Source: a virus
Lineage: Duplodnaviria > Caudoviricetes
Strand: one strand, 5' to 3'
Virus record (IMG/VR): IMGVR_UViG_3300018494_000083
DNA: 64,000 bases
Program-made: the position numbers and the translations under genes
Notes under the pieces: generated by a model
Databases searched by the model: none
What the model was told of the DNA's origin: nothing
What the model saw: the letters and a program-made list of their open reading frames with translations, nothing else
Shown: positions 1 to 64,000 of the stretch, piece by piece
How positions within the stretch are numbered: position 1 is the first letter of the stretch
Layout: every line of letters starts with the position of its first letter

Positions 1-179
1 TCCTAGGTATACAAATATAGATACCAAATGGGGTGTTTGTTATTACTCCACAAGCGAAAATTCAAAGTGGAATAAAAACGGTATATCTCTTTATATCTGA
101 TTTTGGATTTTATAGTATAGGTAATCCGAGCACACAAAAGTATGTTTTTCAGCATTTATATACAGGAGTCAGATCATAA
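1..179 (+). repeat. TP-cassette array A (end of an array cut by the window edge): 1 partial + 1 complete cassette
   Basis: Partial unit 2-44 reads PRYTNIDTKWGVCY (GGTGTTTGT). An out-of-frame junction leads to ACTCC at 45, which reads TPQAKIQSGIKTVYLFISDFGFYSIGNPSTQKYVFQHLYTGVRS-stop. Confidence 0.75.
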
Positions 180-185
180 CTGACG

Positions 186-197
186 AACATTTATATA
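186..197 (+). promoter_or_regulatory. Putative late promoter AACA-N6-TA
   Basis: AACAtttataTA upstream of the 212/900 genes. The same motif precedes other virion genes and resembles the AR9 late promoter consensus. Confidence 0.55.
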
Positions 198-211
198 ATA
201 ACTTCCGAAGG

Positions 212-913
212 GTGGTAATGAACATGCAGACTTTTATCGAAATCAAAGATAAATTCAATACCCATGTCTGCAATGGTGAATCATTGCACGACACTTATGT
301 GAAGTATCTCGTTGATATATTCGAGGAATTTCAGACCCATGTCCAGCATTGGAGAGATGTGGTTAAACATAGAAATCGTATTCTTACTTTCAACCTTGTA
401 TATGGTGATGACGCTACTACCGATACCGATATTAGTGTCTCCTTTAAGAATATCATCATGTATCGCAATCTTCTTCTTAAGGATATGCTTAAGGATAAAC
501 TCGGTCACAATATTATCAGTTATGAAAACTTCACATCTAACTTCCACAATATTCTTGGTCCTACCAGAATGGTATCTTTGGATTTGATGAACAGTAGCAA
601 GATGAATATCATTACCAACATCTCTACAATTATCACTTACATCACATCTATGTACCAGAGATTCTCATCTCTCAAGGTAATGAGCCAAAATGAAAAGGAA
701 GTATATCTTGACAAGCTCTGGCTCTTTGTTACTCTTTGTAATAATTCAGTCATTGCAATCCGTACAGCCACTTCAGCGCTTAAGAACTATCTTCCCGTTG
801 AAGAGGTTGATTATATGTCTATGAAGCGTCCAGCTGAGGGAATTCATTTCAACGAAATCCCCAACGACGTCACTATGACAAGAGAGGAGGAATCTAAGGA
901 TGATTCCGAATAA
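212..913 (+). CDS. Hypothetical protein (true start may be ATG 218 or 224)
   Basis: 233-aa ORF with phage-like codon usage, overlapping the next gene. Confidence 0.75.
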   Translation: MVMNMQTFIEIKDKFNTHVCNGESLHDTYVKYLVDIFEEFQTHVQHWRDVVKHRNRILTFNLVYGDDATTDTDISVSFKNIIMYRNLLLKDMLKDKLGHNIISYENFTSNFHNILGPTRMVSLDLMNSSKMNIITNISTIITYITSMYQRFSSLKVMSQNEKEVYLDKLWLFVTLCNNSVIAIRTATSALKNYLPVEEVDYMSMKRPAEGIHFNEIPNDVTMTREEESKDDSE

Positions 914-3344
914 AAATATCAATCCGCAGTTTAATAAAGCTGATGATCTTGTCAGCTCTAGGGCTTATACTTTCTTAGATTCCTACATCTATATGAGGAA
1001 CGGAAAGTATAATGCTCTATACAATGCAAATAAAGAGATTCTTGCAATTGAGCGAGAGGCTCTTGATAAGCAGAGTGCAGAGATCTTATACTACGCATTG
1101 ACAGAACAAACAAAGATGTTGAATACTGTCGTCATTCGTATCCGTAACTTTGCACAGAATATCAGAGGAGACGTGATTCAGAATCTTCAGACAATTATCC
1201 CTGAAGCTGATGAAATGCGTAAATTTGAGGAAGCTCTTAAAGCATCTAATCCTTATCCTCAAAAAGTTGTAAATTACAAGATTTCGCCTATCGAGTATCC
1301 GAATATGGCAGTATTTTACAGCTTATTCAAGAGAGAATTAAAGGCATATGCCGATATCGAAGATGATAAAGCAGCAAAAGATAATCCATTTATTCACAAC
1401 TATGCTACCAAGTTCTTGATTGACTCGGCAGAAGAGTTGGCTCATATCAATGTGGATATCTTATCTTCCGAGGAATTCTTTATTACTAATCTTCCTAAGT
1501 TGATTAAGATTAAGGAATACTTCAAGAAGAAACAGCAAATCATCACCGGTATCAACCGTGACTTCAGAACTTTCTATTTCTATCTCAGACAGTTTAGAAT
1601 GCTTCAAAAAGTCATGGCTACTATGAATCCTACCGTTATGAATGATGGTAGAATCTCTGTTGCCGGTTGTTCCAAACCGCTGAATTCGTTCAGTGATTAT
1701 CTTATATATTACAAGCACTACACAATGATGGTTAAGTACCTCATTGATGTAGTATCCACTTACGACATGAAGTTCTTTAACAAGATCTATGCCATCCAAT
1801 CTAACATCGAAGTTTACAGAGCAGTTATTAACTCTGTAGTATCTCGCTATCAAACTCAGATGAGAAACAACGAGTCTGCTGAAATTGATAGCATGATTTC
1901 TGGTGTGGACAATGTGAACTTGTTCTTGAACGACGCTTATGAACTGACTCCCGAAGAGATGGCTCATAAAGAAAAGTGGATGCAAATGGATTATGGTCCC
2001 AAGGAGAACTGGTCAGCTGAAATGAAGGCTGAGTCTGATGCTTATTGGGCTAGACATCCTGAATATTTTGAGAAGTTCAACGATGGACAGTTTGATATCA
2101 TTCCTGATACTATCCATAAACTTGAAGTTCCCAAATCCTTAGTTGCTGATCCTGAGGACGCATATGAGTATGATCCTGACGAAGATCTCGAAGAGATTGA
2201 AACAGATGATCATAATTATGAGATGCAGAAAGTTAAGGAAGGCAACTCTCTTTACACTACCGATGCTTACAATAGCTTCGATGAGGTTGATAAAACTTGG
2301 TTTGAATCTAAGAAAGTTTTTGATAGCACATCTATCAAGGATCTTATCAGTAACAAACAGGCTACTATCACCGAGGCAGTTGATGCTAAAGTAAATGCGA
2401 AGAAAGCTATCCAGTTGATGAGAGACGCTATCATTGCTGCGTCTGCTAAGTTCAAGGATTCTGCAAAGACTATCCGTGAAGAATATGCAGAAACAATGGA
2501 TGCACTCGAATCTTTCAATATAGATGAATTCGATCTTACTGGTATCGAGTTTGAAACCTTTAAATATCATAAGGGTGTAGATCATATGCATCACATCAAG
2601 ATACCTACATATCGTCCTGATGATAATGATCTGCTTACTGAAGGTGATGGCATTGGTTACAAACAGAAATACTTCAAAGATCTCTATTACTTCAGTTATA
2701 AGGGTCAACCTCTTAACAAGAACAGATTCCGTGGATCTCAGGCTAAGTCTGTGATCAGCGGTGATAAGATTAAAGAAGCATATGAATTCTTTACTAACTT
2801 CATCGATACCTACAATAATACTGTAGTGAGAGCTATGGCTGCTTCTAATACTAGAATCGCAAATGCTCTCAGAGTCGATGAAAATATGCTTGAATCTGCA
2901 TTCGGAAGAACTGACCTGCTTACTGAGGCTATCTTGATAAACCGTTCTATGTTTAAGAATGATCTTTATTCTATCTTACTTGAAGCAGGAGAAGATGATC
3001 ATGACGCAATGATGGATGATCTTGAAGATATTGTAGGAGTTGAACCTGAAGATTATGATAGACATGATCCCGAAGGTGATGTTCCTCCAGAAGAAGAGAT
3101 TCCAGAAGACGAAGAAAACTCTCAGGAACCCAAGGAACCTGAGAGAGAAGATGATGCAAGTAATTTGAATATTGACGAACCTGAAGCCGAGAAAGCTAAT
3201 AAGAGTCTTGTAGTTGCTGAAGCACTCAGAATGTACTGTAAGATTTGTTATGAGGTTCAGTCTGCTCGTATGGATATTTATGAAGAAATCTATGAAACGG
3301 CATTCAAGTTCCTTCATGTATTAATCACTTCAACTAAAAAATAA
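900..3344 (+). CDS. Large acidic protein, possible internal head/virion protein
   Basis: 814 aa, GAGG RBS, acidic linkers, recurrent x-x-E|A/S motifs (NNES, ITEA, LTEA, LLEA) resembling prohead-protease sites; followed by a terminator. Confidence 0.55.
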   Translation: MIPNKNINPQFNKADDLVSSRAYTFLDSYIYMRNGKYNALYNANKEILAIEREALDKQSAEILYYALTEQTKMLNTVVIRIRNFAQNIRGDVIQNLQTIIPEADEMRKFEEALKASNPYPQKVVNYKISPIEYPNMAVFYSLFKRELKAYADIEDDKAAKDNPFIHNYATKFLIDSAEELAHINVDILSSEEFFITNLPKLIKIKEYFKKKQQIITGINRDFRTFYFYLRQFRMLQKVMATMNPTVMNDGRISVAGCSKPLNSFSDYLIYYKHYTMMVKYLIDVVSTYDMKFFNKIYAIQSNIEVYRAVINSVVSRYQTQMRNNESAEIDSMISGVDNVNLFLNDAYELTPEEMAHKEKWMQMDYGPKENWSAEMKAESDAYWARHPEYFEKFNDGQFDIIPDTIHKLEVPKSLVADPEDAYEYDPDEDLEEIETDDHNYEMQKVKEGNSLYTTDAYNSFDEVDKTWFESKKVFDSTSIKDLISNKQATITEAVDAKVNAKKAIQLMRDAIIAASAKFKDSAKTIREEYAETMDALESFNIDEFDLTGIEFETFKYHKGVDHMHHIKIPTYRPDDNDLLTEGDGIGYKQKYFKDLYYFSYKGQPLNKNRFRGSQAKSVISGDKIKEAYEFFTNFIDTYNNTVVRAMAASNTRIANALRVDENMLESAFGRTDLLTEAILINRSMFKNDLYSILLEAGEDDHDAMMDDLEDIVGVEPEDYDRHDPEGDVPPEEEIPEDEENSQEPKEPEREDDASNLNIDEPEAEKANKSLVVAEALRMYCKICYEVQSARMDIYEEIYETAFKFLHVLITSTKK

Positions 3345-3351
3345 ACAAGAT

Positions 3352-3385
3352 AAGGGTATGAGCTCACGCTCATACCCTACTTTTT
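3352..3385 (+). terminator. Intrinsic terminator
   Basis: AGGGTATGAGC-tcac-GCTCATACCCT hairpin followed by a T-tract. Confidence 0.8.
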
Positions 3386-3483
3386 GTCTCAAACGACATC
3401 TTTAAAATGAAAGGAAAAAAACATTGAAAACTTTAACGAAACCATTCACAGAAAACCTCGTGGAATCTCACCACATTATAATG

Positions 3484-3816
3484 TTAGTAATTTGCACATT
3501 CAATGAACACGAGGTCATCGGAATCTTCGGTTATATCAAAGAAGATATCAATGTTATCTTTAATCGCAGAATTCAGATCTGCTACATCAGGAATTTCAGT
3601 TTCTCTGTCAAGACTGTGGTTTATTTCACTCATCACAAATCGAGTAAGTACAGAGGGCATATCCATTCCATTCGTGGATACACTTACAAATTGCTTCCTG
3701 ATATCATTGCAATCTACGCCCTTACATTCGTCATCGAGGTAACGGCAAAGATCGAAAATTGTATAATTTAGCCTGCTCCTGATAAGGAAAGCAGTCGTTC
3801 TTGGTGTCATATTCAT
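3484..3816 (-). CDS. Hypothetical protein
   Basis: 110-aa ORF directly downstream of the RusA-like gene on the same strand. Confidence 0.6.
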   Translation of the reverse strand: MNMTPRTTAFLIRSRLNYTIFDLCRYLDDECKGVDCNDIRKQFVSVSTNGMDMPSVLTRFVMSEINHSLDRETEIPDVADLNSAIKDNIDIFFDITEDSDDLVFIECANY

Positions 3817-3821
3817 CAGAC

Positions 3822-4529
3822 TTACCTTCTCTTATTCGTTTTCTTTTTGGAATATGGTGTAACTAAAAGTTTGGCATCTATATAATTTTCGAGATCTTTA
3901 TACGATTTTCTATGAGTGATTGTCTTATATGTATATTCACTAATAACCCCATTAGGGAATATGATATCCAACACTACTCGGGGCTTGAGTGAATAGTATT
4001 TATTAAAGGATGATGACACAACAATGTCATCATCCATTATCACATGTTTCTGAATCATATCACAGTATGCCTTAAGGATATTATCGAAGTCTGGCTTACC
4101 GATCGCATAATCGTGCTCAGTTTCATATAATACCATTTCCAGAGGATTAACAGTGGTAGGCATAGGTGCATATGCTGTTAGATTTATTCTCATAGGAACC
4201 GTGATTACTTTGAGTTCATCATCAATATTCTTAATGAATTTCTCGATAGCATCAAAGTTCGCTTTTGCGTTAGGAACATGTAGACCACGGAACTTAAAAT
4301 TCGTCCGTGGTCTATGTGCTTGAATCGGAATTTCATAAAACGTAAATCTCAAGCAACGGTATTCAATAGACTCTTTAGCTTCCATAACTCTATCAAGAGC
4401 CATGTTTAGCAAGTCCTCGTTAAACTTGTCACCAAGCTTATCTTGTAACCGTTCATAGACATCCAAACTTACATTACCATAGAGTTCAGCATATTCTTTT
4501 TCTCTCTCTTTTCGAGAACGTATACGCAT
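3822..4529 (-). CDS. rusA: RusA-like Holliday junction resolvase
   Basis: KPDFDNILKAYCD and DDDIVV motifs match the RusA catalytic pattern (KPDxDNxxKxxxD...DD); HRPR motif; AAGGAG RBS. Confidence 0.75.
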   Translation of the reverse strand: MRIRSRKEREKEYAELYGNVSLDVYERLQDKLGDKFNEDLLNMALDRVMEAKESIEYRCLRFTFYEIPIQAHRPRTNFKFRGLHVPNAKANFDAIEKFIKNIDDELKVITVPMRINLTAYAPMPTTVNPLEMVLYETEHDYAIGKPDFDNILKAYCDMIQKHVIMDDDIVVSSSFNKYYSLKPRVVLDIIFPNGVISEYTYKTITHRKSYKDLENYIDAKLLVTPYSKKKTNKRR

Positions 4530-4588
4530 AATAATCTCCTTTGGTATTTAAGTTATTATAACAATGTCTGTTCCAATTTACTTTTCAA

Positions 4589-7165
4589 TTATCCCTTAGC
4601 CAGTGTGTTTGCTTTTTGTACAGTGTTCATATAGTCGTCAATAAGTTCACGTTCGAATGCAGGGAAATACCAGCCGTCATCGGTGATACGAACCTGGTTC
4701 TTTACACGGTTCTTAAGGAAGTTTGTCATGAACTGTACCTGTACTGTGGTTGATGGAGAGTTAAGGTTGTATCCAGAATAGGATGCAACGAAATCCATCA
4801 GACCGATATTATTGAATAGCATACCAAGAATCTTCTTGTATGCACCTGGGTTGATCGAAGTGAACAACGAACCAAGCGAACCAGTTGTAGTTCCCTTATA
4901 CTCATTGGTCATAAAGATCTTTTCATACATATCCTGAATAGAGATTGTTACATTAATCTCTGTAGGAAGATGATGAATTGTATGAGACTCACCGCCATTA
5001 CCACCACGCTCAATTGCAAGAGAACTTACAATACCAAGCTGACAGTTAAACTGACCCTTGGAGAAAGCCTGGATAACAAAAGGTGAGGTATAGGTATTAG
5101 GACCAGCAGCCTGTCTCGGGAGAGCCAGAGCCATCAGTCGTGCAAGAGGTCTGAGCACATAAAGGAATACAGACTCGGGATCACCGTAAGGAGATACGAG
5201 TTTAACCTTGAATTCGTGGGAGACCTCAGTATTAGAATCAGACCAGATTTCAGGTAAGGACATTTGGGATCCCATGAGGATACCACCAGCACCTTCTCCA
5301 ATTACACCAAGGAAAGATCCAGAAAGTGTGCTTGCAATGTTTTCAAAAACACCACCAAGCAGAGAACCTTCAGATACATCAATACCAAGTGCTTCACCGA
5401 AGAAAGACCACTGTTTAACTTTGTCCGAATATTCAGTTACCTTACTTGCTACATTCGACTGAGCAGTTTCGGTACTGAATGTTTGACTGAGCTGAGAATC
5501 GGGTTGGTAGTAACAGAAGATAGCAGGAGCTGTACCAAACTGACGAGTGAAGATATTGTCTCCTCCATCAAGTACAGTAATTGTATCATCGTACTGACCG
5601 TAAGTTGTATTGGCTCTGCCACTCATGAGTGCACATTCTTTATCGGCAATACCAATAAAGGTTGCAAACATATGACAGAGAGTGTTGACATATGCAATGT
5701 ATTCATTATACTGACTGGAGAATGAATAGAAACGCTCGTAGTCTTTACTGATGAAAGAGTAGATCCAGTTTTGGATATCACCAGCACCAGCACCTTTTAC
5801 GATACCAGTGATGATACCTTTAACACTATCTCCCATCTTAGAGAGGAAGCTAGATCTGTCAGGGAATCCTGCACGGAGAACGGCAATAGGCATATCATTA
5901 ATAATATTCTCAATGAAGTCCTTACCGTAACCAGTACGAGACTTGTCATTACCACCGGTATTAATCCAACCATAACGAATATCTGTATTAGACAGGAAGT
6001 TGAAAGGCAGACCGGTGATAGAGTGAATACTTACATATGGGCTTTCGTTATTTGCGATATTAGACGAATTATTGATAGCATAGATGTTGGAAGTCTGCGA
6101 ATCACTCTTTTTTGCGAGATTCTTAATAGCATTTACTGCACCACTGATAGCTGATGCAATACCAGCAAAAATACCAGTCTTAGGTGTAGCAGCATTAGGC
6201 TTCTTAGCAGGAGCAAATAGCGAAGCAAGTTTAAACTTGGATGCAGGTGCTGCTCTTAGAGCCATCATTCGTCTTACAGGAACTTGAACTACTGCTCCAG
6301 TTTCAGGATCTACTACATTCTTCATAGGAGGAAGTTTGTAGACATGTAGAGCAAGTGTATTTGAATAAATTACAGATGTGAGATTTACCCAACCTGTAAT
6401 AGTTTCTGTTGCAGCTTCGTGTGTTCCAGGAAGAGCTCTGACTGCTGCAGGAGTGTTTGTCTTCTGCCAGTATGTCTCATAACTAATGCTCACATATCCA
6501 TAAAGGTTCTCACCTTCTTGACAGAAAGCATAGATATACATTTCAGATTCTTTTCCGAATACACCGAGCTTATGATAATCATTGGTAGTATTAGATGCAC
6601 TATAATATCCGACTTTATCGGCATTATGCATTTCATTACCAATAACTACGCAAGGACAATAATCTACACCAGGTACAAAATTTTTGTTATGACCTTTGTT
6701 ATAGAGTTCCTTGATTTTATTAGGTCTAAGACCCACAAATAATCCTTCGGACCAACCGAAGTCATTTGATCCATTATCCGGTGACACATAACCAACTGTA
6801 CAAAGTTGATCATTATCGTTGCCGGTAGAGCCATAGTCACAAAGATTACCAGACTTAGCAGATGCAATCGAACTATGCACCGGTACCATTTCGGAGCTAT
6901 ATTTTGTACCAGTTCCGAATTTGGTCATCATGTATTTATATTTACCACCAAGACCCTGTTCAATACGGAACAGAGCATCAGTAGAATCAACCGATTTGTC
7001 TGTGAATTTTATGTAACCTATGGCGGAAGATTTATCAGCTCCTTTTAAAGAAAAGCCAGAGGCTTTTGCGGGGCTAGTTATATATCTCTTGTCACTTCCA
7101 GTATAAGCGATTGCTTCTTTAGCAAACTCTTCTGGAGAGCCGACACGTTTCGATGAAACTGCCAT
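4589..7165 (-). CDS. Putative baseplate/tail structural protein
   Basis: 858 aa downstream of the tape measure. The C-terminal LPEIWSDS...KLVSPYGDPESV...FNCQLGIVSSLAIERG...LPTEINVTISIQD region is typical of jumbo-phage tail tube-like/baseplate proteins. Confidence 0.6.
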   Translation of the reverse strand: MAVSSKRVGSPEEFAKEAIAYTGSDKRYITSPAKASGFSLKGADKSSAIGYIKFTDKSVDSTDALFRIEQGLGGKYKYMMTKFGTGTKYSSEMVPVHSSIASAKSGNLCDYGSTGNDNDQLCTVGYVSPDNGSNDFGWSEGLFVGLRPNKIKELYNKGHNKNFVPGVDYCPCVVIGNEMHNADKVGYYSASNTTNDYHKLGVFGKESEMYIYAFCQEGENLYGYVSISYETYWQKTNTPAAVRALPGTHEAATETITGWVNLTSVIYSNTLALHVYKLPPMKNVVDPETGAVVQVPVRRMMALRAAPASKFKLASLFAPAKKPNAATPKTGIFAGIASAISGAVNAIKNLAKKSDSQTSNIYAINNSSNIANNESPYVSIHSITGLPFNFLSNTDIRYGWINTGGNDKSRTGYGKDFIENIINDMPIAVLRAGFPDRSSFLSKMGDSVKGIITGIVKGAGAGDIQNWIYSFISKDYERFYSFSSQYNEYIAYVNTLCHMFATFIGIADKECALMSGRANTTYGQYDDTITVLDGGDNIFTRQFGTAPAIFCYYQPDSQLSQTFSTETAQSNVASKVTEYSDKVKQWSFFGEALGIDVSEGSLLGGVFENIASTLSGSFLGVIGEGAGGILMGSQMSLPEIWSDSNTEVSHEFKVKLVSPYGDPESVFLYVLRPLARLMALALPRQAAGPNTYTSPFVIQAFSKGQFNCQLGIVSSLAIERGGNGGESHTIHHLPTEINVTISIQDMYEKIFMTNEYKGTTTGSLGSLFTSINPGAYKKILGMLFNNIGLMDFVASYSGYNLNSPSTTVQVQFMTNFLKNRVKNQVRITDDGWYFPAFERELIDDYMNTVQKANTLAKG

Positions 7166-7190
7166 ATTTTACTCCTTTCTTTAAAAAGGT

Positions 7191-7218
7191 AGGGCTACTT
7201 GGGAAACCAAGTAGCCCA
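7191..7218. terminator. Hairpin / terminator between tape measure and baseplate genes
   Basis: GGGCTACTTGG-gaaa-CCAAGTAGCCC. Confidence 0.65.
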
Positions 7219-7235
7219 TTATTTGGTCAATTATA

Positions 7236-10200
7236 TTAAGCAGTTACTGCCTTGTTATATGCAGAAGTTTTACTTACAGAGTTCTCTTTCGAGGACCAGC
7301 TCGTAGCACCAACAGCGGGACCATGGTTAGTACCAGTAGGAGTATTTCTAGCTGCATTCTCTTCCATACGGATAAGAGTATCAGAGATGGTATGAAGTGT
7401 ATCAAGCATCTCATTTGCAACCTGTGCAATCTTTCCTACAGTGTCGTCACCTTCGCCACGACCGTTGCCTGCATTAGTAATCTTCTGGATATTTGCTTTC
7501 GCAGACTGAACTGCCTTGCTAACCTTGTTTGCATTCTTCTTGTTAAGAGCCTGCTTAGCTGTCTCAGTAGGAATGGTGATTCCAGTAGTCTGAGGAATGA
7601 TGCTAGCATTCGTGCCCTTGAACTTGTCGTATCCAAACTTACGGTTATTCTTCTTGTTGAGAGGATCATAAATATTGATTCCCTCTTCATCGGCATGAGT
7701 ACCGAGTATATAGTGAGGATTCTTACCGAAGGGAGAGGTACCTCTACCATCAGAACCAACCATAGCTACAGGAATATTCTGAGTCATTGCATTGATAGCA
7801 TCCTCAGTGATACCGAACTGCTGTTGCATTCCGATTCCAAATTGATCTGCAAGTGCATCAAATACCTTAGTATCAGTGCCTTCAGATTTGTAACCGTTTG
7901 CATATGCAAAGTTCGAAACATCACCAGGCGTCAAATCGCTTCCTGTAAGTCCGTTCATCATCATAGCGGCAGTGGTAGGACCACAACCTCCATCACCAAC
8001 AGTATCTTTCTTACCATGATAGTAACCATACTGCTGATTTCTCCAACGAGGATCCTTTTGATTATAATAAGGAATGAACGACTCGGGTGTTTCTTCGCCT
8101 TCACCACGACCTCCGAAGAGACCCTTGATGGCTCCCCAAGCCTTCTTAGCACCATTAGCAACTGCCGATGCAGCCTTCTTTACACCTTCTTTGGCTTTAG
8201 AAGCTACATTAGCAACCGCTTTACCAACGGCACTATTTTTAACTTTATCAACCGCATTGCTGACAGCTTTGCCAACTGCAGAGTTCTTGACTTTGTCAAC
8301 AACGCCACTAACGGCATCTTTAACCTTGCTTACAGCACCCTTAACCTTGTCTACGACACCGGCAGCGAAATCTTTCGCCTTACCAAGAAGATTAGCACCA
8401 AAGTCTTTCAACTTACCAGCAAGATCTCCGATTGTGTCTTTAATCTTACTACCGAAATCCTTCAGTTTATCACCTATCTTACTACCGAAGTCTTTGATCT
8501 TATCGAGTGCCTTAGCACCAAAGTCTTTTGCTTTATCAACAACACCAGCTCCCCAGTCTTTGAGTTTTCCGCCGATTTCACCGATCTTGGCACCAACGCC
8601 TTTGCCCCATTCACCAATCTTGGAGCCTACACCCTTGGTCCAGTCCCAAACCTTGCCGCCGACATCCTTAAACCAGTTGCCGACTTTACCCATCATTCTT
8701 GAGAAACCAGATTGTTTCTTTGCATTGGGATCTCCATCTCCGATATAGTCTTCAAGTTCGTTAGTGCCTGTGAAGAATCCTTTGATTTTGCCCCAAGTAG
8801 TTCTATTCTGAATTTGGTTATATTTCTCCATCGTCAAGCCCTTTTCAGCAGCTTCGGGGTGAGCCTTGATGAATGCATCATACTCAGCCTTGTGCTGTTC
8901 CTGGGACTTCTGGAGTTCTTCTTTCTCCTCATCAGATCCGATGATACCAAAGATGATACCAGTCAACCAGTCAACAGGAATAAGTCCAAGAAGCAATCCG
9001 GAGATAGCCTTAGACAAACCTGCAACGATCTTAAGTTTCAGAGGAGGTTCATATCCAGGTGCAGTCTGCATGATGTTCTTAACGTCAGCCCAACCAGTAC
9101 CGAAGTCGGTAACCAACTGAGCAATAACAAGAGCCCAACCAGCTACGTTAGACCATTTTGCAATGAACGTAGCAGTCTTGGCAGCAAGTTGACCTGCACC
9201 CTTTTTAACAACGCTTGCAGCGATATTGTCAGCAGAACTAGCGATAATCTTACCGCCCTTCTTACCAACAAAGTTACTTATTTTACTTATAATACCCTTA
9301 ATACCTTTAGAGATCCAACCAGTAAGTTTACTTACAGCCGGAGTCTTAGCAACTTTCTGAACTCCCTTGGTGGCTGCTTTCGCAACCTTGCTTACCACAC
9401 TTGTAGTTTTAGCACCAGTACCAAGAGCAGATCCGACACCCTTAGCTACCGAAGATGTCAGTCTCAAAGCACCAGAGGCAGTCTGAACCGATCCACGGAC
9501 GATCTTACCAGAACCAGTTTCCTGGTCGAGGTTGTCGCCCTGCATAAGTTCTTTACCCTCCTTGATGTTATTGATACCAACACCGATCGACGCCATTGAG
9601 TGTATATCACCGGCATTGTTCTTGAGGAAGTTCCAAGCTTTCTGTTTAAGGGTTTGCTTACCATTGACAGCATTTGCAAGTTTACCAAGACCAAGCTTAG
9701 TCAACAGACCAGAGAGCATCGGAGCGATACTGCTAAGTCCGCTCAAAAGATTGCTCAAGAATCCGCCACCTTCACCCTTAGCTGCTGCTTGAATAACTGC
9801 ACCCATACCATTACCAATGCTATTTGCATTAGCCATGATACTCGTCGACTGTTCCAAGGATGCCAATTCACCGGAAGTATCAGCAGAATTAAGAATATTG
9901 CTTACATTCTTCTGTGTCTTCTTAGGATCGTCCGAATCCTGAGTCAACTGTCTTGTGTGCTTTTGCGTCTTCTTTGCAGCTTGGCGTTCAGCCTTAGCTT
10001 TCTTGCGTTCCTCTTTATCCTTCTTACCGAAGCCAAAGAGTTTACCGAATAGACCCGAAGCTTTCTTACTTACTCCTTCAATCTCAACCTTGATAGGTCT
10101 ATGATTAGGAATTACAGTATCTCCACCACGGGCAATAATAGCCTCGGGACCACGCTCACCAACGATATTGAATCCAAGTCCGGTTTTACCACCGAATGCA

Positions 10201-13200
10201 TGACCTTCAACGGGAGCTTCACCCTTAGCCTGTTTAGTCAATTTATTTTTGAGCTTTCCGAAGAATCCACCGACCTTTTTACCAGCTCCGGTGAATCTAT
10301 CCTTCAGTTTTCCAAAGAAGCCCTTCTTACCTTCGGTTTCGTTTTCCACGCTTTCTCCGGTTTCTTGAGCCTCTTTTTCTTCAGCTTTAGTTATTTTCTT
10401 CTTAGCAATAATGGCACCAACAATAGCGCCAGGAATAGGACCGAGACCAAGCAAGGTGGACGCTAATGCACCCTTGATAGCACCTTTAGCCTTCTTAAAG
10501 AAGTTTTTGATGCCACCACCCTTCTTACCTCCAGTCTGTTCATCCATTGCTTCTCCTGCTTCTTTGGCTTCCTTCTCTTCTTTCTTTTTCTGCTTACGCT
10601 TCTTAAGAATGGTACCTACCAAGATACCAGGGAGAGGACCAAGTCCAAGGAGAGTAGAAACTGCACCGCCTATAGCGGCACCTTTGAACTTAGCAAGGAA
10701 GTTCGACCATTTGGCTTTCTTCTGGGCTTCCTCGAGAGGTTGACCAGCTTCCTCAGCCGCCTTAACGTCGTCTTTTTCTTTTCTAAGTTTCTTACCTATA
10801 ATAGAGCCTACGATAATACCAGGAAGCGGACCAAGACCTAAGAGAGAAGATGCAACGGCACCAACTACGGCACCCTTACCTCCACCTTTCTTACCATCCT
10901 TCATCTCTTTCTTCCTAGCCTTCCAGGCTTCTTTATCAAACTCTTTACCTTCTGCTTCAGCCTGTGCTTTCATTCTCGCTTTCTCGGCTTTCATCTTACG
11001 ACGATCACCAACAATAGCACCGACAATAAGTCCAGGCATAGGACCAAGTCCAAGCAACGAGGATGCAACAGCACCAGCAGTTGCTCCACCAGATTTAGAG
11101 TTCGTTACTTTATTCTTAAGCGAATCCCAGAGACCACCTATGCCACCCTTCGCTTCAACTTTCTCCTTGGCTTTCTTACCAAATCCGAAAAGTTTAGAGA
11201 GTTTGCCTTGCTTAGGTTTAGCTCCACCTTCGCCCCCGCCACCGGACTGACCAGCGGCAATATTAGAACCAGCGATATAACCAGCAGTCTGACCAATCGT
11301 CTCTTGTGCATTAGAACCGAAGCTTGTTACATTAACATTGATAGCTCTGCTATTAGGGATAACAGTTCCACCACCATTAGATGCAATCAACTCAGGACCA
11401 CGTTCACCGACGATGTTAAGACCCTTACCAAGTTTACCACCCTTAGCGTGAGCTTCAACGGGTGCTTCACCTGACAGCTGTTTTCTAATCATTCCAACGG
11501 CTTTCTTGCCAAGTTCAACACCATCTTTTACGAGGTCGTCACTTGCGTTATTCTGAGCCGTACGGATTATCTGTTCATATGCCTTCGGGTTCATAAGTCT
11601 TTCTTCGTCAGCCATACCGTCAACCAACTTAACCAATACAGGTACAGTTCCTTGACCAGCTACGATCTGGACTTTATGGACAATTTCCTCAGCATATGCT
11701 TTGGTTTGCTCAACTTTGTCTTGAACAGTCTCAGTTGCTTTCTTCTTGACACCAGTTACTTTGTAGCGTTTTGCACCAGGTTTAGATTCACCTCCGCCAG
11801 CAGGCTTAGGTTCCTCATAAAATTCAGCTGCACTACCAGTAGCTTCCTCGTAGGCTTGTTTACCATACTTCTTGGCTTCTTCAGAAAGCTTGTCGACATG
11901 TTTCTTGAGGTTCTTTTCATAGAAAGACTTGAACTTAGTTCCAAGAGGATCGAGAACGTGTTTCTTCAATCCACCCTTAATAGGTTCAATGATATCTTTC
12001 TTCATAACTGTCATAAACTCGGCTAACATACCAGGTTCGCCAGTCTTCTTGTCACCCCAAATTTTCTTATATAGTTTCGAGTCACCGAACTTACCCTGAA
12101 TAACTGTCTTGATATTGCTGATCTGTTCAGTAATAACGGATTTGGCTTTAGAGAAGAGCTCTCCAAACATACCCTTATTCTTCTTCGGATCATCACCGTA
12201 CATAATATCGGAGATAGTATTAGCGGTTGCATCAAGTACACCAGGGAAGAATCCAGTTTCTCCAAAGAGTCCATTGAGGACCTTGTTTTGTTTTATATCA
12301 AAGACCTTCTTGAACTTGTTAACAAAGTTATCCTTTGCACCTCCAAGAAGTTCGTCAGTTGCAGATTTTTCTCCAGACTTAGCAGGTTCAGTAGGTCTAG
12401 GACCGACGTCACTACTATTGATTCTCTCGAGAAGTTCGTCAACTGTCATATTTCCTACTTCGGAGCTAGCAGAAGTATTTCCACGAGTTGCTCTTCTACG
12501 AGGAGTAGGTTTTTTAGAACCAGATCTTGGTTTAGAACCACCGCCTCTTGGAGCACCGCCACCTCCGGTATCAACTCCGTCATAGAAACCAGTATACAGG
12601 AGCATTTCACCACTGTCTACTAATTCTTTATCTCGCATCTGTCGCATAGAACGAATTCTACCAATAGACTGCAATTGTTCTTTACGAACTCTTGCCTTGG
12701 CATCCTTCGAGAGAGACAGATACAGAGCTTTCATCATGTCAAAGCTCTTCTTACCACCTCTGAGTTCGAGACCTTTTCTCTTACAGAAATCATAAGTGAA
12801 TTTAGACGGGTCTACATTCTCACCGATTGTGGCAAGGAAGTACATAAACGCATCAAGATCTTCCTGATAGAGTTGCTTCTCGCCCTTGGACATTGTGCCT
12901 TCAAGTTTGAAAAGGTTGTCACTCATCATTCGCCTACTATCACTCATGCTATAAATAACATTCTTGCGATCCTCAGCATCAAGTTCTTGCTTACGCTTTT
13001 TACGATCTACAAAGACACCCTTATTGTAATCGAATATCTTATCTACACCAGAAAGTGCTCGTGTGATTTCTGACAAGTATTGAGGGATTACTTCAGTGAT
13101 GGCTTTATTTTTCTTATTTTCAACCTCAAGAGTCAAAGCCTGATTCTTGTAGGATGCAGTCATAGGTTTGGTCATTGTCTTGGTTTCAATACCAAGCATT

Positions 13201-14279
13201 TCACCAATGGAACGGAATAAACCATTCTTGGAATTCTTTGCCATGTTATTCATTCCCATAAGGAACGATGCAAAGAGACCCTCGACAGAGTCGTTAAGTT
13301 TACCCATGCTATTCTTCATAGACTTAGGTGTAGCAGCATTGAGTCCGAGACTCATGAGCATACCTAATGGGTTATTCTTAAACTGACCGCCGATGGTACC
13401 CATCATAGATCCTAAAAGACCAAGGGTTCCACCTGAGTTATTCTTGAAGTTCTGCTTGACTGCTCTTCCATAGGCTTTGAGATCGATACCATTTCCAGAG
13501 AAAATCTCTTCAATGGGATTGATGTTTAAAGCACCCTTCTTAGTTCCGAACCTAGCAGCGTTAGTCTCATTCATCTGAGTAACTTGCTGATTGATAGACT
13601 CCAACAGACTTGTCGTCTTATCATAGTATTCCATACTAGAAGCAATGAAGCCCTTCATCTCATTCAGGTTAAAGTTAACTTGTGCCTGAGCAAGATTCTG
13701 AAGGTTTCCAAGTACATTCATCTGTTCCATATGGAATCTAGATGTCTGAATCATCGACTGTGTATTACCAGACGAAATAACCTGACCAATATAATCAGTT
13801 GATCCAGTTATGACTCTACCAGTGTCACGGAATCCAGCATTGATGGAAGAAGACGATGCATTTATATTTGCGGCAAGTTGAGAGGCATAAGCAGCCGGAT
13901 CCTCAGCTCCACCGGAATCATCATCAAGATAAGAATTCATCAATCCACCGAGAGTAGTATCTCCGGAATCGAATCGTTCATCATTGTAAAGCCTTCCCGA
14001 TTTAAGGTCGGCTTTCATATTTGCGAATGTGTCTCCCATATACGACTTGAATGCCGTACTTTGGGCTTTAAGTCCAATCTTGAGTCTGGATCTATCACGA
14101 AGAACATCTCTTCTGAAAGACTGGATTACAGTGCCCGTAGCTACACCCACACTGTGGATGGCAGGCATATGAGTTTCGACGTAATCGGAACCAATCTTTC
14201 TAAGTGAATAAGCCATATTCTTGCGATATTCGTTGCCAGCTTTCTTCTTAGACTTAAGTTTTTCTTTTTTGGAAGCCAT
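7236..14279 (-). CDS. Tail tape-measure-like protein with C-terminal C39-peptidase-like domain
   Basis: 2347 aa, K/G/A-rich with amphipathic ~11-aa repeats and two HAxGG...VGERGPE motifs. C-terminal IPYYNQKDPRW...GCGPTTAAM...HYI...IYDP fits a C39-like Cys/His/Asp triad. Lies next to RNAP beta, as gp181 lies near gp178 in phiKZ. Confidence 0.75.
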   Translation of the reverse strand: MASKKEKLKSKKKAGNEYRKNMAYSLRKIGSDYVETHMPAIHSVGVATGTVIQSFRRDVLRDRSRLKIGLKAQSTAFKSYMGDTFANMKADLKSGRLYNDERFDSGDTTLGGLMNSYLDDDSGGAEDPAAYASQLAANINASSSSINAGFRDTGRVITGSTDYIGQVISSGNTQSMIQTSRFHMEQMNVLGNLQNLAQAQVNFNLNEMKGFIASSMEYYDKTTSLLESINQQVTQMNETNAARFGTKKGALNINPIEEIFSGNGIDLKAYGRAVKQNFKNNSGGTLGLLGSMMGTIGGQFKNNPLGMLMSLGLNAATPKSMKNSMGKLNDSVEGLFASFLMGMNNMAKNSKNGLFRSIGEMLGIETKTMTKPMTASYKNQALTLEVENKKNKAITEVIPQYLSEITRALSGVDKIFDYNKGVFVDRKKRKQELDAEDRKNVIYSMSDSRRMMSDNLFKLEGTMSKGEKQLYQEDLDAFMYFLATIGENVDPSKFTYDFCKRKGLELRGGKKSFDMMKALYLSLSKDAKARVRKEQLQSIGRIRSMRQMRDKELVDSGEMLLYTGFYDGVDTGGGGAPRGGGSKPRSGSKKPTPRRRATRGNTSASSEVGNMTVDELLERINSSDVGPRPTEPAKSGEKSATDELLGGAKDNFVNKFKKVFDIKQNKVLNGLFGETGFFPGVLDATANTISDIMYGDDPKKNKGMFGELFSKAKSVITEQISNIKTVIQGKFGDSKLYKKIWGDKKTGEPGMLAEFMTVMKKDIIEPIKGGLKKHVLDPLGTKFKSFYEKNLKKHVDKLSEEAKKYGKQAYEEATGSAAEFYEEPKPAGGGESKPGAKRYKVTGVKKKATETVQDKVEQTKAYAEEIVHKVQIVAGQGTVPVLVKLVDGMADEERLMNPKAYEQIIRTAQNNASDDLVKDGVELGKKAVGMIRKQLSGEAPVEAHAKGGKLGKGLNIVGERGPELIASNGGGTVIPNSRAINVNVTSFGSNAQETIGQTAGYIAGSNIAAGQSGGGGEGGAKPKQGKLSKLFGFGKKAKEKVEAKGGIGGLWDSLKNKVTNSKSGGATAGAVASSLLGLGPMPGLIVGAIVGDRRKMKAEKARMKAQAEAEGKEFDKEAWKARKKEMKDGKKGGGKGAVVGAVASSLLGLGPLPGIIVGSIIGKKLRKEKDDVKAAEEAGQPLEEAQKKAKWSNFLAKFKGAAIGGAVSTLLGLGPLPGILVGTILKKRKQKKKEEKEAKEAGEAMDEQTGGKKGGGIKNFFKKAKGAIKGALASTLLGLGPIPGAIVGAIIAKKKITKAEEKEAQETGESVENETEGKKGFFGKLKDRFTGAGKKVGGFFGKLKNKLTKQAKGEAPVEGHAFGGKTGLGFNIVGERGPEAIIARGGDTVIPNHRPIKVEIEGVSKKASGLFGKLFGFGKKDKEERKKAKAERQAAKKTQKHTRQLTQDSDDPKKTQKNVSNILNSADTSGELASLEQSTSIMANANSIGNGMGAVIQAAAKGEGGGFLSNLLSGLSSIAPMLSGLLTKLGLGKLANAVNGKQTLKQKAWNFLKNNAGDIHSMASIGVGINNIKEGKELMQGDNLDQETGSGKIVRGSVQTASGALRLTSSVAKGVGSALGTGAKTTSVVSKVAKAATKGVQKVAKTPAVSKLTGWISKGIKGIISKISNFVGKKGGKIIASSADNIAASVVKKGAGQLAAKTATFIAKWSNVAGWALVIAQLVTDFGTGWADVKNIMQTAPGYEPPLKLKIVAGLSKAISGLLLGLIPVDWLTGIIFGIIGSDEEKEELQKSQEQHKAEYDAFIKAHPEAAEKGLTMEKYNQIQNRTTWGKIKGFFTGTNELEDYIGDGDPNAKKQSGFSRMMGKVGNWFKDVGGKVWDWTKGVGSKIGEWGKGVGAKIGEIGGKLKDWGAGVVDKAKDFGAKALDKIKDFGSKIGDKLKDFGSKIKDTIGDLAGKLKDFGANLLGKAKDFAAGVVDKVKGAVSKVKDAVSGVVDKVKNSAVGKAVSNAVDKVKNSAVGKAVANVASKAKEGVKKAASAVANGAKKAWGAIKGLFGGRGEGEETPESFIPYYNQKDPRWRNQQYGYYHGKKDTVGDGGCGPTTAAMMMNGLTGSDLTPGDVSNFAYANGYKSEGTDTKVFDALADQFGIGMQQQFGITEDAINAMTQNIPVAMVGSDGRGTSPFGKNPHYILGTHADEEGINIYDPLNKKNNRKFGYDKFKGTNASIIPQTTGITIPTETAKQALNKKNANKVSKAVQSAKANIQKITNAGNGRGEGDDTVGKIAQVANEMLDTLHTISDTLIRMEENAARNTPTGTNHGPAVGATSWSSKENSVSKTSAYNKAVTA

Positions 14280-14321
14280 GTGAATTGTCCTCCTTTCTAT
14301 ACAGTATATAGCGTTAACTAT

Positions 14322-14333
14322 TATAGAAATGTT
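14322..14333 (-). promoter_or_regulatory. Putative late promoter AACA-N6-TA
   Basis: Minus strand AACAtttctaTA upstream of the tape measure gene. Confidence 0.55.
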
Positions 14334-14398
14334 TCGCTTTTAAAGACGAAGAAGGAGAGATAAGCCAATAATTCTAGCCTATCTCTCCAAATTTTATA

Positions 14399-17300
14399 TT
14401 AAGTATCTTTATCTTCGAGGATGTCTTTAATCTTCTTTTCTGCACCAATCATGACTGTATTAAGAGCCAAGGAAATAGATGCAGACTGAGTCATACGTGC
14501 CATCAAACCAGAGATCGAAAGGAACGCATCAATCTTGATACTCGGGTCAGAAACCAGATACGGCTCCAAACCAAGAGGAATTGTAGATTGGTTAATACCC
14601 TTCAGAGCGGTTGAGAAGGACAGCTTATCACCAACAGAGAACGAGTCAACGGTCTGTACAAAGAACTTGATCAGAACTTGGAACTCATCCATCTTAGTGC
14701 CAGCAATCTTACCATTTACAGGCACAGTAACATCGGCAGTATCATTCAAGGTAGTCATATCCTTAAGATTGATACCTGCTTCTTCGAAGTTCTTAAGTCT
14801 TTCCTTGATCTTTCTCTCATAGTTAGTAATAACTTTTCTGAGCGAAGGACTGAGCTCGGACTTAGGACATGTGTAATAGATCTTGATATCGACAACCTTA
14901 CCGTTCCACTTGGACTTAACATGATTCTTGGAAGCTTCGATAAGTTTATCTTTCTCTTCCTGATTCATCTTAGAAAGCATCTGGTTAAGGTAGTCATCTT
15001 CGTAGGATTCATCAAATACAATGAACGGATCATTTACATTGACAGAATCACCTACAGATTTGATTGCATAGATATTGGAATTCTTACCAAGACGAACTTC
15101 TTTAACTTCATCTACATAAGAAGCCATTCTCTGTGCAAACTTTTCAGTTACAAGGGTAGAGTCCTCGTAAACGAACGAACCGTGAATAAGTGCAACTCTA
15201 GCCAAAGGACCAGACTTGTAGATAACTTCACCAGCAAGTTCATCATACTCGAAGAACTGACTGTTTGCTGCAAGCACATCGCCTTCAGAGAACTTCTGAC
15301 CAACTGTCTTGTAAATAGGATCGAGTCTATTGTTGATATAGAAACCTGATCCGGTATTCAGAGACTGTCTATCGGTCAAGTCAATTACTTCGGATTTACC
15401 AGACTCATAACGAACGATCATATATCCAAGGTCAGGGTTGAACTCATGTACATAACCGTTCTCTTTTGCTTTGAATGCAAATTTATCGGAAATGATCTTA
15501 GGAAGAACCTTATCTGCACCATACCCAAATAACGGAACATCAGAGTCCATAACGGCGAGAGTATGTCTAGACTGAGTCGATGCCATGCCAACACGCTGAG
15601 GGTCATCATGAGTTGCTGTCATAGGAATAAGCATTTCTGCACCGGACAGAAGGTTCGTCTGATCGAGTTTTTCTTGGTCTTCTCCATAGCCTACATCGAG
15701 GTAACCTCTAAGCGAAGTTACATTCGGGTTGAGAGCCATGATACGAGAAATACCTACGTTTGCAGATACAGGAGACGACTGTGCAAGAATGCCCAACATA
15801 GAGTCATTATATGCACGCTTGTCGATCTTAAATCCTTTATCAACGTTACATCCACCAGGACCCTTATAAGAAGTTGCTCTCATACGATCGATTTCAAAAA
15901 TCGGGTTAAGATTAGAATACTCTTCCATAACCTGAGAATCGAACATATTGTTTATCAACTCGTTAGTCTTGATAGAGAACTTGTTGGGATTCTTATTATC
16001 TGCTGTAGATCTGTAGGATTCATATGCTTTCGAAAGCACCTTATATAGGTGAGCATTGAGCATCTCATTACTTCTGATACGATAGTTCTTGAGGTCACCA
16101 TCTTTATCAAAGGTATTATTTTCAAGCAGAGTATTAGCATAGATTACAAGATCAATAAAGTCAGTAGGAAGGTTATAATCTTCCAATACTTCTTTAGTAA
16201 TCGAATCTATAAACAACTGCTGGAAGTTCTCAAACGCAGTGCCGATATTTCTACGACCAAACATCTTCATGAAAATATCGTAATAGATATCTTTAGAACA
16301 GAAGTCGAGGAAGTTGTAATCCTCAGTAGGAATATCATAGAAACCGTTCAAAAGCAGAGAGTTGCTATACGGATAGAGATCATAGCTAAGGAAACCATCA
16401 GCAAACTGAATAGTTCCACGCTTAGTAGAATCTTCCTTAGTTCTAGTCTCGGAGAATTTATGGTTACATTTAAGCTTAACGAGCAAAGGCTCAAGACCGA
16501 TCAAGAAAGACAGAAGAAGTACAACAGGTACATCTTTTGCCATGATCTTAGCTCTCGTATAAATCGACTTCTTAGTACCGGAGATAGATTTGAACTGACT
16601 TCTGATCTTTTCGTCATCCGAATGTTTAATAATAAAGTCGATAGGTGTCATGTTGGAATCTTCTCCATCATAGATAACCTCTCCACTCTTAACATCGAGA
16701 CAAACAAGAGACTTCTTACCAGTCTTATCAGTTTCAATAGCAAAAGGAAGTTCATCTTTCTTATCATAAGTAAGATCTTCACTTTCGCAAATAGAGCGAA
16801 TGTCATCTTGACGAAGGTAGATGACTGTATCAGCATTCTTCAAGGTAATAGTTGTGAACTTCTTACTAAGCTCATCATATTCCATCGAAGTCATATAGGG
16901 AACGTTATCCATTAGGTTGTTACCCTTCTCGAATTCAATAGAAGAATTCTCAAGAGAACCAAGAAGTTTCATGAATTTCGAAACCTTATTGGACACATTC
17001 TTACCGAAACGAGTCATAAAGATTTTATTGTACAAAGAGGAGATCTGAACCTGGTCAGGCGCAACCTTTGTAACAGGAAGAGGAATAATCTGGTTGATAA
17101 AGATCTTGTCGGATCCATTGAGGAACATGAACTTATCATTCATGAACTTAGGTACATCGAATGAGAAGCTATGTCTTCTACCATACTCATCCTCATAAAC
17201 ACAGGAATACCTGAAGATCTTGTCGATTGCAGTAGAGATATCTTCCTTATTGATAGAAATCAGATAAAGAGGTCTATCTTTCTCAGCAAAGGAAGTAAGG

Positions 17301-18745
17301 ATATTCATCATATCATACTCAAGAAGCTTCTCATTGTAACCCTTTTCAAAGTTACTAAACTTGATATGCTTCATTCGAGGATTGATAACAGAAGTTTTAA
17401 CTTCAAAGTCATCAATCTGTTTAGCTTTTGCTTCCTTAGCAAGATCCTGTACAGATTTCTCTCCAACCTTGAGATCTTTCATTTCTTCCTTGATCTTCTC
17501 AATACGAGCAAGTCTAGGAGCAGACTGAGTCGGAGCAATAGTTTTCTTAAGCTCCTCTTTTACAGTCTTGTTTACTTTCTCTTCAAGATCAGAGATATCG
17601 ATATCTTTAATTGTAGGTTGAGGTGTATTATCAACCTCTACCTTATTTTCATCAACCTCAACATCCTTCGGCTTAGTAATTCTCGTAGTCGAAAGAGTCT
17701 TCTTTTTGTCAGCAGTCTTCTGAGAAGAAGCCATATCATCAGATGTGGGTTTCTCTGTTGCTTTAACTGCAGGTTGAGGAGGTGTCATTTTTGTATTTGC
17801 TTTAGCCTTGCTAACTTCCGAGTTGACGGTATTAACAATTCTATCTTTAGCAAGATCGTCTATAGGAAGACGATTGACATCTCTAATCACATTCTTGTTA
17901 TAGTTTGTGATTGTGTCACTGTTCTTCTGATCAAGGGTTTGATCATTCTCAGTTTCATTATCTGTGAGATTTTCGTCATCGACAACAGAAAGATCGATAT
18001 TACCCTTGGAAGATCTTAATCTCTTAAAGAGCTTGTTCATAAGAACCGGTGTATCTTCATTCATATCATTAGCATTCATGTAGAATAACTCATTATGGTT
18101 CATGAAAATGAAAGTCCAGTTCTTGAACACTTTTCGAATAGTACTCGGATCATCGTGAATCTTACGAACAACAACGATACCGAAGTTATAGAGTAAATCC
18201 CTCTTGAACCAAAGAGAACTCATTGCAGGGTTATCGATGTATTGATCGAGAGGAATGTAGATATATTTCTTATGGTTAGGAAAGTCTCTTCCAATATCCT
18301 TGATTTTCTTAGCAACCTGATCGAACTTGATCTCGGACTGTCTGACTGCAGACTTTCTATCGATTCGCTCGTTTGTATTAAGAAGGTCATTAAACTGACC
18401 GATCTCATAGATTACATTATAATCACGAACCATATCAGGTTTCGGCTTTAACTGAACATCAGGATGCAGTCTACCAAAGTGCTGAGAGTAGACTTCTCTC
18501 TGTTTGTTGATCTCGCGAACTTGCTGACCTTCAAACTTTTCAGAGAGCTTCCTTTCAATATAATAGCGTGTATATCTTCTGAACTGAAGATAAGGGTTGT
18601 TAAAGAACTCTGCCGTTCCATCAAGACTGGTAGACAACACAGTTACCAGTGTACCTTTCATAGGCGTCTTCATATCATACGGCATTGTGAATTTATCTCT
18701 AACCCTATACACTCTATTAGGAACTAATCTATTAAAATTAAGCAT
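14399..18745 (-). CDS. Phage multisubunit RNA polymerase beta subunit (probably virion RNAP, phiKZ gp178-like)
   Basis: 1448 aa. Beta motifs: HDDPQRVGMASTQSRH, YEDSTLV, VGDKLSFSTALKG, IDAFLSISGLMARMT. Preceded by the late-type motif. Confidence 0.9.
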   Translation of the reverse strand: MLNFNRLVPNRVYRVRDKFTMPYDMKTPMKGTLVTVLSTSLDGTAEFFNNPYLQFRRYTRYYIERKLSEKFEGQQVREINKQREVYSQHFGRLHPDVQLKPKPDMVRDYNVIYEIGQFNDLLNTNERIDRKSAVRQSEIKFDQVAKKIKDIGRDFPNHKKYIYIPLDQYIDNPAMSSLWFKRDLLYNFGIVVVRKIHDDPSTIRKVFKNWTFIFMNHNELFYMNANDMNEDTPVLMNKLFKRLRSSKGNIDLSVVDDENLTDNETENDQTLDQKNSDTITNYNKNVIRDVNRLPIDDLAKDRIVNTVNSEVSKAKANTKMTPPQPAVKATEKPTSDDMASSQKTADKKKTLSTTRITKPKDVEVDENKVEVDNTPQPTIKDIDISDLEEKVNKTVKEELKKTIAPTQSAPRLARIEKIKEEMKDLKVGEKSVQDLAKEAKAKQIDDFEVKTSVINPRMKHIKFSNFEKGYNEKLLEYDMMNILTSFAEKDRPLYLISINKEDISTAIDKIFRYSCVYEDEYGRRHSFSFDVPKFMNDKFMFLNGSDKIFINQIIPLPVTKVAPDQVQISSLYNKIFMTRFGKNVSNKVSKFMKLLGSLENSSIEFEKGNNLMDNVPYMTSMEYDELSKKFTTITLKNADTVIYLRQDDIRSICESEDLTYDKKDELPFAIETDKTGKKSLVCLDVKSGEVIYDGEDSNMTPIDFIIKHSDDEKIRSQFKSISGTKKSIYTRAKIMAKDVPVVLLLSFLIGLEPLLVKLKCNHKFSETRTKEDSTKRGTIQFADGFLSYDLYPYSNSLLLNGFYDIPTEDYNFLDFCSKDIYYDIFMKMFGRRNIGTAFENFQQLFIDSITKEVLEDYNLPTDFIDLVIYANTLLENNTFDKDGDLKNYRIRSNEMLNAHLYKVLSKAYESYRSTADNKNPNKFSIKTNELINNMFDSQVMEEYSNLNPIFEIDRMRATSYKGPGGCNVDKGFKIDKRAYNDSMLGILAQSSPVSANVGISRIMALNPNVTSLRGYLDVGYGEDQEKLDQTNLLSGAEMLIPMTATHDDPQRVGMASTQSRHTLAVMDSDVPLFGYGADKVLPKIISDKFAFKAKENGYVHEFNPDLGYMIVRYESGKSEVIDLTDRQSLNTGSGFYINNRLDPIYKTVGQKFSEGDVLAANSQFFEYDELAGEVIYKSGPLARVALIHGSFVYEDSTLVTEKFAQRMASYVDEVKEVRLGKNSNIYAIKSVGDSVNVNDPFIVFDESYEDDYLNQMLSKMNQEEKDKLIEASKNHVKSKWNGKVVDIKIYYTCPKSELSPSLRKVITNYERKIKERLKNFEEAGINLKDMTTLNDTADVTVPVNGKIAGTKMDEFQVLIKFFVQTVDSFSVGDKLSFSTALKGINQSTIPLGLEPYLVSDPSIKIDAFLSISGLMARMTQSASISLALNTVMIGAEKKIKDILEDKDT

Positions 18746-18777
18746 TATGTTCCCTCCTAAAGGTTAATTTGTTTAGT

Positions 18778-18789
18778 TATATAACTGTT
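18778..18789 (-). promoter_or_regulatory. Putative late promoter AACA-N6-TA
   Basis: Minus strand AACAgttataTA upstream of RNAP beta. Confidence 0.55.
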
Positions 18790-18815
18790 CCTTATAAGAT
18801 TTCTTAGAAAAATTT

Positions 18816-19522
18816 ACTCCGAAGCCATTTATTCATATCTGGCAAGGAGAAGATGTATCACTGATTCATATGTCAGTCGTGTATGATAATGGAAATGGAT
18901 CTGTAAGATATATCGCAGGATTTGATGGTGTTCAACTCCAAGTTATATATACGACAAATATGCAGATAGTCGCTGGTCAAAAATATTATCAGGTGGAGAT
19001 AATACATTTGAGTCTGGGTCAGCGGATAGAATTTATGGTCTACTCCAAGATTTTATTATAATGAAAATCTAGTAGATGATAGAATGATATTAGTTAATGG
19101 AACTGTGGATATGACTATATATCCTTATAAAATGTATGAGTTACTCCAGGTCCATGGATGCTACCTTGGGGTCTTGATCAGATTTATGGGATTAATCAGT
19201 ATTCAAATCTCGGTGTTTCTTTTCCGACTAATCCAAATAATAAAGATGGTACTCCTGCTGGATATAAGATGCCAAACAATACCGATAGTCTATACACTCA
19301 GAGAATTATGCAAATGAGTGATAAAGGATCAGGGACAACACAATACATTCCAAAAAATAAGTATGGTATATTACTCCATCAAACAATAAACGATATAAGT
19401 ATGAAGAAAATAGATATTTTACATTTAATGAAACTGGTGATGTTGAAACCTGGTATGATATTCCTAATGCCGAGTATGAATTGTATACATTTTTATACTT
19501 CAACAGACAATATATCAAATAG
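18816..19522 (+). repeat. TP-cassette array B: 6 cassettes
   Basis: ACTCC at 18816, 18935, 19042, 19143, 19251, 19373 (spacing 119, 107, 101, 108, 122). Each unit is stop-free in its Thr-Pro frame. Confidence 0.85.
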
Positions 19523-19588
19523 AATCGCTGACCAACTCGTACTCAATCAGCACCTCCTATTTGCCTCTTTTTTCGTCATTTTTCAAAT

Positions 19589-19731
19589 GGGGAAAAGGAA
19601 GGAGAGAAGGGGGAAAGGGGGTTGAGAGAAAGAAAAAGGGGAAACATACCCCATGGGAACCGAGGGAGACCGAGGAGAGAAATCCCCCTCCGGAGGGAAG
19701 AATAGAAAGAAAAAAAATAAAGAGAAGAGAG
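19589..19731 (+). other. Purine-rich, G-tract non-coding segment
   Basis: Strongly A/G-biased on the + strand, with G-runs at 19589-92, 19609-13, 19617-21 and 19638-41. Confidence 0.6.
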
Positions 19732-19861
19732 TACTGAGTGAAGGTCGAAATAACGATTTAATTTCTCTTATAATTATATACTATACTATTGAAATAAGAG
19801 CTAAATATAAGATTTTATTTCAGAGTAAACTATTTATTAATAATTAAGGAGGAAATTAATT

Positions 19862-20083
19862 ATGGCTTTTAAGGATGTGAATAGAGATGTCTATATCGAC
19901 ATTCTACTCAAAGACCTTGCACGACAAACAAAGGCAAACACACTGCCTCCAAGTGCAGAAGTTATCATGCATTATATCAGAGAAGGCAATATGAATGATA
20001 ACGAGAAACTCAACAAACATGGAATGCTTGTGCGAGACGGAAGAGTCGTCATTCGCTCACGCAAATTAAATCCGATTAAGTAA
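19862..20083 (+). CDS. Hypothetical protein
   Basis: 73 aa with a strong AAGGAGG RBS. Confidence 0.7.
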   Translation: MAFKDVNRDVYIDILLKDLARQTKANTLPPSAEVIMHYIREGNMNDNEKLNKHGMLVRDGRVVIRSRKLNPIK

Positions 20084-20110
20084 TAAATTTCATTTAAAGG
20101 AGAAACACAA

Positions 20111-20641
20111 ATGGATACTATTAAGTCCCTGGTAGAGAGCAATGCCAACAACGCAAGAAAGACGAAGAACAATGATCTGTACTTCAAGATCGTTTGTGCA
20201 ATTTGCTCCGACGATTCTTACGTAGCTAAGAATGTAAAAAATATCACCGCTGATGGTGCTGTCATCACTGACGATCTCAAGCTCTCTGTAGCATTCAAGA
20301 GAATCCTCGCTCAGGTACTCAAGAAGAGCACCAGCATGACCGAGGCAGAGGCTTTCGAAGCAGCCAACGGTGTAGAACTCACAACTGATCAGGCTAAGAC
20401 CCTCATGCACATCATTCATGAAGCCGACTATATCATGATGAAGGACTGCAACAAGAAGGTTCAGATGTTCAATAAGCCTGGTTTCGATATCACTCTTTCT
20501 ATCGGCACAGCACCTGAGTCGATTCGTCCCAATCCTCAGAACAGAGCAGTATCTGTCAAGATTGAGGCTCATGACAGACTTCAGGTAAGCCAGAAGATCT
20601 TCGACTTCCAGAAGAAGACCGTAAAGACTCCCAAGAAGTGA
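20111..20641 (+). CDS. Possible HU/IHF-like DNA-binding protein
   Basis: The C-terminal PGFDITLSIGTAPESIRPNPQNRAVSVKIEAH resembles the HU beta-arm (GF...RNPQ...IxIxA). Highly biased codons, AAGGAG RBS. Confidence 0.45.
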   Translation: MDTIKSLVESNANNARKTKNNDLYFKIVCAICSDDSYVAKNVKNITADGAVITDDLKLSVAFKRILAQVLKKSTSMTEAEAFEAANGVELTTDQAKTLMHIIHEADYIMMKDCNKKVQMFNKPGFDITLSIGTAPESIRPNPQNRAVSVKIEAHDRLQVSQKIFDFQKKTVKTPKK

Positions 20642-20665
20642 TTTGAAACAAAAAAAATAAAATAT

Positions 20666-20702
20666 ATGGGAATAGCAACTTAATGCTATTCCCATTCTTT
20701 TT
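20666..20702. terminator. Bidirectional intrinsic terminator
   Basis: ATGGGAATAGCA-actt-aaTGCTATTCCCAT hairpin between convergent genes, with A/T tracts on both sides. Confidence 0.75.
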
Positions 20703-20705
20703 CAA

Positions 20706-21056
20706 TTATTTTTCTTTCGGACTAGAATTTTCTACCGTATCTTTCGGATGATCAATTTTAGCCACGACGGGAGGTTGAATGCCTTTGCGATTAAGAAAGG
20801 TATTCACCAAACTGATTCCTGTGTCGAGAACACGATCGATCGTTTCATCAGTAATATTGATGTTGATCTTAGTGTCGACACGTGCCGAATCAAGCACTCG
20901 GTCAAAAGTAGATTTCTTCTTATTATTTTTGACCTTATATTTTTTCTTCTTTGACTTTTTCTTTTTCTTCTTCTTGGGTTTATCTTCATCCAAGAAGTCG
21001 AACTTATCAAAGTCATCGAAGTCCAAATAAGAAGAATTAGTTTTTTTCTTGCTCAT
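20706..21056 (-). CDS. Lys-rich hypothetical protein
   Basis: 116 aa, AAGGAGG RBS, poly-Lys tract. Confidence 0.7.
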   Translation of the reverse strand: MSKKKTNSSYLDFDDFDKFDFLDEDKPKKKKKKKSKKKKYKVKNNKKKSTFDRVLDSARVDTKININITDETIDRVLDTGISLVNTFLNRKGIQPPVVAKIDHPKDTVENSSPKEK

Positions 21057-21177
21057 AAGACCTCCTTAGAGTTAGAATTGACTTGCTTTACCATATTTAT
21101 ATTGTATATTTAAATTATGGTACCGAAATTTTATTATTAAAAATAAGGCTATTATAGATAGCTTATGAGGTGAAATT

Positions 21178-21480
21178 ATGCCAGAAGTAATCAAACACAA
21201 ATGTGTGTACAGAGAACTGTCCGAGGATGGAAAGACTAAGGTTGATAAGGAAGGAAGATGCATCTGTACACTGGATATCCGTAAGAGATGTCCCAGAACT
21301 CAACCTTGTGTATTCTGTAAAGAAGATGCTCCTCATACTCCTGCGGAAATGATCGCCATTATGAAGACTAATCCGATGGAAGTAGTTGAAGATGTGTTCC
21401 TTGACAGAAAGCTCACAGGACATGAGAAACTCATTGCAGGAAAATTCGTAAAGAAGTATTACACGATTCCTAAAAACTAA
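21178..21480 (+). CDS. Small Cys-rich hypothetical protein
   Basis: 100 aa, GAGGTG RBS, six Cys in the N-terminal half. Confidence 0.7.
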   Translation: MPEVIKHKCVYRELSEDGKTKVDKEGRCICTLDIRKRCPRTQPCVFCKEDAPHTPAEMIAIMKTNPMEVVEDVFLDRKLTGHEKLIAGKFVKKYYTIPKN

Positions 21481-21491
21481 ACGATTGGAGA

Positions 21492-22418
21492 GTGATGCTT
21501 ATGCGAATCTTTTACTCCCCAAATATCAATAAGTTAATCACTTTGTATTTGATGGAGAATGACTATGATCTGTCTCTCAATAAGATAGATTATATCATAA
21601 ATAGTCGTCCAGATGTTTTGGAAGATTTATTAAGTATCATTCATCTTGTGCTTGAACACAAAAAATCGTTCACTATATTGGGTAGAGAGGCTATCCCTCA
21701 CGACAAGAAGTTTTATCTTCGAGCTTCGTTGAAGGATATAGTCTCTCACCTGAATAGTAACCCTGAAGATGATGACCTGAAATCTATATTAGATAAGATT
21801 CCATCATCTTTGATAAGTCAGTTGATTGAAGATCGAATCATCAGGCATAAGAAAAAAGATACATATTCTCCATTGTTTGCGTCCTCGAAGAAGGACGTAC
21901 AACTCTCTATTTTTTTCCTTGATGACATGCAAGAACTCGACGGCAACCTAGCGATTTGTAAAAGATTGCGGTTTCCACCCGAATTAATTAGAGAGCTTTT
22001 CCCACTTACCATTAGGTTATTCATACCTAAGGACATTACCTTTTCCGTCCCTGATGGAAAGTTGATATATAAATCTCCACTATTCGTTAAAGATCATCTC
22101 ATAACTGAGAATCTTAAAGAATCTTCTAAACGAGAAAGAACTCTTGCTAAGTATAAAGCAACGATTGATACTATGCTATATGAGACCACTGGATGTGAAA
22201 TGTATCTATCTGGAAATACTGTCTACTCTACAATCATCACAATGAATATCGAAGATTGGATAAGATTCATAGATACCACATCTAAGATTGATCAGAATTA
22301 TGATCATCCTGTAGTTAGTGCAATTCCATATTTTGCTTATCAATACAGACATCTATATGAACTTCTCGGAACTCATGAGTGGAGAATGAATCTAAGTAAA
22401 ATTGTAAAAGGAGGTTGA
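21492..22418 (+). CDS. Hypothetical protein
   Basis: 308-aa ORF in an operon. Confidence 0.7.
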   Translation: MMLMRIFYSPNINKLITLYLMENDYDLSLNKIDYIINSRPDVLEDLLSIIHLVLEHKKSFTILGREAIPHDKKFYLRASLKDIVSHLNSNPEDDDLKSILDKIPSSLISQLIEDRIIRHKKKDTYSPLFASSKKDVQLSIFFLDDMQELDGNLAICKRLRFPPELIRELFPLTIRLFIPKDITFSVPDGKLIYKSPLFVKDHLITENLKESSKRERTLAKYKATIDTMLYETTGCEMYLSGNTVYSTIITMNIEDWIRFIDTTSKIDQNYDHPVVSAIPYFAYQYRHLYELLGTHEWRMNLSKIVKGG

Positions 22419-22963
22419 CTATGTCTTCCTACTTACATAAAGCGATCATCCTCGCAAATTGGCATCCATCTGATAAAGAGCAACTTCAAACTGTCGTAAT
22501 GGAAACGAGAGGAATGAAAGTTTGCTCAGTACTTTATGTTGATGATGCAGGATCTATTAAGTCGGATAAAGATACCGTTAAGGCTAATCTCAAATCTGAA
22601 CTTTATAGTGATATGTACGATGATGATCTGAAGATAAAGGTTAAAGAAGCATTCGACGGTAAGGATGCTATCAAATATATAGTAAAGTATCTCGACAAAA
22701 TCTGGGATGAGGAACTTCAGGTTTACTTCTACCACCCAGATGAGGATACTTACGAACTTCTCCAGAAGAAGATAGAGGAAACGAATGGAAGAATCTATAT
22801 GGATGACTACCATTCTATTTTCTCTGATAAACGAGACATTGCAAAAGATATTAAAGAGATTATGCGAGATGAGGGTCTTAAGATGGAAAATCTCATCGAT
22901 GACTCACAACTCTCCTTTGTTTATTATCTCACTGCACTTGTCGAAAGATTGAATACCAGATAA
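22415..22963 (+). CDS. Hypothetical protein
   Basis: 182 aa, AAGGAGG RBS (ATG at 22421 likely). Confidence 0.7.
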   Translation: MTMSSYLHKAIILANWHPSDKEQLQTVVMETRGMKVCSVLYVDDAGSIKSDKDTVKANLKSELYSDMYDDDLKIKVKEAFDGKDAIKYIVKYLDKIWDEELQVYFYHPDEDTYELLQKKIEETNGRIYMDDYHSIFSDKRDIAKDIKEIMRDEGLKMENLIDDSQLSFVYYLTALVERLNTR

Positions 22964-22986
22964 TCAGTAAATTGTCTGCTTATTGG

Positions 22987-22998
22987 AACATTTCAATA
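22987..22998 (+). promoter_or_regulatory. Putative late promoter AACA-N6-TA
   Basis: AACAtttcaaTA upstream of 23023. Confidence 0.5.
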
Positions 22999-23022
22999 TA
23001 ATGAAAGAGAGGATACATATAC

Positions 23023-24093
23023 ATGATTTGGAACGAAACACCGAGCGACTTCATCCTGTTGGGAGCTGATATGTTGTCTCCAGTTAATAAGAATGACGTT
23101 GTTCTAATTCACAGAAACAAGTATATGCGGATTTTCAAATCTGGATACAATAATAGTCCAGTAGATATTAATATCATTGAACAAGCTCTGGAAATTTTGC
23201 TCTCTAGCGATGACGGACTTTCTGATATGGTTGACTCTTATATTGAATATGCGTTCAATAAGGAGGCTCCATTCTGTCCGGTTGTCTGCACTAAGAGAAT
23301 GGATTGGTGCTTAAACCAAATTCGATATATTCACGAAAAGGATAGACTTCTTTTCAGAGATATCTTCAGCATCGGAATTGTAGAAACAAATGATAATATC
23401 GATTCTCCTGAATGGAAAAAGTTTGTTAAATACATGAATCTGAAGTTTAGGGATCTCACTAAGAAGTATCCTTTATTTGAGCACTTCCATCTTTATGATG
23501 ATTCTACCGATAATGACTACCGTATTCTTACCTTAGAATGTGGCAATATCGTAGACTGGCAACCAAAGTTCAATAAAAACACCACTATTATTACAACTAA
23601 TAACCCCACAGTTATCAATGCCTACCGAAAGGTATCTGATAGCTATAAGTTATTCCAGTTCAATCCAGATAGTATCTCTCACATGAAACCGCATGTAGAA
23701 ACCCACGTTGAAACCTTTACTCGTATTCATAACTGCAAGACTGCTCAGGAAGTCATTGAGATGTATAGAACTATCAATAATAATATCATGGGCTTTCTCA
23801 ATGGATATGAGAGAGGTAATGAAGATGATGTATCTATCGACGCTTATAATACATTCATTTATTCACTCACCGATGATATCGAAGCAGTGAATGTCTTGAA
23901 GGATATTGAGATCGAAGATCCGTCACTTCTTGATGATATGTATTGTATCATTAACACATGCTTAATGTATATTAAGGACCGCTATATGGGTCAGGTTGGA
24001 CTTCATTCTGAGGTCTCTACTATGGCTATCATTTATAGAGGTCAACTTATTCGAAATAAAGATTTGTTAAAACAAATTAGGAGGTCACTATGA
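23023..24093 (+). CDS. Hypothetical protein
   Basis: 356 aa, GAGG RBS. Confidence 0.75.
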   Translation: MIWNETPSDFILLGADMLSPVNKNDVVLIHRNKYMRIFKSGYNNSPVDINIIEQALEILLSSDDGLSDMVDSYIEYAFNKEAPFCPVVCTKRMDWCLNQIRYIHEKDRLLFRDIFSIGIVETNDNIDSPEWKKFVKYMNLKFRDLTKKYPLFEHFHLYDDSTDNDYRILTLECGNIVDWQPKFNKNTTIITTNNPTVINAYRKVSDSYKLFQFNPDSISHMKPHVETHVETFTRIHNCKTAQEVIEMYRTINNNIMGFLNGYERGNEDDVSIDAYNTFIYSLTDDIEAVNVLKDIEIEDPSLLDDMYCIINTCLMYIKDRYMGQVGLHSEVSTMAIIYRGQLIRNKDLLKQIRRSL

Positions 24094-26117
24094 TTGAACT
24101 TATTAAATCATTATGTGAAGATGTAAACACATCTGTTAACGATGCGTATGCTGATGACGCCGATGCACTCGGCTCAGCTCATGTTAACTTCTCTAACTAT
24201 GCAAAGAAAAAGCTTGAGCAGACTGTATCTAAAATAAGAGCAATTATATCTGGCTTTGAAGACATCAAGGTTAGAGGAGAGAATGAGTTTTGTCGTCAGT
24301 ATGTGCTTTGTCCCATGGATGGCAAGGAATTCTTTATCCTTAAGGAAGAGTATGAGAAGGAACTTGATAAGATCTTTACTCATGCTGCTACTCTCGATAG
24401 CGACTGCGTTCAGGACTATCTCAGAAAAGAATTCATCGGTCTTGTTATCGTAGATAATGGAACCTTTGACTGTGAAACTTATGATTGTCTCAAATCTAAG
24501 CTCACTGAGAAAGTTGATTCCATGGGTCTTAACGACACATTTATCAATAGCTTCGTAGAGAGAACCAAAGGTTTTATTCTCGAAGCTCAGGAGATCCTTG
24601 TTGGTCTTACCAATAAGATTCTCAATGATAACGTAACTACTGTCAAGGACTACGAGATTGCTGTTGAGATGGTTAATGAAACTGAAAAGTTTGTTAACAC
24701 TCTCGTCGAAATCTATACTCAGTCTTATATCAGAATGTATGAGGCTACCAAGGAAAGACAGAGTTCCGAAACTCAGGTCGCTGCAGATCAAGCATACGGC
24801 GATCTCACTAAGATTGAGGGTGAAGTTGAGAAGTGTAAAGCAGTCCAGGATAAATGGGTTGCTATTCACAGCGAACCCAATGTCGAGCTTGATAAGAAGA
24901 TTCAAACTCTCACTGAGAAGTGTGCAGAAGCAAGACAGAAGTATATTTCTTGCAATGAAGAGGCTACTAAAGAATCCGAAGAGTCTGTCGCAAAGTATAT
25001 TCAGAGTCTCAATGCTTGTGTAAAAGAGATTCGTGATTTCTATGCTACTTATGAGCGTAAGGAATTTCTTGAGTCTCGTGAGAAGAGAATTGAAAAGATG
25101 GAAGACTATGTAAAGGGTGCACTTGAAAGAAAGTATCCTTTGAGAATTCCGCTTTATAAAGTTGATAACGCATCGAAGGATGTCAAGGAGATTATTCGTA
25201 ATGAATTTATCCCTGCTATCTCTGAGATTGCTGACAAATATAAAGAGTATATTATTCTGGCTCCTAAGTTTGACGATGAGTCGGATGATATGTTTATCTA
25301 TCTTACCCTTCGTGAACCTCATGGCGATGAAGGTGATAAGGAAGTAAGAGCTGCTGATATTGATGAGAAGACTATCAATGAAGCCGCTGAAAAGATTTTC
25401 GTAAAGCCTAACGGTGATTACATCGTACATTCCAATGGTGGTTGTGCTGTGTATAGCTCTCATGATGTCTATAAGGGTCACGTAAGTGGCGAGACTGATG
25501 AAGAGTGCATTAAGAACTTCAAGCTTAATAAACTCACCGAGGCTGCTGATCTTCCTGGTAAGGGAGATTATTCCATCGATAAAGATGGTCGTCTCTATGT
25601 AGTAACTCTCAATGGACAGTTTATCGGTAACGGCGGCTCCTATGATGAAGCTCGTGAAATTATCGATGATGATATCCGTGAGAAGAAGCACGCTACTCAG
25701 AATGAGGCGACTCTCACAGTTGAAGAAAGAAAGCAACTGAAGAAGTCTGACTTTGGTGTTCCTGAGATTATGGGTTATCCCCTTAATGATGAGGAGCATA
25801 TCAGAAAGGCTATTCAGTTCTTCCAGTATTGCAAACCTCAATATAAGGACACTCTTGCAAAGAACATCGTCAAGAAAGTTATCGAATTCCGTCTTGTTGG
25901 TAAGGTGAATATCACTGCTAAACATCCTGGAAAGAAGTACTTCCCTGAGTGGATGCTCGATACTGCAAAGCCTGAGTTGAAGGTTGACGAGGACAACACA
26001 TATACCATTACTGTAGATGGAAAGCAAGTTGCAAGTGGAACTATCCACAAGGAGACTGAGTCCACAATTAATGAGTCGGTAATTATCGATCCTAAGACTG
26101 GACATTTCTATCTATAA
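24090..26117 (+). CDS. Hypothetical protein, possible processed virion protein
   Basis: 675 aa, coiled-coil N-terminus, repeated INEA/LTEA/QNEA/INES motifs separating small domains. Confidence 0.65.
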   Translation: MIELIKSLCEDVNTSVNDAYADDADALGSAHVNFSNYAKKKLEQTVSKIRAIISGFEDIKVRGENEFCRQYVLCPMDGKEFFILKEEYEKELDKIFTHAATLDSDCVQDYLRKEFIGLVIVDNGTFDCETYDCLKSKLTEKVDSMGLNDTFINSFVERTKGFILEAQEILVGLTNKILNDNVTTVKDYEIAVEMVNETEKFVNTLVEIYTQSYIRMYEATKERQSSETQVAADQAYGDLTKIEGEVEKCKAVQDKWVAIHSEPNVELDKKIQTLTEKCAEARQKYISCNEEATKESEESVAKYIQSLNACVKEIRDFYATYERKEFLESREKRIEKMEDYVKGALERKYPLRIPLYKVDNASKDVKEIIRNEFIPAISEIADKYKEYIILAPKFDDESDDMFIYLTLREPHGDEGDKEVRAADIDEKTINEAAEKIFVKPNGDYIVHSNGGCAVYSSHDVYKGHVSGETDEECIKNFKLNKLTEAADLPGKGDYSIDKDGRLYVVTLNGQFIGNGGSYDEAREIIDDDIREKKHATQNEATLTVEERKQLKKSDFGVPEIMGYPLNDEEHIRKAIQFFQYCKPQYKDTLAKNIVKKVIEFRLVGKVNITAKHPGKKYFPEWMLDTAKPELKVDEDNTYTITVDGKQVASGTIHKETESTINESVIIDPKTGHFYL

Positions 26118-26145
26118 CTCTATTAATATTAAGTGAGGTATTGAT

Positions 26146-26859
26146 ATGAGAATTCCAAGGGTATATAAACGAGACGGAACTTCTGACCCGAGTATCAAGA
26201 AAACGATTCTCGAAGTCGAAGCACTTCCTGTCGTTGAGTATGATCCTGATGTAGACTTTGATGATGACAAATCGGTCAATCGCTATATAAGAGCCATCAA
26301 GGGAGCTATCAGATCATCCAACGAATACAAGAGACTTATGCGATTCCTCAAGGATAAGTGTGAGTTTAACAAGTGTTTCTTCTTGCCGAGAGTTAAACGT
26401 ATGAGAGATAGCAATATCATGATCGAGATGCATCATACGGGATTTGTAATGGAAGACATTATCGTCACAGTTCTCAGAAAGAGATATAGTGAAAGAGAAG
26501 ATTATGGTGTGCAGGCAGTAGCCGAAGAGGTTATGTATGAGCACTATAATGGTAACATTTCGTTGACTGCTTTGTCATCGACTATGCACTCTCTTATTCA
26601 CGAAGATGATAGTGGACTCTTTATCCCGCTTCAGATGGTTGATTATGGCGATATCAATCTCTTCGTTGAGAAGTACAAGGAATGGGTTCCGAAAGAGACA
26701 ATGAAGAAATTCAGTCAGTACCAGATTCTCAGTTCTGCTATTGCACGAATTGATGATATTATTCCTGACTATCTTGATAGAAACTTTATCTTCTTCAAGA
26801 AAGAAGGAGTCGAAGTACCTGATATGAATAAAATTCTTGAGCTTATTGAACTCGAATAA
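26146..26859 (+). CDS. Conserved jumbo-phage protein with HNH-like His motif (paralog of 40111-40761)
   Basis: IEMHH...EDII...EHY...MHSLIH...LFIP, shared with the 40111-40761 protein. Confidence 0.5.
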   Translation: MRIPRVYKRDGTSDPSIKKTILEVEALPVVEYDPDVDFDDDKSVNRYIRAIKGAIRSSNEYKRLMRFLKDKCEFNKCFFLPRVKRMRDSNIMIEMHHTGFVMEDIIVTVLRKRYSEREDYGVQAVAEEVMYEHYNGNISLTALSSTMHSLIHEDDSGLFIPLQMVDYGDINLFVEKYKEWVPKETMKKFSQYQILSSAIARIDDIIPDYLDRNFIFFKKEGVEVPDMNKILELIELE

Positions 26860-26865
26860 AATAAC

Positions 26866-26897
26866 GCAGATAGGGAGAAATCCCTATCTGCTTTTTT
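26866..26897 (+). terminator. Intrinsic terminator
   Basis: GCAGATAGGGA-gaaa-TCCCTATCTGC + T6. Confidence 0.85.
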
Positions 26898-26917
26898 GTG
26901 TTTTCTTGGATAGTGCT

Positions 26918-26927
26918 TATACATTAT
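26918..26927 (+). promoter_or_regulatory. Putative early promoter motif TATACATTAT
   Basis: Exact 10-mer recurring at 26918, 33431, 49325, 54221 and 59632, always intergenic and upstream of non-structural gene blocks. Confidence 0.6.
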
Positions 26928-26985
26928 AAATGTGAATAACGGCATGTTAAAGAAAAAAGTAATATTTGAAAAGGAGGAAATAATC

Positions 26986-27495
26986 ATGTCGAACAAAGAA
27001 ACCTATACACCTCGCAGAAAAACTGCAGACCGAGCAAACATTCCAAAGTCTCAGCAGGAGGCTTATGACATTCTTGATAAACTCAGAGAATGTCCTAGTT
27101 TAATCCCCGATGATCTATCCAAGAGACCGACTAAAGAATTAATGAAGGTCTGTGCAGAAACCATACAACAAATTCATGTTGGAAGTGCATCTCTTCGCGC
27201 ATACGCAGTTGATACTAAACGCGAAATTGAAAACCTTGCGAATGATGTCAAGATTCAAAGTGAGATGCTCAATCGTCTTTACCTTGACGTTATTATGAAG
27301 GCTATCAATATCTTATTCTATACTAACGAGTGTGTAAGAAATTTGGTAACTAACGACAATCGCAAAGAACTATCTGAGATTCTTAGGACTTTTAATCATT
27401 TGTATAAAATTCTTGCAAATGAAAAAAGATCTATTGAAACCATGATCGACACACTAAAATTCATATCGGTGAAAATATGGGGAGATGAACAATGA
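26986..27495 (+). CDS. Hypothetical protein
   Basis: ORF 26932-27495; ATG at 26986 follows AAGGAGG. Confidence 0.7.
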   Translation: MSNKETYTPRRKTADRANIPKSQQEAYDILDKLRECPSLIPDDLSKRPTKELMKVCAETIQQIHVGSASLRAYAVDTKREIENLANDVKIQSEMLNRLYLDVIMKAINILFYTNECVRNLVTNDNRKELSEILRTFNHLYKILANEKRSIETMIDTLKFISVKIWGDEQ

Positions 27496-27791
27496 AAAGA
27501 ATTCTTACACTTTTACTTATCATAATTATATTGAGCTTTGTCCTTATTAGTTGCACATCAAACTATGATGACCAACTAAATGTTGATGAACCTTGGGTAC
27601 TCATCTCATATTCGGGTGATAAATACAGGATCCATCAAAAAGTTCTTTATAATACTGAAACCGAATTAACCTACATCTACGATTACAGATGGGCACATGA
27701 AAACGGTATATATATCGTTACTAACCAAACTTTAACAATTGTTGATAAACAGGGTAATATCATCGGATGTAATATTATAGGAGGAGAATAA
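27492..27791 (+). CDS. Putative lipoprotein
   Basis: MKR + hydrophobic stretch + LISC lipobox-like sequence. Confidence 0.55.
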   Translation: MKRILTLLLIIIILSFVLISCTSNYDDQLNVDEPWVLISYSGDKYRIHQKVLYNTETELTYIYDYRWAHENGIYIVTNQTLTIVDKQGNIIGCNIIGGE

Positions 27792-27793
27792 TC

Positions 27794-28225
27794 ATGGAAG
27801 ATAATTTTTATCCAAAGAATCTGGATGACGCAAAAGATTATATAAAACGTGCAGAAATATTTCTTCACTCTATGACAATCGATAATGTACATGATTCTGC
27901 GTTATGTATTCATTCTATTGCATCACAAATAAATCACTGGTCGACGTGTGAAAAACGAGTAATTGAAGGCAGGTTTATTGATGATCTCAGTTTATTGATT
28001 GATATTCTGGATCAAATATCATTGATAGTTGCCAAGTCTATCAATATGATATACGATTTCAGACGTATGCTCGATTCTCAAACTGATATTCCGTTTGAAA
28101 AGCAACTCGATTATCTCTTTGCTGACCAGAGTAATATCATTTGTACTACTCGCATATACAGATATGTCTTAACAAAACTTCAGGAGGAACAAAATGAACA
28201 AACGCAAACTGAAGAAAAGAAATAA
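27794..28225 (+). CDS. Hypothetical protein
   Basis: 143 aa, GGAGG RBS. Confidence 0.65.
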   Translation: MEDNFYPKNLDDAKDYIKRAEIFLHSMTIDNVHDSALCIHSIASQINHWSTCEKRVIEGRFIDDLSLLIDILDQISLIVAKSINMIYDFRRMLDSQTDIPFEKQLDYLFADQSNIICTTRIYRYVLTKLQEEQNEQTQTEEKK

Positions 28226-28379
28226 AAAGCTTGAGCTCTTTGCTATTAGTTTTGTCTCTTCTTATCGAGAACTAAAAGAGCAAGACCGTTCTTATCATGA
28301 GTATATCTTGAGAGAACAGAGAAGAAAGCGATACCTCAAACAACACAACGTTACACCTGCGGAAACATTTGAATTTTAA
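28194..28379 (+). CDS. Small basic hypothetical protein
   Basis: 61 aa, AGGAGG RBS. Confidence 0.55.
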   Translation: MNKRKLKKRNKKLELFAISFVSSYRELKEQDRSYHEYILREQRRKRYLKQHNVTPAETFEF

Positions 28380-28389
28380 TGGAGGAACC

Positions 28390-28857
28390 ATGAATAACAA
28401 AATCAATAATATATGCAACATCAATCTCGACATCATGATCGTCATTGAGTTGGAAGATCATGCTACGGTTAAGAAAGTAGGAAATCAGATTCATAACCAA
28501 CTTAAAGGAAATCCTGATTATGTAGGATCTGCAATCCTATTGAATCTTTCTGATGAAGATTCGGAACATGAAGTTCGTCTCTACTTCTTCAAGGATCGTA
28601 TCACTACACCATATGTGGTTCTCAGCTATCTTGCTATCAGAAGTTGCCGAATCCGTGTCAATACTTCTTCTGAAAAAGAATTTATCAGGAGAGTTGATCG
28701 TTATTGGCAACAGCTTGCCACAATGGGCGATAAGCACTTTATCTCGATCAATACATCTAATACGACAGATGAAGTTGATTTCGAGAATGAGATTATTGTA
28801 ACCATGAATCTCAAACCCGATCTCAGCACACATCATGTCGACATGTTTATTTTATAA
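28390..28857 (+). CDS. Hypothetical protein
   Basis: ORF 28369-28857; ATG at 28390 follows GGAGG. Confidence 0.65.
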   Translation: MNNKINNICNINLDIMIVIELEDHATVKKVGNQIHNQLKGNPDYVGSAILLNLSDEDSEHEVRLYFFKDRITTPYVVLSYLAIRSCRIRVNTSSEKEFIRRVDRYWQQLATMGDKHFISINTSNTTDEVDFENEIIVTMNLKPDLSTHHVDMFIL

Positions 28858-28872
28858 TGAAAGGAAACTATC

Positions 28873-29388
28873 ATGAAACTCGAACTCTCTACATACCTTA
28901 GAAATCTTCTCGGAACCGAGTTGTATCTTAAAATGAAAGAGGTTGCATATCAACCTAAACAACTCAAGCTCTTTATAGCTTGTGGACAAACAGCACTTCA
29001 TCTTACTTCTGATAAGGCAATGAAAGAAAAGATTTCTCTCTTTAACTTCCGCGATAAAAAGTACGATGAGACTCTCTATCTTGTAAGCATTGGAAGTTGC
29101 TTGGAACCTAGGAATATGGAACCCATCGAGATCCTTACTCAGAGCGAACTCGATAAACTTTATATCTACCAGGCAGACGTCAACGAAGATGGAAACTACT
29201 GTCTTCTCAGAAAAGGTTGGGATCATTCTGGTCTTAACTTTGGCATGAATGTCTTCACTACCGAGCCTATCAAAATGGAAGGTGATGAACTTATCCTGGA
29301 TGGCGAGTATGGAAGAAACTTTGTTTGGACTGGAGACACAATGATGTGTACTCTATCTGAATTCATCGCAACAAGAAAGGAGAACTAA
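28873..29388 (+). CDS. Hypothetical protein
   Basis: 171 aa, AAGGA RBS. Confidence 0.7.
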   Translation: MKLELSTYLRNLLGTELYLKMKEVAYQPKQLKLFIACGQTALHLTSDKAMKEKISLFNFRDKKYDETLYLVSIGSCLEPRNMEPIEILTQSELDKLYIYQADVNEDGNYCLLRKGWDHSGLNFGMNVFTTEPIKMEGDELILDGEYGRNFVWTGDTMMCTLSEFIATRKEN

Positions 29389-29389
29389 A

Positions 29390-30223
29390 ATGGCAACACC
29401 AAAAAGATTCGGGATTGACGAAGTCCCAATGCGCGGATACGGAACTTTGTATCCATACAATACCCAATCGGGATATGATGTTTTCTTTCCCGATACAACA
29501 AGACCGATTCCCTTCGTTTTTGCTGATGAGAGAATCAAGAGAAGAACCAAACCCATCGTAGGTCAGGCATTCTATGTTTACGACGTGGAGGCTCTCTATG
29601 GAGAAAGTTTTAAGAACCTTCCTCTCGGTGCCATGGTTTGTCAACTGAATAAGTCTGGCGAACCTCGAGCAAAGTATTTCATGGGATGTCTCATCACACC
29701 GTTGCCTATCCCCGATGAGGTTCTCGAGAAGAGATACTTCTATCTCTTTGATCCGGAGGATTACGCAAGAGCAAGAGCCAACGAGAGAAATCTCAACAAC
29801 CCGATCATCCTCACCGAGCAGATCTTCCAATTCGATATCTTCCAGTTTATGGAGAATACTGCATTTGGAACAGACCGCTATGGAATTGAACCTGTGGTCG
29901 TTAAGTTCGGATACTACTCTGTCGCAAATAAAAAGATCATGAGAGATGGTCAGTATGGAATGCTCGATATCAAAAACAGAGAATTCCATCGTATTGCATA
30001 TCCCAATAACGATAAGGGTAATTTCCCTGAGAAGGGCTGGTATGCAAGAACCGGAGGAGAGTCTTGCTATCTGAACAAAAATGCCACCGGATATTATGCA
30101 GTGACCCAGATGGTCGGTCTTGACTATCTCTTCCCGACAATTTCCGGTATGGACGAAATCTTCAACGAAAACGAAAAATACCTTAAAGATACATTTAAGG
30201 AGAAATGGCAGGAAATAAAATGA
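29390..30223 (+). CDS. Hypothetical protein
   Basis: 277 aa, AAGGAG RBS. Confidence 0.75.
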   Translation: MATPKRFGIDEVPMRGYGTLYPYNTQSGYDVFFPDTTRPIPFVFADERIKRRTKPIVGQAFYVYDVEALYGESFKNLPLGAMVCQLNKSGEPRAKYFMGCLITPLPIPDEVLEKRYFYLFDPEDYARARANERNLNNPIILTEQIFQFDIFQFMENTAFGTDRYGIEPVVVKFGYYSVANKKIMRDGQYGMLDIKNREFHRIAYPNNDKGNFPEKGWYARTGGESCYLNKNATGYYAVTQMVGLDYLFPTISGMDEIFNENEKYLKDTFKEKWQEIK

Positions 30224-31383
30224 TTACACGTGTCGATCAGCTCGAATTGAGGGACAATAACTATATCGCTTCTCGGACAAGGGAGCTTATGAAAACCGGA
30301 GCATACGAAGCCGATCAGCTCGAGCAAATCTTCTTTGCACTTCTCTCCGGAATGGATGAGAAGCATTTTACCGATCCTAAGCTCCCTGCGTCTCGTATGA
30401 GAATTATGAGAACTTGGATTGGTAAGGGTGTCGATCCTGATATCATGACCGACTTCGCTTCTAAGCGTCACGTTCATTACCAGGATACGGATGGACAGTT
30501 CGTATATCCCGAGGATAAACTGAGTGCTATTGGATATGTTTATCACGTAGCATCTGTCAATCCCGATCCTTGGTTCTTTGATACTCTTTCGGTTCCTCAT
30601 ATCCTGATGTATAGATCCCTTCTCAAAGATGGTATCACCGTACCCGCACATTACAGCATGTATAATGCGACATGGTATACATATCTTATGACGAAAGCCA
30701 AGAACAGCAAAGTCGATACTCTTCTTATCGAAGGGTTCGATTATTATCGTCATCATATCACGGCTCTCAATGAGATTGCTGAAGACTGTGACGAAGCATC
30801 TGCAGAAGCAATTCGTCGTCTTATTCCTAAAGTTAGGAGAACTGATGACGAAGATGTTATTCTCGTTATTTCCAAACTGATTCAAAAGATCATTCGATCT
30901 ACACCTACTATTGGTGAAGATAAGGCAACGGAACTTCTTTCCATCGTTGAGAAGAATATCGAGAACTCTGCTAACTATAAGGCGGATGCTAGGGTATGGT
31001 CCTGTATATCTGAGGTTCTGAACTGTGCCTATGATACTTATAATCCGATGTATCATCATGGTGGATTGACTGATGGTGGAAACATGCATATGGCTTCCAA
31101 TGACCTTATCTGTCAGTTTGCTTGCTTCCCGATAGATACGCTTCCTTATGTGGTAAGCGAGATCATTAAGAAATCGGATTATCAGTGGATCAGACCCACA
31201 GATGATATTCGTCGAATCGTTCTTCTTCAGAAGATCGTTAACGATAAATCTCTCAGTTTCAGCGTTATGGATATGGAAAGAATTCGCGATCCTGAAATTC
31301 CTTATGAGCGAGTCGAGAAGTACATCAACAAAGAGATCAGAAAGCAAAGATTCAAAAACTTCTTCAAGAGAAAGAAGAAATAA
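30205..31383 (+). CDS. Hypothetical protein
   Basis: 392 aa, AAGGAG RBS, followed by a terminator. Confidence 0.75.
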   Translation: MAGNKMITRVDQLELRDNNYIASRTRELMKTGAYEADQLEQIFFALLSGMDEKHFTDPKLPASRMRIMRTWIGKGVDPDIMTDFASKRHVHYQDTDGQFVYPEDKLSAIGYVYHVASVNPDPWFFDTLSVPHILMYRSLLKDGITVPAHYSMYNATWYTYLMTKAKNSKVDTLLIEGFDYYRHHITALNEIAEDCDEASAEAIRRLIPKVRRTDDEDVILVISKLIQKIIRSTPTIGEDKATELLSIVEKNIENSANYKADARVWSCISEVLNCAYDTYNPMYHHGGLTDGGNMHMASNDLICQFACFPIDTLPYVVSEIIKKSDYQWIRPTDDIRRIVLLQKIVNDKSLSFSVMDMERIRDPEIPYERVEKYINKEIRKQRFKNFFKRKKK

Positions 31384-31391
31384 AGATAAAC

Positions 31392-31428
31392 GCCTATGGG
31401 ATTTCGGTCCCATAGGCAATCTTTTTTT
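31392..31428 (+). terminator. Intrinsic terminator
   Basis: GCCTATGGGA-tttcgg-TCCCATAGGC + T-tract. Confidence 0.8.
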
Positions 31429-31509
31429 GTTTTGTAAATCAAAAATTAAGTATGAAATAAGCCGTAAAACTATGCACTATTATAGTGAATAACAAATGGA
31501 GGTACTATT

Positions 31510-32196
31510 ATGGATCGTATTGAAATCTATACTGACGGTTCATCTTTCATAGGTAAGAATCGACAGTTCTACGAATCCTCTAGTGCGGTTGTAATCTTTT
31601 TGAATGACGAGTGCATATATAAATGCGGTTGTTATCATAAGGATGGAACCAATTCACTTGGGGAACTTTACGCTATGTTGTTGGGGTTGTCAAAGGCGAA
31701 GGAGATCGTTGAAGAGAACTCGTTTAATGACGAACCCGAAGTAGTTGTTTTCGCAGATTCTGATTATGTAGTAAAATCTCTCACATCTTATATCAAGGGC
31801 TGGGCAAAGCAGGGACTTGACAGAACATGGATTAGCTACTCGACAAAGAAAGAAGTAGCATATCAGTCTATCTTTAAATATCTGTATGCAACATTTTTGG
31901 ATAAAAAGAAGGCACCGTTCAAGATCAAGTTTTATCATATCAATAGTCATATTCCGAAATCTGGATTACAGAAAGCAAGATACTCTTTCATGAAACGAAA
32001 TGAAGAGGACATTTCGCTTGAAGAATTCACTAAACATTCTCAAAGGAACGACATTGTTGATGTCCTTGCGGAGAAGATCCGAGATGAAAAAATTTATTAC
32101 TTTGAAGAAGGTGATGATAGATGGGTAAGAAAAAGAAACATAATCACAAGAGATGGGATGATAGTTATAAGAAAAAGAAAAACAAACAAAAAGTAG
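31510..32196 (+). CDS. rnhA: Ribonuclease HI
   Basis: IYTDGSS, TNSLGELYA, ADSDYVV, HINSH and NDIVDVLA match the RNase H D-E-D-D/H catalytic motifs. Confidence 0.88.
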   Translation: MDRIEIYTDGSSFIGKNRQFYESSSAVVIFLNDECIYKCGCYHKDGTNSLGELYAMLLGLSKAKEIVEENSFNDEPEVVVFADSDYVVKSLTSYIKGWAKQGLDRTWISYSTKKEVAYQSIFKYLYATFLDKKKAPFKIKFYHINSHIPKSGLQKARYSFMKRNEEDISLEEFTKHSQRNDIVDVLAEKIRDEKIYYFEEGDDRWVRKRNIITRDGMIVIRKRKTNKK

Positions 32197-32756
32197 ACTA
32201 TCGGTCCCGAGCAGAGCTACTATTGAGTGCTTATCCTGAAGCTATCTTAAACCTTTGGTTCGGAGACAACGAAGAGGAGAGGCAAAAGTTTTCATTCTGG
32301 CTACTTGAACAAGAGCAATATGTGGATGATTCCGCTTTGGATATTCTACATGGAGATGATGACGAAGAATATGAAAAGAAGATTCGTAAACTTCGTCGCA
32401 AAGAATGTACCAGTATGAATGACATGCTTATCCGACTCGATGAGATTCGTTGGGTAAAAGAGAAAAAGCATAAAGGAAAGAAACTCAAAAAGAAACTTCG
32501 TAAGAAGGATCTTGGCATAGCAACCTATATGGATTCTTCCAGATATAGAAAGTCTTACCTCAGTAACGATGAGTACAGGAAGAGTCTAAAGAAACTTGCT
32601 GAACGAGAAAGACGGGAAGAAAAGGAAATGAGAAAACTCGGATATATCAGATCAATAGATCCAGACAAAGAGCTTAAGAAGATCCTTAAAGCAAATGAAG
32701 CTATGACTTCTGTCCTAAGTGATGCATATGTCCAAAAACATTATTTAAACGATTAA
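32121..32756 (+). CDS. Lys/Glu-rich hypothetical protein
   Basis: 211 aa, overlapping the RNase H 3' end. Confidence 0.65.
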   Translation: MGKKKKHNHKRWDDSYKKKKNKQKVDYRSRAELLLSAYPEAILNLWFGDNEEERQKFSFWLLEQEQYVDDSALDILHGDDDEEYEKKIRKLRRKECTSMNDMLIRLDEIRWVKEKKHKGKKLKKKLRKKDLGIATYMDSSRYRKSYLSNDEYRKSLKKLAERERREEKEMRKLGYIRSIDPDKELKKILKANEAMTSVLSDAYVQKHYLND

Positions 32757-32765
32757 GGAGTCGAT

Positions 32766-33410
32766 ATGAAATTCTTAATTCCAAACTATAAGAGCAAGCA
32801 TCTTGAGAAAGATGTTAAAGCTCGTGGGTGGTTGGATGATGAGTCTAAGCTTATAGCTGATATAGACTCTATGAAGCTACCCGAATATCCCGTTGCGATT
32901 ATACATGGGGTACCGGCACTCTACACGGATGTTCGATTCACATTCTACCAACATGGATTCGAAACTTCTGATAAAGAAGGAATCTTTATTGTATATGAAG
33001 GTGGATGCGGAACATTCAAACCTGTGGCATTCTTGACTATGGAAGAGATGGAAGCACTTCATCATTTCTCTATTCGTCACGATGACAAAGGAAACGCTGC
33101 GACAGTTGAAGATATTGTCTGGTGTGACCACTTTGCAGATCTTCTCACCACCATGGACATTGAAGCCATGAGAGGAGATAAACCTGAAAGTTATGCTGAT
33201 GTGAAAATTGGCGAATCTTTCAGATACCTCGGAAACATCAAGCATGATAACAATTTCACTGTCACTGACACATTGGAATTCGCAGACAAGTGCACTATCA
33301 GTCAATTCATTCAGAAGTATAAGAATTTTGATCCGACTGTAAAGTTAGATGAGATTTTTGTTATTTCTGCTTCTGACTACGTATTCAATAAACTATTTAA
33401 TAAACACTGA
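32766..33410 (+). CDS. Hypothetical protein
   Basis: 214 aa, AAGGAG RBS. Confidence 0.7.
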   Translation: MKFLIPNYKSKHLEKDVKARGWLDDESKLIADIDSMKLPEYPVAIIHGVPALYTDVRFTFYQHGFETSDKEGIFIVYEGGCGTFKPVAFLTMEEMEALHHFSIRHDDKGNAATVEDIVWCDHFADLLTTMDIEAMRGDKPESYADVKIGESFRYLGNIKHDNNFTVTDTLEFADKCTISQFIQKYKNFDPTVKLDEIFVISASDYVFNKLFNKH

Positions 33411-33461
33411 TAATGACAAGCGTTTGCAAATATACATTATTAACATGAGGAGGTTGGTCCT

Positions 33462-33929
33462 ATGGGAACACTTCTTAACAAACTTCTGGTACTATTGAGG
33501 TTACGAAAACCTGACCACATCAAAAGAATTGGTTACCAAGTAAATAGTGTGGATTTTTACTGGTATGAGTTCGACACTAAGCATCCGAATCACGCAAGCT
33601 TTATAGGAAATATGGCATTCCATTTAAAGGAATTGATCGAGAAATATTATGAAGCAGGACAAAGCGTGGTTATCGATATCCGAGCGCATAGCTCAGAACC
33701 AGTATTCAAACCAATAGTATTTGTAGATCCTTTTAGTCAGTTTACAAAGGTAGACGATGGGCGTCGTTATATCATTAACTATGAAGAAACGACATCTCCC
33801 CACATTCACGAGTATAGAACAAAATCGTTCATCTATCACGTAGACTTTATAAGGTCTCTATATTTTACATTGGTCGAAACCTTCAAAACGTACCCAGAAA
33901 TAAAATCAATAACTCTCAAATTCAATTAA
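33462..33929 (+). CDS. Hypothetical protein
   Basis: 155 aa, GAGGAGG RBS, TATACATTAT motif upstream. Confidence 0.65.
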   Translation: MGTLLNKLLVLLRLRKPDHIKRIGYQVNSVDFYWYEFDTKHPNHASFIGNMAFHLKELIEKYYEAGQSVVIDIRAHSSEPVFKPIVFVDPFSQFTKVDDGRRYIINYEETTSPHIHEYRTKSFIYHVDFIRSLYFTLVETFKTYPEIKSITLKFN

Positions 33930-33947
33930 ACGAAAGGAAACAGCGGC

Positions 33948-36900
33948 ATGGGAAAAAAGGATCGCAAAATCCCTGTATCGGATTTCATATCCGATAAGAA
34001 ACTCGAACGCATCATGAAGTTCATCGAATCTGCGGAATCAACTGAAGATGTGTACGATCGAATTGAGAGTCTTTTGGAAGATGACTTTGAGGTAAAGGAT
34101 CTCGGTACAAACCGAATCGTTCTGAAATCAAAGAAGTCTAAGTACAAAGACTTGATATTCAAGGTGGCAGGGGATAGCCACGGAATTGAAGCAAACTTTA
34201 GAGAATTCTATAACGGAGATCTTGACAAGAGACTTACGTTCTCTTATTCGATTTCCAAGAATGGAGTTTTCGTTGTACAAGAAAAAGTTAAACCTTTCAC
34301 TTCCAAGGACATGGAAGAGTATAAGAAGGATGTTCGTGAAATGCTCACTCATCTTTCTAAGAAGCTTCTCTTGGTTGACTGTAAGGTTAAGAACTTTAAA
34401 AACTTCGGTCTCCGTTCCAATGGAGATGTATGTCTCCTGGATCATGGAGATACGGTTCCTCTTCCTGAATACCAAGGTGATAAAATCATCAATGTAAACG
34501 AGGAGTCTTATGTGTCTTTGAGATGCAAAGGATTTAAGGACCCTGGAGAAACAAGATCAACCAAAATCAAGCCTTGTGGAGGCAAACTCAAATACTCGAA
34601 GAATTTCGATTACCTCGAGTGTGAGAAATGTGGAACTCGTATAACGGTCAATGATGCGTATAAAGAGTTCTACGGCGATGCCAGAATTTCAGCAACTGGC
34701 AAGAACACCAGTATCGACGTTGATGAATCATTCTATCAATGGCGAGACAAAATCCGTGAATACTGCGTTCAGACCATGGACGAAGTAGAAAATAATTCAA
34801 GTAATAATCAGGAGGAGGAAACTATCATGGTCGAAAAAATCATTGGCGGTGAAAAGTGTATTCAGTTGAAGGGTTACTGGGTACCTGAGCATCTGACAAA
34901 GGGAGTTTATGCAATGAACTATTCTGCAGCAAAATGTGGAAATCTTGCCGTTGCAAAGCTTCTTGAAATCGGTAAGCTCAATCCGAAGGACTATGTTGTA
35001 ACCAAGGATGATCACATGGCTCGTAAAGCCGAGATCGCCGAAGTTGCAGCTATCAGATCCAACACCAATCCAACCAACCCTGTGGCAGTCACTTCTACGA
35101 AGAGACCTAAGCCTGATCCGAATACTCGTAAATCGTTCGACGAGTTTGCATCGGATGCTCTCACAATTGCAAAGGAAGATATCGGTAACAATGCCTATGT
35201 CTTCGTCATGTTTGAGGATGTCTTCGGAAAGACAGATCCTGTAGACTGGCTCGTGAAGAACGTATGGTTCCGTATCCGTGATTGTGAGGATGTTGAAAGA
35301 GCAAGATACGATATCCCCAACCACAGATATCAGATCGAGTTTAAGAAGAACTCGAGACCGAAGCCGAAGAAGCCCGAACCGGTTGCCAAGGTTGAGAAGG
35401 TTGAGGAGAAGCCCAAGAAGAAAAAGATGACCAATGACGAGTGGATTCTCAGTCAGCCTCAGTTCCTCGTAAACGGTGTTTGTTGTATCATTATCGGTGA
35501 GTACTATGTACCTTGTGAGCTTGCACTCTTCGGTATGAATAAGGATGCAATCAAGACCGCTCTTAAGGCAGATGGATATCAGCCTAAGAAGTTCAGAACT
35601 GACAATCCTGAAGTATTCGCAACCAGAGTCAATACCAAGAATACCGCTACCGATGACGACGATGATGATGTTCCTGAGTCTGTAAAGCAGATCGTTGATG
35701 AGTATATGGAAGAAGTCGGAACAGATCCTGAAGAGGATGATGACGACAAATTCGTATGCTCCGAAAGCGACGATGACGTTGAAGATCTCAGCGACAGATT
35801 CGACAGATTCATGGCAGAGAATTCGGACAGTGATACCGATACCTCTGGTTATGAGGACGACGATGATGAAGATGAGACTGAGCCCACTCCCGTTGAGGTA
35901 GACGAAGAGCCTATCGATGAGAGAGACGCTGAGCTCATGAGAATCACCAAGTCCAAGAGAGCCGATGGTATCACAAGTGCCGTCGAGAAATATCGTCAGA
36001 CCTACAGAGAAGCTATGAAGTTTATTCAGGCTATCGAGTCCGACGGCGAAGCAAGTGCAGACCGTAAGGTAGCATTTGTAAACAAGATCAAGTATGGTCC
36101 CAACGGCTGCTGCAACCTCAAGGTAAGCGATGCAGTTGATATGGTAAACAACCTCCTTCCTGTAACTGCTAAGGAATCCGCAATCCAGTTCACTATCGCC
36201 GACCGTGCATACGACACTTGCAATCTCATTGCTCAGATCATTGAGAACGCATTTGGTCTTACTGTATCGGTTTACAGTGATACCGATTCTGCAAGCCATG
36301 GTATCGAGATCATCAGCAAGGTCTACGAAGCCGCTGAGAGATTTATCAGAGATCATAAGGAAACCTTTGATCCTGAGACTGGTCTTGATTATATCCTCGG
36401 TGGTCGTGGTTGCGACATCATGGATGTTTGCAGAAGTGCTGCTCCTTGGGCTCAGGAAGATGAGTTCAACAAATACTGCGATATCCACGAGGACTATGAG
36501 TACGACGCAATGTCTGCCGTTTCTGATCTTCTCAATACCCTCTATTGCATGGGTATGAATGAGGATCTCGAAGAGGACTACAAGGACGAGGAAGGAAAGA
36601 TCGATGTCAAGAAGCTTTGCGAATTGGCAACGCCTATCTATAAGCAGTTCGTGACCATGGTTCACCATTATGCTAAGGAATTCGGTATCCTCAATACGAT
36701 TCCTACATATGACGAGCTCGGCACCTTTGTTGAGCAGTATGACCATGCAAGAGCAAATGTCTACCACTACGGAATGGAAGTACTCAACGGTCTTATCAAG
36801 AAGATCTATGAGGCATTCGCTGACGTAGATTGGGAGAGATTCTGCAATATCACATACTTCGCAGCAGACTGCATTCCTGCAATGACTGACCTCTGGAACG

Positions 36901-37154
36901 GAACTCACGATCGTGCACAGAACCAGCCCAATGATGTAACATTGGCATTCAAGTGCATGTTTGAGATCATCTCCGAGTTCAATCAGAACAAGGAAGCTGT
37001 AGAATCCGACGGTGCAGAACCTTGTATGGATGAACCAGAAATCGACTGGGCTGACAGATCCCAGGATGAAATTCGTGGAAGAATCAAGGATCTCCAAAGT
37101 CACAGAGCAGACATCGATAAGGAAATCGAGAGACTGTCTGGTTATCTCAAGTAA
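33948..37154 (+). CDS. Protein-kinase-like N-terminal domain + Zn ribbon + long acidic region
   Basis: LGTNRIV (Gly loop), IFKVA (ATP Lys), ANFREF (helix C Glu), VDCKVKNFKNFG (catalytic loop D..N), LLDHG (DFG-like), CxxC pair; the rest is D/E-rich. Confidence 0.6.
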   Translation: MGKKDRKIPVSDFISDKKLERIMKFIESAESTEDVYDRIESLLEDDFEVKDLGTNRIVLKSKKSKYKDLIFKVAGDSHGIEANFREFYNGDLDKRLTFSYSISKNGVFVVQEKVKPFTSKDMEEYKKDVREMLTHLSKKLLLVDCKVKNFKNFGLRSNGDVCLLDHGDTVPLPEYQGDKIINVNEESYVSLRCKGFKDPGETRSTKIKPCGGKLKYSKNFDYLECEKCGTRITVNDAYKEFYGDARISATGKNTSIDVDESFYQWRDKIREYCVQTMDEVENNSSNNQEEETIMVEKIIGGEKCIQLKGYWVPEHLTKGVYAMNYSAAKCGNLAVAKLLEIGKLNPKDYVVTKDDHMARKAEIAEVAAIRSNTNPTNPVAVTSTKRPKPDPNTRKSFDEFASDALTIAKEDIGNNAYVFVMFEDVFGKTDPVDWLVKNVWFRIRDCEDVERARYDIPNHRYQIEFKKNSRPKPKKPEPVAKVEKVEEKPKKKKMTNDEWILSQPQFLVNGVCCIIIGEYYVPCELALFGMNKDAIKTALKADGYQPKKFRTDNPEVFATRVNTKNTATDDDDDDVPESVKQIVDEYMEEVGTDPEEDDDDKFVCSESDDDVEDLSDRFDRFMAENSDSDTDTSGYEDDDDEDETEPTPVEVDEEPIDERDAELMRITKSKRADGITSAVEKYRQTYREAMKFIQAIESDGEASADRKVAFVNKIKYGPNGCCNLKVSDAVDMVNNLLPVTAKESAIQFTIADRAYDTCNLIAQIIENAFGLTVSVYSDTDSASHGIEIISKVYEAAERFIRDHKETFDPETGLDYILGGRGCDIMDVCRSAAPWAQEDEFNKYCDIHEDYEYDAMSAVSDLLNTLYCMGMNEDLEEDYKDEEGKIDVKKLCELATPIYKQFVTMVHHYAKEFGILNTIPTYDELGTFVEQYDHARANVYHYGMEVLNGLIKKIYEAFADVDWERFCNITYFAADCIPAMTDLWNGTHDRAQNQPNDVTLAFKCMFEIISEFNQNKEAVESDGAEPCMDEPEIDWADRSQDEIRGRIKDLQSHRADIDKEIERLSGYLK

Positions 37155-37267
37155 GTCGACAAACAATAATAATAGGATATAAAGCTGGGGTGTTTGATAA
37201 TTTCTTACACCCCAGTTAACATCCATATAACCAATTTAACAACAAACCTAATTAGGAGGAAACAAAA

Positions 37268-38164
37268 ATGATCATTGCTGTTAAAGAGAGCAAGGTCGAG
37301 AAGGTAAACCCGAGTCTGTTCAATATCTGTTTTGTGAGCAAGAAGGGACCCACTATCGACGGCGCAACCAACATGGACATTCTTCTTCCTACTGATGATC
37401 TTTACATTGGTAGAAAAGAGGGTACTGTTGGTAAGAAGAAATTCGAAAAGAAGTATTCCAAGTATCTTCACAAGAAGAATACTTACGTAGAGTGGGCAAT
37501 CTACTCTATCGGTCGTGCACTTGCAAGCAAGCCTGGAAACATCTGCTTTGTGTGCACTGACGAGGAATACGAACTCGGTTATCTCCGAATCCTTGGCGAG
37601 ACGATCGCTGAAATGTTCGGAGTAGACTTCGAAACTGGCTACAAGGAAGCTAAGGAACTCATCGATAACGAACTCGAGGTTTATACCAAGAAGGAGAGAA
37701 AGGCATTCGAGATGGATGACGACGATGAGGACATGTCTGACAAGAAAGCCAAGATGAAGAAGTACGTCACTAAGGAAATCTCCAAGTCTCTCAGAGGCTC
37801 CATGTCTGTTGAGGGTTCTGAGCTTATGGAAGAGATGAGCACCAGATTCGCTATCGACCAGCTTGCACTCAAGCTTGCCGGCGACGGCGTCCTCACCATG
37901 AATAAGAGTGGTGATGGTGTTAAGTCTGTCGATGTCGAAAAGTTCGATGGCAAGTCGAAAGACATCGTTGAGATCATCATGCAGCCTAAGGAAGATGAAG
38001 ACTTCGGTCCTGTCGTTAAGGCAATCCTCAAGGGATATGGCGTAAAGTATAAGTACGAAGACCTTAAGGATCTCGGCAAGGAGAAGCTCATTCAGCTCGT
38101 AGGCGAGCTTTATATCAAGCTCGGAGAATACCGTAGTGGTTCAAGAGTAATCGATAACGATTAA
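37268..38164 (+). CDS. Hypothetical protein (highly expressed codon bias)
   Basis: 298 aa, AGGAGG RBS. Confidence 0.75.
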   Translation: MIIAVKESKVEKVNPSLFNICFVSKKGPTIDGATNMDILLPTDDLYIGRKEGTVGKKKFEKKYSKYLHKKNTYVEWAIYSIGRALASKPGNICFVCTDEEYELGYLRILGETIAEMFGVDFETGYKEAKELIDNELEVYTKKERKAFEMDDDDEDMSDKKAKMKKYVTKEISKSLRGSMSVEGSELMEEMSTRFAIDQLALKLAGDGVLTMNKSGDGVKSVDVEKFDGKSKDIVEIIMQPKEDEDFGPVVKAILKGYGVKYKYEDLKDLGKEKLIQLVGELYIKLGEYRSGSRVIDND

Positions 38165-38224
38165 TTTGAAATCAATATAAATCAGGATATCATTTAGCGT
38201 GGTATCCTGATTTTTACCAAATAC

Positions 38225-39025
38225 ATGGAAAATATCAACACTGGTATCTGGCACCGAGATGCTTACACTACGGAGGATTTCGATTATATCATTTCTAAAA
38301 GAATCACGGAATATGATATGAAAGATGCCGGATATAACCTAAGCCAATATTATCAACTCTTAAGTCAGAAAAAACTCGATTACTTATCTACCTTAGAGAA
38401 GCACAATAGAAGAGTGCAAATAGGTATCTGGATGAGAGATGACAAAGAGTTTAATAAATCATTGACTGAAGCATTTGGAAAGATGAGAAAACTCTTTATC
38501 GAGTCTAATCATCTGGATGATAACGACATAGTTTCCATTAAGAAGGATGCAATATTTGTAGTGTCTAAAACCTGCGATCTAAGGTCATACGGGAATGTGA
38601 CCTTCAGTGAAAAGAATGTGTACTCTAGCTATCATAAGTTTGGCAACATCGAGATGTATTATAATCACTCTAAAAATATTCTGGATATCAAGGGAATCAA
38701 TGATGACTTGCTTTACCAACACAAGTGTATGATTGGTATACTTAAACGATTATTCGGTTTATTAGAGACAAATGATCACGACGGATTTGTCAGACTAATG
38801 AAAAATTTTGTAGACGACTACAAGAACTGCAAACTTACATATGGTTATTATCGTGAGTTAAACTCCAATGCATTATACGCTCTAAAAGGGAACGCTAACG
38901 ACAGTAGAAAATACTACGTACCTGATGTACAAAATCATCAGTTCGACAGCGATTTAGATATAAGTTATAACTATATAAACTATATCCTTCCCATGATACA
39001 GAGATTCTACTTTCCTTATGAGTAA
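38225..39025 (+). CDS. Possible family-B-polymerase-like palm-domain protein
   Basis: ITEYDMKDAG and SIKKDAIFV resemble PolB motifs A and C; only 266 aa. Confidence 0.4.
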   Translation: MENINTGIWHRDAYTTEDFDYIISKRITEYDMKDAGYNLSQYYQLLSQKKLDYLSTLEKHNRRVQIGIWMRDDKEFNKSLTEAFGKMRKLFIESNHLDDNDIVSIKKDAIFVVSKTCDLRSYGNVTFSEKNVYSSYHKFGNIEMYYNHSKNILDIKGINDDLLYQHKCMIGILKRLFGLLETNDHDGFVRLMKNFVDDYKNCKLTYGYYRELNSNALYALKGNANDSRKYYVPDVQNHQFDSDLDISYNYINYILPMIQRFYFPYE

Positions 39026-39033
39026 ACGAAAAG

Positions 39034-39066
39034 ACGGATATACCCCAAGTGGGTATATCCGTTTTT
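39034..39066. terminator. Bidirectional intrinsic terminator
   Basis: ACGGATATACCC-caagt-GGGTATATCCGT + T-tract, between convergent genes. Confidence 0.8.
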
Positions 39067-39074
39067 ATTTTTTT

Positions 39075-39542
39075 TTATTGAATTTTAGCAATTTCCTTGA
39101 TATTGTGCTGTGTATAGTTGACAACCATTGACAAGGTATACTGATCGATATAGTCGAGTAACCATTGTCCACCGAATGCCCATGTCAAATAGAAGTCCAG
39201 ATTTGTCTCATGAATAGCTTTGAGTACATCGGCGACAATAAGCTTATGAGCTTCGAGAATATCAGAATTCTCAATGACCTTTGTGCTAACACCCATACCT
39301 AATGCAAACTCTTCACCTAAAGTCAATTCAATATACTTAACTGTATATACTTGAATCATCTTTTGGAGTTGGTTGAGATAGGTAGTAGTCGTAAACTCGT
39401 CAAGCTGTACAGGACCTACTTCTGACTTATATGGATTATCTCTTGGGGCTTTCTTATTCTTCACATGAAGATAAATGAAGTAAGCTGCACAAGCAATGCT
39501 AATCAAGGCAATGCTCAATAAGATCCATTCTAAAGTTCTCAT
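39075..39542 (-). CDS. Membrane-anchored hypothetical protein
   Basis: N-terminal TM helix; GGAGG RBS; AACAttaggaTA motif at 39568-39579. Confidence 0.7.
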   Translation of the reverse strand: MRTLEWILLSIALISIACAAYFIYLHVKNKKAPRDNPYKSEVGPVQLDEFTTTTYLNQLQKMIQVYTVKYIELTLGEEFALGMGVSTKVIENSDILEAHKLIVADVLKAIHETNLDFYLTWAFGGQWLLDYIDQYTLSMVVNYTQHNIKEIAKIQ

Positions 39543-39609
39543 TGGTTATTCCTCCATATAATATGATTATCCTAATGTTTTTGACTGAATAATTCGGTAC
39601 ATAATGAGT

Positions 39610-40066
39610 CACCAATTTTATCATATGGAGCATATATTTGATCTGTGCTATTTCCATATTCTCGTATTTTAAACTGTCGTATCTCTATATTATCTTGTGT
39701 TAAAATTAATGATAATGGAGTCACCATCTGGCATCTTTATAGTACCGCCATCTCGAGCCGTTCCAGTCTCATTCACTCTGGAACCTTCATCTTTATATAT
39801 TGTGCCATATTGTTCTTGATACCAATATGTGTGTCCTGGAGTACAAACACCAATGTAAGCATTTGACTGGTATGACCACAAATCAGCATATCCGAGCTGT
39901 CCCTGTTTATAGTGAATATTCCATATTTGACTTGCAATACGTTCCGGTATATTTGTCTCGATAACAGGAGTCCAACACCAATAGAATAACCATACACTAA
40001 CGATGTCATCAGGTTTCCAGTAAGATGTAGATCCATGTTTACATCATCTCGTATTATGTCTGGAGT
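39610..40066 (-). repeat. TP-cassette array C: 4 cassettes
   Basis: Minus-strand ACTCC starting at 40066, 39971, 39842 and 39721 (units of 95, 129, 121 and 112 bp). Each is stop-free and ends IGV/IGVC/DG/IG. Confidence 0.85.
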
Positions 40067-40074
40067 AAGCAAAC

Positions 40075-40104
40075 AAAAAGTGGTAGAGATTTCTCTCTAC
40101 CACA
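40075..40104 (-). terminator. Intrinsic terminator immediately upstream of array C
   Basis: Minus strand GTGGTAGAGA-gaaa-TCTCTACCAC-TTTTTG. Confidence 0.8.
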
Positions 40105-40110
40105 ATTATA

Positions 40111-40761
40111 TTAATATTTTTCCATGTATTTTCCGATCTTTTCGACTGCGCTTCTGAGAAGCAAATAGTCATTGTCTGTTGCTTCATACTGTTTGCACAT
40201 TCTAAAGTACTCTTCCATAGTAAATAGATGTTCTTTTCTGAATCCCTTCTTGAAATCCTTGATGAATCCCATGAGATCACCGATAGCCTGATCCATATGA
40301 ATGAACAGCTTACCTGAGTGACACATCTGGTGATTTGTCTCGGTTAATCCCATAACTACCTGGATTCGACCAATCTCATGCTCAGTAAGAACGATATCTG
40401 CAACCTTAAAGGTACAAACTTTCTCGTCGTTTGCGAGAAGATGGTCGGTCACAATGCTTACAATATCGTAAAGTGTAAACAGAGGACCATGGTGCATTTC
40501 AATGGCAGTATTCGGGAAGCGATTACTATCAATACCAGCCTGGAATACATCTCGTGTGTAACCGAGCTTCTTCAACTCGGAAATATAATTAGTATATCTG
40601 GGATCTTTACGGACCAAATTCTCAACAGCTTTCACAAACATATTGAAGGTATCAGGGTCTTCAAGATCACCACGGTTAAGATACATTTTGCAAATATCAC
40701 CGCTTTTAGGAGCGACGACTTTGGGATTTTTATTACCCTTATTTTCAAATTTGCTCTCCAT
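40111..40761 (-). CDS. Conserved jumbo-phage protein with HNH-like His motif (paralog of 26146-26859)
   Basis: IEMHHGPLFTLYDIV...EHE...NHQMCHSGKLFI. Confidence 0.55.
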   Translation of the reverse strand: MESKFENKGNKNPKVVAPKSGDICKMYLNRGDLEDPDTFNMFVKAVENLVRKDPRYTNYISELKKLGYTRDVFQAGIDSNRFPNTAIEMHHGPLFTLYDIVSIVTDHLLANDEKVCTFKVADIVLTEHEIGRIQVVMGLTETNHQMCHSGKLFIHMDQAIGDLMGFIKDFKKGFRKEHLFTMEEYFRMCKQYEATDNDYLLLRSAVEKIGKYMEKY

Positions 40762-40816
40762 AACAGATCACCTCGTGAACTAATTTAATACTTTTTGGAC
40801 ATTCTAATATATAATA

Positions 40817-43800
40817 ATGTTCGAAACAGGAGGTAAATTTATGGAATTAACGCCTCATATTAAGGTTTTATTTGACGATCTTAACCAATTGATCAAAGGC
40901 ATCGTCGTGAAAAGACCTGACATTGCGATGGAGCGAGAAGCCGAATTGGATACCTTGTCTCTTGAGATGTATTATGCGTATCGAGACATTATCAACGGCG
41001 TAGATTCTGTTAGTTCTTACAACTCCATTCCAGCAGAGGTGTTAAAAACTCTTGTTGGATGGACACCCGTTGAAGATGGTTCTGTTTTCGTAAAAGCTAA
41101 ACCTGGAACCGGATCTATTCCCAATCCGAACACTGTAACCGACCAGCACTATGCATATAGAGCTCCTACTCCTGCCGATCAATTAGAACCTGGAACTTTG
41201 TGGGTTCATAAGATTGGTAAAGAGTATTACACTGAGATTCATTCCGAGATCGGTAAAGGAATCTTTGGCTCTATCCTGGTCGAGATAGATGATTCTACCG
41301 ATTACGGATTGGGTAAGTTTATTGATTCTCAATCTCGTCAAGTTCGTCCATATATCGAAGAAGCTTTCGTTTCTTGGGAGCTTGTAGACACAGATCTTTA
41401 TGATCAATATGGAAATCTGTACACCTATGTGACGAATAAACACTACATTCTTGATGAGATTACAAATAGCTATATCGAGATTGAAAATCCCGCAGCTAAC
41501 CAGCCAACTCTCGTAAGGAGATATTCACTTGGTTATAAATATGATAGACCTATTATCATAGGAACTAGGAATGAATATATTCCTGCTGATGAATTCGAGT
41601 TGGTAAACCATAAATATAATATCATAAGAACCTCGATTGTAGAGTTCAACGGTGAGTACAAACATATCACCGAACTCGACGAATATCAACTCAGTCTTCT
41701 TGAAGATGATGTTCCTATGTACTACGAAGTTATCGAAGTACAGAAGTCGGCAGATGCTAATGACATCACTTTCGAATATATGTTCGAGACAGACGACGAT
41801 GGCAATCCTAAGAGAACGACTAACATCAGACTTTCATTGACTGATGTAGAGATTCAAATCGATAATGATTACTATTACGTCGAGGATGCTAATGGTTCTT
41901 ACATCTTCGATGGAACAAACTATATTTGGGATCTTGACACACCGTCCAGTTTCCGATATTCTAAAAAGAAAGCAGAAGATGATATAGATAGATATAGCTT
42001 CTCTGCTGGTATATATACTGCCAACCCGAATGGTACATATACTTACATCTGTAATGACTGTATGTATTATATAGCTGAAAAGGTGGCAGACCTTACAAAT
42101 AAGCCTATTACAAGTATCACTGACCTGGATTATAAATTCTGGGAAAGTGCACGGTATGCAATGAGAGAATACATCATTGCAAATTATTGTCCTGCTCGAA
42201 ATCCTGCAGACTATCAGATTCCTCTCTATACAGGAGAGTCAAGCACCTATTACAGAATGCTTAATGGTCTGCCTGCTACGACGGATAAGAATGTTCCTAA
42301 GCTTGATAGAATGCTTATTGATCCCTTCTATGAAGGAACTAATACAAATCCCTATGTTTGGGAATTGACTGATAGAGAGATTGAAATTATTGAGGAGAAC
42401 GGAACTTTGGCTAAACTGAAGGCTGACTATCCGAAAGCTGAATATCTCTACTATCTCGGTAAGAATAGAATCGACGTAGTAAAAGCAAGAGATGCTCAAC
42501 CGTTTGATATTCTTCGAATTGGAGATAATGAGAATCAAAAACACATCGATCTTTTCTATCTTACTTACGATAAAGTAAAACGATATATTCTCGGTCGTTA
42601 TTATCAACCTGAACTCTTCCAAGAGTTTAACCATTACGTATCTTATCTCGGATTTATCATCCTCGCTAATACAGTAATCAACTGTATTACTCAGTCGAGT
42701 GATATTCTGATTTATGATGGATACATGGATGATAAGACTGTGAATAATATTCTGGATAGCTTTGGTTTCGAAGGAAAATTCGCAAAGCTTCCTACTATAT
42801 ATAGAAAGATGGTAGCCAAGAATATCATGATGCTTCTGAAGTACAGAGGCACTGATAAGGTCTATGACATCATCTATAACATCTGTGGCGTAACAAACTA
42901 CGATGTATTTAACTTTGAGATCACTAACCTGAAGGACCAAGATCTTTTAACGGTTATCAAGAAGTCTGTACTTGGTAAGGGTGAAAATAGCACTCTTACT
43001 GTAGAAGAACTTATTGAGGGTGATGATCTCTGGCAACTTGGTGTAGATACTATTGCTGCACTTGACTTCTTCAAGAGTGGAACAAAGTACATCGAGTTGG
43101 AAAATATTTTTGACCTTTCCGAGCTTGCATTGAATAACTCTTTCCTTCTGAACTATCTGATGGATCTCTCCAAGAATAGGCATATTCCTGTTGATGTTCC
43201 TAATGTCGGAATCTTCGAGTTATTCGATCTCATTGCTGCATTGTTTGCTATCCAATCGATCAAGTTTGGATACACTGGAACTATTCCTACCACCCCTGCA
43301 GCTGCTGCAAGTGTCTATAAATTTAATATCGACCAAGCTCTCAGTGGAGATCAGACTGTAAGAAGTATTCTGGAAACTTATGGTTCTAGACTTTCTGGTA
43401 CAAGTCTGAAGAATATCAATCATCTTCTCGAGATGCTTAAAACTACATCTTCGGTAGTTATCCCTGCACAAACAAGCGAAACTGTAAGATCTCTTGCAGA
43501 TGGATACTTTGATACTATCAGAGAAGATTCTCCTAATACGAATCTGAATGAGAATAGTTTCTATAAAGAAATCTTGAGACTTCGTGATACTGCAAGTAAT
43601 ATCGATGAATATAACTGCTACACTGAGATTCTTGATTGTATTCTCACTTCGTCAGTAACTGCCGATAACTTTAAACTAGATAATCCTGTATGGGAACCTA
43701 TTTTTGCAGGCACCTATGTAGGAAATCCTGAATCGTTCAATAAAGCAAATTACACTGCAAGTAAGTGGGCATACGGTGAAGACCTGTCTGTTATTTATCC

Positions 43801-44614
43801 TGATATCATTAACACGTCTCTTTATGAAGATAATGTGGTAACTGAGAATACTCTCGATGATAATGGTAAGGTTATTCTGTTTGCCTATAATATGGCTCCT
43901 GGTATGGTAGATGATCTTCTTGATCCTACTAAAGAGAACTATTATATGCTTCTCGAGCCTACTGCAATTGCCAATACTTATAGTGTAACTATCTATAAGA
44001 AATGCTATACTGCGCTTACCTACACCATGTATGTAAGAGAGCAGTGTCCTGATCTGTATAATCACATCTATGCAATTACAATCGATGATACCTATGTTAT
44101 CGATGCCTATGATACCGTATTCTCCGTTAGTGCTGCGTTCATTCGTGTTACTAAAGAGAATGGTGTTACTGTAATCGATTTCGGTGATGAGTCAAACTAT
44201 CATCTCATAGATAACGACTCGGATGGAGACATCGACCTTATTGCGCTCAGAGATGCAAGAACTATCACATATCAGGAATATTATCAGATCCTTGAACACA
44301 ATGCTGATACTATCTACAAGTCAATCATTGCAAAGATTGAGAGTCTTATCAACTCTAACCAGTTGAGAAAGAATCTTGTCCTGTCTCATGAAAGTGTAGA
44401 GAATGTTGTATCTTACATTGAGTTGCTTGTCAACATGTTTAAGGCTTACAATGCTGATATTCGAAAGAATAATATAATCTATGAAATCTCCAATAAAACC
44501 AATAACTCACTTCGTTTGTTTGATGTATTTAGCATGGATGTTAATACTCACAAGAAGGATGAGATTGGTATTTATGACGATCTTGAAATAACTATACATG
44601 GAGGTAATGAATAA
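40817..44614 (+). CDS. Large virion structural protein (baseplate-wedge-like)
   Basis: 1265 aa. The YYRMLNGLP and LLKYRGTDKV motifs are typical of jumbo-phage baseplate proteins. Start may be ATG 40841. Confidence 0.55.
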   Translation: MFETGGKFMELTPHIKVLFDDLNQLIKGIVVKRPDIAMEREAELDTLSLEMYYAYRDIINGVDSVSSYNSIPAEVLKTLVGWTPVEDGSVFVKAKPGTGSIPNPNTVTDQHYAYRAPTPADQLEPGTLWVHKIGKEYYTEIHSEIGKGIFGSILVEIDDSTDYGLGKFIDSQSRQVRPYIEEAFVSWELVDTDLYDQYGNLYTYVTNKHYILDEITNSYIEIENPAANQPTLVRRYSLGYKYDRPIIIGTRNEYIPADEFELVNHKYNIIRTSIVEFNGEYKHITELDEYQLSLLEDDVPMYYEVIEVQKSADANDITFEYMFETDDDGNPKRTTNIRLSLTDVEIQIDNDYYYVEDANGSYIFDGTNYIWDLDTPSSFRYSKKKAEDDIDRYSFSAGIYTANPNGTYTYICNDCMYYIAEKVADLTNKPITSITDLDYKFWESARYAMREYIIANYCPARNPADYQIPLYTGESSTYYRMLNGLPATTDKNVPKLDRMLIDPFYEGTNTNPYVWELTDREIEIIEENGTLAKLKADYPKAEYLYYLGKNRIDVVKARDAQPFDILRIGDNENQKHIDLFYLTYDKVKRYILGRYYQPELFQEFNHYVSYLGFIILANTVINCITQSSDILIYDGYMDDKTVNNILDSFGFEGKFAKLPTIYRKMVAKNIMMLLKYRGTDKVYDIIYNICGVTNYDVFNFEITNLKDQDLLTVIKKSVLGKGENSTLTVEELIEGDDLWQLGVDTIAALDFFKSGTKYIELENIFDLSELALNNSFLLNYLMDLSKNRHIPVDVPNVGIFELFDLIAALFAIQSIKFGYTGTIPTTPAAAASVYKFNIDQALSGDQTVRSILETYGSRLSGTSLKNINHLLEMLKTTSSVVIPAQTSETVRSLADGYFDTIREDSPNTNLNENSFYKEILRLRDTASNIDEYNCYTEILDCILTSSVTADNFKLDNPVWEPIFAGTYVGNPESFNKANYTASKWAYGEDLSVIYPDIINTSLYEDNVVTENTLDDNGKVILFAYNMAPGMVDDLLDPTKENYYMLLEPTAIANTYSVTIYKKCYTALTYTMYVREQCPDLYNHIYAITIDDTYVIDAYDTVFSVSAAFIRVTKENGVTVIDFGDESNYHLIDNDSDGDIDLIALRDARTITYQEYYQILEHNADTIYKSIIAKIESLINSNQLRKNLVLSHESVENVVSYIELLVNMFKAYNADIRKNNIIYEISNKTNNSLRLFDVFSMDVNTHKKDEIGIYDDLEITIHGGNE

Positions 44615-45408
44615 TGATGAATGAGAAATTCAAGTTTTCTGAGTCCATGCAACTGGACAATGGAAAGCTTATTATGTCTAACCATGCTTCCGGTAGAATT
44701 GTAGGAGAGCTCGAAATCAAAGGATTCGACCAGACTGGTAGAATGCTGTTTAAACGAGTTGAGCATAATGATGTAATTCTCCCTGGTTCGATCTTTGTTC
44801 TTGAGCAGATGTTTAAGAAGAAGGCAGCCGATCGTAGATTACATCCTGTTTCTATGAATACCGGAATCGCACAGTTCGGAACTGTAAATCTTACATCTTC
44901 TTGGACTGAACCTGAAAAAATCAACGACGAATTTGTCTTTGGATTTATGGCTGGTAACGGCGGTGCAAGCGTTACTGGTGCACATCCTGTAAGATATAGT
45001 GCTACTTCATTGATTGACGGATCTGGAAATGCATCTTTCCTTCCCTTCCGTATTATCAATGCAAGTCTGGCACAACCTACAAACTACGGTCTTCCTGTAC
45101 TTAACAATGGTAACTATATGTACTTCGCAAAGAAGTTCAGTACAGACCCTTCCATTGTAATTGCAGATAATACCGCTTATGCACAGATGCAGCTCGATAT
45201 CACTGCACAGGAATTCAGAGAGTATTTCACTCTTGGTGGAATTACTGAAAATGCAGGTATTAATCAGATCGGTCTTGTGGCTGGTCTTCATAACGTATCT
45301 GCTGGTACTTACGATGATGTCAAGCTCATTACAACTGCTAACTTTACAACTATTGATCTTACCGAAGACACAAGTTTCACAATCACTTATAAGATCTATT
45401 GCTTATAA
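44614..45408 (+). CDS. Putative structural (baseplate/tail) protein
   Basis: 264 aa, beta-rich, ending INQIGLVAG...TITYKIY like tail-collar/baseplate proteins. Confidence 0.5.
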   Translation: MMNEKFKFSESMQLDNGKLIMSNHASGRIVGELEIKGFDQTGRMLFKRVEHNDVILPGSIFVLEQMFKKKAADRRLHPVSMNTGIAQFGTVNLTSSWTEPEKINDEFVFGFMAGNGGASVTGAHPVRYSATSLIDGSGNASFLPFRIINASLAQPTNYGLPVLNNGNYMYFAKKFSTDPSIVIADNTAYAQMQLDITAQEFREYFTLGGITENAGINQIGLVAGLHNVSAGTYDDVKLITTANFTTIDLTEDTSFTITYKIYCL

Positions 45409-45417
45409 TGAGGAGGT

Positions 45418-46662
45418 ATGATCATGGCTGTAAATACTGTGCTTAAACCTGAAAGAGAGCTGACCGCTGAAGAGGTTGCTGAAGTTCTTGCTCTTGAGAG
45501 TAAAGATATTTGTGCAACTCTTTTCAAAAAGTGGTTTGCGAGAAAACCTGATGGTGGAGAGCCTCGTTTCTATGTAAATAACTACTTCCGTCTTCCCACA
45601 AGTAGATTCAATACTAAGAGAGAAGTATGGACAACGATAGGTATTTACATCGCTAACCTCCATCTTATTCAACCTAACTTTGCCAGTCTCTTGGGTTATG
45701 TAAATAAACCCTTTACTGGTAAAGAAATTGGTCGAATCGAATCTATTCTGTCAGACGCTCTTTATCATGATAAGATCAGTACAGATGCTATGGCTGATTA
45801 CTATAATCGACTCCAGTGGCTTGGTGGTGATAGAACGATCTCTTTGATTTCACCTTCTATTACCACTGCCCTGTTGAGGGAGCCTACGGAAATCATTGAA
45901 AGAAAGAAGCAACTCTTTGAGCAATACAAAGATGAACTTCGTGATGATAACCCGAATAACGCTATTGTTGCTGCTCGTATCGAGAAAGAGCTTGTTCAAA
46001 TGGCAGAAGAATTCCTTCACACGCAGGATGGTTGTGAGAACTTTGATTCTAAGTCAAAGGTCAATGTTGGCAACCATTATAAGAATATGAATATCATGAA
46101 GGGACCCATCAAAAACAGTTACAGTGGCGGTTATCGTGTAAACCAATCAAACTACAACAGTGGTATTACTAAAGAAGAATACTCTTCGTTTGCAGATTCC
46201 TCTGTTCTTGGTGCATACATGAGAGCCGTTAATACTGAGAAGGGTGGACACATGGCTAAGCAGGCTAACCAGGGTCTTAGTGGTATTGCTGCTGCTCCTA
46301 AAGGAAGCGACTGTAAGACTACTAAGTATCTGAGAGTCTTCCTGCATCCGAAGTCTAAAGAAGAATACCTTAACAGATATATCGTAGTTGACAAAGAACT
46401 TATCGAGCTTACACAAGAGAACTGGTCTACTTATGAGAATACATGGGTAGATATGAGATCTGCTATGTATTGCCTCGAGAAAGAACCTTGCTTCTGCAAT
46501 ATCTGTATCGGTAACCAGCCTTATCTGCTCGGACTTGAGAACTTCGGTCTGGCAGTGAGCCGCATCCCTAATAGACTTCTTGGTATCTCCATGAAAGCCT
46601 TCCACGACGCAACCGTCAAATCGATGGCTATCCCGCTTGATGATATCTTTGAATTCACTTGA
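45418..46662 (+). CDS. RNA polymerase beta' C-terminal fragment (probably virion RNAP)
   Basis: Bridge helix AVNTEKGGHMAKQ, SDCKT, Zn site RSAMYC...CNICIG, trigger loop ISMKAFHD; co-transcribed with structural genes. Confidence 0.85.
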   Translation: MIMAVNTVLKPERELTAEEVAEVLALESKDICATLFKKWFARKPDGGEPRFYVNNYFRLPTSRFNTKREVWTTIGIYIANLHLIQPNFASLLGYVNKPFTGKEIGRIESILSDALYHDKISTDAMADYYNRLQWLGGDRTISLISPSITTALLREPTEIIERKKQLFEQYKDELRDDNPNNAIVAARIEKELVQMAEEFLHTQDGCENFDSKSKVNVGNHYKNMNIMKGPIKNSYSGGYRVNQSNYNSGITKEEYSSFADSSVLGAYMRAVNTEKGGHMAKQANQGLSGIAAAPKGSDCKTTKYLRVFLHPKSKEEYLNRYIVVDKELIELTQENWSTYENTWVDMRSAMYCLEKEPCFCNICIGNQPYLLGLENFGLAVSRIPNRLLGISMKAFHDATVKSMAIPLDDIFEFT

Positions 46663-46673
46663 TAAAAAAAATA

Positions 46674-46710
46674 ATCCCTCATAGGTCATAAGCCTATGAG
46701 GGGTTTGTTT
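46674..46710 (+). terminator. Intrinsic terminator immediately upstream of array D
   Basis: CCCTCATAGG-tcataag-CCTATGAGGG followed by TTTGTTT. Confidence 0.75.
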
Positions 46711-46713
46711 GTC

Positions 46714-48562
46714 ACTCCGGCAACCAAAATACTATCAAGTTCATATTGGTCTCCAAATATTTTTAACGCTATAAATGGATCAGTAACGATTCATGATCCA
46801 AGAACTAAAAATGGTGTATCAACTCCACAATATGATCTTAACTGGATAATGTATTCCTATATCGAGATGTCATATGTTACTGATATTGGATCAAAGAAGT
46901 CCTGTTATCCAACTCAACAAGTCGGTGACCATACTCAATACCAGAATAAGCACTACCCATACTATCACCTGGCATTATTCTCCAAAACTGATCTTGAAAT
47001 CGAACTTCAGGTTCTCTTATAGGAGTAATTCACCATGAATATACCAGTCTACACGACAAGCGTAAGTTCCCAATGGATATCCTTCTTCTGTAATTCCTTC
47101 GATCATATTTTCATCTACTACATTTAAAGTTCTGTGTCGCTCTATTGGAGTTATCACCAATCGGTGTACCAGGTGTATACCACCAAGAATTGGCATCCCC
47201 AATTTCAGTTGGTGTAAACCATCTATTTTTTTCATATTGATGGCGTGGATTATTAGATGGAGTAAGTCACCATTTAATGTATCTGGTATATGCACCCAAG
47301 ATTTAGGGATACCGTCTCTATCAGTATCAAAATATCTATGCTGTTCATATGTGGGTCCAATATTACTTGATGGAGTTTATTGTTCCACCATGAATATGGA
47401 AAGCCGCATATGCGTTGCTCCATGTTTTACCATCTTTATCTATAACTGGTACATTATTATGAGTTACTAAACCTCCTTGATACCAATATGGAATATTATC
47501 CGGAGTAATCACCCGGTTCAGCCCAATTTATTCCAATTCCATAAGAACCATACCCGAAAGCCTGTATTATGGTTTCATAATATGCAGTTCCATCTTTTGT
47601 AAACTCATCTGGAGTAACACCTATAATCCATTCTACGCCACTGCCAGACCGAAGTTCTCCTGTTCGATGAATATAATTTCCATAGTTTGCTTTAGATGTA
47701 ACTAACATATCTGGAGTAATGCACCATTTATATCAGCAGCGCTAAATCCGGAAAGTATTACCTCGCCATCCTTTTCAATAGCAGTGTGTAAAACATGTCC
47801 ATTGTTTGCGCCGTCCCAATAATGATGGAATGGAAATGGAGTCCATACTCTGTAGCAGAATAAAAAGCGACGTTTGTAGATCCATAAGGACCTATATAGT
47901 GAAAAGTTCGTGGACTTTCCCATTCTTGATTTAGATTTATTTTAATTGGTGGAGTATATCATACGATTTACCAGCTATTTCTCCATCCATATATGTACAA
48001 TACCCAGCGTCAGACATTTTATACCAACGCCCTGGAGAATATTCATCGTGATAATGATCAGGAGTAGATTTCTCATACTTTATACTAACATTAGCATCTT
48101 CCGTTGTACTAGTCCCATAAATATTTATTCTATAACCATGGTTGGTTAACCAAAGGCTTTGCCAGTATGGTGATGATGGAGTCGCAAACACCAGGTTTAA
48201 AGTATTGGTTATATTCACAGTCAAAGACATTCCATCCAATTGCACCTTTTCCATCTGGGTATATCGAACCATAGTAATTCATAGATTTATTTCCATCTAT
48301 GAATGTAGGAGTGGTACCATACGCAAATGCATTAAGATATGCTTGAGAACTATAGCCTTGATGTTGAATATCTCGATAGAGGTATGTGGTTGATCCGTCT
48401 ACATCATGTGGAAAATAAGTTCCATTAGGAGTAGCAAACACCTGGTCCATTCCAGCCAGAATTCCAGCCATATTGAATACCACCATGTTTATTAGAAAAG
48501 ACAAATGTATTTACACTAATTACATTCTCACCAAACTCATTTTGATAGTAATGATAAGGAGT
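46714..48562. repeat. TP-cassette array D: 2 plus-strand + 14 minus-strand cassettes meeting tail-to-tail
   Basis: Plus-strand ACTCC at 46714 and 46822. Minus-strand ACTCC starting at 48562, 48432, 48312, 48182, 48065, 47955, 47842, 47717, 47615, 47506, 47376, 47263, 47151 and 47026. All are stop-free in the TP frame. Confidence 0.9.
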
Positions 48563-48611
48563 AGGTATTTATATTTGACTTAACTTTAAATTAATATGAA
48601 AGGAGAATATT

Positions 48612-49268
48612 ATGCATATCTTTGTAGAAAAACATAATCCTGACGAAATCGTAGGCTCTTATCTTCTGGATATCAAAACGAGTGGACCAAGTGATGATCT
48701 TGCTATCGCTCGCTGTGCATCTAAGTTTTACTATATAGTCAATTACAAAGCCGCTCAGAATGCTCTCATTGAGAGAAACTTCGATCTCATTCCACAGTAT
48801 TCAAATATCTACAGAACCGGAGATGAGTTCAGACATTCTGGTAAGTTTATGGTAGATATCACGAATCTTTATGATATTGTCAGAGCCATCGCCCAGTGCA
48901 ATGGAAAGATCAATCTTGCACCTAAGAGAAAGCTCTTTGATCCTGAACTGCTTAAGAAAGATGATCGTATTCTCGTATTCAGTAGTGGAGCTTGCTTTAC
49001 GATCTATGATACCATAGATAAAGAGAATCCTGTAGTTCCTGGTGACTTTGCGATGCTTTATATCGTTCACCAACTCTTCGATGTTATTAATCAGTTCAAT
49101 TACCGTAACGAAGGTATGAAGTATTTGAACAAGTCGAATATTGCAGCCGATAGAATGCAACAGATCCAGATCATTAATCTTCAGAAAGCCTATGAAAGTA
49201 ATGCTACTAAAGAAGACGCTGAGGCGAGACTTCTTTACCGTACATACCAAGAACACTTGAATTTTTAA
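48612..49268 (+). CDS. Hypothetical protein
   Basis: 218 aa, AAGGAG RBS, terminator downstream. Confidence 0.75.
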   Translation: MHIFVEKHNPDEIVGSYLLDIKTSGPSDDLAIARCASKFYYIVNYKAAQNALIERNFDLIPQYSNIYRTGDEFRHSGKFMVDITNLYDIVRAIAQCNGKINLAPKRKLFDPELLKKDDRILVFSSGACFTIYDTIDKENPVVPGDFAMLYIVHQLFDVINQFNYRNEGMKYLNKSNIAADRMQQIQIINLQKAYESNATKEDAEARLLYRTYQEHLNF

Positions 49269-49274
49269 ACAGAT

Positions 49275-49302
49275 ATAGAGGTACTTCGAGTACCTCTATT
49301 TT
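49275..49302 (+). terminator. Intrinsic terminator
   Basis: ATAGAGGTAC-ttcga-GTACCTCTAT + T-tract. Confidence 0.8.
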
Positions 49303-49390
49303 TGTCCCCATTTTTGATTAGGGCTATACATTATAGTAGTGATATTAGATGATAGTCAAACAATATCAATTCATATATAGGAGGTTTACA

Positions 49391-50709
49391 ATGGCAAAGA
49401 AACTACCTAAAAACCCACCTCGAATTAATGCCTTTAAAGCTGATATTCGAGAGACGCCGTTTAAAGAACGGCAGCGTGTTGTCAAGTCGGTGACACTTGA
49501 CATCATTAACTTCGATGAGGAATATAAGAAAGACCTCAAAGAAGGAAAAGGCTTCTTGATCACAAACGAAGAAGACTTTAATGAGAAGACGGGTACTCGA
49601 ACCATGGATGGTTTGTATAGCCCGATCTATGGTATCTCTTCTTTCTCCGATAAGATCACTGATGATTACTATCGTTGTGATTGTGGAGAAACAACCGGTT
49701 CACTCTCTGAGGGTGATATCTGCCCGAGTTGTGGAACTGAGGTACAATTCATCGATACAGGATTGGATGTATTCGGTTACATTCCTCTTGGTAATTTTAT
49801 TATCATCAACCCTGCGATGTATACTCTGTTGGCTAAACTGATCGGCGAGAAAGATCTTCAGCTCATCATCAAGTTTAATAATAAGTACAATGTAAGCGGA
49901 AAGAATGTCTCCACTAAGACAAAGTCTAGCCCTTATCACGGTATCGGTATTATTAAATTCAAGGAAGACTTTGATGAGATTGTCTCATACTATCGAGACA
50001 AGAGAAAGCAACCTGAGACTTATGACATCATCATGAAGTTCAAGGACTCTGCATTCGCTCATCATATCCCTGTATATAGCAGCCTTCTCCGTCCTCTTGT
50101 TAAGGACGATTCTAAAATTTCTATGGTAGATGACAATAAGTCGTATTCTATCATTCTTGCAAATGCCAATTCCATTCGTTCTTCTGAAATCCCTGGTGTC
50201 GATAAGACAATCATCTTCGAGAACTCACTCTTCGAAATCCAGTCTGAGTTTAATAAGATTTACAAAGATATCATCGATCTCAGTCTTTCCACTAAGAAGG
50301 GTGTTATTCGTGGACAGGTAACTTGTAACCGTGTCGACTATTCTGGTCGTTGTGTTATCGTTCCTGCGACTGGTCATTCGGTAGACGAAGTATCAATGCC
50401 CTATGCAATGGGTGTTGAGATGATGAGACCTCTTATCATCCGTGCTCTTTCGAAGACAAAAGACATCTCGGTGAGAGAAGCTAACTCTGAAGTAGATGCA
50501 GCTCTCAGAAGATTTAATAAAGGCATTTGGTTTATTATGAATCATATAATCATGAAATCCCATAATCCTCCCCAAGTCATGGTACAGCGTTCTCCTTCGT
50601 TGTTACAAGAGTCTATGCGTTTGATGAGAATCAAATGTATTAAACCTGACTTCCATGATTTGACTTTGGATGTTCCTACTGGCATTCTTGACTATATGGG
50701 TGCAGACTT
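49391..50709 (+). CDS. RNA polymerase beta' N-terminal subunit, exon 1 (probably non-virion RNAP)
   Basis: Zn finger CDCG...CPSCG, RVDYSGRCVIVP, QRSPSL; ends GADF. GGAGG RBS before ATG 49391; early motif at 49325. Confidence 0.88.
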
Positions 50710-52135
50710 TAACTAAACCCGTCGGAGTCTGTGAAGTGGTGACACTTCTGGTAAAACGCTACTGAATTGCGGGGACCTGACTTAATCTATATTTACTAAA
50801 CCGAATGGTGACATATCGGCGGCTTGAATTAACTACTCAAGGAATAGTAAAAAGAATATAGATGTCACAATCCGCAGCGAAGATTCCCAAGTGGAATAAC
50901 GTTCAACGGTCATCGAAAGTATAGTGTACTAGGGATAGTTACATGAATAAACGAGTAGAGTAGGGCTCACAATATGGTGTGAGTGGGCGAGACACCCTTA
51001 AATCGAAGTGGTAGCAGTCTCATTCATCTAGAACAGATGCTTGAGATATAAGATATGATCTAGTTACAAATTAAATTACTTAAATGCAAATAATTTTATG
51101 GGAGGTATTCACATATGAAAGGTGAAACGATAAGTGGAAGATATCATTATCATTATGAACGCCGTCCCTGTGTTTACAAAATCGAAAATAGTGTAAATGG
51201 TAAAGTATATATTGGATCAACAAAATACCCTGATCAGAGGGTATTGCAACATAAACGTTTAGGTGAAACATGGAATCATCGAAAGCAACAAGATGATAGA
51301 TTTCTTCCATCCACAAGCTTATATCAAGAAATATATGAGTATGGATGGGATAAGTTTACATTTGAAATTGTGGAAGATGTCCCAATTATCTCAACTATGC
51401 CAGAGTATGGATATAATGATATTCTTACAGATTGCGAGGACCGATGGTTAACATTTTACATCGATCAGCTCGGAGTAAGTAATGTCTATAATAAGACACT
51501 CAGAGCTTATAGAACAAAGGAGCTATCGGATGAGCATAGACGAGCAATATCTGAGGCAGCTATGGGTCGCAGACAATCAAATGATACCAAGAGAAATAGG
51601 GGAACTCGAGTAATCGCAATCAATGTGTATACCAATGAAGCCATCATTGCAGATACTGGTAAGCAACTTGGTGATTATTTTATTTCCTCTGGCAGAAATA
51701 ATGGACAGGCATCTGGGAAAGATATCATTAAGAATAAATTAAAACGCCATCAATTATTATTCGGTGAGTGGTTTTTATATTATTGCGATCCCGAAAAAAG
51801 AGAGCGTGAGTATGGTAAGATTGATAATAAAGAATCCTATACAAAAGGAATTTTATATTATGAAATTCTTAAATACTTAATGGATACTCCAGAAGAGGAA
51901 TGGTCCACAAAATATAATATACATAATACATCATATGATACACTATTATCCGAATTAGAAACCAGAGATGGATGTTATATAACACATTCAAGAAATAGTA
52001 GATGTCAATCTAATAATTACAACCCAACAAGCAGCATGCTTGAAAAATACGGTAAAACAATATCTAAAGCATTTAAGTGATTTATACTAAAAGGTCACCA
52101 TGAGGGATACATTTCACTTATGGTGATACTTTTGG
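50710..52135 (+). mobile_element. Group I intron splitting the DFDGD catalytic motif
   Basis: P1 pairing of exon CAGACTT with GAGTCTG. Core elements P AATTGCGGGGA (50765), Q AATCCGCAGC (50869), R TTCAACGGTCAT (50902), S AAGATATGATCT (51050). Ends in G; splicing restores GAC TTT GAT GGG GAT. Confidence 0.88.
51115..52080 (+). CDS. Intron-encoded GIY-YIG homing endonuclease
   Basis: CVYKIENSVNGKVYIGST...R...H, FTFEIVE, E...YN, then a NUMOD-like LSDEHRRAISEA. GGAGG RBS. Confidence 0.88.
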   Translation: MKGETISGRYHYHYERRPCVYKIENSVNGKVYIGSTKYPDQRVLQHKRLGETWNHRKQQDDRFLPSTSLYQEIYEYGWDKFTFEIVEDVPIISTMPEYGYNDILTDCEDRWLTFYIDQLGVSNVYNKTLRAYRTKELSDEHRRAISEAAMGRRQSNDTKRNRGTRVIAINVYTNEAIIADTGKQLGDYFISSGRNNGQASGKDIIKNKLKRHQLLFGEWFLYYCDPEKREREYGKIDNKESYTKGILYYEILKYLMDTPEEEWSTKYNIHNTSYDTLLSELETRDGCYITHSRNSRCQSNNYNPTSSMLEKYGKTISKAFK

Positions 52136-52403
52136 TGATGGGGATACCTTCTCGATAATCATGATTTATGATAATCGCCTGAAGGAAGCTTGGGGGAATT
52201 TACATTCTCCTATTAACCATTTCATTTCGAGACATGACGGTATGTATTCGGGAGGTTGTGGCTTTATCAAGGATAGTGCAGTTACGTTATGTGAACTATG
52301 GAGACTTGGAAAGAACGGAACCTACTACGAGTATCATGCAACAGAAACTGAAAGGAACCAGTATCTGTCGTCTCTTGAAATGAATACTAATACAAGAAAA
52401 TAA
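52136..52403 (+). CDS. RNA polymerase beta' N-terminal subunit, exon 2
   Basis: T|GAT GGG GAT ACC TTC TCG ATA ATC ATG continues in frame into the 52161-52403 ORF (HSPINHFISRHDG). Confidence 0.85.
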
Positions 52404-52427
52404 ATAACCTGATTGGAGAAATAACTT

Positions 52428-53090
52428 ATGGATAAGTTTGACGGAAAAGTGCTTAGTGCACTTGAGAATCTCGAGAAAGCAGGTGTGATAACAAGCACAC
52501 CTGCTGATCCTTTTAAATACGTGGCAGATGTGTATTTTAACGATGGTACAGAAATCATTCTTCCCTTTGAGACTATGAATAAAGAAGATTATAGATCGGC
52601 ATTTAGAGCCGTTTGTGAGATTCTGGATAGTAGTGATGAGTATAAATCTCATGGTAAGTATATCGTAGGGAGTATCCGCGAGAATAACGATCCCGATCCT
52701 CTGAGTACTATTAACAACGATGAAAAGTTTGATAAATACCTCACTGAGCAGAATGATACTGTAGATAATGCTGCTATGGCTCTTATCAATGCTCTTTCGA
52801 GAACAGATGCGTCTTCCTGGAATATGGAATATATCGGTGCAGTTGTTGATGCAGCTGTAATGGCTCTTCGTAAGTATGATATTGAATGTTGTTATCCTTA
52901 CTATAGCACCGAATCTATTGAGTCTGAAGAAACCAATGGACAACCTAGCATTCCATATGGGCTTACTGAGACGCCCTGCTACAGAGACGGTGTTCTCTGT
53001 GATTATGCGGGAGATAAATGTAAGTTTTGTCAGGAGAATGCATTAACTAAGACATTTGATAATATTACGAAAGTGAGGGAAGTTAAATGA
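52428..53090 (+). CDS. Hypothetical protein
   Basis: 220 aa, Cys cluster near the C-terminus. Confidence 0.7.
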   Translation: MDKFDGKVLSALENLEKAGVITSTPADPFKYVADVYFNDGTEIILPFETMNKEDYRSAFRAVCEILDSSDEYKSHGKYIVGSIRENNDPDPLSTINNDEKFDKYLTEQNDTVDNAAMALINALSRTDASSWNMEYIGAVVDAAVMALRKYDIECCYPYYSTESIESEETNGQPSIPYGLTETPCYRDGVLCDYAGDKCKFCQENALTKTFDNITKVREVK

Positions 53091-53725
53091 GTTACATTCA
53101 CAAGATAACAGGAGATGTTTATCATGATATTCAGTCTGATGATGCTCGAGATGATTTCTTTGAGTGTGATGAATTGATTGCTCCTATCATTTCTATTCTT
53201 AACAAGAAAGGTTTCAAGACTCAGTTCTGTTGCTCGGGTCATGCATATCCAACGATCGAGGATTATTATGCAAAAGAAACCTGCAAGATTGATCTTAATA
53301 ATGATAGAATTGCTAAGATCATCACTAGACGTGGAAATGATACTGTCACTAAGATTTCTAAGGTAAATATTGTTGCTGATGCTTCTCCTTTTTCGACAAA
53401 CTTTACAATTGTTGAACATGAAGAGATGAAAAATGTAACATACATTTACTTTGATAGAGAGTTACCTTGGTCTTATTTCCCTCCTCTTCCCAAAGGATGG
53501 GTAATTGAACTTGCACCTTGTGGAGATGGTGATGTGATTCGATATAGCGGACCTTGGGAGGGATCTAATCTTAGCATCGATGGTTTTGAGAAACTTGAAA
53601 TGATTTTCAAAGCAATGCGAGATCTCTACAAATGGGCTGTTAGCCTTGATCTGTATGGTGTATATATCGATAAACTACACGAAGATGCAAGAAACCAATT
53701 ACCTTCGGAATCTGAAGAAGAATGA
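53087..53725 (+). CDS. Hypothetical protein with GFKTQFCCSGH motif
   Basis: 212 aa, ATGA-coupled to the previous gene. Confidence 0.7.
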   Translation: MSYIHKITGDVYHDIQSDDARDDFFECDELIAPIISILNKKGFKTQFCCSGHAYPTIEDYYAKETCKIDLNNDRIAKIITRRGNDTVTKISKVNIVADASPFSTNFTIVEHEEMKNVTYIYFDRELPWSYFPPLPKGWVIELAPCGDGDVIRYSGPWEGSNLSIDGFEKLEMIFKAMRDLYKWAVSLDLYGVYIDKLHEDARNQLPSESEEE

Positions 53726-54195
53726 AAGTAGCCACAAGTTATTTCTACCAAATAAGATTCTTCAAACCAAATATGATCCCAGTTAGTACAGCTATCTGGG
53801 ATCCTAAATGGTACTATCAAAAGAATGGTAGAACGAGAACTTATAAAGATAGTAGAGGAATCTATAATGGCATTCGAGCAGAGTTTCTTAATCCATCTGG
53901 AATCCCTGCTGATGTGGAATGTCATGGAACAAACGGCTGTCGATTTGTAGGTAGCTATTGTCCATTCCTTGAGGCTTACAAGAATAAACTAAATAGTTTG
54001 GATTTTGATATCGTCATGTCTAAACTTCAGGGAGTTGCCAATAAGATACAGAATGCTGAAGGGTTTGAAGAAGAGCCTATTATTGTATTGATGGTTCATG
54101 AGAAGCCTGGAGTAAGCTGTAGTGAACGAGCAACCATTCAAGAATACTTTAAGTCTCATGGAGTAGAATGTGAAGAGCTATCTTATCCTATCTGA
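53722..54195 (+). CDS. Hypothetical protein, DUF488-like
   Basis: ATSYFY N-terminus and VLMVHEKPGVSCSER C-terminus resemble phage DUF488-type proteins. Confidence 0.45.
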   Translation: MKVATSYFYQIRFFKPNMIPVSTAIWDPKWYYQKNGRTRTYKDSRGIYNGIRAEFLNPSGIPADVECHGTNGCRFVGSYCPFLEAYKNKLNSLDFDIVMSKLQGVANKIQNAEGFEEEPIIVLMVHEKPGVSCSERATIQEYFKSHGVECEELSYPI

Positions 54196-54245
54196 TTTTT
54201 GTGTATGGAATCGATTAACTTATACATTATAAAGATGAGGAGGAG

Positions 54246-54650
54246 ATGTTAAGTATGAAAGATGGACTTACTTGGTATCGAATTTATCGAAGACTCTGCA
54301 CTGAATTGGATATTATGTTTCCATTAAAACAGTCTGAAATATCTCCGAGAGTTAATCCGATACCTAATAATCTTGAGTTCCATGCTAAGCATGCAAGTAA
54401 AAAAGAGGTCGATGATAACATAACTGCGATCTCAAAGGTCTACTTCAAGTTATATAAAAATCTTGGAGAAGATGAATTCTGGAGGTTAACGGAGGAAACT
54501 CCAACCTTCGCTTTACGGTGTATGGAACACCCTGACCGTAGAGTAAACATAAGCACTGTCGCCTCGATCTTATATCTCTCTGGATATAAAGGCGACACCC
54601 TGTACACAAAATCATTAAATTATTTAAAAGGAGAACGAAACAATGCTTAA
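54246..54650 (+). CDS. Hypothetical protein
   Basis: 134 aa, GAGGAGG RBS, early motif at 54221. Confidence 0.65.
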   Translation: MLSMKDGLTWYRIYRRLCTELDIMFPLKQSEISPRVNPIPNNLEFHAKHASKKEVDDNITAISKVYFKLYKNLGEDEFWRLTEETPTFALRCMEHPDRRVNISTVASILYLSGYKGDTLYTKSLNYLKGERNNA

Positions 54651-55443
54651 ACTCACCAACACCAATTTCAGCGCTGAGAACGATCGTCTTCTCGCTCTCA
54701 AGAACATCGTAGCAGGCGTTCAGGAAGAAGTAAACGCAATCAATGTTGCTCTTCTGATGCTTCATGCGCACAACAGCGAGTCCGATGATTTCACTCCCAA
54801 TGAGATCTTCATCACTCTTCCCAACAAGCCTTTGAGCTTGTATGTTTATTCGAGAAAGCGTAACATGCTCACCTCGAGAGAACCTATCAGCATGCTCCAG
54901 TTCTACAACATGTGCATCAATGAGATTCCCAAGTTCACTAAGATGGACTTCCTCATTGACTACACAACTCTTGAGAACGCATACAAGACTCTCTGTCTCT
55001 ATGTATGTGATGAGACCAAGAGATTCGGTAATATCATCAACAAGACTCTCGATGAGAACGGTTTCGTAAACTTCATCGACGGCGTATATGATATCAGAAC
55101 CGGTAAGCGTGCAAACTTCCTGTTCCCGTTCGGCTATCAGATTCAGATGCCTGGTACTACTCTCATTCCTAAGCTTGCATCTGCTGCGGCTAAGATGGCA
55201 GCTAAACTCAACAATGAGTTTGAGCTTGAAGAGGACGACAGAGAAACCAAGGATACTGTGCTTACTGCAATTGCACAGGATCTTAAGGATCTCGAGAACT
55301 TCTACTATGACGAGGTAGATTTCAACTCTGTCAAGGCAGATTCCGATGCACTTGCTGAGGCACTTTGTGAGTGCTACTATAAGGAATATTACCTTGATGA
55401 CGATGATGAATCGTCTGACTACGACGACGAGTTCTGGGGTTAA
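54643..55443 (+). CDS. Hypothetical protein with acidic C-terminus
   Basis: 266 aa, AAGGAG RBS, strong codon bias. Confidence 0.75.
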   Translation: MLKLTNTNFSAENDRLLALKNIVAGVQEEVNAINVALLMLHAHNSESDDFTPNEIFITLPNKPLSLYVYSRKRNMLTSREPISMLQFYNMCINEIPKFTKMDFLIDYTTLENAYKTLCLYVCDETKRFGNIINKTLDENGFVNFIDGVYDIRTGKRANFLFPFGYQIQMPGTTLIPKLASAAAKMAAKLNNEFELEEDDRETKDTVLTAIAQDLKDLENFYYDEVDFNSVKADSDALAEALCECYYKEYYLDDDDESSDYDDEFWG

Positions 55444-55454
55444 TTAAATAAAAT

Positions 55455-55481
55455 TAAGGGGATGTTTCGGCATCCCCTTAA
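55455..55481 (+). terminator. Hairpin/terminator
   Basis: TAAGGGGATG-tttcgg-CATCCCCTTA. Confidence 0.7.
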
Positions 55482-55506
55482 ATAATTTTTTTATTAGGAG
55501 TCAAAA

Positions 55507-56064
55507 ATGAACTATAGTGTAAATACAATCAAAAGAGGAGCAATCAGCCTTACCATATACAAGATGGATGTCGAAGCAATACAGTCCATGTATGACAATA
55601 TCAGTGATAATGAGTCTCCTCTTCGTCATATGGGATTCCATCTTGCTGATGTGATGGGACTTATGCAGTATCATAATCGTGGTAAATCTACCATGATCAA
55701 GGTGGCAGAAATCAGTTGCCCTGGTCTTGAAGTTCTCACTCTCAGAATGCTTAAGGAGATCCGTCAAATTATCGTTGAGAATATCGACGAAGATACAGCT
55801 CTCATTACACGATATGGTCTTGTTGGAAGAGATCTTGCTCATCAGAGAAATCATGTATTTGAGGCTCTTGGTTTTAAGGATCTCAATTTCTTCTGTACTC
55901 TCGAGAATAGCACAGTTGATATTTACCCGAATACCATTGGTCTCGAGCTTATCCATCTTGCACAGGAACTCAACTTCGATAAGTATGATACTTATGCGAA
56001 GACCGAGAACATTGTCATCTTTGATAAATTCGACTATCAACCCGAGAAACACAAAAGAGATTAA
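55507..56064 (+). CDS. Hypothetical protein
   Basis: 185 aa, AGGAG RBS. Confidence 0.7.
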   Translation: MNYSVNTIKRGAISLTIYKMDVEAIQSMYDNISDNESPLRHMGFHLADVMGLMQYHNRGKSTMIKVAEISCPGLEVLTLRMLKEIRQIIVENIDEDTALITRYGLVGRDLAHQRNHVFEALGFKDLNFFCTLENSTVDIYPNTIGLELIHLAQELNFDKYDTYAKTENIVIFDKFDYQPEKHKRD

Positions 56065-56066
56065 TC

Positions 56067-56987
56067 ATGAAATTCAAATTCGATCGTATATTTCATATGG
56101 AAGAGTTTATCGATCCAACTTACAAGACTCGTTTTGTAAGAGTTGGAGAATGTCATCAAGAAGAAGTTAGCACTGTCTATATTGATCTTGATAAAGTTCA
56201 TGATAAAGTTATTCTTCCATTAGTGTGTGATCTGGAGGAGATTTCAAGGCATTTACCGAAACGACACAAGTTACAGGTTGAACTTGTATATCCTAATACT
56301 TATTATCTCACTTTTCATAAGGCAGATTACAGAGGATTTGCAGTAATTGCCTATGATGCTCAAGAGGCTGATGAGATAATTTACTCTGCTGAATTTAAGT
56401 TCACAAAGTTCTGTCGAGCATTTGTCGAAGCGGATCCTTTTGTGGATTATATAGATCCTGAATTAGATTCACCTATGATAGATGTGATCGATCGTCTTTG
56501 CGGACATCCAAGATATCAGAAGTTTGCAGTCGATTATAAACAAGATCCTGGTGATCTGAGATATGCTTGCGATACACTTATCAAGAAAGGATACTCAGTA
56601 ATCGAGTTCTTTCAAGGATGTATATATTCAGCAGATGGAGATCGTATAGGGATTGCAGAAGGTGAGGATATTATATATTCTACACAAACCTCGATAACTA
56701 CCAATGTTCCATATGCTTCTTGTAAGCCTGGTATACATGTGACTTTTTCGAAAGACAAATTTGGGAAGAATATCTATTCTGCAAAGGATATGAAACTTCC
56801 ATATTGTCCAGAGATAAAGAAAGCAAAATACCTGTTTATGAATAATATGCTCCAAAAGAAGATGTATGTGAACTGGTGTCTTGCGGTAGATGCTTTAAAC
56901 GAGCAATTCGATCGATGCCTTCCGAATAAGGGTAGTGAAGATAGCGATAAACCTCATCTAAAACTACCCATCGGAACATTCCTATAA
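56067..56987 (+). CDS. Hypothetical protein
   Basis: 306 aa. Confidence 0.7.
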   Translation: MKFKFDRIFHMEEFIDPTYKTRFVRVGECHQEEVSTVYIDLDKVHDKVILPLVCDLEEISRHLPKRHKLQVELVYPNTYYLTFHKADYRGFAVIAYDAQEADEIIYSAEFKFTKFCRAFVEADPFVDYIDPELDSPMIDVIDRLCGHPRYQKFAVDYKQDPGDLRYACDTLIKKGYSVIEFFQGCIYSADGDRIGIAEGEDIIYSTQTSITTNVPYASCKPGIHVTFSKDKFGKNIYSAKDMKLPYCPEIKKAKYLFMNNMLQKKMYVNWCLAVDALNEQFDRCLPNKGSEDSDKPHLKLPIGTFL

Positions 56988-57014
56988 TATCAATTAGCAT
57001 AGGAGGTACTTTAA

Positions 57015-58310
57015 ATGGATACACCTTCCAACATGGCTATTCCAAGAGTTGAAAGAGAAGTGGTTGACCATTACTTTAAAACGATTGTGTCCTTCTCTCA
57101 TATGATGGGATCTATTACGGGAATCGTTAGTGATTATATCACATCGGCATTCGGTAAAGGATATATTAAAACCATCTGGAACACACTCGAAGAGCCATTT
57201 TCCCAGAGATCCAAAGGGTTCAGAGATTTAATGCTCAAACCCAGACCGATCATGATCATAAATCCTAAGTTCGATCCTTCTGAAGAGGCGGACTTTAGAC
57301 CTATCTCTGAGTTCGACAATGAAATTGCTAACGATCCCAGAGATGATATACAGTTTGGTTTAAGAGGTGCTCAGCTTCTTACCGAACGAGAAAACTTCCA
57401 GCTCTGGTTCAGAATGAGAAGATATACAATGAGCTTCGAAATCAGCTTTATATTCGATTCTGATGCACAGAGAATTCAGTGTCAGCGTTACATTCGTGAT
57501 AACATTCGTCATAGAATGCACATCACTACAAGAAGATATGTTGAGAACTATCTCCCTGCTGAGTATATGCAAGCTATCGCTGATATGAATCAGATGGATA
57601 TCAAGTCCCCAGAGTTTGAAGAGTTCCTGAATATTACATCAGGAGCACCTATCAGATATAGATATCGAACCGGTTCTGGTAATGACGAGTTCTTTGCAAC
57701 TCTCGCCACCCCGATTCAGATGCTATTCCAAGAAGGACCTTCCAGTAACGGTCCTGTCAAGAGAGGAGGCATTGTAGTCTCTTCTTCGTTCAGTGAAAAT
57801 CTCGAAGTTGAATTTGTTGCAGCTTCGACTTATTTCTTACGAACCAATGTCAATATTGGTGATCCGATCCTACATTACCCTGGACTCTCTGATGGAGAGT
57901 TTAGTGTAGATGCTACTATGAAGACTGTTGCCGTTGATAACTTCTTCTCTATGGAAATTCCTGTCGGTGAAGATGTTGTGGGTAACTACTCGAAGTATAG
58001 AAATATCCATGTTCAAGCGGATAAGACTGGTGATGACCATCTTAATCTTAAAGAGCATATTAAAGAGACTGAAGTTCTCAATATGATCGATTTCTATACA
58101 CAACACGGGAAGCCTATTGACTTTGTACAAGTACTCGTCTATGAGGATCTTAACCAAGTAGATCCTGAAAGACTGGTGTATAACTCGAATACTCTCGATC
58201 TTACGATTCGTGACATGACGATCTATACAGACTATCATGTCATTATCTATATTGATCGAGTAAAAATAAACGAAATCAAAGATCAGCTTTTCAAGACTGA
58301 TCAATCCTAA
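57015..58310 (+). CDS. Putative virion structural protein
   Basis: 431 aa, AGGAGG RBS, late motif AACAttcctaTA at 56975. Confidence 0.55.
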   Translation: MDTPSNMAIPRVEREVVDHYFKTIVSFSHMMGSITGIVSDYITSAFGKGYIKTIWNTLEEPFSQRSKGFRDLMLKPRPIMIINPKFDPSEEADFRPISEFDNEIANDPRDDIQFGLRGAQLLTERENFQLWFRMRRYTMSFEISFIFDSDAQRIQCQRYIRDNIRHRMHITTRRYVENYLPAEYMQAIADMNQMDIKSPEFEEFLNITSGAPIRYRYRTGSGNDEFFATLATPIQMLFQEGPSSNGPVKRGGIVVSSSFSENLEVEFVAASTYFLRTNVNIGDPILHYPGLSDGEFSVDATMKTVAVDNFFSMEIPVGEDVVGNYSKYRNIHVQADKTGDDHLNLKEHIKETEVLNMIDFYTQHGKPIDFVQVLVYEDLNQVDPERLVYNSNTLDLTIRDMTIYTDYHVIIYIDRVKINEIKDQLFKTDQS

Positions 58311-58320
58311 GGAGTACACT

Positions 58321-59571
58321 ATGAATATTAGAGAATGTATCGAGCAGCAACTCGATAAGCAGATGCCTGTAGATCCTTATTTCCAGAGAATCAGGGCAGT
58401 TGGAACAACACAGATCGCAAGACCTAAAAACATCGCAGTTGACAGAATTACGGTCCCAATGACTCGTAACAATGTCAGCTTTGAATATGCACTCGAGGAG
58501 GTTCAGGCTACACAGAACCTTGGACAGTTCCTTGCAGATGTCTACTATCCTGTAGGAGATACCATCACTGTTATGGGTAGAGAGTGTACCATTCTCAACT
58601 ATGGTCAAGCTATGACTAACCCTTACGGAGTAATGAAAGGTTATTCTGTTGATGTACTTGTCGAATACAAGGATAATATCCCTGTTGGAACCAAGGTAAG
58701 TAATGAGGTAGTTGAGGCTGATGTTCTCAATGCACTTACCACTATGGTTCTCGCAAACAAACATATCCATGATCTTCTTCCTGGATATAACCAAGATCCG
58801 ATTACTATTATCGGAAATCCCGAAGGATATCAGGCGCTTGTTCATCAGGCAGTATCTCTCTGTCAGACTATCAATGATCGAATCATCTATGGTCTTTATC
58901 AGAAGGTAAAAGCATCCTCGGATACCGGTAATATTTCTCAGGTTCAGAAGGATGTTGATGATATGACTGATTATATCATAGGCGCACCTTCTTTTGGTAT
59001 GGTAGGTCCTTACGGTACCGAAGCCGTAAACGGTATGGCTTTCGTTAACTTCCTGTCTATGGTAGCCGACGAACATACCACTGAGAAGTATGCTAAACTC
59101 ATCTCGGTAAATCATGAGCTTATCACTAAGTTTGTGGTTAAGAAGACTGATACGCATATCTTCGTACTGATTAAGACACCCGACCCTGCAAGATACGATG
59201 CTGTTCTCATCATCAATTACGCCGGTAGAATGGTTGATGTTCTCAATCCTCATGCCGCTAAGCGTATTGCATACATCAATAAGAATCATGATATCGGTGA
59301 TGAACTCGATCTTCCGGTTCTTTTTGTTGATGCTCTTGCTGATGAAGAAACCACTAACAGCTGGAGAGTAATGACTGAGCTTATTAGTCTTCTGGCTTGG
59401 CAGAGAAATACCGCAGACACTACGGATCTTATACCCACCGATTATTATGCAGAATATGTGTTGAATACAATCAATGCTCTCGCTGCAGATGACGGTACAA
59501 TTCATTTCGAAAAGACTATCGGTTGCGATATCGGAACCTTTACTCTTGGAGATGAGACTGTTACATTCTGA
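58321..59571 (+). CDS. Hypothetical (probably late/virion) protein
   Basis: 416 aa, AAGGAG RBS, terminator downstream. Confidence 0.7.
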   Translation: MNIRECIEQQLDKQMPVDPYFQRIRAVGTTQIARPKNIAVDRITVPMTRNNVSFEYALEEVQATQNLGQFLADVYYPVGDTITVMGRECTILNYGQAMTNPYGVMKGYSVDVLVEYKDNIPVGTKVSNEVVEADVLNALTTMVLANKHIHDLLPGYNQDPITIIGNPEGYQALVHQAVSLCQTINDRIIYGLYQKVKASSDTGNISQVQKDVDDMTDYIIGAPSFGMVGPYGTEAVNGMAFVNFLSMVADEHTTEKYAKLISVNHELITKFVVKKTDTHIFVLIKTPDPARYDAVLIINYAGRMVDVLNPHAAKRIAYINKNHDIGDELDLPVLFVDALADEETTNSWRVMTELISLLAWQRNTADTTDLIPTDYYAEYVLNTINALAADDGTIHFEKTIGCDIGTFTLGDETVTF

Positions 59572-59579
59572 CCATGATT

Positions 59580-59611
59580 TGGGATAGGCAATTAAGCCTA
59601 TCCCATTTTTT
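59580..59611 (+). terminator. Intrinsic terminator
   Basis: TGGGATAGGC-aattaa-GCCTATCCCA + T6. Confidence 0.8.
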
Positions 59612-59700
59612 GTGTTTCGGAATGTCACAAATATACATTATAACGATGGTAGAAGAAGATTGGGTTACATAATTTTCACAAAGGAGGAAACCCAATTAAC

Positions 59701-59886
59701 ATGCTGGATCCCAATAATGCACCAGGTCAAGATGAGGAGAAGTATAATGACTTATTGTTATTTACTGCTGCTCTGGCTGTTTGTGCAAAGCGAAGAATAG
59801 ATGAACTATCTTCGAAAGATGAAACACAAAAACCTAATAACGAAATTACAAATAAGGAGAACAATCATGGGAAAGAAGAAAATTGA
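59701..59886 (+). CDS. Small hypothetical protein
   Basis: 61 aa, AAGGAGG upstream, early motif at 59632. Confidence 0.5.
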   Translation: MLDPNNAPGQDEEKYNDLLLFTAALAVCAKRRIDELSSKDETQKPNNEITNKENNHGKEEN

Positions 59887-60292
59887 ACCGAGTTCGGAGA
59901 ACGTATTCGACGTTATTGACAGCGTTACACTCACACTGAGAGATAAGTCGGTCGATGAGCCTTGTTCTATCAGGCTCTTTGCAGACCAGTACACTCGTAA
60001 GAACTCAAAGATCATTCAGCCTAAGTCATTCAAGATCGAGCTGAGTGGAACTGTAGGAAACAAGAAAAAGAAGTATGTTGAACTGATGAATAAGATCGTC
60101 AAGTTCATCAAGCTTTCGTCTATCGGAAACAAGACGAAGCACAGAGCAGAGATCATTATGATTATCGTGGCAGCTTTCAAGAAGTTCCCCGATGCATTTG
60201 ATCTTTCGTTCAAAGTAGTTCCCGTAAGAGGAAACAAGGCAGATTACGATCTGATCTACAACTTCTTCGATCTCAAAGTCGAAGAAATCTAA
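59867..60292 (+). CDS. Hypothetical protein
   Basis: ORF 59801-60292; ATG at 59867 follows AAGGAG. Confidence 0.7.
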   Translation: MGKKKIEPSSENVFDVIDSVTLTLRDKSVDEPCSIRLFADQYTRKNSKIIQPKSFKIELSGTVGNKKKKYVELMNKIVKFIKLSSIGNKTKHRAEIIMIIVAAFKKFPDAFDLSFKVVPVRGNKADYDLIYNFFDLKVEEI

Positions 60293-60306
60293 AATACCAC
60301 AATGTA

Positions 60307-62427
60307 ATGGAGTGTGTTACAATGGATGACATCAAAACAACTGCGGAGACTGAGATGTCTTTCGAAGACACTGAAGAAGTGTCTGAACCTATAACCAAAG
60401 AGTCGAAGTATCATGATATGCTTTTGAGTTGGTTGCAATTCAATAAGCGAATCATTGAAGAAGCAAAGAGAGCCAATGTAAATCCGATTATCGAACGGAT
60501 AAATTTCTTGGCTATTGCCGACTCTAACTTGGACGAGTTCATTCGTACCAAGTTCAAACCGAATAAGGGTTTACGTAAGATAATTACTGCCCAAACTTCT
60601 GCCATGGAAGCTGTATATGAAGAGATCGTTCTGGAACTCAAAGAAAAGTATCAGATCAATCTCGTAGCAGTCCAAGATCTTGAGAGTAATCCGAAAGCGA
60701 TGAAATATCTCAAGAAGGTATTCGATAACGAGATCTATCCGTTAATCCAGCCGATGATCTTGAAAGACGAATTGCCGATTCCTGATATGCAAGATGGCGG
60801 ATTCTTCCTGGTAACAAAGATTACTCAGGAGGAAGAAACCAAAGGGTTCTCGGGTATTATCAAGATGCCCGAGAATCGTCTTATCAAAGTAAAAGACGGT
60901 CAAGAGGGTACAACCTTTGTCCGTATTGATAACTTGATTGAATACTTTGTAGACAAGTTCTATAAGGGTAAGACAATCGAGTGGAATAAACTCTTCAGAG
61001 TATTCCGTAAGATCGAGTCGTTAACTGCTCTCGAGAATAAGAACTACTTGAGAATGATTAAGTCTGAGCTTGAGGCAAGAAAGAAAGCTGAGGTAATCAT
61101 GGTTGATGTTTCTGATAATATCAACGGTCTTGAGTCTGTTCTCGGGGATGCAAGAAAGCGTAAGAGAAATTATCCTTCTGGATTTGGGTTCCTCAAGGAT
61201 GTAAGAGACCTCTTCCCTATCGAAGATGAAATGGTCTATCCCAAAGCAAAGCCTAGAATTCCTGCAGCATTAGCTGGTAAGAATATATTTGATACGATCA
61301 CAAAACAAGATGTACTCGTTCACTTTCCATATGAAAGTTTCGACTTAAGTACAGTAAGACTTCTCGAGGAGGCAGCATCTGATCCTCATGTAAAGGTTAT
61401 CAAACAGACTCTTTATAGAGTCTCCCATGATAGTCCGATCATTAAGGCTCTGACAAATGCTGCACACCAAGGTAAACAGGTTATTGTCTTACTTGAGTTG
61501 AAAGCAAAAATGGATGAAGAGCATAACTTGTTCTTAATCGATATCTTGAAGAAAGCTGGCTGTGATATAATCTTTGGTCCTATTCAACTTAAGACTCATG
61601 GTAAAATCACTCTTGTGGTTCGTGAGGAAGATGGAAAGCTCCAGAAGTATTGTAATATTGCAACCGGTAACTTCAATGATAAAACCGCTAGAATTTATGA
61701 AGATTTCTCTTATTTCTGCAAGGAGCGAAATAAGTTCAAAGTCGGTGAAGATTTGTGTGATCTATTCAATATGCTTGGTGGTTGTTCTGATATGAAGATA
61801 ACCAACGAATTACTCATTGCTCCTGACACATTTAGATCAGGAATCGAGAAAGAAATCGATGCAGCAATCGAGAGTAAGAAAGCACATCCATCTGATCTTG
61901 TAGAAATTAAAATCAAGTGTAATTCATTTACCGACAAGCAGATTGCAGATAAGCTTTATGAGGCTTCAAGTGTGGGCGTGAAAGTTTCATTGATCGTAAG
62001 AGGAATGTGTATCGTCAAAGTTGGCGTACCTGGTCTCTCCGAAAATATTAGCTGTATATCTGTAGTAGGAAGGTATCTTGAGCATAGTAGAGTCTATGAG
62101 TTTATCTATCGAGATGATACTAAACAAAAGAAACCCTCCACGCTTGAGAGAAAGGTATACATAGGTTCTGGCGATATGATGCCAAGAAACCTTGATTACC
62201 GAGTAGAGGTAATTACACCTGTCAAGAACACTTTGCTTCGAGATGAGATCCACCAGATCTTAATCGATTATCAGAACGATACCCACGGTTCATATAAGAT
62301 GAATCCCGATGGTTCTTATCAGTTACCAATGATCGACGATCCGGAATTCAAGGGAGAAGATTTCAGTGTTCAAAATACATACATTAGGAAATACAAGAAG
62401 ATTGAAAAATCATTCATGAAGTCCTAA
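60307..62427 (+). CDS. ppk1: Polyphosphate kinase 1
   Basis: LSWLQFNKRIIEEA, SNLDEF, DVLVHFPYESF, IKQTLYRV, LKTHGK (autophosphorylated His), TGNFN, GRYLEHSR, GSGDMMPRNLDYRVE. Confidence 0.93.
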   Translation: MECVTMDDIKTTAETEMSFEDTEEVSEPITKESKYHDMLLSWLQFNKRIIEEAKRANVNPIIERINFLAIADSNLDEFIRTKFKPNKGLRKIITAQTSAMEAVYEEIVLELKEKYQINLVAVQDLESNPKAMKYLKKVFDNEIYPLIQPMILKDELPIPDMQDGGFFLVTKITQEEETKGFSGIIKMPENRLIKVKDGQEGTTFVRIDNLIEYFVDKFYKGKTIEWNKLFRVFRKIESLTALENKNYLRMIKSELEARKKAEVIMVDVSDNINGLESVLGDARKRKRNYPSGFGFLKDVRDLFPIEDEMVYPKAKPRIPAALAGKNIFDTITKQDVLVHFPYESFDLSTVRLLEEAASDPHVKVIKQTLYRVSHDSPIIKALTNAAHQGKQVIVLLELKAKMDEEHNLFLIDILKKAGCDIIFGPIQLKTHGKITLVVREEDGKLQKYCNIATGNFNDKTARIYEDFSYFCKERNKFKVGEDLCDLFNMLGGCSDMKITNELLIAPDTFRSGIEKEIDAAIESKKAHPSDLVEIKIKCNSFTDKQIADKLYEASSVGVKVSLIVRGMCIVKVGVPGLSENISCISVVGRYLEHSRVYEFIYRDDTKQKKPSTLERKVYIGSGDMMPRNLDYRVEVITPVKNTLLRDEIHQILIDYQNDTHGSYKMNPDGSYQLPMIDDPEFKGEDFSVQNTYIRKYKKIEKSFMKS

Positions 62428-62434
62428 TCGCGAG

Positions 62435-62647
62435 GTGAGAAATATGAACGAAAAGGATGAAAGTGTAATGGTTGATAGCTCTATGGGTATGACACATGGA
62501 CTCATCAAAGTCATTACTGAAGTACATAACCCTGTCGAAACAAATAAGGGTTTGCTCGCAGACTGTGACGATGACGAATTGGAAGACAGCCATAGACTGA
62601 GTAATCTTGCTGGTGACCAAATGTGTGTCGCCGCATTTGCGGGTTAA
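62435..62647 (+). CDS. Small acidic hypothetical protein
   Basis: ~67-70 aa, GAGGTG RBS before ATG 62444. Confidence 0.5.
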   Translation: MRNMNEKDESVMVDSSMGMTHGLIKVITEVHNPVETNKGLLADCDDDELEDSHRLSNLAGDQMCVAAFAG

Positions 62648-62794
62648 TTAACATGTATGGGAGAGCCGTTATGGTTCTCCTATATTTTTATTTTTTTTTC
62701 TTCAATTTCTATATTTAAGCCTTATATTATTAAGCTACGACGGAAACAATATACTAATACTAATTAATAATTCTTAAGTCGAGGTGACAAAATT

Positions 62795-63709
62795 ATGACT
62801 CAAGAAACCAACAAAATCCTTATTGAACAAGGATTGTATGGCTTCACAGATCTTCCCGTTCAGGGTGAAGATTACATCATTGAAGCCATCTCTCAATACT
62901 TGGATTCCAAGAATCCTAAATTTACATTAGGCTCAGTTCTGAATGAGTCTATTACTTTCTCCGATGATCTGTCAAAGTACGCACCTCTGATCGAGGCTGT
63001 TGACAAGATTAAGAATTCTGAGGTAAAACTCAATGAAGCAGAGAAAGAAGATGACCAAGTAGAAAAAAATAAACTGCTTGGTAAGTGCGTTGCAGCACTT
63101 AAAGATGCAGTTACCTGGTGGTATCGAGCTGACTCTCCTACTATTGCTAAGAACCTTCGACTTATCACGAGAGTCGTATTCAACGTAGCAGTATTTGTTA
63201 TCAAATGGAAAATGGGTCTCGGCTCCCACTATGCAGATATTATCAGAAACTTCGGTGGCAAGATTCACAGTAACAAGCTGAGTAATGTTGCCGATTCGAA
63301 GATGTTTAAGCAGACTCTTCCTGGTAAGGTTGTCGAACTTCCCATGAAGGACCTTCTGACCGGAAAGAACCTGCAGATCAATGTGGTCAATGCTTGTATT
63401 AACCTTCTTATGAAGGGTATTGAGCGACTCGACCATGAAGCATACTATCAAATCAATCTTAAGGATCTTGATGCCAACATCGCAAGACTTGACAAACTCG
63501 TAGATGAGTTCCAAGAGGCTATTGATGATGAAATTGATCCCGATCTTATCAAGTCTCTCAAGAAAGGCAAACAGGACACTATCAATGCCCTTCGTGACCT
63601 TCTCCTTGTTAAAGAGGAAAAGATGCGTAGAGATGCCAATAAAGAGAAGGTTGATAAGCTGAAAGAAAAGATCTTTAAGCCTAAGGATAAAGACGATAAG
63701 AAAGACTAA
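62795..63709 (+). CDS. Hypothetical, probable virion/internal head protein
   Basis: 304 aa, GAGGTG RBS, late motif AACAatatacTA at 62745, LNES/LNEA motifs. Confidence 0.6.
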   Translation: MTQETNKILIEQGLYGFTDLPVQGEDYIIEAISQYLDSKNPKFTLGSVLNESITFSDDLSKYAPLIEAVDKIKNSEVKLNEAEKEDDQVEKNKLLGKCVAALKDAVTWWYRADSPTIAKNLRLITRVVFNVAVFVIKWKMGLGSHYADIIRNFGGKIHSNKLSNVADSKMFKQTLPGKVVELPMKDLLTGKNLQINVVNACINLLMKGIERLDHEAYYQINLKDLDANIARLDKLVDEFQEAIDDEIDPDLIKSLKKGKQDTINALRDLLLVKEEKMRRDANKEKVDKLKEKIFKPKDKDDKKD

Positions 63710-63788
63710 GATCGACACTATTTACTAAGAATCTCCGAATAGAAACAATATCTATTCGGAGATTTTATTAGAGAAAGGAGAAGTCTAT

Positions 63789-64000
63789 ATGAATATTTTT
63801 TCCGTTATTCAAATCGATGGAAGAAATTATTTTCTGACAGACGAGCAGGCTAAATATGTCTTGAAAGAGTCTGTCTACCATGGTAAGACTAGTAAGTTCA
63901 TTGTCTACTATAACCCTTACCTTGGTATAGATGATCAACCGCTCGAAAGATTTAAACGAGTTAATTCCACCGAACCTTATGAATACGAGCTTGATCCTAA
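63789..64000 (+). CDS. Small hypothetical protein (at window edge)
   Basis: ATG at 63789 after AAGGAG; the frame runs toward the window end. Confidence 0.45.
   Translation, partial: MNIFSVIQIDGRNYFLTDEQAKYVLKESVYHGKTSKFIVYYNPYLGIDDQPLERFKRVNSTEPYEYELDP

Follow-up and report, generated by a model that had tools for sequence, protein, structure and literature searches.

Phages vary their host range by point hypermutation (DGRs), by invertible segments and by recombination between phages. The classical silent-cassette systems, pilS and vls, operate by DNA recombination. Our literature search returned DUF6273 as a known DGR target, and nothing on cassette arrays. DUF6273 is a C-type-lectin-like domain whose variable region (VR) forms a surface β-hairpin (PMC10743442; bioRxiv 10.1101/2024.10.15.618418).

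The phage DNA analysed here (hereafter called the window; 64,000 nucleotides, IMG/VR record IMGVR_UViG_3300018494_000083, Caudoviricetes) carries coding units of ~110 bp that are not translated in place and are grouped in arrays. We propose that the arrays are probably a silent donor library in which each cassette is an alternative VR to be copied into a DUF6273 lectin-type acceptor. The process is cassette replacement, not classical DGR mutagenesis. The phage population was sampled from ruminant-type gut material (JGI 3300018493 and relatives). The units, every one of which opens with ACT-CCN, are distributed as follows.

1..155, + strand: tail of a 13-unit array that begins upstream of the window (L001 7818-9256); its last ACTCC is at 45
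18816..19519, + strand: array A, six ACTCC-anchored cassettes (18816, 18935, 19042, 19143, 19251, 19373)
39575..40066, - strand: array B, four cassettes (40066, 39971, 39842, 39721)
46714..46932, + strand: two cassettes in opposite orientation to array C and convergent with it
46880..48562, - strand: array C, 14 cassettes, identical in the near-clonal sample L007

The ACT-CCN frame is free of stops in 26/26 window units, compared with 6/26 and 0/26 for the other two frames. Among all units examined it is the ACT-CCN frame alone that is open, in 75 of 76, with a single stop in 76. The frame shifts at 16 of the 21 unit-unit junctions. Alignment of the junctions showed that the 5-bp ACTCC is the sole invariant sequence upstream of the units, and revealed neither a repeat of at least 19 bp nor a conserved junction site beyond those 5 bp. 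The 3' ends are ragged: 2-10 nt of the acceptor's constant sequence, followed by 0-14 unrelated nt. The genes flanking the arrays include no recombinase gene, and Rfam and tRNA scans of the window gave no matches. Outside the arrays, ACTCC is two-fold depleted.

The acceptor is not in the window: a tblastn search of the remaining window sequence, with all cassettes as queries, turned up none. The phages collection had no record similar to the window, a scan of viral contigs with an RNAP subunit recovered no relatives, and an exact-pattern scan of viral contigs and two scans of metagenome contigs returned nothing usable. We found the acceptor by phmmer with a headless VR copy: P0019, a protein of 1,878 aa with LRR_5 and DUF6273. 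PF19789 (DUF6273) matches it with an E-value of 4e-10, and the match stops at the VR. The domain lies near the C-terminus of the leucine-rich-repeat protein, which is ~1,880 aa long.

Acceptors differ in the VR and in little else. Across 13 aligned acceptors the 127 aa before the VR and the ~40 aa after it are invariant, and the VRs, of 31-43 aa, are unrelated. We count at least 15 distinct acceptor VRs (14 in full-length proteins, one in the fragment P0042), and the proteins are otherwise near-identical despite them. The VRs follow one plan, Thr-Pro ... mid-Gly ... Gly, over about 31-43 aa. An AF2 model of the acceptor domain, with 13 near-identical sequences as input, reached a pLDDT of 40, too low to confirm a fold. 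Taking the domain from the PF19789 match and the fold from PMC10743442, we assign the VR to a ligand-binding domain of C-type-lectin fold. The acceptor is probably a host-binding protein.

Cassettes are found as whole VRs in these proteins. Three of array C have such a counterpart.

46880..47026, - strand: cassette 47026(-), a homologue of which occupies the VR of P0033 (score 126)
47377..47506, - strand: donor cassette 47506(-), the VR of acceptor L015/P0029
47507..47615, - strand: cassette 47615(-), an orthologue of which occupies the VR of the related phage L014/P0019 (95/105 nt)

The L015/P0029 VR is identical to 47506(-) at 120 of 121 nt, the identity running from ACTCC through GGTG, and the sole mismatch is a C to T. 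L015 and L001 come from one JGI sample, and the locus of the acceptor is on a different contig from the window, not on one molecule with it. The cassette is still in its array, in the window and in L007, and its copy is in the L015 acceptor, on contigs that are separate and unphased. Between 47615(-) and the L014 VR, the cassette has an adenine at only two of the nine differences. Since the differences between cassettes and VRs are thus not confined to adenines (C to T in one pair, 2/9 in the other), the DGR hallmark is absent. The 47615(-) cassette also has different neighbours in other strains (P0045-P0051). Moreover, the P0032 VR resembles cassette Z_8733 and the P0035 VR resembles Y_193, so that five acceptor VRs (P0029, P0019, P0033, P0032 and P0035) match the cassettes examined. 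These matches identify the VR of the DUF6273 domain in the ~1,880-aa protein as the expression site of the cassettes.

How are the cassettes related to one another? The preliminary description had proposed that cassettes in different arrays form homologous subfamilies diverging at synonymous sites. The case on which it was built is a TPSNN subfamily of three.

19373..19483, + strand: member 1 (scores 89 against 47263 and 56 against 47376; codon check)
47152..47263, - strand: member 2 (local scores, codon check)
47264..47376, - strand: member 3, tandem neighbour of member 2 (local scores, codon check)

We scored all 1,431 pairs of the 54 cassettes of one strain by local BLOSUM62 alignment, with the invariant Thr-Pro removed and shuffled pairs as the control. 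The pairs 19373/47263, 19373/47376 and 47376/47263 score 89, 56 and 56, whereas none of 28,620 shuffled pairs exceeds 50. The gap-free alignment of units 19373(+) and 47263(-) has 17/31 identities, exactly as described, and the codon pairs TCA/TCT, AAC/AAT, CGA/CGC and GGT/GGG are all present in it. Unit 47376(-) also earns its place as third member, at 56 against both others and a shuffle maximum of 50. By these scores the three units are true homologues. Their resemblance could instead reflect convergence under the lectin scaffold, since every cassette in the acceptor alignment follows the loose plan TP ... mid Gly ... terminal Gly. That reading is very improbable: the trio shares ~61% nucleotide identity without gaps, 13 of the 17 residues conserved over the first 31 codons of 19373(+) and 47263(-) are encoded by the same codon, and the other 46 of the 54 cassettes are under the same scaffold constraint yet lack such similarity. 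Subfamilies of this type would be old duplicates of one cassette that have since diverged, some remaining tandem neighbours and others sitting in different arrays.

Such kinship is an exception, and the idea of subfamilies across arrays stands for the trio but not as a general rule: the 54 cassettes of the window's strain comprise three clusters (8 units) and 46 singletons. None of the weaker pairs survives. The pair 18816/47842 (TPxPFxHxWxG) scores 36 (p ~0.003 per pair), and about five such scores are expected among 1,431; weak matches of this kind arise because the scaffold plan is shared. The pairs 47955/39721 and 48562/48312 fall outside the top 30, and the PGVC in which both units of the latter pair end does not reflect cassette homology: it stems from the constant region, whose sequence was carried over (GGTGTTTGC = Gly-Val-Cys). 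No acceptor among those found has a TPSNN-type VR, and a longer protein search with a TPSNN profile recovered another strain's array ORF only, and no acceptor.

The trio cannot speak to selection. We dropped its NG86 dN/dS as evidence because the shifted frames give similar values (ω of 0.46 and 0.58, against 0.42 for the true frame) and codon positions are flat (nucleotide identity by codon position 21/22/20 of 33, and 18/18/18). With dN/dS saturated and not frame-specific, the paralogues prove nothing on selection, and the synonymous-site divergence claimed for them has no measurable signal.

Orthologues do carry such a signal. Ten orthologous cassettes of array Y, compared between two other strains, L004 and L008, have pS 0.245 and pN 0.086 (ω 0.31, p = 2e-9), and with two array-A orthologues added the ω is 0.33 in the ACT-CCN frame (Fisher p = 8e-11), against 0.90 and 0.82, not significant, for the same set in the shifted frames. 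Four genes neighbouring array Y in the same two strains have pS 0.136, pN 0.006 and ω 0.04. Array A compared with strain L006 gives pS 0.41 and pN 0.24 for the cassettes (p = 0.002), in flanks that are ~99% identical. The bases at differing sites of orthologous cassettes mirror overall composition. Synonymous divergence is higher in the cassettes than in the flanking genes, and so recombinational exchange with other lineages, or an elevated rate of mutation, also acts there, which could distort ω. From these ratios we infer that the cassette peptides are under purifying selection, weaker than that on ordinary genes. The orthologue ω of 0.33, together with one stop in 76 units, indicates that selection acts on cassettes while they are stored, and a peptide under selection implies units that are expressed elsewhere. 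The preliminary description had drawn that last conclusion; it was right, as the orthologues and the acceptor attest, although the saturated paralogues it offered in evidence were not the means to reach it. We propose that occasional expression of each cassette keeps its reading frame and peptide under purifying selection.

What might move the cassettes? Genes for a 164-aa protein and for an RVT_1 protein of 367 aa lie 3.7 kb downstream of the VR.

L015 19698-20801: reverse transcriptase (RT), 367 aa (RVT_1, E-value 2.4e-20)

The RT has GAPFSQ at the motif-4 position ([LIV]GxxxSQ type), and its PDB matches include the 328-aa RT 8ub7. Its RVT_1 match and GxxxSQ motif classify it as DGR-type. 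Searches of Pfam, NCBIfam and PDB sequences with the 164-aa ORF upstream gave no match. Its AF2 model (single-sequence, pLDDT 46) consists entirely of helices, four of them long, at a confidence too low to name the protein as Avd, the small four-helix bundle that accompanies the RT in DGRs. The gap between this ORF and the RT contains no VR-like template repeat, and just 17 nt of it (ATGGTGTTTGCTTCGGG) are in common with the target. These 17 nt are the segment that borders the VR, the same constant sequence of which cassette 3' ends retain 2-10 nt; the 133 nt that precede them contain no ACTCC and bear no relation to the VR. L014 and L015, strains that are ~94% identical overall, are nearly identical throughout the gap. 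Another candidate position for the DGR, at about -36 kb, was rejected: that region (L012) of strain scaffold_29 (ERZ28654356) has a Cpn60-like gene and a headless VR copy without an RT. The preliminary description had argued against DGR mutagenesis because differences between 19373(+) and 47263(-) are not restricted to adenines. They are not, as neither unit has an adenine at 13 of the 28 nucleotide differences, but the location of the acceptor 3.7 kb from a DGR-type RT makes a DGR-derived machine the prime suspect for moving the cassettes.

Under our proposal, the acceptor would be encoded elsewhere in a jumbo-phage genome of ~260 kb; about ten complete genomes of this size are in public assemblies. 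At each event one cassette would be copied into the stretch that the 5-nt ACTCC and the beginning of the constant GGTGTTTGCTTCGGG delimit, replacing the whole VR, and the donor would be retained in its array. The adjacent DGR-type RT and its 164-aa helical partner may do the copying; we regard this as evenly balanced, resting as it does on their position and the 17-nt element. The RT would prime on its own RNA, which retains only the 17-nt constant 3' end, use the GGUG(UUUGC) microhomology to switch template to a transcript of an array, and continue copying as far as ACUCC; integration of the cDNA would take place at ACTCC in the target. If this route is true, it should leave cDNAs of ~110-130 nt, with their start in CCCGAAGCAAACACC and GGAGT at their end. 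More tentatively, we suggest that a DGR lineage dropped adenine mutagenesis, and that its RT template-switches onto transcripts of more than 100 dispersed cassettes and retrohomes a complete, pre-tested one into the lectin loop. The same RT may also build and reshuffle the arrays. If it does, this would explain the ragged 3' ends, the neighbours that vary between strains and the two-fold depletion of ACTCC.

The RT may have no part in the transfer. Cassettes could move by DNA-level gene conversion, by replication template switching via ACTCC/GGTG or by another nuclease or recombinase, the neighbouring RT being a relic or having another role. This is the less likely route in our judgement, although it draws strength from the absence of adenine bias in the cassette/VR differences, from RT-proximal RNA that lacks a VR-like template and from the pilS and vls precedents, silent-cassette systems that use DNA recombination. 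Set against these are the homologies available (5 nt and 2-10 nt), which are much shorter than those that RecA-type conversion uses; the lack of a recombinase gene beside any array; and an RT-proximal RNA that keeps exactly the 17-nt segment bordering the VR, within a gap nearly identical in L014 and L015.

Nor need an array be a donor. The arrays could be archives, concatenated copies (cDNAs, for example) of past VRs that are never reused and whose open frames and peptide similarity are a legacy of the period when each copy was expressed. The 3' ends, 2-10 nt of constant sequence plus 0-14 unrelated nt, do resemble the ends of independently made copies. An archive is improbable, as stored orthologues in the arrays of diverged strains show a frame-specific ω of 0.33 and one stop in 76 units, arrays are identical in near-clonal samples, and the cassettes that match VRs of related strains are found conserved in arrays of several strains. 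A decayed, frameshift-broken repeat-protein gene would also leave units of similar length head to tail. This origin is scarcely credible: each unit has its own exact frame from an invariant ACTCC, the units are mutually unrelated in sequence, and they recur as whole VRs in an intact protein.

A silent donor library would give this phage a large internal stock of ready-made, selection-tested receptor-loop modules, installed singly. If the template-switch reading is true, a virus has an RT-driven receptor switch of the 'pick one from a library' kind. If the RT is the mover, this is also a natural, precise replacement of a ~110-nt segment by microhomology alone, relevant to DGR biology and to genome engineering. 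ACTCC ... GGTG is a signature with which similar systems can be sought, and the natural acceptor variants are a direct test of how far one lectin scaffold tolerates unrelated loops.

The system would thus unite retroelement-based diversification and silent-cassette antigenic variation, previously thought separate. It shares with DGRs (Bordetella phage BPP-1 Mtd; the DUF6273 targets of gut phages, PMC10743442) a phage surface protein whose C-type-lectin-like domain has the VR in its C-terminal part, a nearby RVT_1/GxxxSQ RT preceded by a small, predicted helical protein, and a short constant element that borders the VR on its 3' side and recurs in the RNA region immediately upstream of the RT. 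It differs from them in that no template repeat matching the VR stands beside the RT (17 nt are in common), in that VRs of sister genomes differ from end to end and are of unequal length, with variation not limited to adenine-templated positions, and in that the donors are dozens of dispersed array cassettes. The shufflons and invertases (R64 Rci/PilV, Mu Gin, Mycoplasma vsa) likewise offer alternative C-terminal adhesin segments that adjoin one another; the units here are direct-oriented and distant from the acceptor, and have neither a recombinase nor inverted repeat sites. T-even gp38 also has short receptor-contact segments bounded by conserved Gly-containing borders, but these lie in frame in an expressed gene and are exchanged between phages, not kept in silent arrays. 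With silent-cassette conversion (Neisseria pilE/pilS, Borrelia vlsE/vls, chicken Ig pseudo-V) the system shares a single expressed acceptor, many promoterless, headless donors in arrays that are kept open by selection, and, probably, non-reciprocal transfer that retains the donor, the cassette and its copy here being on separate contigs. In contrast to those systems, this one is in a virus genome, it swaps the whole cassette and not mosaic segments, it has just 5 nt and 2-10 nt of homology at the flanks, and its acceptor is linked to an RT.

We interpret the stored cassettes of this phage as donors for the wholesale replacement of a lectin loop. They are distributed as follows:

left edge of the window: tail of a 13-unit array that begins upstream of the window
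18816-19519, + strand: array A, 6 units, intergenic
40066-39575, - strand: array B, 4 units, intergenic
48562-46880, - strand: array C, 14 units, intergenic
46714 and 46822 (46714-46932), + strand: two units converging on array C, inverted relative to it

Units are 95-130 bp long, and their only invariant DNA is the ACTCC at the unit start, preceded by a ragged GGT(GTTTGC) and then 0-14 unrelated bases. The preliminary description held that the units encode peptide yet cannot be translated where they lie. Indeed, read from ACT-CCN, none of the 26 window units contains a stop, whereas the other two frames leave 6 and 0 units open, and the frame changes at 16 of 21 unit junctions. The frame is open in 75 of the 76 cassettes collected; Z_8619 (L001 8619-8732) is the one with an internal stop codon.

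The window belongs to a jumbo phage that encodes a phiKZ-like split multisubunit RNA polymerase, a 2,347-aa tape-measure-like protein and virion structural proteins. The G+C content of the window is 38%, and exact-protein look-ups place the phage in about 30 metagenome samples, on contigs of up to ~262 kb. Between the split polymerase subunit genes (51115-52080, +) lies a 321-aa GIY-YIG protein, detected as a precomputed Pfam hit on the near-clonal L007 and likely a homing endonuclease. The inverted pair at 46714-46932, the sole instance of convergent units seen, occupies the distal end of array C, immediately 3' of the terminator hairpin of an RNA-polymerase-subunit gene. Directly 3' of array A is a purine-rich stretch of ~220 nt (19500-19790), closed by a long-range stem (~19517-19545 with 19730-19765; MFE z-score -2.1). 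It is ~99% identical to strain L006 despite strongly diverged neighbouring cassettes, has no Rfam match, and may act as a structured RNA or in regulation. Dinucleotide shuffles predict 100 +/- 10 copies of ACTCC/GGAGT across the window, while 68 are present; subtracting 27 array sites leaves 41, a roughly two-fold depletion outside the arrays that could reflect avoidance of a cassette-machinery signal or of SD-like GGAG.

The site of expression is a giant leucine-rich repeat protein. Walking upstream in a second strain (ENA scaffold_29, 262 kb; L008/L012) revealed a headless, non-translated copy of the variable locus, in which 20 constant codons ending YWWLR lead into ACTCC, followed by a cassette-like segment and GGTGTTTGCTTCGGG. 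Used as a phmmer query against the full library, this copy retrieved P0019, a protein of 1,878 aa that combines LRR_5 repeats with DUF6273; in it the same constant sequences flank an orthologue of window cassette 47615(-) (95/105 nt). Acceptors in the 90%-identity cluster of P0019 and in two sisters of that cluster are 1,873-1,886 aa long and invariant over 127 aa before and ~40 aa after the variable region (VR). The VRs themselves, 31-43 aa, are mutually unrelated; 15 different ones were seen, including one in fragment P0042. Five match collected cassettes:

P0029 VR: identified with 47506(-)
P0019 VR: resembles 47615(-)
P0033 VR: resembles 47026(-)
P0032 VR: resembles Z_8733
P0035 VR: resembles Y_193

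The P0029 gene comes from JGI sample 3300018493 (L015), which also yields L001, 99.99% identical to the window. Its VR matches 47506(-) at 120/121 nt, with identity running from ACTCC through GGTG and a lone C to T mismatch.

Several features of these loci deserve mention. A 3,690-aa LRR protein is encoded directly upstream of the acceptor (L014/L015 1-9929); the two giant LRR proteins form a pair, with DUF6273 only in the second. The headless locus (L012 6659-6865, -) has ~60 nt upstream and 27-80 nt downstream homology to the acceptor, and in scaffold_29 carries a different cassette from it. All four junctions of LRR body or headless leader with full C-terminal domain or truncated tail are assembled in JGI samples (P0031, P0039, P0043, P0030), reflecting either genuine recombination of the two loci or an assembly that is ambiguous over a ~260-nt repeat. 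P0045 (54 aa, 903-bp JGI contig) fuses the acceptor upstream arm FLINDSPNYTYWWLR at ACTCC with a 47615-type cassette, beyond which array sequence follows (...PGDYS). Whether this is a transfer intermediate or a chimera produced by assembly, it implies a subpopulation with a 47615-type cassette as VR.

Some cassettes are related to one another. Units 19373(+) and 47263(-) share 17 of 31 residues in an ungapped alignment, their synonymous codon pairs are exactly the four previously listed (TCA/TCT, AAC/AAT, CGA/CGC, GGT/GGG), and 47376(-) is a third member of this TPSNN subfamily (local BLOSUM62 scores 89, 56 and 56 with TP removed; none of 28,620 shuffled pairs exceeded 50). The weaker pairs proposed alongside them fell away: 18816/47842 reaches 36, a score that chance alone would yield several times in 1,431 pairs, 47955/39721 and 48562/48312 lie outside the top 30, and the PGVC ending common to the latter is retained constant-region sequence. 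The 54 cassettes of the window's strain (those in the window itself and in two upstream arrays, taken from L001 and L004) include two further clusters, Z_7924/Z_8036/Y_1103, spanning two arrays, and Y_1558/Y_1662; the remaining 46 are singletons. The subfamilies are duplicated cassettes that have since diverged. None of the acceptors found has a TPSNN-type loop, and we infer that this subfamily too is used in one.

Synonymous divergence within subfamilies had been read as selection on the peptide. Paralogues do give omega below 1, but this alone is no proof. NG86 omega for the trio is 0.35-0.54 at a pS of 0.5-0.65, close to saturation; pooled ungapped pairs give 0.42 in the true frame versus 0.46 and 0.58 in shifted frames; and identity is flat across codon positions. 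The sole hint of conservative replacement is the BLOSUM score (87 in the true frame versus 48 and 18), and paralogue divergence by itself does not demonstrate selection.

Orthologous cassettes do. A protein search with the trio profile found P0001, an ORF running through the orthologous array A of L006, where four cassettes differ from the window's at pS 0.41 and pN 0.24 (Fisher p 0.002) next to a downstream non-coding flank of ~99% identity. For array Y, upstream of the window, ten cassettes orthologous with those of scaffold_29 give pS 0.245, pN 0.086 and omega 0.31 (p 2e-9), the four adjoining genes pS 0.136, pN 0.006 and omega 0.04. Twelve ungapped orthologous pairs pooled give omega 0.33 (p 8e-11) in the ACT-CCN frame versus 0.90 and 0.82, not significant, in shifted frames. 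Purifying selection thus acts on the stored cassettes in a frame-specific manner, far more weakly than on ordinary genes, and we attribute it to their periodic expression. Synonymous divergence is higher in cassettes than in their surroundings.

Between strains, arrays vary by insertion and replacement of entire units; in near-clonal samples (99.99% identity) they are identical. The unit upstream of the 47615-type cassette varies across strains, with at least three different ones seen (P0046-P0051, array ORFs), so cassettes change place or are exchanged in their entirety, with ACTCC as the boundary. One such neighbour (TPDILIQNGLAKYG...GIEWTEPS) looks like a paralogue of the 47615-type cassette itself.

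What moves them? Downstream of the acceptor in L014/L015 come two genes and a 164-aa ORF, which a 426-nt gap separates from a 367-aa reverse transcriptase (RVT_1, E 2e-20) with GAPFSQ at the position of the GxxxSQ motif of diversity-generating retroelements (DGRs); its PDB matches include a 328-aa reverse transcriptase. No family was recognised for the 164-aa protein, and a low-confidence model of it is all-helical. The gap is kept between strains and has 17 nt (ATGGTGTTTGCTTCGGG) in common with the target, no more; the preceding 133 nt are unrelated to any variable region. We regard this DGR-type enzyme, together with the 17-nt element, as the most plausible candidate for moving the cassettes, and give even chances to its working by template switch. 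It would switch at GGUG microhomology, and at ACUCC it would stop or integration would occur. Transfer by a DNA-level route is possible, though we hold it rather unlikely, and that the arrays are mere archives seems very improbable.

The preliminary description had argued against DGR mutagenesis because differences are not restricted to adenines. Indeed, 13 of 28 nucleotide differences between 19373(+) and 47263(-) involve no adenine; since there is neither adenine bias nor a cognate template repeat, classical DGR mutagenesis is not the diversifier, but a DGR-type enzyme is still the likeliest mover. Our literature searches turned up no account of cassette arrays that supply a DGR target or a phage receptor-binding protein. 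DUF6273 itself is a C-type-lectin-like DGR target, with a surface hairpin as its variable region (PMC10743442; bioRxiv 10.1101/2024.10.15.618418).

Follow-up and report, generated by a model that had tools for sequence, protein, structure and literature searches.

Start-less coding cassettes in an AR9-like jumbo gut phage may form a silent library of exchangeable binding-tip segments

Why would a phage genome keep a run of short coding units that have no start codons and repeatedly change reading frame? The question is posed by positions 46714-48562 (1.85 kb) of the window, as we call the whole 64,000-nt stretch of viral DNA that was analysed. This interval holds 16 cassette units, 14 on the minus strand and 2 on the plus strand. 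Each opens with ACTCC, which lies on the minus strand at 48562, 48432, 48312, 48182, 48065, 47955, 47842, 47717, 47615, 47506, 47376, 47263, 47151 and 47026, and on the plus strand at 46714 and 46822. The two sub-arrays converge tail to tail at 46924-46930 (GGTGACC). A hairpin closes both an upstream RNAP beta-fragment gene (plus strand) and the minus-strand sub-array, and the first plus-strand ACTCC lies 9 nt past it; the array is flanked by genes for RNAP fragments and a GIY-YIG homing endonuclease. The features are listed below, where L016, X9 and X16 denote relatives, and P0004 and P0012 are full-length versions of the target protein described further on.

46673..46705, no strand: bidirectional terminator hairpin, terminator-like on both strands
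46714..46821, plus: cassette P1 (TPATKIL...NGVS), 108 nt; other DNA here in L016, X9 and X16
46822..46926, plus: cassette P2 (TPQYDLNW...QQVG), abutting U14 tail to tail (GGT-G-ACC)
46928..47026, minus: cassette U14 (TPIREPEVRFQDQFWRIMPGDSMGSAYSGIEYG), 80% amino acid identity to the variable segment of P0012
47027..47151, minus: cassette U13, retained in X9 at ~86% identity
47152..47263, minus: cassette U12, 59% amino acid identity to the last unit of the array at 18816-19522
47264..47376, minus: cassette U11
47377..47506, minus: cassette U10, payload 47506-47386, tail GAACAATAA
47507..47615, minus: cassette U9, 86% amino acid identity to the variable segment of P0004
47616..47717, minus: cassette U8, replaced in X16 by 185 other nucleotides (joint 47620/47722)
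47718..47842, minus: cassette U7
47843..47955, minus: cassette U6; X9 has ~130 extra nucleotides at the U5/U6 border (joint 47929/47950)
47956..48065, minus: cassette U5, ending TCGTATGAT, a piece of the constant TCGTATGGT
48066..48182, minus: cassette U4
48183..48312, minus: cassette U3, tail GGTGTTTGCG
48313..48432, minus: cassette U2
48433..48562, minus: cassette U1, tail GGTGTTTGCT; the sole unit orthologous in all relatives
48563..48611, no strand: short spacer between U1 and a divergent 218-aa gene
18816..19522, plus: sister array of 6 cassettes inside the window
39606..40066, minus: sister array of 4 cassettes, starting directly after a terminator, at ...TTTTTGTTTGCTT-ACTCC
45..179, plus: last cassette of a 13-unit array that crosses the window start (full array, L001 7818-9280)

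The original prediction, made from the sequence alone, held that these are 16 separate coding cassettes with every frame intact, spaced 102-130 bp apart, and that the short ORFs listed here are chimeras of neighbouring units. All of this was confirmed. The 16 predicted peptides were reproduced exactly, unit spacing is 102-130 nt, and listed ORFs such as 48130-48504 and 47937-48272 do run across neighbouring units. All 16 units can be read through in the ACT-CCN frame, but only 1 and 0 units in the two alternatives; shuffling 20,000 times with composition preserved left an average of 0.85 units open and never more than 6 of 16. Because unit lengths modulo 3 are mixed, the frame shifts at 10 of the 13 minus-strand joints. 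None of the units has a start codon, and U1 has neither a start codon nor an upstream ORF. In annotated jumbo phages, such cassette arrays also account for ‘junk’ regions poor in ORFs and for small ORFs that are spurious.

The opening motif is itself unevenly distributed, with 8.7 ACTCC per kb in 46714-48562 against 0.72 in the rest of the window. Outside the arrays it is depleted about 2-fold (40 observed versus 75-97 expected), ranking 17th among the 1024 pentamers. The stretch is one of at least eight arrays in this phage, and more than 70 units in at least 7 arrays have been verified. Most are in the sense of local transcription, a rule to which both convergent sub-arrays conform.

The most prosaic account of such a region is a decayed tandem-repeat protein gene, or a single ORF broken by assembly errors, and the original prediction would have been refuted had resequencing shown the junction indels to be errors within one continuous repeat-protein ORF. 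Similar unit lengths and ends speak for this account. Against it, the units are unrelated to one another at the DNA level, the frame breaks only at unit borders, and the same segments are found one at a time within a functional protein. Over 8.6 kb, separately assembled sequences from two other samples show only 1 and 2 base differences from the window, and the joints are real, not sequencing errors. The three-sample comparison revealed a single difference within the array (47230 T>C in U12, Lys to Glu), and 98-99% of sampled words of the stretch are present in six further runs. Agreement between assemblies, together with the dissimilarity of the units, excludes the stated refutation, and the repeat-gene account can be all but dismissed. 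A single long ORF read by programmed frameshifting or bypassing was likewise rejected, since it would have to shift 10 times in three different ways, the units lack any relationship to each other, and individual units turn up in a real gene. The separateness of the cassettes, as originally predicted, is also borne out by the payloads of three units, which recur in a real protein or in its second acceptor copy. Samples from a single campaign all carry an identical array, so exchange is too rare to blur assemblies, a point that counts against the swapping explanation developed below.

That protein, the target, is encoded outside the window. It is a tail-fibre-like LRR_5 and DUF6273 (C-type-lectin-like) protein of 1873-1886 aa, and there are two acceptor sites, one being the full-length gene and the other a second copy truncated at its 5' end. 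The truncated acceptor, like the arrays, begins right after terminator T-runs or in other non-coding gaps. The variable segment of 93-129 bp (31-43 aa) lies at the C-terminal end of the DUF6273 domain; in P0007, for example, the domain match (6e-10) covers residues 1542-1671 and the variable segment residues 1653-1684. In the protein, the segment starts with TP directly after YWWLR and ends with the G that precedes VCFG; in the DNA, its acceptor flanks are …TGGTGGCTTCGC before and GTTTGCTTCGGG after. Published variable regions of diversity-generating retroelements (DGRs) also map to the DUF6273 C-terminus (PMC11792537, PMC10743442).

Comparison of cassettes with acceptors identified near-perfect twins. 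U10 matches the variable segment of the acceptor on L036, from the same phage lineage, at 120 of 121 nt, with identity beginning at ACTCC and ending at GGTG; it also equals the variable segments of P0008, P0009, P0010 and P0018. P0008 and P0016 are identical over the 97 aa before and the 187 aa after the segment and differ only within it, P0008 carrying U10 and P0016 a cassette from another array. On one contig of the window's own strain, the P0016-type cassette matches an acceptor at 110 of 111 nt. Both variable segments of this strain have twins in its own arrays, and 10 of 17 distinct acceptor segments have cassette twins somewhere among the arrays examined. The matches of U9 (to P0004) and U14 (to P0012) hold at the protein level only, in diverged strains. 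These comparisons show that payloads are copied faithfully, as whole units, between the arrays and the two acceptor sites, with borders exactly at ACTCC and GGT(G), and that, among close relatives, a protein that is identical elsewhere can hold very different payloads. Furthermore, when the acceptors are broken down into an N-body or a stub, one of two variable segments, and a C-domain or a short tail, 7 of the 8 possible combinations were seen, from which we infer exchange or inversion between the two acceptor copies. Given that three stored units sit in the live gene or second acceptor of related phages, stored segments are apparently swapped in whole to alter the receptor tip of the phage; this remains an inference. 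The data do not decide whether transfer runs from array to gene, from gene to array or both ways, and any direction given below is inferred.

The anatomy of the units is consistent throughout. Each has a payload running from ACTCC (Thr-Pro) to GGT (Gly), followed by 0-11 nt of the acceptor 3' flank (GTTTGCTTCG...) and then by unrelated bases, 0-6 and rarely more, before the next ACTCC. The 5' border is sharp, and nothing of the target's upstream CGC is carried into the cassettes. Cassette and acceptor share flanks of only 5 nt at one border and 3-13 nt at the opposite border. Cassette ends retain graded pieces of GTATGGTGTTTGCTTCG, among them a G at a third codon position irrespective of the amino acid, so conservation of the ends acts at the nucleotide level.

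The closest cultured relatives are AR9/PBS1-type jumbo phages (34% amino acid identity in an RNAP fragment). BLASTn of the stretch against GenBank phages gave no match, scans of IMG/VR revealed no relative (eight matches were attributable to chance), and a metagenome search with the pattern WWLR, ACTCC, a gap and GGTGTTTGC returned nothing. A second metagenome pattern recovered only L016, which was considered as a target and rejected; it is the homologous array of a related phage. Homology with L016 extends to 46718. Its first unit corresponds to U1 (88% nucleotide and 77% amino acid identity), which is also covered in X9 and X16, and its minus strand holds a weak relative of P2 (TPQYDLKY...). 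In X9 and X16, U2 and U3 are jointly replaced by 320 other nucleotides (joint 48182/48409). Relatives from other studies therefore differ by whole-unit replacement exactly at unit borders, showing that the arrays turn over by whole units. Polarised gain or loss, which the original prediction had proposed as a check, was not strictly found: U1 is kept, the terminator-side end differs in all relatives, and inner units are replaced piecemeal.

Cassettes in syntenic positions of different strains have a pN/pS of 0.31 at a pS of 0.27, compared with 0.03-0.08 in flanking genes, and a stop within the first 30 codons occurs in only 8 of the first 201 distinct units. These values bear on a second rival, in which the arrays are a by-product archive, a graveyard of past segments inserted ectopically at ACTCC and never used as donors, with new tips coming from elsewhere, such as recombination with other phages. 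In its favour, the tails, with a variable length of acceptor 3' flank and unrelated bases, look like imprecise capture; the arrays and the truncated acceptor start at terminator T-runs or in other non-coding gaps; and the best template-switch homology (21 nt) is with the target mRNA, not with cassettes. However, purifying selection on the protein frame and the scarcity of stops (8/201) would be unexpected for dead copies, both variable segments of the window's strain have twins in its own arrays, and more than 70 units are kept in a virus genome of ~250 kb, where useless DNA is costly. We consider the graveyard unlikely.

A library of potential donors invites comparison with known silent-cassette systems. 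As in Borrelia vlsE/vls and Neisseria pilE/pilS, there is one expressed gene and many promoter-less, start-less partial copies arranged head to tail, some mutually out of frame, and the variable part is replaced by stored sequence. The system has the defining feature of silent cassettes, in that sequence from its many promoter-less partial copies turns up in a single expression site. Unlike those systems, the present one resides in a virus, whole units are swapped in place of mosaic patches, the flanks are 5 nt and 3-13 nt instead of 17-bp repeats or conserved blocks, the cassettes are mutually unrelated with ragged tails, and a reverse transcriptase (RT) module lies beside the expression site. 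Neither flanks long enough for homologous recombination nor mosaic conversion was found; the transfers seen involve whole units.

The inversion systems Mu Gin, P1 Cin, p15B Min and R64 Rci similarly store alternative receptor-binding ends in the genome and exchange them to change host range. In contrast, the arrays here lack inverted recombination sites of ≥19 bp and show no inversion isomers, the neighbouring genes include no invertase, and the exchanged segment is internal and not C-terminal. A shufflon or multiple-inversion mechanism, with a recombinase flipping segments between inverted ACTCC sites to fuse them with an expressed gene, is accordingly very unlikely. Supporting it, both orientations are present (14 minus, 2 plus), and a plus-strand ATG at 46696 lies just before the first plus-strand unit. 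That ATG (the ‘MRGLFV’ ORF), however, is inside the terminator hairpin; the shared sequence is only 5 bp and mostly in direct order; no isomers occur among samples, and relatives differ by replacement, not inversion. Only neighbouring genes were examined for a recombinase, and the RNAP fragments and GIY-YIG endonuclease found there are not one. Finally, the gene that serves as the actual expression site lies beyond the window.

What, then, might move the payloads? The target adjoins a DGR-type RT, a gene for a 164-aa protein predicted to be helical and an RT-2 RNA. The RT of L038 and L041 (367 aa; PF00078, RVT_1, 7e-19) has an intact ORF whose alignment shows YVDD and FGAPFSQ ([LIVF]GxxxSQ, motif 4); the SQ motif marks DGR RTs. 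Its second-best match among solved structures is the 8ub7 reverse transcriptase. The 164-aa gene, in the Avd position, has no sequence match in Pfam, NCBIfam, PHROG or PDB, and its single-sequence model is all-helical at low confidence (pLDDT 46), too poor for a fold search. The Rfam RT-2 RNA (90.8 bits) lies between a 21-mer and the RT gene, the position taken by RT-10 in phage BPP-1 (PMC5737381). This 21-mer is a 3' flank, TCGTATGGTGTTTGCTTCGGG, within the spacer (L041 5277-5297); (TAT)GGTGTTTGCTTCGGG follows the target's variable segment, giving a shared IMH/IMH*-like 3' flank. The avd-RT spacer shows no substitution and one 1-nt indel across three strains with differing variable segments, and its 425-nt RNA is free of substitutions across strains with 3-8% synonymous divergence in their genes.

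The module thus resembles the DGR of Bordetella phage BPP-1 (mtd-VR, avd, TR, spacer RNA, brt) in its phage receptor-binding target with a C-type-lectin-type domain (here DUF6273), in the rewriting of a segment at the end of that domain, in an RT with GxxxSQ, in a small gene in the Avd position and in a structured RNA between the shared 3' flank and the RT gene (here RT-2, in BPP-1 RT-10). It departs from it in lacking a template repeat. The target matches the 5.4 kb holding the module over only 19 nt, and as the spacer RNA has just the 3' flank of 19-21 nt in common with the target, we conclude that a template repeat is absent. In-frame stops interrupt the sequence before the 21-mer, where one would be placed; it was also considered as a hidden cassette template and rejected, as it fits no cassette (≤38% at non-A positions versus a mean of 24%). 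Other differences are that whole segments of 31-43 aa are replaced from many unrelated stored ones, that the arrays holding the donors or archives are dispersed through the genome, and that adenine-specific changes are lacking. Between cassettes and acceptors no such change was found, the differences being 1 in 111 (A in the cassette, T in the acceptor) and 1 in 121 (C versus T), and the 41 adenines of U10 are unchanged in the L036 acceptor. Nor do substitution spectra show an adenine bias in cassette divergence: in the variable columns of syntenic cassettes, A takes part 374 times and T 363 times, and the X9 and X16 spectra are strand-symmetric. Faithful copying without adenine changes means that the hallmark activity of a DGR RT is absent, and the RT may play no part.

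Taken as a whole, the explanation that we prefer, with moderate confidence, is that the stretch belongs to a silent, start-less library of alternative target segments in an AR9-like jumbo gut phage. Whether the adjoining DGR-derived module carries out the transfer is a more finely balanced matter; this part is inferred, with no intermediate and no RNA data, array transcription and cDNA being unobserved. In such a model, cDNA would be primed on the RT-2 RNA, which keeps only the 21-nt 3' flank TCGTATGGTGTTTGCTTCGGG at the template-repeat end, and would switch by microhomology to a transcript with the same flank, either an array transcript or the target mRNA. It would then copy the payload, without adenine mutagenesis, and integrate where its 3' end pairs with ACTCC. 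Integration at an acceptor would swap the tip, whereas integration at an existing array ACTCC would leave a stored copy with a ragged tail. The expected chimeric cDNA would be the complement of TCGTATGGTGTTTGC... joined to a cassette payload ending GGAGT-3'. Against this model stand the faithful copying, the lack of any sequence match between the 164-aa gene and Avd, and the fact that 5 bases of 5' homology are very little for any known integration route; in BPP-1, moreover, the template and spacer must be on one RNA for processive cDNA synthesis (PMC6182149). A sigma-70 promoter scan gave fewer matches than shuffles and was uninformative in a phage with its own RNA polymerases.

A possible alternative retains the same library with payload transfer at the DNA level, without reverse transcription, the RT module being a decayed, inactive DGR. 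Candidate routes are microhomology-mediated gene conversion in replication or repair, or nuclease cutting at ACTCC. In support, copies are faithful without adenine changes, the RT module has no template repeat, homologous recombination is clearly active at the target locus (the 7 of 8 acceptor combinations), and the depletion of ACTCC also fits a nuclease site. Against it, flanks of 5 nt and 3-13 nt are too short for RecA-type conversion, and ragged tails with unrelated bases resemble template switching or end joining, not conversion. The substitution-free 425-nt spacer RNA and an intact RT ORF with catalytic motifs also argue against decay, and thus favour a working module. A bolder version of the RT-driven reading, to which we lean slightly against committing, is that a DGR has turned into a read-write cassette system working by faithful trans-templated retro-exchange. 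The RT would install one of more than 100 stored tips in the receptor-binding gene, or file the current tip at an array ACTCC.

Known routes by which phages retarget are point hypermutation (DGRs), inversion switches and recombination with other phages. We found no published cassette library or DGR without a template repeat in the literature searched, although this search was incomplete. If the library reading is true, keeping whole binding tips in the genome and swapping them into a single giant fibre protein would add another phage strategy, one akin to antigenic variation in Borrelia and Neisseria but operating in a virus and linked to a reverse transcriptase. Should the RT drive the exchange, faithful, trans-templated replacement of segments with guides of 5 nt and ~10 nt would be added to what DGR-type enzymes are known to do, which would be relevant to retroelement biology and to programmable in vivo segment writing. 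The bolder reading, if true, would give a virus a heritable, expandable library of host-recognition modules. The identity of the cassette in the acceptor offers a direct sequence read-out for following host-range switching in animal-gut metagenomes.

The array at window 46714-48562 belongs to a jumbo phage whose multisubunit RNA polymerase genes are split and whose nearest cultured relatives, the AR9/PBS1-type phages, share only 34% amino acid identity; the window's sequence is present in runs of animal faecal and gut metagenomes. It occupies a 1.85-kb stretch without a credible ORF, flanked by an RNA polymerase beta-fragment gene and a divergent 218-aa gene. The pentamer ACTCC occurs 16 times in this stretch, 14 times on the minus strand (units U1-U14, from 48562 downward) and twice on the plus strand (P1 and P2), at a spacing of 102-130 nt.

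Features of the window
45-179: end of a fourth array
14399-18745: split RNA polymerase gene (PHROG match)
18816-19522: further array
39606-40066: further array
45418-46662: split RNA polymerase gene (PHROG match)
46673-46705, both strands: bidirectional terminator hairpin, 9 nt ahead of the first plus-strand ACTCC
46924-46930: tail-to-tail meeting of the two convergent sub-arrays, their overlapping GGT ends forming the palindrome GGTGACC (GGT-G-ACC)
49349-50716: split RNA polymerase gene (PHROG match)

The split RNA polymerase genes listed are not the only ones in the window, and a GIY-YIG homing endonuclease gene (51115-52080) lies amid them. On L041 (19423-20051), a contig of the same strain as the window, the DnaB-like helicase gene of this phage is accompanied by two group I introns (Rfam RF00028, 81.5 and 55.2 bits). 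The 6-unit array (18816-19522) is directly followed, at window 19555-19700, by a G/A tract that is strongly rich in purines, GGGGAAAAGGAAGGAGAGAAGGGGGAAAGGGGG...GGAGGGAAG. On the related contig L016 (about 880-905) convergent cassettes also meet tail to tail, but with 10 unrelated bases between them.

The frame that starts at ACT-CCN is open in each of the 16 units, compared with 1 and 0 units for the remaining two frames; in 20,000 trials with shuffled units, a mean of 0.85 and a maximum of 6 were open. The original prediction of 16 peptides with intact reading frames therefore held, each being reproduced exactly by translation from ACT-CCN, as did its view, for mechanically listed small ORFs, that the short ORFs called here are chimaeras of neighbouring units. 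Every unit lacks a start codon, and because unit lengths are not multiples of three, the frame changes at most joints. Over 8.6 kb, the assemblies of two further samples show 1 and 2 base changes relative to the window, with a single difference inside the array among the three samples (47230 T>C, that is, A>G on the cassette sense strand, Lys to Glu in U12), and 98-99% of the stretch's sampled words are present in six runs. The alternative that junction indels are errors within one continuous ORF failed, as the other assemblies agree, which rules out an assembly artefact. Cassette arrays are where several metagenome contigs of this phage break off (L006 at position 1, L005 at its end), possibly owing to mixed strains with different cassette content.

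Following public contigs that encode identical proteins, we reached in several related genomes an acceptor, a site that holds the variable segment: a constant ...KKFLINDSPNYTYWWLR is followed by a TP... variable segment and then by G-VCFGLSTKQ.... Searching with this piece retrieved the full target gene of 1873-1886 aa, comprising LRR_5 repeats, a DUF6273 domain and a C-terminal domain of about 190 aa. Proteins of one 90%-identity cluster have, between WWLR and VCFG, 13 very different segments (31-43 aa), a number that rises to 17 distinct segments once other clusters and two truncated acceptors are counted. Three of the 17 have counterparts among the units studied here. U10 (47506-47386) matches the segment on related contig L036 at 120/121 nt, from the A of ACTCC to GGTG, with unrelated flanks, and its segment also occurs in full-length P0008 and in P0009, P0010 and P0018; U9 and U14 share 86% and 80% amino acid identity with the segments of proteins P0004 and P0012, respectively. 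P0008 and P0016 are identical over the 97 aa before and the 187 aa after the segment, which is their sole difference (U10 vs TPTQIYKG...). The TPTQIYKG... segment has a silent twin in another array (110/111 nt identical, ACTCC to GGT), both lying on L041; this contig shares its sample with L004, which has an array equal to that of the window. Recognisable twins were found for 10 of the 17 acceptor segments among 221 distinct cassettes, a collection covering only part of the arrays in these genomes. Since live segments match array units, the units are silent copies of alternative versions of one gene's variable segment. They form a payload library whose identity to acceptors is faithful, spans whole units and is bordered by ACTCC and GGT(G), and differing payloads occur within otherwise identical proteins. 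DUF6273 is a C-type-lectin-like domain to whose C-terminal end published DGR variable regions map (PMC10743442, PMC11792537); we therefore infer that the segment most probably forms the ligand-binding surface of a receptor-binding protein.

At the 5' border, ACTCC is common to cassette and acceptor; none of 158 distinct inner joints carried over the target's upstream CGC, and ACTCC is preceded by T in 56% of them. At the 3' border, similarity to the constant flank fades gradually. NAT-GGT ends most units, and a G before TAT is enriched irrespective of codon, pointing to conservation at the nucleotide level. The 3' match extends 0-11 nt into GTTTGCTTCG; most units then have 0-6 unrelated bases up to the next ACTCC, and tails in L016 are longer (GGTGTTTGCTT plus 3-13 nt). 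Terminator T-runs tend to lie directly ahead of the start of arrays, of one solo cassette and of the truncated acceptor. Outside the window's arrays, ACTCC/GGAGT is about 2-fold depleted (40 seen vs 75 expected under a third-order model and 97 under a first-order model), which fits a site costly to have elsewhere. This depletion ranks 17th among 1,024 pentamers, behind words containing GGCC, CCSGG and ACGCG. GGCC is wholly missing outside the arrays (all eight GGCC-containing pentamers at 0 vs about 20-42 expected each), with CCSGG and ACGCG almost missing, a scarcity that resembles restriction-site avoidance.

Comparison of unit order and content across relatives revealed whole-unit replacement and addition at unit borders. 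L016, with flanks 85-88% identical to the window, loses homology at 46718, past the first plus-strand ACTCC, and at 48420, past U1, and between these limits carries 7 + 2 other units against 14 + 2 in the window. X9 and X16, contigs from two further studies (X16 from a goat gut), retain U4-U7 and U9-U13 at identities of 83-91%, with flanking genes at 96%, and their changes comprise whole units.

Changes in the array in the X9/X16 comparison
U2-U3: swapped for 320 nt
U8: swapped for 185 nt
U5/U6 border: about 130 nt extra
Terminator-side end of the array: differs

A second array behaved alike across eight strains; arrays thus turn over unit-wise. No adenine excess was found in cassette substitutions in the eight-strain and X9/X16 comparisons. 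Pooling 311 pairs of syntenic cassettes gave a pS of 0.27 and a pN of 0.085 (ratio 0.31), with a pS of 0.03-0.08 in adjacent genes; these figures are rough, as the pairs are non-independent and were chosen by similarity. The ratio is nevertheless far below 1, meaning that selection acts on the protein frame of the 'silent' units, which is hard to explain unless units are used. That the arrays are a pure archive is, by the same evidence, unlikely.

In some genomes the end of the target is also present as a second copy truncated at its 5' side (the stub), which lies behind a terminator and beside an unrelated gene at a distance of about 110 kb from the full-length gene. A protein could combine an N-terminal body or the stub with U10 or TPTQIYKG and with a C-terminal domain or a short tail; of these eight combinations, seven were seen in public proteins. 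Two genome isomers (contigs L033/L034/L036 vs L040/L041) have the full-length target and the distant truncated copy with exchanged ends, as seen in proteins P0002, P0008-P0010, P0016, P0018 and P0021. In the window's strain the RT module adjoins the stub copy, and the fibre-gene body (P0009, 1720 aa) lacks the C-terminal domain. These combinations and the module's position beside the stub imply an inversion of roughly 110 kb, or reciprocal exchange, between acceptor copies via 51-nt and 75-nt flanks. Such exchange is a second layer of variation, and it shows homologous recombination to be active at this locus wherever homology suffices. At L022 14680-14890 (also in L024, L025 and L041 at about 450-760), a sigma-70-like promoter (TTGACA-17-TATAAAT) precedes a strong terminator hairpin by about 150 nt, possibly a small RNA gene; the truncated acceptor is inserted directly after this hairpin's T-run, and the insert is wholly absent from L022.

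Downstream of the target lie, in this order, two genes without a known function, a 164-aa gene, a 425-nt spacer and a 367-aa reverse transcriptase (RT) with an RVT_1 match, FGAPFSQ and YVDD. FGAPFSQ is an instance of GxxxSQ, the signature of DGR enzymes. The spacer contains a full-length match to the Rfam RT-2 RNA, which scores 90.8 bits where 40 is the gathering threshold. RT-2 belongs to the motifs known from the vicinity of RT genes, and the related RT-10 sits in phage BPP-1 between the template repeat and brt (PMC5737381). A 21-mer, TCGTATGGTGTTTGCTTCGGG, located 44 nt ahead of this match, equals the 3' flank of the target's variable segment. Beyond it the module bears no other resemblance to the target, so there is no template repeat; the 124 nt ahead of the 21-mer contain in-frame stops and fit no cassette, even with adenine positions ignored. 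Across three strains with unrelated variable segments, the whole spacer shows 0 substitutions and one 1-nt indel, whereas flanking genes of such strains differ at 3-8% of synonymous sites, demonstrating strong constraint on the RNA of a module that consists of DGR parts minus the template repeat. No similarity to Avd could be detected for the 164-aa protein, whose model is helical but of low confidence. In the window's strain, a solo cassette (TPTYEIVSDVMIADRWKRIYIDG..., L041 4461-4570) occupies the gap between a 671-aa gene and the 164-aa gene; in related contig L038 this gap lacks 108 nt, indicating a recent single insertion next to the module.

We propose that transfers would be made by this DGR-derived module. 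Reverse transcription would begin in the 21-mer of its RNA, much as in BPP-1 it begins where the template repeat ends (PMC6182149). The growing cDNA would then jump to a second RNA bearing this flank, which could be transcribed from an array or be the target's mRNA. Pairing of the copy's 3' end with ACTCC would set the place of integration, resulting in a swap at the acceptor or in storage at an array ACTCC; ragged tails would arise in storage because the cDNA 5' end lacks homology. Most arrays, including the two convergent sub-arrays under study, are sense relative to neighbouring genes, which fits an RNA intermediate. Against this inferred route stand the absence of adenine mutagenesis, the requirement of the BPP-1 enzyme for a cis template, the very short homology of 5 nt and the lack of RNA or cDNA evidence; we give it slightly less than an even chance. 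The leading alternatives are exchange at the DNA level with the RT defunct, possible but less likely, and the pure archive, less likely still.

The phage system works like silent-cassette variation (vls, pilS), but its arrays have neither flanks long enough for homologous conversion nor mosaic patches; it is built from DGR parts, but has neither template repeat nor adenine signature. It fails the defining tests of both, and we found no description of such a system in the literature searched. A library of silent units with exchange with the live gene is very likely the correct reading of these arrays; the chance that the system represents a new mode of retroelement action is substantial, if somewhat less than even.
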